Below are positions 1-31,155 of a stretch of 31,155 nt of DNA, one piece after another. The stretch is from Verrucomicrobiota bacterium. GTDB taxonomy: Bacteria; Verrucomicrobiota; Verrucomicrobiia; Limisphaerales; CANJXF01. The stretch is from positions 1-31,155 of the forward strand of contig JBBQRQ010000060.1 of the NCBI GenBank assembly GCA_038214755.1, in the 5' to 3' direction. Numbering within the stretch: the stretch's first letter is position 1; the number at the start of each line of letters is the position of its first letter. A model generated the notes under the pieces. The model did not search any database, was not told where the DNA came from, and was given only the letters and a program-made list of their open reading frames with translations. Position numbers and translations under genes: made by a program.

Positions 1-2
1 AC

Positions 3-1292
3 GTCGCCATGGATTCGCGAGGGAAGGAAACAAAGGGCACCCTCGAAGTCGCCAATCAAAACGAGGCCATTGGTCGCATAAAGGAGATGGGATATTTCCC
101 GACGAAAGTGGTCGAGGTGGACAAGACCAAGCTCGACAAAAAAGCGCAACCCGTCGCCAAAGGAAAAGGCAAAAAAGGCGGGATGAATTTCCAGATCAAA
201 ATCCCTGGACTTGGTGGCAAGGTTAAATCAAAAGTTCTCACCGTTTTCACCCGCCAATTAGCCACGCTCGTAGAAGCGGGTTTGCCTTTGTTGCGCGGTT
301 TGCGCGTGCTGCAAAAACAGGAAAAAAATGTCACGCTGAAGAATATTCTCGGTGATTTGTCTGACTCCATTGAAGGCGGAAGCACATTTTCTGAAGGCCT
401 CGCGCAGCATCCCAAAGTTTTCAACCGGCTCTTCATTAACATGGTCAAGGCGGGCGAATTGGGCGGTGTGCTCGAAGTCGTTTTGAAGCGCCTTTCCGAG
501 TTCATGGAAAAAGCGCAGAAGATCAAAGGCAAGGTTGTTGCGGCGATGTTCTATCCCATCGCGGTCATGGTGGTGGCGGTAACGATCTTGACAGTACTGA
601 TGGTTTTTGTTGTTCCAAAATTTAAAGACATTTTTGCCGGCGCGTTGGGCAATGGAAAGAAGCTCCCGCAATTTACGGAATTTGTCTTGGGAATCAGCGA
701 TGTCATTGCCCACCATTTTTTGATCACGCTAGGAGCCTTGGTTATTTTCGTCATCGCGTTGAATCTTTTTATTCGCACCAAAGTGGGGAGAAGGCTTTTT
801 GATCGCTTTAAATTACACATGCCGGTCTTGGGCCCAGTCATCACTAAAGTTGCCATTTCACGTTTTACCCGGACGCTCGGCACTCTCGTCAGCAGCGGCG
901 TTCCGATTCTCCAAGCTCTGACCATCGTGAAAGAAACTTCCGGCAACGTGGTGGTGGGCGAAGCCGTCGGCGCGGTTCACGAAAGCGTCAAAGAAGGGGA
1001 AACAATCACGGCGCCCCTGGAAGCTTCGAATGTTTTTCCGCCGATGGTTATCAGCATGGTGGATGTCGGCGAGCAAACCGGTGCACTGCCGGAAATGTTG
1101 ATGAAGATCGCTGACAACTACGACGAAGAAGTGGACAACGCTGTCGCCGCCATGACTTCGCTCCTGGAGCCAATTATGATTGTGTTTCTCGCCGTCATTG
1201 TTGGCAGCATTGTCATCGCTTTGTTCCTTCCGCTGATTTCGTTGATGGACTCCGTCGGCGCGCCCGAAGGTGAAGGCAAAGAAAAAGAATAA
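3..1292 (+). CDS. pilC: Type II secretion/type IV pilus inner-membrane platform protein (GspF/PilC family), 5' end lies upstream of the window
   Basis: Hallmark segments FTRQLATLVEAGLPLLRGL, F..LFINMVKAGE.GG.L, AMFYP, RFTRTLGTLVSSGVPILQAL, VGEQTGALPEML, SLLEPIMI...IVIALFLPL. The frame is open to the window edge (VAMDSRG..., typical of PilC residues ~7-12). Confidence 0.95.
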   Translation, partial: VAMDSRGKETKGTLEVANQNEAIGRIKEMGYFPTKVVEVDKTKLDKKAQPVAKGKGKKGGMNFQIKIPGLGGKVKSKVLTVFTRQLATLVEAGLPLLRGLRVLQKQEKNVTLKNILGDLSDSIEGGSTFSEGLAQHPKVFNRLFINMVKAGELGGVLEVVLKRLSEFMEKAQKIKGKVVAAMFYPIAVMVVAVTILTVLMVFVVPKFKDIFAGALGNGKKLPQFTEFVLGISDVIAHHFLITLGALVIFVIALNLFIRTKVGRRLFDRFKLHMPVLGPVITKVAISRFTRTLGTLVSSGVPILQALTIVKETSGNVVVGEAVGAVHESVKEGETITAPLEASNVFPPMVISMVDVGEQTGALPEMLMKIADNYDEEVDNAVAAMTSLLEPIMIVFLAVIVGSIVIALFLPLISLMDSVGAPEGEGKEKE

Positions 1293-1308
1293 GAAGACAA
1301 AGTCTCCC

Positions 1309-1344
1309 AAGAGCTGCTCCGTCACAAGAGCGGCTCTTTTTTTT
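1309..1344 (+). terminator. Rho-independent terminator after pilC
   Basis: Stem AAGAGCTGCTC / GAGCGGCTCTT (one G-U pair) with 8-nt loop, running into a T tract ending at 1344; 16 nt after the pilC stop. Confidence 0.85.
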
Positions 1345-1362
1345 AATTTCGAAACAAATAAA

Positions 1363-1410
1363 TTGACACCCTTCATGCATCATTGTAAATACAATGTAAT
1401 TACATTGCAT
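1363..1410 (+). promoter_or_regulatory. Promoter/operator of the TA pair: TTGACA plus two overlapping palindromes (likely antitoxin autorepression sites)
   Basis: TTGACA at 1363-1368. Perfect inverted repeat CATTGTA-aa-TACAATG (1381-1396) overlaps the perfect 16-bp palindrome CAATGTAATTACATTG (1392-1407), ~25 nt upstream of the toxin ATG. The exact -10 is ambiguous. Confidence 0.65.
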
Positions 1411-1430
1411 GGCTAAACCATTTACAAAGT

Positions 1431-1718
1431 ATGGATTTTGACTGGAACAATCCGCCGTTCAACTTGGACCAGGCACTCAAGCTATCCGAGATTGAAGAAT
1501 CATTTGAGGATCCATTTGCCGTGCGCTTGATGCCCGATTCTTCGCGGTTTGCGGTGCAAGCCCGCTTTTTCAATCTCGGTGTTTCGGCCAGCGGCACGGG
1601 TGTTTTTACGATCTATCGCACGAATGGAAAACAAGCTCGCGTGATTTTTGCGCGGTCATTTCAGCCCGAAGAACAATTTTTTTATCAACGCAAATTGAAC
1701 CAGGCACTGGCGCAATAA
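1431..1718 (+). CDS. BrnT-like (RelE-fold) toxin, divergent
   Basis: 95 aa; MDFDW start, E..F.DP, R...LG, C-terminal RVIFAR....E...Y resembling BrnT RIISAR..E..Y; directly followed by an RHH antitoxin. Confidence 0.7.
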   Translation: MDFDWNNPPFNLDQALKLSEIEESFEDPFAVRLMPDSSRFAVQARFFNLGVSASGTGVFTIYRTNGKQARVIFARSFQPEEQFFYQRKLNQALAQ

Positions 1719-1719
1719 A

Positions 1720-2022
1720 ATGAATGCAATTTCCAATTGGACAGAAGTTCCGATGTTCGACCGCGAAGAAGCCGAGGCCGCTTTCTGGGCGGAAAATCGA
1801 ATTGAAGTCCGCTTGATGGAATCCTCCGTGGCGGCGGGCAGCGAAATTTCCGATTCGGTCACAATCACTTTGCGCATTGATCCGCGGATGCTCGCGCGAA
1901 TCAAGCGGCTGGCCCGCTCCCGTTATCTAAATTATCAAAGCATGATCAAGCAATGGCTCAGCGAAAGAATGGAGCAGGAGCTTGATCAACGCGCCAGCAG
2001 CAACACGCGCGCGCAAAGTTAA
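1720..2022 (+). CDS. BrnA/CopG-like ribbon-helix-helix antitoxin
   Basis: P.F..EEAEAAFW N-terminus and ITLRIDP.ML..IK.LA....LNYQSMIK.WL.E C-terminus typical of the CopG_antitoxin/BrnA family; 1 nt after the toxin stop. Confidence 0.8.
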   Translation: MNAISNWTEVPMFDREEAEAAFWAENRIEVRLMESSVAAGSEISDSVTITLRIDPRMLARIKRLARSRYLNYQSMIKQWLSERMEQELDQRASSNTRAQS

Positions 2023-2026
2023 TTTT

Positions 2027-2701
2027 ATGGAAAAAATAAAAATCAGTTTGGGAAAAACGCAGCGGCAAAAGAACGCGTTTACGTTGATTGAATTGCTCGT
2101 CGTCATCGCGATCATCGGCATTCTCGCCGCGCTCATCACCAACTTGGCCGGACCTGCCGCCACGAAACGAAAGATCGCGCGCGTCCAGGCAGAACTCGCG
2201 CAAATTGAAACCGCGATTGAGGCTTACCAGGCAAAAAAGAATTTTTATCCGCCGGACAATGGCAAAATGAAAACGGACGGCCCCGCTCGACTTTCCTCAG
2301 CGACGAACCAACTTTTTTACGAGCTGACCGGAACGATTTATCAGACTAATCAATTTCAAACCATCAACGGTTCGGAGACAATTTCAGTGACGGTCATTCA
2401 AAACATTTTCAACGTCGATGGTTTCGCAAATTCTTCGGTGCAATCCAGTGAAGTGAAAAACTTTTTCGCGGGTTTGAAGTCCACGCAATATCGCGAACTC
2501 AGCACGACGCCCGACGTGCAATTGTTGATCGTCCCGGTCGATGGGCCAAATGATCTGAACAATTCCAGTAGCGGAAAGAAACTCAATCCGTGGCACTATG
2601 ATTCCTCCTCCACCAATCGCCACAATCCTGAGTCTTACGATTTGTGGGCGGAAATTCTCATCGGCGGAAAAACAAACATCATCGGCAATTGGAAGGAATA
2701 A
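2027..2701 (+). CDS. Type II secretion/type IV pilus (pseudo)pilin, GspG-like
   Basis: Class III signal KNA|FTLIELLVVIAIIGILAAL; IETAIEAY...YP; C-terminal NPWHY...SYDLW. ATG at 2027 is 4 nt after the antitoxin stop. Confidence 0.85.
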   Translation: MEKIKISLGKTQRQKNAFTLIELLVVIAIIGILAALITNLAGPAATKRKIARVQAELAQIETAIEAYQAKKNFYPPDNGKMKTDGPARLSSATNQLFYELTGTIYQTNQFQTINGSETISVTVIQNIFNVDGFANSSVQSSEVKNFFAGLKSTQYRELSTTPDVQLLIVPVDGPNDLNNSSSGKKLNPWHYDSSSTNRHNPESYDLWAEILIGGKTNIIGNWKE

Positions 2702-2703
2702 TT

Positions 2704-3933
2704 ATGATCGCCAGACAAATAAAAAAAGAGACGCGCAGCGCCGATTTCCCAATCGGCTTGACGCCGAATACTCGACTGCGACGAGCCGAACCGGAGTTCG
2801 GCGTTCCGTTCAAGTTGCCCGTGCAATGGACAGAGCGTTCATGGGAGCCATCGGTCTGTTCCACATTGATAATTGAGCCGGAACTATTCAGTAAAGATAA
2901 ACGCTCGACCTCACCCCGTCCCTCTCCTCCGAGGAGAGGGAGAACGTTTTTCCGCGCGGGAAAAGATGCACCGCTCAATGACTTATCGAGATCGACGATT
3001 TCAGGTTCCCTCTCTTCGGGGGAGAGGGCTAGGGTGAGGGCGAGCAACCTTGTCCACTGTTTCGTTACGGCTGAGATGGCTCGCTCCTCAAAAAACTTTT
3101 TTCGAGCCACATGGTTTGCTCGTGGACGAAAGGCGAGCCGCTCGAAAAATCGCCTCACTTGCCCTCGTGGTTTTACCTTGATCGAAATGTTGGTGGTGAT
3201 CGCGATCATCGGGATTTTGGCCGGTCTTCTTTTGCCCGCGTTAGCCAAAGCAAAACAAAAAGCCCGTGTCACTCAGGCGCGAATGGAAATAGGAAATCTC
3301 GTCTCAGCGATCACGCAATATCACGCCACTTATGGCCGCTATCCCGCGAACAAAGAAGCGACTGATTCGCTCCCTGGGGATACTTCAGATTGTCCCGATT
3401 TTACCTTTGGAGTAGAAACTGGAAAAGCCGGATGGAGCGGGCCGAACATTGGAGCCAGTTTGAATTTTAAAAGCTATCAAACCAACAATTCCCAGTTGAT
3501 GGCAATTCTTCTTAACTTAGAAACTTTCCCGGATACTGGAGCGGACACTTGCAATAAAAACTTCGCACGCAACCCGCAGAAAATTGTTTTTTATCATGCC
3601 AAGCGAGTTAGTGGAACCGGCCCTGGCGGAGTAGGCGACGATTTGGTTTTTCGTGATCCGTGGGGAAGTCCCTACATCGTCACGATTGATTTTAATTACG
3701 ATGATAAATGCCGTGATGGTTTTTATCGCAACGACAATATGTCGCGCGGAAATGACTCAACAAAACCCGATCTCGGTCTCAATGGTTTATATCGTTCAGC
3801 GCCCGGAGACCATTTTGAAGCAAATGTTCCGGTGATGATGTGGTCGTTAGGGCCCGATGGAGCGGTGGATTACACCGTAAAAGCTGATAAGGGGCTAAAT
3901 AAAGACAACGTCCTAGGCTGGTTCTCAAAATGA
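2704..3933 (+). CDS. (Pseudo)pilin, GspG-like, with repeat-expanded leader (alternative in-frame start at 3076)
   Basis: PRG|FTLIEMLVVIAIIGILAGLLLPAL at 3172; DPWGSPY and WSLGPDG GspG-like motifs. ATG 2704 is 2 nt after the previous stop. Confidence 0.85.
   Translation: MIARQIKKETRSADFPIGLTPNTRLRRAEPEFGVPFKLPVQWTERSWEPSVCSTLIIEPELFSKDKRSTSPRPSPPRRGRTFFRAGKDAPLNDLSRSTISGSLSSGERARVRASNLVHCFVTAEMARSSKNFFRATWFARGRKASRSKNRLTCPRGFTLIEMLVVIAIIGILAGLLLPALAKAKQKARVTQARMEIGNLVSAITQYHATYGRYPANKEATDSLPGDTSDCPDFTFGVETGKAGWSGPNIGASLNFKSYQTNNSQLMAILLNLETFPDTGADTCNKNFARNPQKIVFYHAKRVSGTGPGGVGDDLVFRDPWGSPYIVTIDFNYDDKCRDGFYRNDNMSRGNDSTKPDLGLNGLYRSAPGDHFEANVPVMMWSLGPDGAVDYTVKADKGLNKDNVLGWFSK
2734..2808. repeat. 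REP-like inverted hairpin doublet (GGAG/GGAA-type foot), in frame in the prepilin leader
   Basis: CGCAGCGCCGATTTCCCAATCGGCT (2734-2758) vs reverse complement of 2784-2808, CGGAACGCCGAACTCCGGTTCGGCT. Each arm is itself a hairpin; resembles 30760-30783. Confidence 0.6.
2886..3059 (-). mobile_element. 174-bp MITE-like palindromic element (CCCTCACCC..CCCTCTCC family), copy 1
   Basis: Reverse complement aligns along its whole length with 10729-10902 (also 174 bp): conserved ends, diverged interior. Confidence 0.8.
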
Positions 3934-4769
3934 ACTCCAGCATTTCCAAAACAGAGTTGAAAAGATCTCCCGGAAATTGCCGGCAACGTTTCATTGCCTT
4001 CACGTTGATCGAATTGCTTCTCGTCATCACCATTATCGGAATTCTGGCTGCGCTCGGTCTGCCGCATTTGAAAGGTTGGGGCGAAGGCAACACCATGACC
4101 TCGGCCAGTCGTCAGATGATGGATGACCTGGCGCTCGCTCGGCAAAGAGCGATCAGCAGCCGCTCGACCGTTTATATTATTTTTGTTTCGGCAGAGATAG
4201 CGAACCCGACATTTTTCAATAACCTCAGCGCAGCGGATAAAAAGCAGGCGTCAAATTTATTGAGCGGCCAATACACGACCTACGCTCTTTTCACTCAGCG
4301 CGCGGTGGGGGAACAGCCCGGACATCTCAATCCCAAATATTTGACCGCCTGGAAATCGCTGCCGGATAAAACTTTTATCGCCACCAATAAATTTATCCAT
4401 CTCATTCCACAATCTTTGCGCTTCTCCAGTTCTTACTCGGATACCAATCGCCCCTTCGCCTACGAATCGCTTCCGTTTCCCACCGCCACGAGTCCAAATG
4501 TTTTGGTTCCGTGTGTGGCATTTAATTCTCAAGGCCAACTTATTTCAGAGGAGGAAAAAGATTCTCAAGGCGCGCACGTGGCCTATCGAGATGGGTGCAT
4601 CCCGCTGACCAAAGGCAGTATTTTCTACGCTAGAGATTCGAACGGCGCTCCCACCGTCCGCCCGGCGGACGTCGTGGAAACGCCCAGCCAAAACTCCATC
4701 ACCAACTACAACAACATTCGCATTGACTGGCTGACGGGTCGCGCGCGGCTGGAGCGAAAGGAGTTTTGA
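3930..4769 (+). CDS. Minor (pseudo)pilin, GspH/FimT-like
   Basis: FIA|FTLIELLLVITIIGILAAL; DLALARQRAIS; F.SQG; C-terminal I.IDWLTGRAR typical of FimT/GspH. ATGA overlap with the upstream gene. Confidence 0.8.
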   Translation: MNSSISKTELKRSPGNCRQRFIAFTLIELLLVITIIGILAALGLPHLKGWGEGNTMTSASRQMMDDLALARQRAISSRSTVYIIFVSAEIANPTFFNNLSAADKKQASNLLSGQYTTYALFTQRAVGEQPGHLNPKYLTAWKSLPDKTFIATNKFIHLIPQSLRFSSSYSDTNRPFAYESLPFPTATSPNVLVPCVAFNSQGQLISEEEKDSQGAHVAYRDGCIPLTKGSIFYARDSNGAPTVRPADVVETPSQNSITNYNNIRIDWLTGRARLERKEF

Positions 4770-5686
4770 TGAAAATCTTTCGCAACAAATTTTCGAGAAG
4801 CAGTTTCATAAGTTGTAGCCGCCGACGTGAGGAGGCGGATTCCTGGTCTTTTCGCCGAACTCCGCCTCCTCACGTCGGCGGCTACGGGTTTCGGCATACT
4901 TCGGAAAGCAGTTATAACCAACATCAGGCTTTCACGATGATCGAAATCGCCATCGCGCTCGCCGTCATCGCGTTTGCGCTGGTCGCCATCATTGGTGTGT
5001 TGCCGGTCGGTCTGACGGTGCAGAAAGACAATCGCGAGGAAACGATCATGAACCAGGACGGGCCTTACTGGCTGGAAGCGATTCGCAATGGAGCACAAGG
5101 TTTCGATAATTTAACCAATTACGTCGAGCGAATCGGCGTGGTGCTAATCGACTTGAATCTGAATCCGAATACCATCTCCACGAATTTCTCGGATTATGAT
5201 CCTCCCGCCAACAAACATGGAAGCAACGTCGTGGGTCTGCTCAGCCTTCCCAAAAACAGTTTCTATTTTGATGGATCAAAGACTCAACTGGTGGTGCGGG
5301 TGGAAGCGCAGACGCGCGCTTTGACCGGCGCGGCGACGGAGCAGGGACTGGCCAATAAAGATTTCTCGTTTAGCTATCTGCTGGTTTCGGAAATTATTCC
5401 GTTCGACAACATTGCGCTCGACTCAACTAATTACCTTGCCTACCTAAACCGAACCCCTCCCGTTGATCCTTCTGAATGGATCACCCGTTCCAATCGATGG
5501 GCGCAAGTTCCCTTTTTGGAAGCGCACACTCGTGAAGTGCGGTTGAATTTTCGCTGGCCATTTATCAGTCCCGGCAAGACGGGATCCAATCGCCAACTTT
5601 TTCGCGCGCTGGTTGCGGGCCGGCTGCTGCCGTCGCCGGGCGACCCGCATCTTTACTTTTTTCAACCGCAAACTTACGCGAAATGA
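4769..5686 (+). CDS. Minor (pseudo)pilin, PilV/GspI-like, with a REP doublet in its leader
   Basis: HQA|FTMIEIAIALAVIAFALVAIIGVLPVGL at 4931; ATG at 4769 overlaps the upstream TGA (TGATG). Confidence 0.8.
   Translation: MKIFRNKFSRSSFISCSRRREEADSWSFRRTPPPHVGGYGFRHTSESSYNQHQAFTMIEIAIALAVIAFALVAIIGVLPVGLTVQKDNREETIMNQDGPYWLEAIRNGAQGFDNLTNYVERIGVVLIDLNLNPNTISTNFSDYDPPANKHGSNVVGLLSLPKNSFYFDGSKTQLVVRVEAQTRALTGAATEQGLANKDFSFSYLLVSEIIPFDNIALDSTNYLAYLNRTPPVDPSEWITRSNRWAQVPFLEAHTREVRLNFRWPFISPGKTGSNRQLFRALVAGRLLPSPGDPHLYFFQPQTYAK
4815..4885. repeat. GTAG-foot REP doublet (REPIN-like), perfect 25-bp inverted repeat, in frame
   Basis: GTAGCCGCCGACGTGAGGAGGCGGA (4815-4839), 21-nt spacer, TCCGCCTCCTCACGTCGGCGGCTAC (4861-4885). 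The same REP is at 10687/11188. Confidence 0.9.
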
Positions 5687-6528
5687 AAATCAATTTTCAA
5701 AAAAAGCTTCGCGCGCGCCACGGCTTGACTCTCGTCGAGATGATGGTCGCGACGTCCATCCTCGTCGTGATGATGCTGGGGTTGACCGCGATGTTTAATC
5801 AGACGCAACGCGCCTTTCGCAGCGGATTGAAACAGGTCGATGTTTTCGAAAGTGGCCGAGCCGTCGCCGATTTGCTCGCGCGCGATTTTAATTCTCTGGC
5901 CGATTCCGAGGTGCCGGGTGTGGTCAATCTCTACCACGGCTACGATCCGGTGAATGATTTGATTCAACCCAATGGTTCTATCATCCGAACCAATCAATTG
6001 GAATTTCTCTTTCTGTTGTCGCACGCGAATAACCAATGGGATGGGATTGGTTATACCTTCATCACGAATAGCGGGGTTCCAGGAGTCGCCACGTTGTACC
6101 GTTTCACCGTTTCGACAAATGCAGAGCGAGTCTCGAACAATCTTTATAAACTTTACGGGAAAGCGGTTGCGGACGTACTCCTTGGAACTGCGCCCACCAA
6201 TTTCAATCGTGTGGCCGAAGGGATAATCCATTTCAAAGTGCGAACTCTCAATGCGCAAGGTATCGAGCTCGCGCCGTTGCCAACGGATTACTACGGGCTC
6301 CCCCTTAACACTTTCCTACAGTTTAAAGCCGGCATGACTTTTACAAACGGCACCATGATTTCCACCAACGGCATTCCCAACACGGTGGAAGTTGAAATAG
6401 GGATTCTTGAACCGCAAACATGGGAGCAAGCCAAGAGTGTCGGGAACCCACAAGCCTTTCTCCAAAAGCAGGCGGGAAAAGTTCACATCTTCCGGCAACA
6501 AATTCCCATTCGCAACGCATCGAGATGA
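5683..6528 (+). CDS. Minor (pseudo)pilin, PilW/GspJ-like
   Basis: RHG|LTLVEMMVATSILVVMMLGL; GRAVADLLARD; C-terminal P..VEVEI; ATGA overlaps at both ends. Confidence 0.8.
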   Translation: MKINFQKKLRARHGLTLVEMMVATSILVVMMLGLTAMFNQTQRAFRSGLKQVDVFESGRAVADLLARDFNSLADSEVPGVVNLYHGYDPVNDLIQPNGSIIRTNQLEFLFLLSHANNQWDGIGYTFITNSGVPGVATLYRFTVSTNAERVSNNLYKLYGKAVADVLLGTAPTNFNRVAEGIIHFKVRTLNAQGIELAPLPTDYYGLPLNTFLQFKAGMTFTNGTMISTNGIPNTVEVEIGILEPQTWEQAKSVGNPQAFLQKQAGKVHIFRQQIPIRNASR

Positions 6529-9500
6529 AACCTCAGGCACAACGCAACGTAGCGCAGGTTTTCAACCTGCCGTATCGCGGGTTTGCAACCCGCTGGATGT
6601 CGCGACGCCTTGCCGGTTGCAAACCGGCGATACAGCAGCTTGCCAAGCTGCGCTACGCCTGCCTCAGAACCGTAGCGCAGGTTTCTCAACCTGCTGTATC
6701 GCCGGTTTCTAACCGGCAGGGCGTGAAACATTCCAGCGTTGGCAGAATGGAAATCCGCGATATGAATGGAAAGGAGCGCGGACAGCCGTGTCCGCGTGAA
6801 GGCGGGGGAGTGATAACCCAGGAGATTATATCCGTTTCAAAACTCGCGGACAAGGCTGTCCGCGCTCCACTTGGTTTGGGCAACACGCCCTCAAGATGCG
6901 CTCAACGCGGCGTGGCGCTGGTCATCACCTTGATCATGCTTTCCGTCATTACTTTTTTGACGATTGCATTTCTCGCCATCAGCCGGCGCGACCGCGCGTC
7001 GGTCACCACTTCGATCAATCAAACCGATGCGCGTCTGATGGCGGACGCGGCGCTGGCGCGATTTCAGACCGAATTGGTTTCCGGGATGATGGCTCGCAAT
7101 GATCTGATGAGCTACGATTTGATGCTGACGCGGAATTATATCAACCCGGCTGGATTTAATTTCAACATCACCACCAATGATACGAACAATGTGAACTACG
7201 ATTTCCGCACCGATAATAGTCCGCTGACCGTGCCCGACCAGATTCGCAACATCGCCAATTTATTTTTCGACCCGCGCCCGCCCGTGTTTGTCAGAACGAA
7301 TACTGGCCTCCCAGCCCTTTTCGATTTTCGTTTTTACCTCGACTACAACCGCAACGGCCGCTTTGAGACAAACGGACTTGTCGCGCTCCAAAATGATCTG
7401 GGTCAACCCGTGCGGGATGGAAGTGGCGCCATCATTTCCAACCTGTTTTTCGGCGAACCAGAATGGATTGGCGTCCTGCAACACCCCGAGTTGCCGCATG
7501 GGCCGGACAACAAATTCATTGGCCGTTATCTCTATCTCGCCCTACCGATCGGTAAGACACTCGACCTGAATTATTTTCACAACTACGCCAAGGGAAATAT
7601 CAACCTGCCGGCCGGCATGAATATGGGGGACGGTTTTTTGCGCAATCAGGGATTTGGCTCGTGGGAATTAAATCTCGGCGCGTTTCTGGTGGACTTGAAT
7701 ACCAACATGTATCCTCAGAATCCGGGTGTTCTTTACAGATATTATCCCGATGTTTCCGCCCCAACTGCCAACACCGGGACTGCGTTCGATGACGCCGTTT
7801 CTTTTCTTGGTTATCGTTATGGACGCAACTTCAACAATCTTTCCAGCGTCGGAAATTTATTTGGCGGAGTGGGACAATTCGCGTTTCAAACCGATTTCAT
7901 CGATGGCTATTCCACTCGGCCTGTTCTTACCACGCCATTCGTCAACGTGCTTGATCCGGATTTTAAGCCAAACGATTTAACCGGATTGCCGTGGTCCGGG
8001 AGCGACAATAAAAACTTTTTTTCCAATCCGCAGGAATTGTTCGATAACACGAACAGTCCGGCAAACTTTGTCAATCAACTGCAATTGGTTTCCGCCAAAA
8101 CTAATTCGCATGATCGCTATACTTTTTCGCGATTGCTCGAACAACTCGGCATGAGTTCCGCGCCGGAAGTGAAGGGCAAAATCAATATCAACTACACCAA
8201 CGACCCCGCGCTCAACACCGTCAGCACCACGTTCGTGCCGTGGACGCCCATTCAGTTTTTTACGAATGTGGCGGACCGATTGTTCAAAGATAATTTGGTG
8301 ACGCTTGTCGTTTCACCGGGCGTGACGAATTTTTACATGTTCAACACGAACGCGGGGAATCTGGTGCGGGCTGGTTTCAGCTACACGAACATCCAGATTT
8401 ATCCCACGAATGAATACACCGCGCCGGTGCATCGCTTATTGCAACTCGCCGCCAATATTTACGACGCGACGACAACGAATCGTTTCCCGACAATTTTTCG
8501 TCCGCAGTTTCTAGGTTTTCCTGGTCGAACTTTTATCACGAACTACGTCGTAGAAACTAATTCAGCCTTCATAGGTGTCTTAACCAACTCACCGATTCAG
8601 GAGCGTACCAATGTGACGGTTCCGAATGGATTCGTCTGGGGTGTCCCGCTCGTCGTGAGCGCGAAGAAGGGGTTTCCTAATTTCAATAAGTTTGTTTTGC
8701 AGACGTCCGCGCAAGTTTCTCGCAACTTACAATTATTAAGAAAGGACACTAATTCTCTTCCTACCACGACGAATCAAATGTTGGTCGTTGGCATATCGAA
8801 TCTTTTTGGGCTGGAAGCATGGAATTCCTATACGAATATTTATCCCGGCAACCTGAGAATTATCGTTACCAATAGTTTCACCATTGCCCTCACAAACGAA
8901 CTTAGAAACATTATCTGGCCGTCGAACGGACGGCCTACCAACTACGGTGTTGCAGCTAACATTACGACAAATATGTGGGCGCCTGCGCCGTACATGAATT
9001 CCTTTCTGCTTCCGCTTGGAACAAGATATTTTAATTTTTTAACCAATTCCCAATATTCCGCTGTCACCAAAACGTTTCGGCCCGGAATAACCAACTTCGA
9101 AAGTAAAGTCGATTATCCCGATTATATTTGGGGGATTACGATGACCAACAAACTTATTTGTATGATCATTGATATTACCGACCCTGGAAATCAGCGCGTC
9201 GTGGATTTTGTAAATCTTGACGAGATGACGACCGGCATTGAATTGACCAAGGAGTTGCTTGGTCAGGATTACGCCTCTCCGCCAACCTTGGGCGCTAGCC
9301 TTTCTCCCGTCGAAAGAGTTTGGAAAACAAATCGAATAGACGGCAGTACGAGCGTTTCGGTTCCTACGGAAGGGATGCGACAACAGATTCTTTTTTCGAT
9401 GGATGCGCCGAAACTTCCCGATGCTGATTGGACGAGTTATAGTCCATCCACGCCGGTAGGTCCGCAGAGAGAGCGGGCGGTTGATAACTTTCGAAAATTC

Positions 9501-10652
9501 ATGGGCCTTTCGAGATTGTATTCTTTGAATCAAACCATGATACCGGCCCTGGATGTTCAAACTCCGTTTAATCCGACTCGCAAATTGGATCAGACAGCGA
9601 CGTGGCAGGTAAATGACCCGTTGGTTCACTATGCAGTTCGAGATTTGCTCGATACAACCAATGCCATCGTCAATACGGTGCGTATTCCTCCCGATGGTCC
9701 CCCACCGACAAATCATTTAATGCAATTAAGCGTTCGTTATCGTCCGTGGGGGGGGAATCATCCTCCAACTAAATTCGGTCAGAGTGATTTCAGCGAACCC
9801 GATGCCGAAGCTTACGATCTGACGGTAAAAGACCCATTAGTGCGTCAGTCGGATGATTGGGATTTCCCGACAAACAAATTTCCAAACATCGGTTGGCTTG
9901 GTCGTGTCCATCGCGGGACACCGTGGCAAACGATTTACTTGAAAGCAGCGGTGACGACCAACTGGTACAATTGGGCTGGTCACAATGAATCGCATCCCAC
10001 GAATGATTGGAGATTGATGGATGTATTTACAGCGTCAGCGAATGATAACGCTGCGCGCGGTTTGCTTTCGGTCAATCAAACCAATCAAGCGGCGTGGTCG
10101 GCAGCGTTGGGTGGTTTGATTGCGCTCTCAAATTCAATTGCCAAACCTAACGCGGGAAGTACCCCGCAATTTCAATCGGTCGTCATTCAGCCCAATTCGC
10201 CGCAACTCTTTGAAATTGTTAATAACCTCAACTCGATACGCACGAATCAGCCGAATCAAGTCTTTCATTCCATCGGAGATATTCTGGCCGCGCCTCAATT
10301 GAGTATGATGGTGGACACCAATGGCGCTTCCGGTTCGCGCTACTTGAATTTTTCTCAAGACCAGATTTCCTATGGGCTGACGGACGAAGCGGTGGAGCGG
10401 ATTCCCCGGCAACTCCTGTCGCTGCTGAAACTGGGCGAGCCGCGCTTTGTTATTTATTGCTACGGACAATCCCTTCGGCCGGCGAATAATTCGCTGGTGT
10501 TGAGTCCGCCGCTGGGCAGCGGCTTGTTCAACCTTTGCACCAATTATCAAATCACCGGCGAAGTTTTGACGCGCACCGTTCTGCATGTCGAAGGCACTCC
10601 TCAAAATCCAAGAGCGGTGATCGAAAGTTACAATGTTTTGCCAACAGATTGA
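6525..10652 (+). CDS. Very large PilX/GspK-like minor pilin (~1375 aa) with repeat-expanded leader
   Basis: QRG|VALVITLIMLSVITFLTIAFL at 6912 (no Glu5, as in PilX/GspK); GKININ and GLLSVN GspK-like motifs. ATG 6525 overlaps the upstream TGA. Confidence 0.8.
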   Translation: MKPQAQRNVAQVFNLPYRGFATRWMSRRLAGCKPAIQQLAKLRYACLRTVAQVSQPAVSPVSNRQGVKHSSVGRMEIRDMNGKERGQPCPREGGGVITQEIISVSKLADKAVRAPLGLGNTPSRCAQRGVALVITLIMLSVITFLTIAFLAISRRDRASVTTSINQTDARLMADAALARFQTELVSGMMARNDLMSYDLMLTRNYINPAGFNFNITTNDTNNVNYDFRTDNSPLTVPDQIRNIANLFFDPRPPVFVRTNTGLPALFDFRFYLDYNRNGRFETNGLVALQNDLGQPVRDGSGAIISNLFFGEPEWIGVLQHPELPHGPDNKFIGRYLYLALPIGKTLDLNYFHNYAKGNINLPAGMNMGDGFLRNQGFGSWELNLGAFLVDLNTNMYPQNPGVLYRYYPDVSAPTANTGTAFDDAVSFLGYRYGRNFNNLSSVGNLFGGVGQFAFQTDFIDGYSTRPVLTTPFVNVLDPDFKPNDLTGLPWSGSDNKNFFSNPQELFDNTNSPANFVNQLQLVSAKTNSHDRYTFSRLLEQLGMSSAPEVKGKININYTNDPALNTVSTTFVPWTPIQFFTNVADRLFKDNLVTLVVSPGVTNFYMFNTNAGNLVRAGFSYTNIQIYPTNEYTAPVHRLLQLAANIYDATTTNRFPTIFRPQFLGFPGRTFITNYVVETNSAFIGVLTNSPIQERTNVTVPNGFVWGVPLVVSAKKGFPNFNKFVLQTSAQVSRNLQLLRKDTNSLPTTTNQMLVVGISNLFGLEAWNSYTNIYPGNLRIIVTNSFTIALTNELRNIIWPSNGRPTNYGVAANITTNMWAPAPYMNSFLLPLGTRYFNFLTNSQYSAVTKTFRPGITNFESKVDYPDYIWGITMTNKLICMIIDITDPGNQRVVDFVNLDEMTTGIELTKELLGQDYASPPTLGASLSPVERVWKTNRIDGSTSVSVPTEGMRQQILFSMDAPKLPDADWTSYSPSTPVGPQRERAVDNFRKFMGLSRLYSLNQTMIPALDVQTPFNPTRKLDQTATWQVNDPLVHYAVRDLLDTTNAIVNTVRIPPDGPPPTNHLMQLSVRYRPWGGNHPPTKFGQSDFSEPDAEAYDLTVKDPLVRQSDDWDFPTNKFPNIGWLGRVHRGTPWQTIYLKAAVTTNWYNWAGHNESHPTNDWRLMDVFTASANDNAARGLLSVNQTNQAAWSAALGGLIALSNSIAKPNAGSTPQFQSVVIQPNSPQLFEIVNNLNSIRTNQPNQVFHSIGDILAAPQLSMMVDTNGASGSRYLNFSQDQISYGLTDEAVERIPRQLLSLLKLGEPRFVIYCYGQSLRPANNSLVLSPPLGSGLFNLCTNYQITGEVLTRTVLHVEGTPQNPRAVIESYNVLPTD
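6548..6720. repeat. GTAG-foot double-hairpin REP arms (one inverted pair plus a third arm), in frame
   Basis: GTAGCGCAGGTTTTCAACCTGCCGTATCGCGGGTTTGCAACCCGC (6549-6593); inverted partner 6612-6656; third arm GTAGCGCAGGTTTCTCAACCTGCTGTATCGCCGGTTTCTAACCGGC from 6672. Confidence 0.9.
6773..6868. repeat. GGAG-foot REP doublet, in frame
   Basis: GGAGCGCGGACAGCCGTGTCCGCG (6773-6796) and CGCGGACAAGGCTGTCCGCGCTCC (6845-6868): 24-bp inverted repeat with 1 mismatch. Confidence 0.9.
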
Positions 10653-10728
10653 TCGAATGGAAATGGAACGAAAATTTTGCCTGAATCGTAGCCGCCGACG
10701 TGAGGAGGCGGACTTAGCTGTAAGTCAT

Positions 10729-10902
10729 CAGTGGAGAAGGTTGCCCGCCCTCACCCTAGCCCTCTCCCCCGAGGAGAGGGGACCCGCCATCAGCGCGCTC
10801 GATCAGTTATGCAACGGTAATCCTTTCCCAGCACTGGATAACATTCTCCCTCTCCTCGGAGGAGAGGGCCGGGGTGAGGTCGAGCGTTTCTTTTCACTGA
10901 AT
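10729..10902 (+). mobile_element. MITE-like palindromic element, copy 2 (174 bp)
   Basis: CAGTG...CACTG termini; sub-terminal inverted CCCTCACCCTAGCCCTCTCC / GGAGAGGGCCGGGGTGAGG; 10843-10905 is identical to 11101-11163. Confidence 0.85.
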
Positions 10903-10926
10903 GGTTTGGGTTTAGCCCGAACTGAT

Positions 10927-11160
10927 CAGTGGAGAGGGTTGTTCGCCCTCACCCTAGCCCTCTCCCCCAGGGAGAGGGGACAGCGATTGGCGTCTGTCGA
11001 AAGTTTGCGGCGCGTTGGACCAATTTCCGCCTCTATGTTATTCGGAGAGAGAAGTCGCGCTAAGGTTAAGCGCCTCCCAATTATCAAAACGCGGCCAACG
11101 ATTCTCCCTCTCCTCGGAGGAGAGGGCCGGGGTGAGGTCGAGCGTTTCTTTTCACTGAAT
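10927..11160 (+). mobile_element. MITE-like palindromic element, copy 3 (234 bp)
   Basis: Same ends as copy 2 with a longer interior. Confidence 0.85.
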
Positions 11161-11303
11161 GGTGGCGCTTGGGAAATGCGCGCGGAATCCGCCTCCTCAC
11201 GTCGACGGCTACGGGAAAGGTTTGTTATTGGTCGGGCTTTTTTCTGTGATATGTTGGACGACTCACGATTTAAAAACGTCGGCGGTTTGGCCGGCTTGAA
11301 CGT

Positions 11304-14300
11304 ATGAAATCTAGAACCTGGTTTTTGTTGAGCATCGCGCTTTTTATCGCGGCCGCTTTTTTTTGGCGGCTCGGTGAACAGAAACGTTTGGCGCAACAAA
11401 ATGCCAAACAGCCCGCCGCCGTCAGCGCGAAAAAGTCGGGCCCCATTTCGAGTCAGGTTTCGTCGAAAACTATTTCGCCGAAAAAGCCCCCGACAGATTC
11501 TTTGCCAGCGGAGACGAACGCGACGAATTCAAAATCGCTTTATCCCAATCGCCTGAGCAACACGACCAAGACCATCGATCAATTGGCGCGGGACAACCAA
11601 GCGATTTTGCTGCGCAACGCGCTGATCGATACACGAGTTGAAGCGCCGAATATTCCCGAGCATCTCCGCGCGAAAGGCGATCCGGGAAGTTACATCGTGC
11701 AAGCGCGCGGGCCATTGACCGATTTATTTCGAGCCGAACTAAGCGCGGCCAAGGCTGAGATCGTTTCGTATGTGCCGAACAACGCTTATCTGGTGCGAAT
11801 GAATCGCGGAGGCGTCGAGAAATTGATGGGCAACAAAGATGTGGAATCCATTTTGCCCTATGAGCCTTATTACAAACTCGACACGGATTTACTGGAGCTG
11901 GCAGTCAAGAAGGAAGCGTTGTCACTCGACAAAATTGTTCGCGTCACTTGGTTTCCGGGACAACTCGATGCGGGCGTCAAAGCATTGCCGAAAGGCAGCG
12001 TGGTGGGAGAGGATTTGAAAAGTTCTCCCTTCGGACCGGAGTCCCTCGTTTCTACGGCGGACCTGGTTGCGCTCGCGAATTTGCCTGAAGTGCAGGGTGT
12101 CGAGCGTTCTTATGAGCGCACGCTTTTCAATGACTTGACACGAGTCCGTCTCGGGATCTCAACGAATAGTTTAATAACGACGCTGAACCATCAAGGGCTG
12201 ACGGGCTCGAATGTTTTCGTGAACGTCAACGACACCACGATTGATAACGGCCATCCTGATTTGACTCCGCGAATTTTTCCGGGCGCTGGAGTAGGCATCA
12301 CGGACACGGACGGCCACGGGACGATGGTCGCAGGAATCATTACGAGCAGCGGCGCACCGGACCAGCCGAACGGGACCAACGTTCCAGGCTCGGTAGCAGG
12401 AGCGGATTTTCGCGGCAAGGCTCCCGCGGCTAAGATTTTTTCGCTCGATATTTTTGCCGGCTTGAGCGATTGGCAGTTGCAGGAGACCGCGGCGCGCACC
12501 AACCTTTTTGCCTTCAACCGCAACTCACCTTTGATCTCGAATAACAGTTGGGGTTACGGCTCCAGTTCCTACAATTCGGCCGCAGCCAGTTATGACATGG
12601 CGGTGCGCGACGCTATTCCGGGGGTCACCAATTCTCAACCGATGATTTATGTTTTTGCGGCGGGCAACGGCGGCGGTGGCAATAACAATGGGCAAGGTGG
12701 TTTTTCTGGATCGGTGATTTCTCCATCGACGGCGAAAAACGTGATCACCGTTGGCGTGTTGGAAAATCCGCGCAACATCACCAACGACATCATTCGTCCA
12801 AATCGTTCGTGCGTGATCGTAACTAACAAGGAATTTCTCGGCTTGACCGACAGCTCGAATCAGGTGGCGTTCCTTTCCAGTCGCGGAAATGTCGGTGTCA
12901 GTCTGGAAGGAACTTTCGGACGATTCAAACCGGACGTGGTGGCGCCGGGAACCTTTATAGTTTCGACCCGTTCGCGGCAACTGGATGAGGGCGTTTATTA
13001 CAGCACCACGAATTTCATCGTGAACACGTTTCGCAATCTGGTGATCGATCCGGGCGATACGAACCGGTTTTCTATTTTTGTGCCAGACGATCCGTGTGAT
13101 GAAGGCAGAGCGATCTCTTTCAGCATTGATACGCTCGCCAATGGAAATTCGCCCAGCCCATTTCCTCCGCTGAGAATTTTTGTGGATACCGCGCCGGTTC
13201 CTTCGGCTGCTCCGGCCAACTTCGTTGCGACGAATTCGGTGACGCTGGTTCCGGGCGACGCCAAGTTTGCGCGCGGAACGGTGGTGTATTACGACATCGT
13301 CAACACGAACTCCATCGAGGTGAATTACAATTTGCGGACGGAGATCGTGGTCACGAATGATTACGGAAATTATTTTAAGGTGCTGAAAAGTTTGAACGAC
13401 AGTCTCGGCACGAATTATTTTTATCGAACAGGCTCGAGCATGGCGGCTCCGGCCATCTCCGGAATGCTGGCGTTGATGCAGGAATTTTTTGAGAAGAAAT
13501 TATCGCCTCCCCTGACGAACAGCCCGGCGATGATGAAGGCGTTGTTGATCAACTGCGCGCGTTCTCCAAACGACTTGCTCTACAAACTCGATGCGACCAG
13601 CAGCTTGAATATTGCCGGCTGGGGTCTGCCCAATTTGACTCGCGCATTGCCGGCCATTCTTCTGACTGCTCCGACCAATGAGTGGCCAATCCAGATGATC
13701 GATCAAAGCACGAATGACGCATTGGCTACGGGCGAGACTTATACTCGCAACATCACGGTGGCTGATACGAATTCTCCATTGCGGATCACGTTGGTTTGGA
13801 CCGATCCGCCGGGCAACCCGCAGGTTGGCGTGAAGCTGGTCAACGATCTCGATCTGGTCGTGAAGACAGTTGTGACCAATGTGATCGGAACCAATATGAC
13901 TGTCAGCACGAACATTTATTTTGGAAATCATTTTACCGGCGGCAGCCAATTCACCGACCCGATTGATGTGGGCACCAATGCATTGGCCAGCTTTGATGCG
14001 GCGCGAGATGTGGTGAACAATGTAGAGAACGTTTACATCAATGGCCCATTGAGCGGCGCATATGAAGTTTCCGTCGTTGCCCGAAGAGTAAACGTCAACG
14101 CGGTGCGAGCGCACACCAATGGCATTGTGCAGGATTATGCTTTGGTTATTTCCAGTGGGAACCTCACGACGAATGCGCCTTTTGCGATTGCACCCGCCAC
14201 ACCCCCTCTTGTCTCGGACCCACGACCGTTTGTGACCAATGTTGTTACCGTCATCACCAATGGCATCGCTCTGCTGAATCAACGAGTAGGAGCTAACGCG

Positions 14301-17300
14301 CCCTTGCTCAACCTCAATGCGAGCGGCCTCTCCGATGGGATCACCAACCAATGGAATTTTTACGCGATCAACGCGGGTAACTTGCCTAACGTTGCCTTTC
14401 TCACTTTTCTGCCGCCGAATCTTTCGGGCACGACCAACGTATCTCCGAATAGCCGTCGCAATGTGGAGGCAGATATCGACATGTATGTTTCGACAGACCC
14501 GACCTTGACTAACCTTAACCCGATTGCGATTGCCAATGCGGACAAATCGCGGGGACGGGGTGGGCAGGAGTTGATTATTTATACCAACGCAAACCAGCCG
14601 ACGTTTTATGTGGGGATCAAGTCGGAGGATCAACAGGGCGCGGAGTACAGTTTCTTCGGCATTGCGAGCGCGCTACCGTTTAGCCAGGACAATGGAAACG
14701 GTGGATTAATTTTACGCAACATCGTTCCTATTCCCGGTGGTAATCCCATTACAGATGGCGCGCCGGAAAAGCCGGGCGGCGGTTATTCCTTCGCCTTCGC
14801 TACTAAGCCTATCAACGTGGCGCGGGTCATCGTGACCAATACGTTTACTCACGAACGCATCGGGGATCTCTTGGGAACGTTAACGCATAGCGATACCTTT
14901 GCGGTTTTGAATAATCATAGTTTCCCGGTCAGCCCGGCGTTTCCAGATGGTCAGGAATCGGGAACGTTCACCGGAATTTATGATGACAGCGAACTTGGGA
15001 ATATCACTGGAAGCCGAACGACGGACGGACCGGGTAGCTTGAATGACTTTGTCGGGCAGGAAGGTGTGGGCGCATGGATGCTGACGATGGAAGATAACGC
15101 GCTCAATGCCACGGGTCGGGTGGATTTCTTGGCCCTCTACCTTGAGCGCTCTTTGGATACGAACCAACTGACGAGTGGCAGTGGGTTTACCATTTCTTCT
15201 ACGCAGATTCCTGGAGGAGAATCACGCGCTCTAAACTTTGTCGTTCCCGCCGGCGCGACGAACATGATTATTAGAATCGCTCCAAAGGAAGGGCCAATTG
15301 ACCTTGTCGTTCGCCGGGGCTTGAAGTCTCCCACTCGAGTCGCGCCGGGCGGCCCTTATGTCGAGTACGGAAAACTGATCAACCCGCCGGGCGGGAGCTT
15401 GACTATCGGACTTACCAACACGCCGCCACTGCGACCCGGAAGATATTCGTTGCGATTGTTTAACGATGGAGGCAGTCCCGTCACGGTGAGCGGCACGGTG
15501 ACGTTTGAATTGAATCTGAGCGCGGCTTCGTTCCAATCGTTTGTTTCAAGTGCGGGAAAGGCGATTCTGGATGACGCGGTGACGAACTCGACGATCAATG
15601 TCAATCGTGGCGGGCGCGTCGTGGATATAGAAGTAGGAGTGCGCATCGATCATCCGCGCGTCTCTGATTTGGTGTTGCATCTGGTGAGCCCGCAGGGCAC
15701 TCGAATTTTGCTCGCGGAAAATCGCGGCGGCCTGAGCACCAATGGATACGGAACGAGCACATTGACCACCAATGTCTTTCCGGTGACTTCCACCGGCGAC
15801 GCCAATCCCAACACCAATATTTTTTCCACCGCGCAAAATTCCGGGACGATAAATATCGACTATGATTTCTTTCAGGTGCCCGACCAACTGCAAATTTATT
15901 ATGATGGTCTTTTGATCTACGATACAGGTCTGATTAGCGGCGCCGGCACTATCTCCGTTCCATTTGGACCCGGCTTAAGCACTAACGTTGTGGTCGTGGT
16001 CAATGGCCAGGGTAATCCCAACCCCACGACCCAGTGGAGATATACAGCGACGCTGTTTAGCGGGCAGATTATTTACACGATATTTTCCGAAAATACGAAT
16101 CGCGCCATCGTGCCCATAAAATTTGCCCCGCCGCCTTTTGCGATTGTAAGTGGCGCTAGTAACCTCACGTTGTTAACCAGCGGTTTCGAAGGCCAGACTG
16201 CCGGCGCCTATACCAATGGTCAGTCAGTGGATGGATGGATTGTGACGAACAATCAAGTGGGTCTTATCAGTGACCCTGCGCTGGCCCAGGCAGGTTCTAA
16301 TTTTCTGGCGTTAAGCAGCGGAACAATCATGCGCACACTACCCACCACTGCGGGCCGACCGTATTCACTCTCCTACGCGCATCGAGGGCCGGGTATCACC
16401 GATTGGTGGCCTGCTGAAGGGAATGCTATCGATCTGATTGGAGGAAACAACGGGACTGTATCCTCGGGCGTAACCTACGTCGCGGGAAAAGTGGGATCGG
16501 CATTTAACTTCGACGGCAGCACAAACCCGGTAGTCAATTTTGGTTCGACCGCAGGAAATTTTGGAACGAATGATTTTGCAATCGAGTTTTGGATAAGGAC
16601 AAGCTCGACGCGCTTTGAAGAAGCCTTGATGGAGAAACGGTCTGTTTGCAATGGTTCACAATCTCTTTTCGAACTCCGTATTGGCGGGCCGGGTGTGGGC
16701 GTTGGACATTTAGCAGCCGAACTATTGAGCGCAGGAGGTGTCAATTATGGTTCGTTAGTAAGCGCACGAACGATTAACGACGGGATTTTCCATCATATAA
16801 GCCTTGTCCGCGAAAAGACAAATTTGTCGTTTTATATCGATGGCATTTTAGACCGAACCACCGCAACGCCGGGGATTGCGAATGTGAATAATGGGTCGAA
16901 TTTTAAGATTGGACAAAGTATTTGCCAATGCTGTGATGGCACAGTGCCGTTCACTGGCGTGCTGGATGAGTTGGCGCTTTTCAACCGGGCACTTTCTCCC
17001 GTTGAAATCGCCGCAATCTATGGTGCCGGCTCCGTTGGGAAGTTCACTCCCGTCTCTCCCATACCCAACGCGCAAGTCCGCATCGGTGGTAATACAAATA
17101 TTCTGGTCAATAATAGCCTTAACTGGCAGATAGAAAATTTCGGTTTCACGGCTCTAACCAGCGGCACTATAGCGGAGTTAGAGGGCAATCCGCTTAGCAT
17201 CCTGTTCGACTCCTTCCAGTTGGATGAATTGCCCTCTACTAATAATTATTTTCTGCCGGAAGAATCGTTAAAGACTCTCATCGGTGAGGGCGCGAGAGGT

Positions 17301-18308
17301 GAGTGGCAACTGGAAGTCTGGGACAATCGCGCGGGCGCTCCGCTGGCACAACTGGTCAGTTGGAGACTGGACCTTACCTTCGCCTCTATTGGCGCGGCGG
17401 CTGCGAAGATTTCCAGTGGAGTAAGCGCCAACAACACGGTCAATGGCGCGGAGATCAAATATTTCATTGTCGATGTGCCGATTTTCGCCAGCCAGGCGAC
17501 CAATACATTGGTCAGTGGTGGAGGACCGTTGAACCTTCTGTTCAATCAAGACCAATTGCCCGTGGGTAACCCGGCGTTTGGGGACGCGACTCTTCTTTTC
17601 GGAACGGTCAATGGGACGAAAGTTCTGACTACGACAACCTTGCCCATGCTGGAGGCGGGTCGCCGTTATTATCTCGGCGTGCAAAATGTTAGCGCAGCAC
17701 AGACTAACTCCTTCACTTTGACGGTTACCTTCGACGATACCAATAATCTCGTCACCGTCACGCCGCTGCAAAATGCGGTGCCCATTTCGACCAACATTCC
17801 TCTCAGCACCAGCATCCACTATTATCAATACGATCTGGCAAACAGCGTCACTTCAATTGAGTTCAAGCTCTTCAACCTGAGCGCTGATGCGGACCTGGTC
17901 GTTCGACGCGGCTCTTTGCCCAGTCCTACCGGCTTTGATTACAACAGCAACAACGGCGGGACAAACCAGGACATCATCAATGTGCTTAACCCCGCGCCGG
18001 GTCGCTATTACCTTGGTGTGTATGGGTTCTTTCCCACCAATGGGATTACCTATTCCATCATGGCAACAGAAGGACCTGCTGCCGCCCCGCCGTTCGCGAT
18101 GTTGTCGCCCAGCATTTCCGCGAGCAACTTTCAAGTCACGGCCAACACCATCATTGGGCGGCAATATCAATTTGAAGTTTCGACCAACCTCATCACCTGG
18201 TCGCTCGTCTCCACCACCACCGCAACCGCAAATGTCACTACCTTCACGGATACAACTCCGCCTCCAACTCAGACTGCGCGCTTCTATCGACTAAGGTTGC
18301 TGCCTTGA
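11304..18308 (+). CDS. Giant secreted/anchored S8 (subtilisin-like) serine peptidase with P (proprotein convertase), LamG and PPC-like domains
   Basis: N-terminal hydrophobic anchor; triad motifs VNDTTID, DGHGTMVAG, FAAGNG, KPDVVAPG, TGSSMAAP; ITLVWTDPPG..LVNDLDL; P-domain motifs (H.RIGDL, H.RVSDL.L.LVSP.G, G.W.L.V.D); LamG (WWPAEG...FTGVLDELALFNRALS); PPC (ADLVVRRG...PGRYYLGVYG). Confidence 0.92.
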   Translation: MKSRTWFLLSIALFIAAAFFWRLGEQKRLAQQNAKQPAAVSAKKSGPISSQVSSKTISPKKPPTDSLPAETNATNSKSLYPNRLSNTTKTIDQLARDNQAILLRNALIDTRVEAPNIPEHLRAKGDPGSYIVQARGPLTDLFRAELSAAKAEIVSYVPNNAYLVRMNRGGVEKLMGNKDVESILPYEPYYKLDTDLLELAVKKEALSLDKIVRVTWFPGQLDAGVKALPKGSVVGEDLKSSPFGPESLVSTADLVALANLPEVQGVERSYERTLFNDLTRVRLGISTNSLITTLNHQGLTGSNVFVNVNDTTIDNGHPDLTPRIFPGAGVGITDTDGHGTMVAGIITSSGAPDQPNGTNVPGSVAGADFRGKAPAAKIFSLDIFAGLSDWQLQETAARTNLFAFNRNSPLISNNSWGYGSSSYNSAAASYDMAVRDAIPGVTNSQPMIYVFAAGNGGGGNNNGQGGFSGSVISPSTAKNVITVGVLENPRNITNDIIRPNRSCVIVTNKEFLGLTDSSNQVAFLSSRGNVGVSLEGTFGRFKPDVVAPGTFIVSTRSRQLDEGVYYSTTNFIVNTFRNLVIDPGDTNRFSIFVPDDPCDEGRAISFSIDTLANGNSPSPFPPLRIFVDTAPVPSAAPANFVATNSVTLVPGDAKFARGTVVYYDIVNTNSIEVNYNLRTEIVVTNDYGNYFKVLKSLNDSLGTNYFYRTGSSMAAPAISGMLALMQEFFEKKLSPPLTNSPAMMKALLINCARSPNDLLYKLDATSSLNIAGWGLPNLTRALPAILLTAPTNEWPIQMIDQSTNDALATGETYTRNITVADTNSPLRITLVWTDPPGNPQVGVKLVNDLDLVVKTVVTNVIGTNMTVSTNIYFGNHFTGGSQFTDPIDVGTNALASFDAARDVVNNVENVYINGPLSGAYEVSVVARRVNVNAVRAHTNGIVQDYALVISSGNLTTNAPFAIAPATPPLVSDPRPFVTNVVTVITNGIALLNQRVGANAPLLNLNASGLSDGITNQWNFYAINAGNLPNVAFLTFLPPNLSGTTNVSPNSRRNVEADIDMYVSTDPTLTNLNPIAIANADKSRGRGGQELIIYTNANQPTFYVGIKSEDQQGAEYSFFGIASALPFSQDNGNGGLILRNIVPIPGGNPITDGAPEKPGGGYSFAFATKPINVARVIVTNTFTHERIGDLLGTLTHSDTFAVLNNHSFPVSPAFPDGQESGTFTGIYDDSELGNITGSRTTDGPGSLNDFVGQEGVGAWMLTMEDNALNATGRVDFLALYLERSLDTNQLTSGSGFTISSTQIPGGESRALNFVVPAGATNMIIRIAPKEGPIDLVVRRGLKSPTRVAPGGPYVEYGKLINPPGGSLTIGLTNTPPLRPGRYSLRLFNDGGSPVTVSGTVTFELNLSAASFQSFVSSAGKAILDDAVTNSTINVNRGGRVVDIEVGVRIDHPRVSDLVLHLVSPQGTRILLAENRGGLSTNGYGTSTLTTNVFPVTSTGDANPNTNIFSTAQNSGTINIDYDFFQVPDQLQIYYDGLLIYDTGLISGAGTISVPFGPGLSTNVVVVVNGQGNPNPTTQWRYTATLFSGQIIYTIFSENTNRAIVPIKFAPPPFAIVSGASNLTLLTSGFEGQTAGAYTNGQSVDGWIVTNNQVGLISDPALAQAGSNFLALSSGTIMRTLPTTAGRPYSLSYAHRGPGITDWWPAEGNAIDLIGGNNGTVSSGVTYVAGKVGSAFNFDGSTNPVVNFGSTAGNFGTNDFAIEFWIRTSSTRFEEALMEKRSVCNGSQSLFELRIGGPGVGVGHLAAELLSAGGVNYGSLVSARTINDGIFHHISLVREKTNLSFYIDGILDRTTATPGIANVNNGSNFKIGQSICQCCDGTVPFTGVLDELALFNRALSPVEIAAIYGAGSVGKFTPVSPIPNAQVRIGGNTNILVNNSLNWQIENFGFTALTSGTIAELEGNPLSILFDSFQLDELPSTNNYFLPEESLKTLIGEGARGEWQLEVWDNRAGAPLAQLVSWRLDLTFASIGAAAAKISSGVSANNTVNGAEIKYFIVDVPIFASQATNTLVSGGGPLNLLFNQDQLPVGNPAFGDATLLFGTVNGTKVLTTTTLPMLEAGRRYYLGVQNVSAAQTNSFTLTVTFDDTNNLVTVTPLQNAVPISTNIPLSTSIHYYQYDLANSVTSIEFKLFNLSADADLVVRRGSLPSPTGFDYNSNNGGTNQDIINVLNPAPGRYYLGVYGFFPTNGITYSIMATEGPAAAPPFAMLSPSISASNFQVTANTIIGRQYQFEVSTNLITWSLVSTTTATANVTTFTDTTPPPTQTARFYRLRLLP

Positions 18309-18418
18309 TAACTGTGTGTGCAACGTTTCGGCCGTGATAAACTGCGAAAAAAGTTTGCCGCAACCTAAAAGTCGGTACGTCTGAGGCCGTTTTGATGGTT
18401 ACGAATGTTCCTGCCGTT

Positions 18419-21400
18419 TTATGAATTCACCGACTCACCGATCCATTCCTCACTTGGCAGAGCATACGGCCGGAATAATTCGAGGTAACCCTCCTGCTCG
18501 TTGTAGAAGAGCGCGCGATGCAGGCCGAGCGAACTGGCTTTCGGATTGTCAATAAGGCTGGCGGAATCATTGGCGCTCATTTGGAAGAGCACGCGCATTT
18601 CAAATTCGCTGAACGCTTTTTTGCTCAGGAATCGATTCACATTGTTATAGGTGTCGCAAGTCGCGATCACGTGGATGCCGTGGCTCGGCCCTTCACTGAT
18701 AATTTTGTTCAACTGCGTGGCGGGATTGGCAGCGGCATCCGCGTCGCTCGAAAAACTAAAATCATCTTCGTAACGCAGCTTGCCGAATTTCTGGAGGCCA
18801 TGAATGACGAGGAAGGTCGTGGATGCATCGTTCGCGTCGCTTTGCTCGACGCGGTCTTTCAATTCAGTCGCAAGCCCGTTCATGATTTCCGGCAACTCGT
18901 TTTGCTTGGCAAGAGTTATCGTATTCGGAAGCCCGTTCGCAATGTTTTCGAAAAGCTCGTGCTGCGGCGATCCTGACGGATTTCCATCGAACAAAATAAT
19001 CCGACAAGTTCCTTCCGGAAATTGCGCGGCGAGAGAAACCAATCCCACGCCTAAAATCGCGAGAATGGCTTCGTCGCGTTGTCCGACGATGAGAAGATTA
19101 TTTCCGCTTTGCTTTTTGAAAACGACTTCGGTCGGGCCTTTGATGGAATTGGGCGCACCCAGCCAGATGCGAGCGACGCTTGGGGCTGTGATTGGTTTTG
19201 TCCGCAACAAATTCTGCAAAATTAAATTTTCACGAACGTCGGCGGGCGCGTCTCCTTCGAAAACAATTGGGCCCGGATAAATTTTTCCACTGGTCTCAGC
19301 GCGTCGTCGAACTTTCTCAAGGTAACTGTCGCGCACTTCGTCGGGGAGCCACACAGCTTGGAAAGGACTGTTGCCTTGAATATTTCCGGCCGCGTCGTTG
19401 TAAATTCCTTCGCCGGGCCGGGAGAGAAGACGCGGCGCTGGATTATTGTCGTCCATGATGAGATAGGCATCGGCTTCGTTACATTGCAGCGCGATACGAA
19501 TCACCATTTGACCCATCGTCGTGCGCGCCACCGTGTAAGCGCCGCCCAGAGTTTGCGAGCCGAGCAACACATGAATTCCGAACGCGCGACCTTGCCGGAC
19601 GATTCGATCCAGCAAGCCGGATGCGCTCTGAGAAATCCGATCATCCTCGACGAAAAATTCCTGAAACTCATCAACGATCAAAAGCGAACGCGGCATCGAT
19701 TCGGTTCCGCCCGCTTTTTTGTAGCCGGCAATGTCCTGGACGCCGAGCGCGCGAAACAAATCGCCGCGCCGTTTCAATTCGTGATCGATCCGTTGCAAAA
19801 CGCTCAGCCCAAATTCGCGATCGCTTTCAATCGCGACGACCCGCCCGTGCGGCAATTTGTTTTCCGCGTAACATTTGAACTCGACGCCTTTTTTGAAATC
19901 GATGAGATAAAATTCCACTTCATCGGGACTGCACCACAGCGCGAGGTTGGTGATGATGACGTGAAACAAAGTCGATTTGCCGGAACCGGTTTTGCCCGCG
20001 ACCAACGCGTGTTGACGAGTGCCTTTTCCGATGGCGAGATACTGCAATTTCGTCGCGCCCGTTCGGCCAATGGGCACGCGAAGTTCCGTCGTCGTTTCTT
20101 CGCTCCACATCTGCGCATCGGTTGGCGCGACGTGCTCGAACGGAACTTCGACACGATTTGAATCGCGGCTGCTCTTGCCAACTTTCTGAATAAAGTCCGT
20201 GACGAAATCCGCGGCGGGCGGAGCGTCGAGCAACAGATTTGTCCCGGGAAAAAATTTGCCGGCCAGCGTGAATTTATTTCCTTTGGCGACCAGCGTGACG
20301 CTGCTTTTCCGCAATTCATCTGGCACAAATTGCGGCGGCTCCGTTTGCGTATGATCCCAGTGAATCAACGTGTAAACGCCGCAGCGCGCGCCGCTGGTGG
20401 CGATGCTCAACAAACGTTTGGCTGCCACATCGCTAAAATTCGCGGGGAAATTTGCCACCACCAGAAAATGATATTTCTCCGCGATGTTGCCGGCTTGCTC
20501 GTTGTATTCGGCGATCGTCGCGTATTCATTTCGCAGATACATCTGGATGACTTTTTCCATGTGCTCGTTGAGGTCGGCGAGCTTTTCTTCGATTTGCGCG
20601 GGCTGGGTCCAAATGCGGTTGTTAATCACGTGCTCGGCCAGATCGGCGAGATGCATCACGCCCGAAAAATTTTGTCCAAGCCCAATCGGATCGATGACGG
20701 TGAAACTTAATCGCCCCGGCGGCGCGACAGAGAGCAGGCGCAGAATAATATTGTTCAACGCCGCGACGGCTTGCTCGCGCCCGGACTCTTTTGTTTCGAT
20801 CAGAAGGGAGCCTTCGTTTGGATAGGCGAGCAACAGCGGCGATGAAAATTGCCCGGGGCCGGGTAGAACCAGCCGCGGGTCTTTCGGAATTGCGCCCGCC
20901 AGTTTTTCGAGATCCACTTCCAAGTGAGCAAACGGCGCAGCCTGCTCAAAATTTTTCGGAGGCGTCCAATTTTTCCACGTGGAGAAATTCCAATTTGGAA
21001 AAATTTTTTCCGCGGTCAGGTTTACCGTGAGGATTGATTCATAAAGCGGCGTGATTTTAGTTTTCCAATCCACTTCCAAACTTCGCCATTCCTCTTGGTA
21101 ACGTGAATCGAGTTGCGATTCTTTTTCCGATGAAAGGTTTTTGGCTTCCATTTTTTGCGCCTGCGTATCGCGCTCAAAACTTTTAATCAATTCCTCGTGG
21201 TCTTCTTCCAACCGTTCGCGTCGGAAGCGGGATTGATCTTCATGCTGCGTAAAAACGCGCGTGTGTTTTGCATCGATTTGCGGCGGAGTCAGTCCGCGTT
21301 TTTCCGCGGCAGTTTCCAACGTCTCGCGCCATTCGTTTTCAATCCATTGACCTTTGTTTTTAAATTCGTTCTCGACACGCTCGACTTCGCGCGCGTAGCG

Positions 21401-22303
21401 CGAATCGCTTTTCGCCACGCAAATCTCATGCAGCCTCCCCGCTTTCACCAGCGCGTCGGCAATCGCCGTCGCCAGCGGCTTCGTCTGGCGTTGGCCGATC
21501 CAATGCAAAATAAATCCGACAACAAAAATTGCGCCCACCACCGCGCCTGCATCTCGATACGAAAAGGAATTGATTCCGAATTGTTGAAGGACCAGCACGA
21601 GTGGAACCAGGCAAAGCGCCAGCAGCGATAACGCGATGCGATGTTGGAAAACTTTGGGCAAAACAAATTTCTGAAAGCGCCCTAGATCCTCGCGCGTTTT
21701 GTTGAGCAGAGCATCCAGTTCCGCGATCAATTGATATTCATCTTTGGCGAGGTCGGATTCCGCCAGCTCACGCGAACCAGAAAGTGCGCGCACAAATTTC
21801 CCGTAACCTTTGAATGAGTCGCGCGCCTTTTTTTCCAACTCGGTCAAAACTTCTTTTTCCTGAGCGAGACTGGTTTTGAATTCGACGACGATTTTCTCCG
21901 CGTTGGCCCGCCCGCCTTCGTGCGTGCGATGCATCTGCATCGTCTCGGTTTGCAGTTTGTGTTTTCGGCGTCCTTCCAAATCAGCAATCGTGTCTAGCGC
22001 GCGTTTGTGGCTGGATTTGAGCGCGCGACCGATCCAGGACTTGCGCGCTTTGTATTTCGTCTCGGCGATTTCTTTTTGCGTCTGAAAATTCGCGCTTCTT
22101 TTCGCCAGAGTTTCCGCGAGGCGATGGTCCAATTTCTCAATCGTTTTATCGCGGCGCGATTGTTCGGCGGCGATGGCAGCGTGGAATTCCTGATTCAGTT
22201 TTTCCTCGCGCGCGGCGAAATCCGCGACGGTCTTTTGCAGAACCTCCACCAATTCCATCGTTTGCCTTACGCCGGCATGGCCGCGATTTACGTCGGAAAT
22301 CAT
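18419..22303 (-). CDS. FtsK/SpoIIIE-domain ATPase, EccC/EssC-like, with long coiled-coil and TM hairpin (start uncertain; frame open to 22372)
   Basis: HALVAGKTGSGKST Walker A, LIDFKKGVEF, LLIVDEFQE Walker B, RQGRAFGIHVLLGSQ, RIAL. Two additional degenerate RecA-like domains flank it; co-oriented downstream of the WXG100 genes. Confidence 0.88.
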   Translation of the reverse strand: MISDVNRGHAGVRQTMELVEVLQKTVADFAAREEKLNQEFHAAIAAEQSRRDKTIEKLDHRLAETLAKRSANFQTQKEIAETKYKARKSWIGRALKSSHKRALDTIADLEGRRKHKLQTETMQMHRTHEGGRANAEKIVVEFKTSLAQEKEVLTELEKKARDSFKGYGKFVRALSGSRELAESDLAKDEYQLIAELDALLNKTREDLGRFQKFVLPKVFQHRIALSLLALCLVPLVLVLQQFGINSFSYRDAGAVVGAIFVVGFILHWIGQRQTKPLATAIADALVKAGRLHEICVAKSDSRYAREVERVENEFKNKGQWIENEWRETLETAAEKRGLTPPQIDAKHTRVFTQHEDQSRFRRERLEEDHEELIKSFERDTQAQKMEAKNLSSEKESQLDSRYQEEWRSLEVDWKTKITPLYESILTVNLTAEKIFPNWNFSTWKNWTPPKNFEQAAPFAHLEVDLEKLAGAIPKDPRLVLPGPGQFSSPLLLAYPNEGSLLIETKESGREQAVAALNNIILRLLSVAPPGRLSFTVIDPIGLGQNFSGVMHLADLAEHVINNRIWTQPAQIEEKLADLNEHMEKVIQMYLRNEYATIAEYNEQAGNIAEKYHFLVVANFPANFSDVAAKRLLSIATSGARCGVYTLIHWDHTQTEPPQFVPDELRKSSVTLVAKGNKFTLAGKFFPGTNLLLDAPPAADFVTDFIQKVGKSSRDSNRVEVPFEHVAPTDAQMWSEETTTELRVPIGRTGATKLQYLAIGKGTRQHALVAGKTGSGKSTLFHVIITNLALWCSPDEVEFYLIDFKKGVEFKCYAENKLPHGRVVAIESDREFGLSVLQRIDHELKRRGDLFRALGVQDIAGYKKAGGTESMPRSLLIVDEFQEFFVEDDRISQSASGLLDRIVRQGRAFGIHVLLGSQTLGGAYTVARTTMGQMVIRIALQCNEADAYLIMDDNNPAPRLLSRPGEGIYNDAAGNIQGNSPFQAVWLPDEVRDSYLEKVRRRAETSGKIYPGPIVFEGDAPADVRENLILQNLLRTKPITAPSVARIWLGAPNSIKGPTEVVFKKQSGNNLLIVGQRDEAILAILGVGLVSLAAQFPEGTCRIILFDGNPSGSPQHELFENIANGLPNTITLAKQNELPEIMNGLATELKDRVEQSDANDASTTFLVIHGLQKFGKLRYEDDFSFSSDADAAANPATQLNKIISEGPSHGIHVIATCDTYNNVNRFLSKKAFSEFEMRVLFQMSANDSASLIDNPKASSLGLHRALFYNEQEGYLELFRPYALPSEEWIGESVNS

Positions 22304-22304
22304 C

Positions 22305-22399
22305 GGAGCGCGGACTTCAGTCCGCTTCAATGGTGATGCTTCATTTGAGATTAACATTTTTCCAATTTCCAAATTGAAGCGGCGTCAACGCCGCGCTCC
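22305..22399. repeat. GGAG-foot REP doublet at the WXG100/ATPase junction
   Basis: GGAGCGCGGACTTCAGTCCGCTTCAAT (22305-22331) and ATTGAAGCGGCGTCAACGCCGCGCTCC (22373-22399); same family as 30844-30942. Confidence 0.85.
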
Positions 22400-22404
22400 T
22401 TGGC

Positions 22405-22617
22405 CTATTCGCAATCTGTCCGGATTTTGTGGAGAAGTTTGTCCAATTGATCCATCACTGCCACGGCGGTATCGACTCCGTCAAAAAGTTCTTCCAAATA
22501 TTTTCGCTCGAATTCTGCGCTCTTGGCGTCGCGCCAATATTCTTTCGTCTGCTTCCAATTCATCAACAACTCTTTGGTGATCGTCGCAAGCTGGGTTTTG
22601 TTGGCGCTCAAACTCAC
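22405..22617 (-). CDS. Small WXG100-like helical protein
   Basis: 70 aa, helix-W(RD)-helix (YWRDAKSAEFERKY), parallel to WQDQEHEKF in the neighbouring WXG100 protein; GTG start overlaps the upstream TGA. Confidence 0.65.
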   Translation of the reverse strand: MSLSANKTQLATITKELLMNWKQTKEYWRDAKSAEFERKYLEELFDGVDTAVAVMDQLDKLLHKIRTDCE

Positions 22618-23273
22618 GATGAATCCTCCTCCGAAAAGGGTAGCGCGGGCGACCCGCCCGCCCCGGTTGGCGACCCGCCAACCGGAATGGGAGAGGCGTG
22701 ATTTTGTGAGCGACGTTTTTCTACACGTTGAGCATCTCCGCTCGTTCCGTCCGGCGAGTCGCCGGACGGGACAGGCGAGTCGCCTGTGCTACCCGTCGTT
22801 GGTGAAACGCCACCATAGGCTTGCAAGGACTTCACCGCCTCTCGCAAATACGCAATCGCTTCCGGCAAATTGCTCACGAGAACAGTTTGTAATTTTTCCA
22901 ATTGCTTGGCCAGCGGTTCGACTTGGCTCCCGAAATCGCGGTTCCATTTTTTTACGACCTTCAATTTTTCTTCCGCTCCCGCGAGAGCGCGTTTGGCCTT
23001 GAGCACTGCCATTCGTTCGGCGGAAGAGACTTCGCGCAAATTGGAAAGCTCCGCGCTGAACTGGGCCTGTTGCGCGTCCTGAAGTTTTTGCGTGGCGCGC
23101 CGCACTTGCGCTTCCCAAAAAACCCGGCGATCACTTTCGAGCCAGCCGCGCGCGCGAATCACATTGTCGCTGACTTCTTCGAGAGTGGGGCGCGCTTTGC
23201 TGAGGTAAACGATCAGGTTTGTGCGGAAAGATTCCAACGCTTCAACGGAAGTAACATTGGCGCGGGTCGGCAT
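22614..23273 (-). CDS. Helical coiled-coil protein of the WXG100/type VII-like locus, with REP-derived C-terminal tail
   Basis: ANVTSVEALESFR N-terminus; amphipathic helices to LQAY, then a low-complexity tail encoded by a repeat; 1 nt after the WXG100 stop. Confidence 0.7.
   Translation of the reverse strand: MPTRANVTSVEALESFRTNLIVYLSKARPTLEEVSDNVIRARGWLESDRRVFWEAQVRRATQKLQDAQQAQFSAELSNLREVSSAERMAVLKAKRALAGAEEKLKVVKKWNRDFGSQVEPLAKQLEKLQTVLVSNLPEAIAYLREAVKSLQAYGGVSPTTGSTGDSPVPSGDSPDGTSGDAQRVEKRRSQNHASPIPVGGSPTGAGGSPALPFSEEDSS
22638..22794. repeat. GTAG-foot double-hairpin REP doublet, in frame at the 3' end of the gene
   Basis: GGGTAGCGCGGGCGACCCGCCCGCCCCGGTTGGCGACCCGCCAACCGGA (22638-22686); inverted partner 22746-22794 reads GGGTAGCACAGGCGACTCGCCTGTCCCGTCCGGCGACTCGCCGGACGGA. 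Confidence 0.88.
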
Positions 23274-23274
23274 G

Positions 23275-23547
23275 TTAATGTTGTTTCAAATATTCTTCGA
23301 TGCGTTGCGCCTTGCGCAAAAGATACGGCGTGTGGTGTGTGGAGACTTCCACAAATTTTTTGAACGCCTTCATCGTCTGCCTAAATTCTTCGGAGAATTT
23401 TTCGTGCTCCTGATCTTGCCATGTGTCACCGAGAGCAGCGAAGCGCGCTTGCAACGAAGAAATTTTCGTCTGAAGATCGATGTTGAAACGTTTCAATTCC
23501 TCGGCGAACCGTTTCACTTCGTCGGGATCGATGATGGCCTGCGGCAT
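23275..23547 (-). CDS. WXG100 (ESAT-6-like) family protein
   Basis: 90 aa; IDPDEV..FA..L N-terminus, central LGDTWQD...KF...F turn (WxD variant of WxG), two long helices. Confidence 0.85.
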   Translation of the reverse strand: MPQAIIDPDEVKRFAEELKRFNIDLQTKISSLQARFAALGDTWQDQEHEKFSEEFRQTMKAFKKFVEVSTHHTPYLLRKAQRIEEYLKQH

Positions 23548-23618
23548 GGAAATAGTTTAGGTGGGAAAAGTTTTCGAGGCAAACGGCAATGTGGTGAATG
23601 CATATCTGCGAGAACATC

Positions 23619-23646
23619 TTGAATGAAAATCCAAACGACTTAGACT
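23619..23646 (+). promoter_or_regulatory. Probable sigma70 promoter giving a leaderless hicB transcript
   Basis: TTGAAT-16 nt-TAGACT, with ATG 6 nt after the -10 and no Shine-Dalgarno. Confidence 0.45.
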
Positions 23647-23652
23647 CAAACG

Positions 23653-23871
23653 ATGAAATTAATGCTCACCGCGGTTTATCGGAAGTTTCCCCAAGGCTAT
23701 GCAGCTTTTGTGGAGGAATTGCCCGGTGCGAATTCGCAGGGAGTCACTTTGGAAGAGGCGCGGATCAATCTGACTGAAGCGGTGGTAATGGTGTTGGAAG
23801 CGAATCGTGAACTGATGGAGGAAGAATTGCGCGGGCAAGATGTAATTCGTGAGCCGTTCGCTCTTGCATGA
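23653..23871 (+). CDS. hicB: HicB family antitoxin (short, no DNA-binding domain)
   Basis: GY.A.V.ELPG..SQG.TLEEA..NL.EAV motif. Confidence 0.9.
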   Translation: MKLMLTAVYRKFPQGYAAFVEELPGANSQGVTLEEARINLTEAVVMVLEANRELMEEELRGQDVIREPFALA

Positions 23872-24053
23872 AGCGGCTGGATTTAATCCGGCATCTGGAA
23901 CAGCACGGATGCGAATTTCTGCGGGAAGGCGGGAACCACACTATTTACGTGAATCGAGCAGCGAAAAAAGTTTCTGCTGTTCCGCGTCATCGAGAAATCA
24001 TCGAATTCACTGCGCGAAAAATTTGCAAGGATTTGGATATTCCTCGCCCTTGA
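23868..24053 (+). CDS. hicA: HicA family mRNA interferase toxin
   Basis: MKR.DLI..L...G...LREGGNHTIY.N......VPRH.EI....A.KICK.L.I; ATGA overlap with hicB. Confidence 0.92.
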   Translation: MKRLDLIRHLEQHGCEFLREGGNHTIYVNRAAKKVSAVPRHREIIEFTARKICKDLDIPRP

Positions 24054-24102
24054 GGATTGATTTTTCTATTTCCAAAAACGTACGTCCTTCTTCAATTTTT
24101 TT

Positions 24103-24130
24103 TGTAACCTTTCCTCGCCGTTCCCTCAGG
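24103..24130 (+). promoter_or_regulatory. Possible ECF-type promoter upstream of the kinase
   Basis: TGTAAC (AAC -35 typical of ECF promoters) ~17 nt before TCAG, just upstream of the kinase ATG; weak. Confidence 0.3.
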
Positions 24131-24137
24131 AAAGAGC

Positions 24138-26876
24138 ATGAGCATTGCATCTGAACCAAAACTTTGTCCGAAATGCGGGGCGACTATTCCCGCCGAAGCG
24201 CCGCAGGGGCTTTGTCCGAAATGTCTTTTGTTGGAAATCTCGACTCCCACCGACGCGGGACAGAGCGCGCATTCCAAATCCATTCCGCCGACGCGCGATG
24301 AACTGGCGGCGGCATTTCCGCATCTGGAAATTCTGGAGCTGATTGGCCAGGGCGGAATGGGTTTCGTTTTCAAAGCGCGCCAACCGAAGCTCGACCGTTT
24401 CGTCGCGCTGAAAATTCTCCCACAATCGCTCGCGGCTGACCCGGCGTTTGCGGAACGATTCTCGCGCGAAGGCCGATTGCTCGCGCGCCTGAATCATCCG
24501 AACATCGTGACGGTTCACGACTTCGGTGTAGCGTCAGGCATCCTGCCTGACGTAGAGCCGGGCTTCCAGCCCGGCGGAAAAAGCGTGGATGAAGGAGAGA
24601 GTGAGAAAATTTCAAATGCTCCGACTAATACGTCCGCCAATCCGCGCGGCAGGATGCCGCGCTCTACGTCAGGCAAGATGCCTGACGCTACGGGCGCTTC
24701 GGTATTTTTTTATCTGCTCATGGAATTTGTGGATGGCGTGAATCTTCGGCAGGCGATGAAAGCCGGGCGTTTCACTCCTGAACAAGCGCTCGCCATCGTG
24801 CCAAAAATTTGCGAAGCGCTCCAGTTCGCGCACAACGAAGGCATCCTCCATCGCGACATCAAACCGGAAAATATTTTGCTCGATACGAAAGGCCGCGTGA
24901 AGATCGCTGACTTCGGCATCGCGAAATTGATCAGTGACGTAGGGCAGACATTCCTGTCTGCCGGTGCGGGCGACTTTCCAGTCGCCAGTGGGAAGGGTGC
25001 GGGGGAAAAGGACACAAACGCGGGACTGGAAAGTCCCGCGCACCGGCAGGCTGGAAAGCCTGCCCTACAATCCGTGGCGCTCACCGGTGCGGGAAAAACC
25101 CTTGGCACGCCGAATTACATGGCGCCCGAACAAATTGCCACGCCCGGAGCGGTCGATCATCGCGCGGACATTTATTCGCTCGGCGTGGTCTTTTACGAAA
25201 TGCTCACTGGCGAATTGCCGTTGGGCCGATTCGCTCCGCCCTCGCAAAAATCTTCCGCCGACCCGCGCCTCGACGATGTTGTCCTCCGCGCGCTGGAAAA
25301 AGAACCCAATCGACGCACCCAGAGCGCAGGCGAAGTGAAGACGCAGGTGGAGACGATTGCGACCAATCAGCCCCCGCCAATTTCCGCTCCGCCGAATTTA
25401 CCGGTTGAGCCGAAAAGATTTGTGGGACGTGGCGTAATGGTTGGTTTTTTGGTATTCGCTTTAATAGTTTTTGTCACAACGGTGGCCACTCTCCTTTTGC
25501 CAAAAACCTACAAAGCCAGGTCGCTTATTTTGCTGGAAACAAAATTCCAATTTATCCGACCGGAAATTTCGGTTGGATCATCCGATGATAAAGTTCTTAA
25601 AAAAGTATCTGCAGACCTCAATTTGAAAGAGAGATGGAAGGCGCGCATTGATAAGATGGAAAAAAAAGAACCATTCCTTCTCTCAGCGTTCCGTCGCACC
25701 GCTTCGCCAGACGAGGTCCGAGAGTTAGCGGCAATCATATTGTTGCAAAAATCGTTGACGATTGTTCGGAATGGCAACACTTCGATCTTCGAGATTTCTT
25801 TCCTTGGACCAAACGCAGCAGAGGCCGCTGAGATCGCGAATGCTGTTGCCGCAGGTTTTATGGTGAGAGCGGCGGAGGATGGATCAATAAGAATATTATT
25901 TATTGATAAGGCCACTCCAAATCGGCGTCCCGTTGCCCCGAATATTTATCGAAACATTGCGGGCGGTGTTTTGGGCGGCATGATCCTCGGTCTCGTTTCT
26001 GCATTAATAACGATTCTGGTTTCGCGCAAACGGAATTCTTCTCCGGCGATTGCACTACCACCTGCCGCTGCCTCGCGCGACCGATTCTGGAAACGTTTCG
26101 CAGTCGTGGTTGCGTTGGTGTTGCTGGCGGTGATTTTCGTTCCTACCGCAGTGCTTCTGTTGAGTTACAAAAGGAATACGCTAAGAGAGGGCGCGCGCGA
26201 TGCCGCCTACGAAAAATCATCGGCGAGCCAGCTTGTGATGTCCTCCGTGCCGTTTGACTCACACAATAATGGACCTGATCAATTGAATTGGGGTTTTAAG
26301 TGCTTCGTTCCACCTGATCATTTGGCGACCTTCTTGTTCGTGCGTTGGAGCAATGGCGTGCCAACGATTGATAAAGGATTTAGTGCCTATATCAAAGTTG
26401 GCAAAGCCGGTGGAATCGACATCCCATTTTGCTCTTTTTCCTGTTACAGGATTCAAGCGCTGCTGGACGGAAAGTGGAATGATGATCAACGCAGAAAGTT
26501 TTTTTCAGAACACGATTTTCCAGAGTCCGTCAATCCCACAAACATCGTGCAATGGAATGTAAATCTGGGCGGAGGTTTTACGATTAGCGGTTGGAAAGAC
26601 ATGCCGACGTATCAGCAAATTCAACTGAACCTTCCGTTAAGTGTTCGGTCAGGCCACCAACGCACGATTCGCCTAGTCGATTTGGAGAATTTCGAAGCAA
26701 ATACAAACCATCAATCTGGCGTGGAATTGCGCGTATTTCTCCAGCCGCTGACGTTGCCCCCCATCCGAACGCGCGCGAATGAGATTAATCGGACGAATTA
26801 CGTTTACGGAAGTGGTCTTGTTGGAACAACAGAGGAAGCTCTGACCGCGATGAAGAACTTGCCGCTTGAGCCGTGA
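24138..26876 (+). CDS. Membrane Hanks-type Ser/Thr protein kinase with N-terminal double CxxC, two in-frame REP insertions and a Wzz/CpsC-like module
   Basis: CPKC..CPKC; IGQGGMG, VALK, HPNIV, MEFVDG, HRDIKPEN, DFG, GTPNYMAPEQ, DIYSLG; three TM segments downstream. Confidence 0.95.
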   Translation: MSIASEPKLCPKCGATIPAEAPQGLCPKCLLLEISTPTDAGQSAHSKSIPPTRDELAAAFPHLEILELIGQGGMGFVFKARQPKLDRFVALKILPQSLAADPAFAERFSREGRLLARLNHPNIVTVHDFGVASGILPDVEPGFQPGGKSVDEGESEKISNAPTNTSANPRGRMPRSTSGKMPDATGASVFFYLLMEFVDGVNLRQAMKAGRFTPEQALAIVPKICEALQFAHNEGILHRDIKPENILLDTKGRVKIADFGIAKLISDVGQTFLSAGAGDFPVASGKGAGEKDTNAGLESPAHRQAGKPALQSVALTGAGKTLGTPNYMAPEQIATPGAVDHRADIYSLGVVFYEMLTGELPLGRFAPPSQKSSADPRLDDVVLRALEKEPNRRTQSAGEVKTQVETIATNQPPPISAPPNLPVEPKRFVGRGVMVGFLVFALIVFVTTVATLLLPKTYKARSLILLETKFQFIRPEISVGSSDDKVLKKVSADLNLKERWKARIDKMEKKEPFLLSAFRRTASPDEVRELAAIILLQKSLTIVRNGNTSIFEISFLGPNAAEAAEIANAVAAGFMVRAAEDGSIRILFIDKATPNRRPVAPNIYRNIAGGVLGGMILGLVSALITILVSRKRNSSPAIALPPAAASRDRFWKRFAVVVALVLLAVIFVPTAVLLLSYKRNTLREGARDAAYEKSSASQLVMSSVPFDSHNNGPDQLNWGFKCFVPPDHLATFLFVRWSNGVPTIDKGFSAYIKVGKAGGIDIPFCSFSCYRIQALLDGKWNDDQRRKFFSEHDFPESVNPTNIVQWNVNLGGGFTISGWKDMPTYQQIQLNLPLSVRSGHQRTIRLVDLENFEANTNHQSGVELRVFLQPLTLPPIRTRANEINRTNYVYGSGLVGTTEEALTAMKNLPLEP
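24528..24691. repeat. GTAG-foot double-hairpin REP doublet, in frame in the kinase N-lobe
   Basis: GTAGCGTCAGGCATCCTGCCTGACGTAGAGCCGGGCTTCCAGCCCGGCGGA (24528-24578) and inverted partner 24641-24691. Confidence 0.92.
24939..25068. repeat. GTAG-foot double-hairpin REP doublet, in frame in the kinase activation loop
   Basis: GTAGGGCAGACATTCCTGTCTGCCGGTGCGGGCGACTTTCCAGTCGCC (24939-24986) and inverted partner 25021-25068. Confidence 0.92.
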
Positions 26877-26882
26877 GCCAAC

Positions 26883-27626
26883 TTGAAAACCTCAACACAA
26901 TTCTCGCCGCATTCGGAAACTTTCGTCACCACGCAATGGACGCGTGTGCTGGAAGCGCGCGGCGATTCGCCGGAAGCAAAAGTAGCGTTGAGCGAATTGT
27001 GCGCGGCGTATTATGCGCCGGTGTTTACGTTCGTTCGTCGCAATGCGCGGGACGAAGATGCGGCGCGTGATTTGACGCAGGAATTTTTTGCACGGCTTCT
27101 GGCGCGACAAGGGTTGAATTCTGTCGAACAAAACAAAGGACGTTTTCGTTCTTACCTCCTCGGCGCGGCGAAACATTTTCTCGCCGATGCACGCGACCGT
27201 GCGAACGCCGCAAGACGCGGCTCCGGCCAATTGCACCAATCCATCGAGCCGGGAACCGACACGTCGCCGGGTTTGCAATTGGCAGATGAGAATGCGTTGA
27301 GTCCCGATGGCGAGTTCGATAAAAAGTGGGCGCTCACACTTCTGGAACGCGCGCTCGCCGCACTCGCTGCCGAACAAAAAGCCGCCGGAAAACTTCATCA
27401 GTTTGAAATTCTAAAATCATGGCTGACTGGCGATGCCGAAACTTTTTCCCAAGCTGATGCCGCGCGACAACTCGACATGAATGAAGGCGCGGTGAAGGTC
27501 GCGATTCACCGATTGCGCCGACGCTTCCGCGAATTGGTCAAAGCGGAAATCGGCCAGACGTTGAATGATCCGTCGCAAGTCGCGGAAGAACTCGCGTGTC
27601 TGATCGCGGCGTTGTCGGGGAAATAG
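26883..27626 (+). CDS. ECF sigma-70 factor of the kinase-associated PVC type
   Basis: F.TT.W..V N-terminus; ARDLTQEFF and GRFRSYL (sigma2); AA.QL.M.EGAVKVAIHRLRRR (sigma4). Confidence 0.9.
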   Translation: MKTSTQFSPHSETFVTTQWTRVLEARGDSPEAKVALSELCAAYYAPVFTFVRRNARDEDAARDLTQEFFARLLARQGLNSVEQNKGRFRSYLLGAAKHFLADARDRANAARRGSGQLHQSIEPGTDTSPGLQLADENALSPDGEFDKKWALTLLERALAALAAEQKAAGKLHQFEILKSWLTGDAETFSQADAARQLDMNEGAVKVAIHRLRRRFRELVKAEIGQTLNDPSQVAEELACLIAALSGK

Positions 27627-27723
27627 TTCAAACGAAGACTGCTGAAACTTGCGACTGCCTTCGCGCTGTCTTAACTTCGTTCCACAATTCCTTTTGAAAA
27701 ATTTCATGTCGCCGCATTGGATC

Positions 27724-30720
27724 ATGCAAAAGATTTTTTTATTTCTCATCACTCTCACACTTGTGACACGGGCCGCTCTGGCGCAAACCAATCTCGCCGT
27801 GTTGACCGGCGATGGCGCGTGGACTTGGTATAACGACCCGCGCGCTCTTTTTCACAATGGGATTTTATATTTCGGTTACGTGCGCGGCAGCGATGGGCGC
27901 AGCGTGTTGAGCGCGTTCAATCCGCAGACCGGCTCGACGACGGAGCTTTGGTCGAGCGCGCTGGTGCAGAAAGATGATCACAACAATCCCGGCCTGCTCG
28001 TGAAACAAGACGGAACGTTGCTCGCGATTCACGCGCGACACGGCACGGACCAGTTTTTCAGCTATCGCACTTCCAATTCCACCAATCCCGTTTCGCCGAC
28101 GAATTGGAGCGCAGAGTTGACCATCGCGAACACGGGCGCGGGCGTGACTTACGCGAATCCCTATCAACTCACTTCCGAGCCGACGCGCATCTACGATTAC
28201 ATGCGCGATTTAAATTTTAATCCGACGGTAATTATTTCCACCAACGGCGGCGCGACGTGGGGCGCGCCGCAATTGTTCATTCAAAATGGGAACGGCAGCG
28301 TTCGTCCCTACGTGAAATACGCTTCCGATTACGCGAACCGAATTGAGTTTCTCTACACCGACGGCCATCCGCGCGACATCACGAATTCGCTTTACCATCT
28401 CTACTATCAAAACGGCGCTTATTACAAAACCGACGGAACCTTGGTGAAAAATTTTTCCAATTTGCCGATTCAACACGCGAGTGGCGAACGCGGCTCGGTG
28501 ATTTATCAATACAGTGATGCGCCGACGAATGATCCGAATGTTCATATTCCCACGGGACGCGCGTGGTGTTGGGAAACGGCGTATCAATCGAATGGAAATC
28601 CCCTCTGCGTCTTCACCGTGCAACGCGATCAAACGACGGGAACAAACTGGTTCGATGATCGCATCTATTATTACTACGCGCGCTGGACGGGGAGCAGTTG
28701 GCAGAAACGTTTCATCGCGCACGCCGGTCGTCCGCTCTACGAGGTGGAGGATGATTACGCGGGCGGAATTTGCGTTGATCCGAACAACGCGAACACGATT
28801 TATATTTCGAGCAACGCGCAAAATCCATTCGACTTGTCCACCACGACAAATGTGCCGTTGCGCGCCAATCAACGTTACGAACTTTATCGCGGCACCACGA
28901 CGGATGGCGGGCTGACTTTTTCGTGGCAAACCGTGACGACCAATTCCGCCGTGGATAATTTGCGTCCCTACATTCCACGCCATCAATCGGGCGCGAATCC
29001 CGTGGTGATTTGGTTTCGCGGAACCTACGCGAGTTATACCAGTTACAATTGCGAAGTCGTCGGCCTGTTCTCCACCGCGCTCCCGCAATTACCGTCGATC
29101 AGTATTATTCTGCCGCGCGTGCCGAGTCTCGCGCTGACCAATTTGAATAACGAATTGAAACTCGCCGCGTCACTCGTCGATGACGGGTTGCCGCAGCCAG
29201 CGACGCTGTCATGGACAACGGCGTCCGGTCCGACGAATGCAGTTTTTTCCAAGCCAAACGATTTGGAAACCACCGCGCGTTTTCCGACGAATGGCATTTA
29301 TGTTTTGCGCGTCACGGCGGACGACACGCTCGCGGCGCGTTTCGACGAAGTGACGGTTTTCGCCGGAGCCGTCGCGGAAAATCAAACCGATGCTTCGCGC
29401 GTGCTTTGGTTGAAGTTGGATGAGTCGAACAGTGCGGTGGCGAACGATAGTTCCGGAAATGGAAACAACGGCGTGGTCGCGGGCGGCGCGATTTTCCGCT
29501 CCACCGGTGGGGTGCGCGGTGGGGCGCTTGAACTCGATGGGGTCAACGATGAGGTGATTGTTCCCGATGCCAGCGCGCTCGATAACACGCCGGCTTTCAC
29601 ATTGGCGTATTGGTTTTATGCAAAAAGTTTTCCGGCGGATTCCGCCGGATTGGTTTCCAAACGCAACAGTGTTTCCGACAACAACGCCTACACGATGTAT
29701 TTGAAAAACGACAACCACATCTACGTGGACATCGACACCGCGAACAACCGCTTTTCCAGTTCGCTGCTCTACACAACCGGCCAGTGGTATCACGTCGCGT
29801 TGACCTTCGACGGCTCGGCCCCAAGCACGTCCCGCGCGAAACTTTGGATCGATGGAGCGCTCGACACGACGGCGACGGAATCAAGCGCGACGATTCCTAA
29901 TTACAATTCCGCTTTGCGTGTCGGCAACACGCACACCAACGTGGCGAACTGGATGAATGGATTTTTCGATGACGTGCAGTTTTATCGGCGCGCGTTGAGT
30001 GCGAATGAAATCATCGCGCTGGCTCTTAGAAATTTTGCTCCGAGCGTTTTCATCCTTTCGACCGCGGCAACCAATCGCCTTCCGACAACTGTAAATGGAA
30101 TCTTTGCGCCGGGTGGATCGCCGCTAACTTTTTTGTGGAGCAAAATCAGCGGAGCCGGAAATGCGAATTTTGATAATCCTGCTTCAGCGTCCACGCCCGT
30201 CACTTTTGATAAGGCCGGAAATTACACGCTGCAATTTTCGGCGGATGATGGACAAATCGCCATCGCGCAAAATCTCCCGCTGGTCGTCGCGGCGAATACC
30301 AATGTCTTTGAAGATTGGGCGGCGTTTGTTTTTCCGGGACAAACCAATCTGTCGATCATCGGCGCGTCGGCTGATCCGGATAGGGATAGGATTTCAAACT
30401 TCGCGGAATTCGCGTTGAACTTGAATCCCAACGTGAGCGACGCGAGCGCCTTTCAAATGGGTCAACCCGGAGTGCCCGCCGCCAGAATTGTGAATTTGTC
30501 CGGCACGAATTTCCTTGCGATACTGGTCAAACGTCCGGTTGGAAGAATCGGCGTGAGTTATGACGTGCAGGCCACGGCGGATTTTCAATCGTGGACTTCG
30601 GTGACTGCGGGGTCGCCGTCGAATAACGGTGATGCGACAGAAACGTTGACCTATCGCGATTCGGTTCCCGTGGCGAACGAGCCGCATCGTTTTCTTCGTC
30701 TCCAGTTAAACCAATTCTAA
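27724..30720 (+). CDS. Secreted BNR_4-type beta-propeller protein with PKD/Ig-like and LamG domains (putative carbohydrate-active)
   Basis: Signal peptide MQKIFLFLITLTLVTRAALA|Q; DGAWTWYNDPRA, DDHNNP, S.NGG.TW and T.DGG.TF Asp-boxes, RPYVKY; DDGLP..W...SGP Ig repeats; LamG (WLKLDE...GQWYHVALTFDG...DDVQFY.RALS); DPD.D...N..EFAL..NP; C-terminal RFLRL. Confidence 0.82.
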   Translation: MQKIFLFLITLTLVTRAALAQTNLAVLTGDGAWTWYNDPRALFHNGILYFGYVRGSDGRSVLSAFNPQTGSTTELWSSALVQKDDHNNPGLLVKQDGTLLAIHARHGTDQFFSYRTSNSTNPVSPTNWSAELTIANTGAGVTYANPYQLTSEPTRIYDYMRDLNFNPTVIISTNGGATWGAPQLFIQNGNGSVRPYVKYASDYANRIEFLYTDGHPRDITNSLYHLYYQNGAYYKTDGTLVKNFSNLPIQHASGERGSVIYQYSDAPTNDPNVHIPTGRAWCWETAYQSNGNPLCVFTVQRDQTTGTNWFDDRIYYYYARWTGSSWQKRFIAHAGRPLYEVEDDYAGGICVDPNNANTIYISSNAQNPFDLSTTTNVPLRANQRYELYRGTTTDGGLTFSWQTVTTNSAVDNLRPYIPRHQSGANPVVIWFRGTYASYTSYNCEVVGLFSTALPQLPSISIILPRVPSLALTNLNNELKLAASLVDDGLPQPATLSWTTASGPTNAVFSKPNDLETTARFPTNGIYVLRVTADDTLAARFDEVTVFAGAVAENQTDASRVLWLKLDESNSAVANDSSGNGNNGVVAGGAIFRSTGGVRGGALELDGVNDEVIVPDASALDNTPAFTLAYWFYAKSFPADSAGLVSKRNSVSDNNAYTMYLKNDNHIYVDIDTANNRFSSSLLYTTGQWYHVALTFDGSAPSTSRAKLWIDGALDTTATESSATIPNYNSALRVGNTHTNVANWMNGFFDDVQFYRRALSANEIIALALRNFAPSVFILSTAATNRLPTTVNGIFAPGGSPLTFLWSKISGAGNANFDNPASASTPVTFDKAGNYTLQFSADDGQIAIAQNLPLVVAANTNVFEDWAAFVFPGQTNLSIIGASADPDRDRISNFAEFALNLNPNVSDASAFQMGQPGVPAARIVNLSGTNFLAILVKRPVGRIGVSYDVQATADFQSWTSVTAGSPSNNGDATETLTYRDSVPVANEPHRFLRLQLNQF

Positions 30721-30759
30721 CCGGCGTATTTTATATGACCTCCCAAATGCGGACGAGCC

Positions 30760-30977
30760 CGGAGCGCCGGTTTGCAACCGGCTTACCCGTAATCATGCAG
30801 TTGGGAAATGACGCCAAGCCGCCAATGAAGTTGCTCTTGCGATAGGAGCGCGGAATTTATTCCGCTTCAACGTGGTTCATCGTTTGGTGTTCCATACCTG
30901 TAGGCCGAGGTTGCGTTGAAGCGGAATAAATTCCGCGCTCCTGCTGCATCGCGTGTGACTCCAACTGCATTGTTACG
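30760..30977. repeat. Nested REP cluster: solo GGAG arm and an outer inverted pair enclosing a perfect 29-bp REP doublet
   Basis: GGAGCGCCGGTTTGCAACCGGC (30761-30782); GTAATCATGCAGTTGG (30789-30804) / CCAACTGCATTGTTAC (30961-30976); AGGAGCGCGGAATTTATTCCGCTTCAACG (30844-30872) perfectly inverted at 30914-30942. Confidence 0.85.
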
Positions 30978-31022
30978 TCGTTGGCCGCTCGACGCCCAAA
31001 GCCCCGGCCACGTGAACTAGTC

Positions 31023-31155
31023 TAGTGTCCCGTAATTAGCTAGACATATTGGGTTTTCCGTGCAAAATTGGATTCATGGCGAAAATGGCGGCGGCGGTTC
31101 AACTCTCGGAGATCGACCGAAATCAACTCGGAACCTGGGTTCGAGCCCAATTCAC
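31023..31155 (+). mobile_element. Probable left end of an IS630-family insertion sequence
   Basis: cTAg-type site followed by GTGTCCCGTAATTAG and, ~50 nt later, an ORF resembling IS630 transposase N-termini; right end not in the window. Confidence 0.55.
31076..31155 (+). CDS. 5' fragment of a putative IS630 transposase (runs off the window)
   Basis: MAKMAAAVQLSEIDRNQLGTWVRAQFT matches the common IS630 start pattern A..I/V.LS..ER..L..W.R...T; only 26 full codons visible. Confidence 0.55.
   Translation, partial: MAKMAAAVQLSEIDRNQLGTWVRAQF

Follow-up and report, generated by a model that had tools for sequence, protein, structure and literature searches.

About ten REP/REPIN families in a 31-kb stretch of a Verrucomicrobiota genome and their candidate RAYT partners

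Introduction

The REPINs of Pseudomonas and Enterobacteria have been described as extragenic elements which have one hairpin per arm and come as one to three families per genome. In Rickettsia, many housekeeping genes contain in-frame Rickettsia palindromic elements (RPEs), which are read through as extra peptide loops. To our knowledge RPEs are longer and fall into CGTC-type or different families, and we know of no report of a RAYT partner. The mobile unit in Pseudomonas and Enterobacteria is the inverted REP doublet (Bertels and Rainey, 2011, PMC3116915; Nunvar, 2010, PMC2817692). Each family is served by one REP-flanked RAYT, and several RAYT/REPIN pairs are found per genome (PMC3116915, PMC2817692). 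TnpA-Y1 subclass 2.4/RAYT group 4 is characterized by the motifs NH[IFV]H, WQ and YIxNNP and a median length of about 194 aa (Quentin, Siguier, Chandler and Fichant, 2018, PMC6006769). In-frame REP insertions of this subclass are described inside the RAYT gene itself, and its REPs as long or double-footed (PMC6006769).

The closest precedent is the verrucomicrobium Opitutus terrae, for which several coexisting GTAG families, subfamilies with alternative but complementary stems and numerous REPs within genes have been reported (Di Nocera, De Gregorio and Rocco, 2013, BMC Genomics 14:522, PMC3733652). Dimers are mostly inverted and RAYT genes are flanked by REPs; in-frame intragenic REPs are described in both uvrA genes, in other DNA repair genes and in tRNA synthetase genes (PMC3733652).

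Here we present the repeats in a stretch of 31,155 nt (the window) from a soil-type Verrucomicrobia genome. With a probability of roughly 85% we consider the window part of a genome-wide REP/REPIN population, the families of which are recognised in trans by their own RAYTs encoded elsewhere.

Repeat families in the window

The window contains about ten REP/REPIN families, mainly as inverted pairs. A sequence-only reading of this DNA had counted at least eight distinct families, nearly all as inward-facing pairs, and both statements hold: the pairs are inverted with the feet pointing outward, save for family K, a single REP, and for an unpaired third arm of family D. The inverted doublets I2, I3, I5 and I7-I10 (pair numbering) have spacers of 0-62 nt. 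All families are multi-copy: at ≥85% identity across ≥90% of the arm length each arm has 7-234 copies in the genome, except for H_L and I_R, two diverged arms present only once. In 500 kb of the genome 319 perfect hairpins were counted vs 183 in a Markov simulation. Repeat islands built from 12-mers covered 34% of the genome and were noisy; 14-mers were used instead.

The first element, family C, is an inverted REP pair (2735-2807; arms 2735-2757 and 2785-2807) with a GGAAC-type foot, located between two pseudopilin genes and upstream of the N_methyl motif of the second; 16 and 34 genomic copies exist (≥85% identity). The inverted pair of family B (2903-3046), CTCACCCC..CCCTCTCC-loop-GGAGAGGG, is MITE-like, has neither a GTAG nor a GGAGC foot and is present in 114-117 copies (≥85%). 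The family A REPIN (4815-4885) is intergenic, with a GTAG foot, perfect 25-nt arms which are 100% complementary, 223 genomic copies and an ssDNA fold z score of -12.5. In the family D cluster (6548-6724) three arms alternate in orientation, each composed of GTAGC and a hairpin, then GTATC and a hairpin (21-171 copies in the genome). It is followed by a family E REPIN (6773-6868; GGAGC foot, one hairpin per arm, 89-91 copies). Between 10688 and 11212 two family A arms (10688-10712 and 11188-11212) flank two family B pairs (10745-10886 and 10939-11144); the 224-codon ORF 10633-11307 consists of repeats only and has no Pfam match.

The family G REPIN (22305-22399; GGAGC foot, 19-24 copies) is situated at the 5' end of an FtsK-like ORF. 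Family H (22640-22795), with a GGGTAGC foot and double-hairpin arms, spans the last ~60 codons of ORF 22614-23273 on the minus strand; its right arm has 19 copies, its left arm a single one. The REPINs of families I (24528-24691, plus strand; GTAGC-hairpin and GTAGA-hairpin per arm) and J (24939-25068, plus strand; GTAGG-hairpin and GGTGC-hairpin per arm) are in frame in a kinase domain, J in its activation loop. Family K is represented by a single REP (30762-30785; GGAGC foot, 63 copies), the hairpin of which, GCCGGTT-tgc-AACCGGC, is shared with family D. Family L (30844-30942) is a REPIN with a GGAGC foot, perfect 29-nt arms, 17 copies and a fold z score of -12.2.

The GTAG/GGAG foot, noted earlier as shared by many families, does not occur in all of them. 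GTAG is found in A, D, H, I and J and GGAGC in E, G, K and L, whereas C has GGAAC and B is counted as footless because its GGAG forms part of the stem. Four families, D (6548), H (22640), I (24528) and J (24939), indeed combine a GTAG foot with two tandem hairpins per arm, as had been proposed. All eight of their arms fold as ssDNA into two tandem hairpins (z -3.4 to -7.3; 200 shuffles per arm), and 311 adjacent hairpin pairs are found vs about 28 expected. The four partner-arm pairs pointed out earlier are present at 6554-6570/6635-6651, 22645-22661/22771-22787, 24557-24575/24644-24662 and 24943-24962/25045-25064, with differing stems such as GCGGGCG-acc-CGCCCGC vs ACAGGCG-act-CGCCTGT and GCAGGTT-ttc-AACCTGC vs GCAGCTT-ggc-AAGCTGC.

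RAYT genes

A profile search found no RAYT gene in the window, in agreement with the sequence-only reading. In the genome PF01797 has 17 matches, 16 of them above cut-off, and the RAYT model NF047646 has 12, of which 7 are above cut-off; the typed C149 RAYT protein reaches 94.7 bits (cut-off 80). The HUH and Y motifs are present in 10 of 10 aligned RAYTs. The motifs of subclass 2.4 are visible by eye in seven of these ten, and the length is near 200 aa.

Copies of families D, E, I, J, 0, 5, 7, 12/26, 18 and 19 stand at both ends of RAYT genes; which family a given RAYT mobilises is inferred. The expectation of cognate RAYTs was borne out for four window families, i.e., D (a pseudogene at C10), E (C37), I (C5) and J (C149). 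In the 175-contig assembly we found no RAYT next to A (about 230 copies), B, C, G/L, H or K. The sole family-D-flanked RAYT has a TAA stop ahead of the Y motif. Judged from this reading frame, the double-hairpin family with the highest copy number, D, may be inactive at present.

RAYT orthologues in other Verrucomicrobia MAGs possess the same GTAGC-hairpin/GTAGA-hairpin flanks. Copy numbers of family 0 follow the presence of its putative RAYT, located inside PriA, only loosely: 326 copies (≤3 mismatches) are found in genome G000 and 68 in G003, and G005, which has the RAYT, contains 7 vs 35 in G007, which lacks it, and 10 in G001.

Covariation of the stems

The compensatory stem changes noticed in a few partner arms recur in alignments of 113-331 copies. 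The outer stem was fixed as an anchor, the inner stem was left free, and the result was compared with the maximum of 500 partner shuffles. Counting sequences and not events, with 5-9 distinct stems per family as the independent evidence, free stems were fully paired in 219/233 copies of family D hairpin 1 (shuffle maximum 82; 9 distinct stems), 187/253 of family D hairpin 2 (72), 107/113 of the J/12 hairpin (47), 173/331 GGAGC hairpins (51) and 165/281 GGAAC hairpins (74). The family I patterns were too loosely anchored, with 7/48 and 2/70 paired.

Does this covariation reflect selection by a RAYT? Template switching and intra-hairpin repair are established mechanisms for palindromes. Stem compensation could be such a self-correction, combined with the amplification of palindromic master copies, and hundreds of copies with just 5-9 distinct stems fit bursts from a few masters. 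However, stems vary next to a conserved foot, and RAYT orthologues in other genomes still have hairpins at the corresponding flanking positions, though with another sequence. We consider self-correction together with master-copy amplification as the origin of the compensation conceivable, yet rather doubtful. Of note, it is compatible with recognition of the hairpins by RAYTs; the two are not mutually exclusive.

Copies within genes

REP loci are mostly extragenic, and 7-12% are within ORFs. At 101 of 864 REP loci, vs 398 of 864 random loci, a reading frame stays open for ≥100 codons in both directions. A codon-usage score distinguishes coding frames only moderately from open frames that are non-coding (median 8.7 vs 95th percentile 7.0) and was therefore used only together with ≥100 open codons on each side and Pfam. 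Of 76 in-ORF elements with coding-like flanks so tested, 58 are surrounded by a Pfam domain of a housekeeping gene or have such domains on either side. Host ORFs number 70. The REP-bearing genes, in which DNA repair and replication functions are prominent, comprise SMC, two UvrA, RecQ, Mfd, two DinG-like proteins, SNF2, DnaX, DnaE, an IMS-family polymerase and five aminoacyl-tRNA synthetases, among them IleRS, ValRS, AlaRS and PheS. An adaptation of REPs to translation was considered and is unconvincing: on average 3.22 of 6 frames are open vs 2.99 after a rough dinucleotide shuffle and 2.85 in random genomic DNA.

In the window the clearest case is a Ser/Thr protein kinase gene (24138-26876, plus strand, 912 aa; Pkinase match 6.2e-44 in 3 stretches). 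REPIN I is inserted between strands beta4 and beta5, REPIN J between DFG and APE. According to the orthologue alignment the window and G007 carry REPIN I, and the site is empty in two congeners, G003 and G006. Different REPIN families occupy both kinase loops in different orthologues. An AlphaFold2 model of the kinase domain, for which the alignment had 6 rows, is of low quality (mean pLDDT 50.3); the REPIN-encoded stretches 134-187 and 260-329 have a pLDDT <50 and lack secondary structure, which is weak evidence compatible with loops. In-frame coding insertion had been called routine. It is common genome-wide; in the window, however, only I and J are demonstrably in frame.

Two further genes are instructive. 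A REPIN in KsgA is found in G000 alone, a net gain of 105 nt vs four congeners; in 18 relatives the two halves are adjacent or nearly so (gaps of 0-10 nt by coordinates). The AlaRS loop harbors a REPIN in G000, a complete in-frame RAYT with repeated flanking arms in G005, a RAYT also in G011 (by coordinates only), and other REPIN families in G014 and G007. The insertions into the kinase and KsgA genes are not clean: 12-18 nt of the sequence seen in empty sites are replaced and not just interrupted, which is not predicted by peel-and-paste transposition.

The AlaRS loop and the two kinase loops with their differing families are what one would expect if many in-gene REPINs were remnants of in-frame REP-RAYT-REP cassettes which lost the RAYT, or resulted from element swaps at already expanded loops. 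KsgA argues otherwise, since its REPIN is unique and none of the 18 relatives has a RAYT or another element at this position. Further, the REPINs at shared sites belong to different families, so the decay of a single cassette cannot account for all of them. We regard cassette remnants or element swaps as an unlikely origin of many in-gene REPINs.

That the hairpins are immobile host elements under host selection (terminators, mRNA stabilisers, gyrase or IHF sites) with an incidental link to RAYTs appears highly improbable: the majority of copies is intergenic, near gene ends in the window, and many REPs have been argued to serve as RNA elements (Di Nocera et al., 2013, PMC3733652), yet copies are located within Pfam domains of housekeeping genes, their presence varies among congeners at orthologous sites, a matching family flanks RAYT genes in at least 10 cases, and an Rfam gathering scan of the window yielded 0 matches to known RNA families.

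A model for RAYT-dependent REPs

We return to a population of REPs mobilised in trans. In this model a REP is a short ssDNA hairpin with a 5' foot (GTAG, GGAGC or GGAAC), mostly arranged as inverted doublets, and each family would have one RAYT, a Y1 HUH nuclease whose gene is situated elsewhere with the same hairpins at its flanks. By analogy to E. coli TnpA-REP and to IS200/IS605, the RAYT is predicted to recognise ssDNA by its foot and folded hairpin, to cut and to rejoin, and on the time scale of species new sites would therefore acquire copies. Since a hairpin would be needed for recognition, stems could drift only via paired changes. Such paired drift would give rise to subfamilies with different yet complementary stems, and to REPINs which mix the arms of two subfamilies. 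Surviving copies are mostly intergenic. Within a gene a copy would probably persist only where the net change is divisible by three, no stop codon is introduced and the site is a tolerant surface loop; the survivors are in-frame inserts of 8-60 residues. What the data show are the hairpin structure, the copy numbers, the linkage of RAYTs with REPs, the stem covariation, differences in presence between congeners and the in-frame position within real genes; the chemistry of cleavage, activity at present and the assignment of families to the RAYTs that move them are inferred.

One may go a step further and propose, tentatively and with more doubt than confidence, that a single clade of RAYTs, distinguished by an extended N-terminus, recognises an obligate head-to-tail pair of footed hairpins, and that certain surface loops of conserved proteins, i.e., the two kinase loops and the AlaRS loop STLP...DIAFRV, are reusable landing sites. 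Such an obligate hairpin pair would suggest a different binding geometry, e.g., one hairpin per subunit or domain. If this were true, REPIN families, short tandem repeats and whole in-frame RAYT cassettes would succeed one another in the landing-site loops, and selfish hairpin DNA would drive hypervariable protein loops.

The best candidates for bacterial mobile DNA that persists over long times by vertical inheritance are REPIN-RAYT systems. With at least ten RAYT/REP pairs, one genome offers natural experiments on specificity, turnover and tolerance; further ones are provided by congeners with differences at individual insertion sites and by dozens of read-through copies in essential genes. 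There is a practical aspect as well: gene callers and domain searches split genes or misplace starts around such repeats. Here they were misled at ORFs 2644, 4766, 6420 and 10633, and the Pkinase match was broken into three.

Comparison with known systems

The sequence-only reading had considered such a system undescribed for this lineage. This cannot be upheld for its general features: the families, stem variants and intragenic copies were reported for O. terrae (PMC3733652), and in-frame REPs appear in PMC6006769. In-frame REPs and multiple GTAG families are thus not new, and their kind has been known in this phylum since 2013. A literature search on in-frame, protein-coding REPINs retrieved nothing relevant beyond the known REPIN papers. 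In the literature searched, which for O. terrae means the text description, we found no account of double-hairpin arms as an obligate feature of a single RAYT clade; likewise, the search returned no description of the same protein loops occupied by different REPIN families, of a RAYT inside PriA or of an in-frame RAYT.

O. terrae belongs to the same phylum, and here, too, two UvrA-like ORFs, RecQ, Mfd, DnaE, IleRS, ValRS, AlaRS and PheS hold REPs. By comparison with the text description of O. terrae, not with its consensus sequences, the head-to-tail hairpin pair as the obligate arm of several families is a difference. So is the prominence here of GGAGC- and GGAAC-footed families with RAYTs of their own. 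In contrast to what is described for Pseudomonas and Enterobacteria, at least ten RAYT-linked families coexist and a noticeable fraction of loci, the 7-12% given above, is inside ORFs. Judged by eye, the motifs of seven of the ten aligned RAYTs and a length near 200 aa would fit subclass 2.4; the two tandem hairpins per arm and the insertions in genes other than the RAYT gene set the present system apart from the subclass as described. With the RPEs it shares in-frame palindromic repeats within housekeeping genes.

Repeat families of the window

The genome under study (5.1 Mb in 175 contigs, 52.7% G+C; the window is contig C60) harbors about ten REP/REPIN families in the window alone, as derived from sequence reading together with a listing of perfect hairpins. 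An inverted-repeat scan of the window returned 25 inverted pairs within 200 nt, the strongest of which are the elements already reported in the sequence-only reading. A GTAG foot characterizes families A (4815-4885, with additional arms at 10688-10712 and 11188-11212), D (6548-6724, three arms), H (22640-22795), I (24528-24691) and J (24939-25068). Families E (6773-6868), G (22305-22399), K (30762-30785, single) and L (30844-30942) possess a GGAGC foot, family C (2735-2807) a GGAAC foot. Family B (2903-3046, two further pairs within 10745-11144) has no foot; here GGAG belongs to the stem. An Rfam scan of the window gave no match. As single-stranded DNA all eight arms of D, H, I and J fold into two tandem hairpins (z from -3.4 to -7.3).

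The ORF 10633-11307 (224 codons, ATG start) consists of nested repeats throughout, two family-B pairs being enclosed by two family-A arms; a Pfam search was without a match, and a gene caller would probably label it a hypothetical protein. The final 137 bases of the contig (31017-31153) are part of a repeat with at least 14 copies (family 88 of the genome-wide repeat families; 12-mer count up to 37), inside which an ATG-started frame opens. The assembly probably broke here at the terminus of an insertion sequence.

Copy number and hairpin architecture

The families are multi-copy. With the exception of the diverged arms H_L and I_R each window arm has 7 to 234 genomic copies, counted at ≥85% identity across ≥90% of arm length. 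A greedy 14-mer procedure yielded 110 repeat families with at least 12 copies, mostly of hairpin type, some being tandem 6-8-nt repeats; high-copy islands of non-tandem type together span 114,847 bases. Throughout the genome perfect hairpins are most often preceded on the 5' side by CGTAGC (154), CGGAAC (114), GATAC[GA]/[CT]GTATC, TGGAGT and CGGAGC. Adjacent hairpin pairs with a linker of 0-10 nt, predominantly [CT]GTATC, were observed 311 times compared with about 28 expected under random placement. Thus, double-hairpin arms are a common architecture and no oddity of the window alone. Tandem repeats with 6-8-nt units (AAATCCG, ATCGAAC, TTGAATCG, CATCCAA and others) rank high in the list of the commonest 14-mers of the genome; they sit in REPIN spacers and beside REPs, e.g., downstream of PriA on contig C88.

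The sequence-only reading had claimed that partner arms differ in their stems and nevertheless remain paired, and its four quoted stem pairs are all present in the window. Genome-wide, hairpins were anchored on the foot and an invariant outer stem, leaving the inner stem free so that pairing was not selected for; fully Watson-Crick stems were scored against 500 shuffles of stem partners. In all five hairpins which follow the paired free stems exceed the shuffle maximum, confirming compensatory stem changes: D hairpin 1 (219 of 233; shuffle mean 63, maximum 82; 9 distinct stems), D hairpin 2 (187 of 253; 54.5, 72; 5 stems), the J/12 hairpin (107 of 113; 33, 47; 6 stems), the GGAGC family (173 of 331; 35, 51; 9 stems) and the GGAAC family (165 of 281; 62, 74; 5 stems). 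These counts refer to sequences, not events; as independent evidence only the different paired stems count. The family-I patterns are anchored too loosely to be informative.

RAYT genes and their flanking repeats

The window itself contains no RAYT, the Y1 HUH nuclease taken to act on REPs. In the genome the profile PF01797 has 17 matches, 16 above cut-off, and NF047646 (REP-associated tyrosine transposase) has 12, seven above cut-off; the C149 protein scores 94.7 bits (cut-off 80). The HUH and Y..NP motifs are kept in all ten aligned RAYTs. The RAYT genes are bordered on both sides by matching repeats: family E at contig C37, a sister GGAGC family at C13, J at C149, I at C5, D at C10, family 18 at C41, a GGAGT-footed family at C117, family 19 at C2, and families 0 and 12/23/26 at C88, C33 and C64. 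The expectation of cognate RAYTs is therefore borne out for D, E, I and J, but not for A, B, C, G/L, H and K, none of which was found to adjoin a RAYT among the contigs of this genome. Overall, the observation of the sequence-only reading is confirmed, and a diversified RAYT-REPIN mechanism acting in trans is supported. The five aligned RAYTs with double-hairpin REPs have a common N-terminal extension (YFVTFRL..LP) and cluster together (split support 0.70). Only one RAYT (C10:59253-60083) has the abundant double-hairpin family D at its flanks, and it is probably a pseudogene, because an in-frame TAA directly precedes the region of the catalytic-Tyr motif.

The nearest database relatives of the C5 RAYT, with lineages according to record titles, are from Pedosphaera-like and other Verrucomicrobiia MAGs (≤79% identity); remoter ones (43-50%) bear labels such as Acidobacteria and Planctomycetes. 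In several close relatives GTAGC-hairpin/GTAGA-hairpin arms likewise flank the RAYT. Of 61 sampled genomes of the order 48 have RAYT matches at E ≤ 1e-10, ranging from 0 to 22 per genome, with 10 in the genome under study. The congener G001 (same genus, 97% complete) has none at this threshold, nor any in PriA, and may serve as a natural RAYT-poor comparison strain. Family 0 has 10 copies in G001 versus 326 here.

Elements inside genes

Of 864 hairpin-containing high-copy loci 101 are embedded in a reading frame that stays open for ≥100 codons in either direction, versus 398 of 864 random loci. Thus, REP elements are depleted in genes, yet far from excluded. Within this set of 101, codon usage is coding-like to the left and right of 76 elements, which belong to 70 ORFs, and the in-frame coding copies claimed from the window exist genome-wide. 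All 70 ORFs were scanned against Pfam and contexts tallied by hand: 28 of the 76 elements fall within the envelope of a domain's best stretch (two of these, C50:12123 and C78:15919, do not resemble REPs), five where a domain is interrupted and reported as two or three stretches, and 25 between different domains, one on each side; 13 have Pfam support on one side only or are unresolved, and five are in ORFs without a match. Hosts include replication/repair-type proteins (SMC at the hinge, two UvrA-like ORFs, RecQ, Mfd, two DinG-like helicases, SNF2, DnaX, DnaE), synthetases (IleRS, ValRS, AlaRS, PheS, a GlnRS/GluRS-type enzyme) as well as ribonucleotide reductase, aconitase, 2-oxoglutarate dehydrogenase E1, GcvP, NuoL, KsgA and GlnE. 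In the ValRS ORF (C56:8074-12399, minus strand, locus L145, 1442 aa) the tRNA-synt_1 match is in three stretches, with an LPD3 domain (PF18798, 2.9e-27) at residues 774-886 and a REP at 1097-1107.

In the window the Ser/Thr kinase (24138-26876, 912 aa) carries two REPINs which break its Pkinase match into three stretches: I between HPNIVTVHDFG and FFYLLMEFVDG, and J between DFGIAKL and GTPNYMAPE. At the first site the orthologues of the congeners G003 and G006 lack an element and read DFGQAKEFFYLLME; REPIN I is common to G007, G005 has a family-I and G013 a family-A REPIN. The activation loop holds J in the window, a GGAGT-type pair in three orthologues, a family-18 REPIN in G006 and a family-B element in G013. 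From N_methyl motif positions we infer that the remaining window elements precede likely true starts or follow stops.

A surface loop of AlaRS (STLP...DIAFRV; relatives' loci L207-L220) is comparable. In nine relatives it has 39-42 residues and is empty of REPINs and RAYT, three of these loops holding short tandem 6-7-nt repeats. Here (L206, C77) it contains a family-12/23 REPIN, in G014 and G007 GGAGC-type REPINs, and in G005 a complete RAYT, in frame and with repeated arms, which adds 232 residues; G011 has a similar-sized gap, judged from coordinates only. In the PriA-like ORF C88:17590-20586 (minus strand, 998 aa) a RAYT and, after it, two family-0 REPs separate the N-terminal domain from Walker A; the flanking domains are PriA_3primeBD, DEAD, Helicase_C and PriA_C. 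Full-length matches to this fusion (81-83% identity) exist in G002, G003 and G005; in G008 the match is split in two, both parts lying in a single open frame, and the unpublished genome G009 has a match to residues 1-604. The fusion is absent in G001, in G007 and in the remaining families searched. Complete RAYT domains with REP arms are also in frame inside a DinG-like helicase (C64:9580-12468, minus strand) and a 1440-aa UDPGP-domain protein (C33:13409-17728, plus strand). Order-wide, many RAYT matches fall in open frames of 1000-1440 aa.

The KsgA REPIN was found in the genome under study only, a net gain of 105 nt versus four congeners; in 18 relatives the halves adjoin or nearly so (DNA gaps 0-10 nt). 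At the kinase and KsgA sites 12-18 nt of empty-site sequence are replaced by the element. Such replacement, and loops shared by different elements, do not fit simple insertion. At REP loci stop codons are not clearly depleted beyond composition. The survival of in-gene copies requires no more than a selection filter on tolerant loops; such a filter alone leaves unexplained how frequently one loop is hit.

Comparison with known REP systems

GTAG and CGTC REP super-families have been reported, with subfamilies carrying alternative complementary stem residues and REPs flanking RAYT genes; in the verrucomicrobium O. terrae several REP families exist side by side, and intragenic REPs peak there, including both uvrA and other repair genes (Di Nocera et al., 2013, PMC3733652). 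RAYT subclass 2.4 is defined by the motifs NH[IFV]H, WQ and YIxNNP; in-frame REP insertions were noted, and "unexpectedly long" proteins were discarded as fusions or annotation errors (Quentin et al., 2018, PMC6006769). According to these reports the kind of system, compensatory stems and in-frame copies are already known, in this very phylum, and to this extent the suggestion of a system undescribed for the lineage does not stand. It may stand for two features: a literature search, together with text passages of PMC3733652 and PMC6006769, yielded no description of double-hairpin arms as an obligate trait of the REPs of one RAYT clade, nor of one loop used repeatedly by different families. The system belongs to a known kind but shows two variants, the double-hairpin arm with its RAYT clade and the repeated use of a loop by different families, and these merit the attention of specialists.
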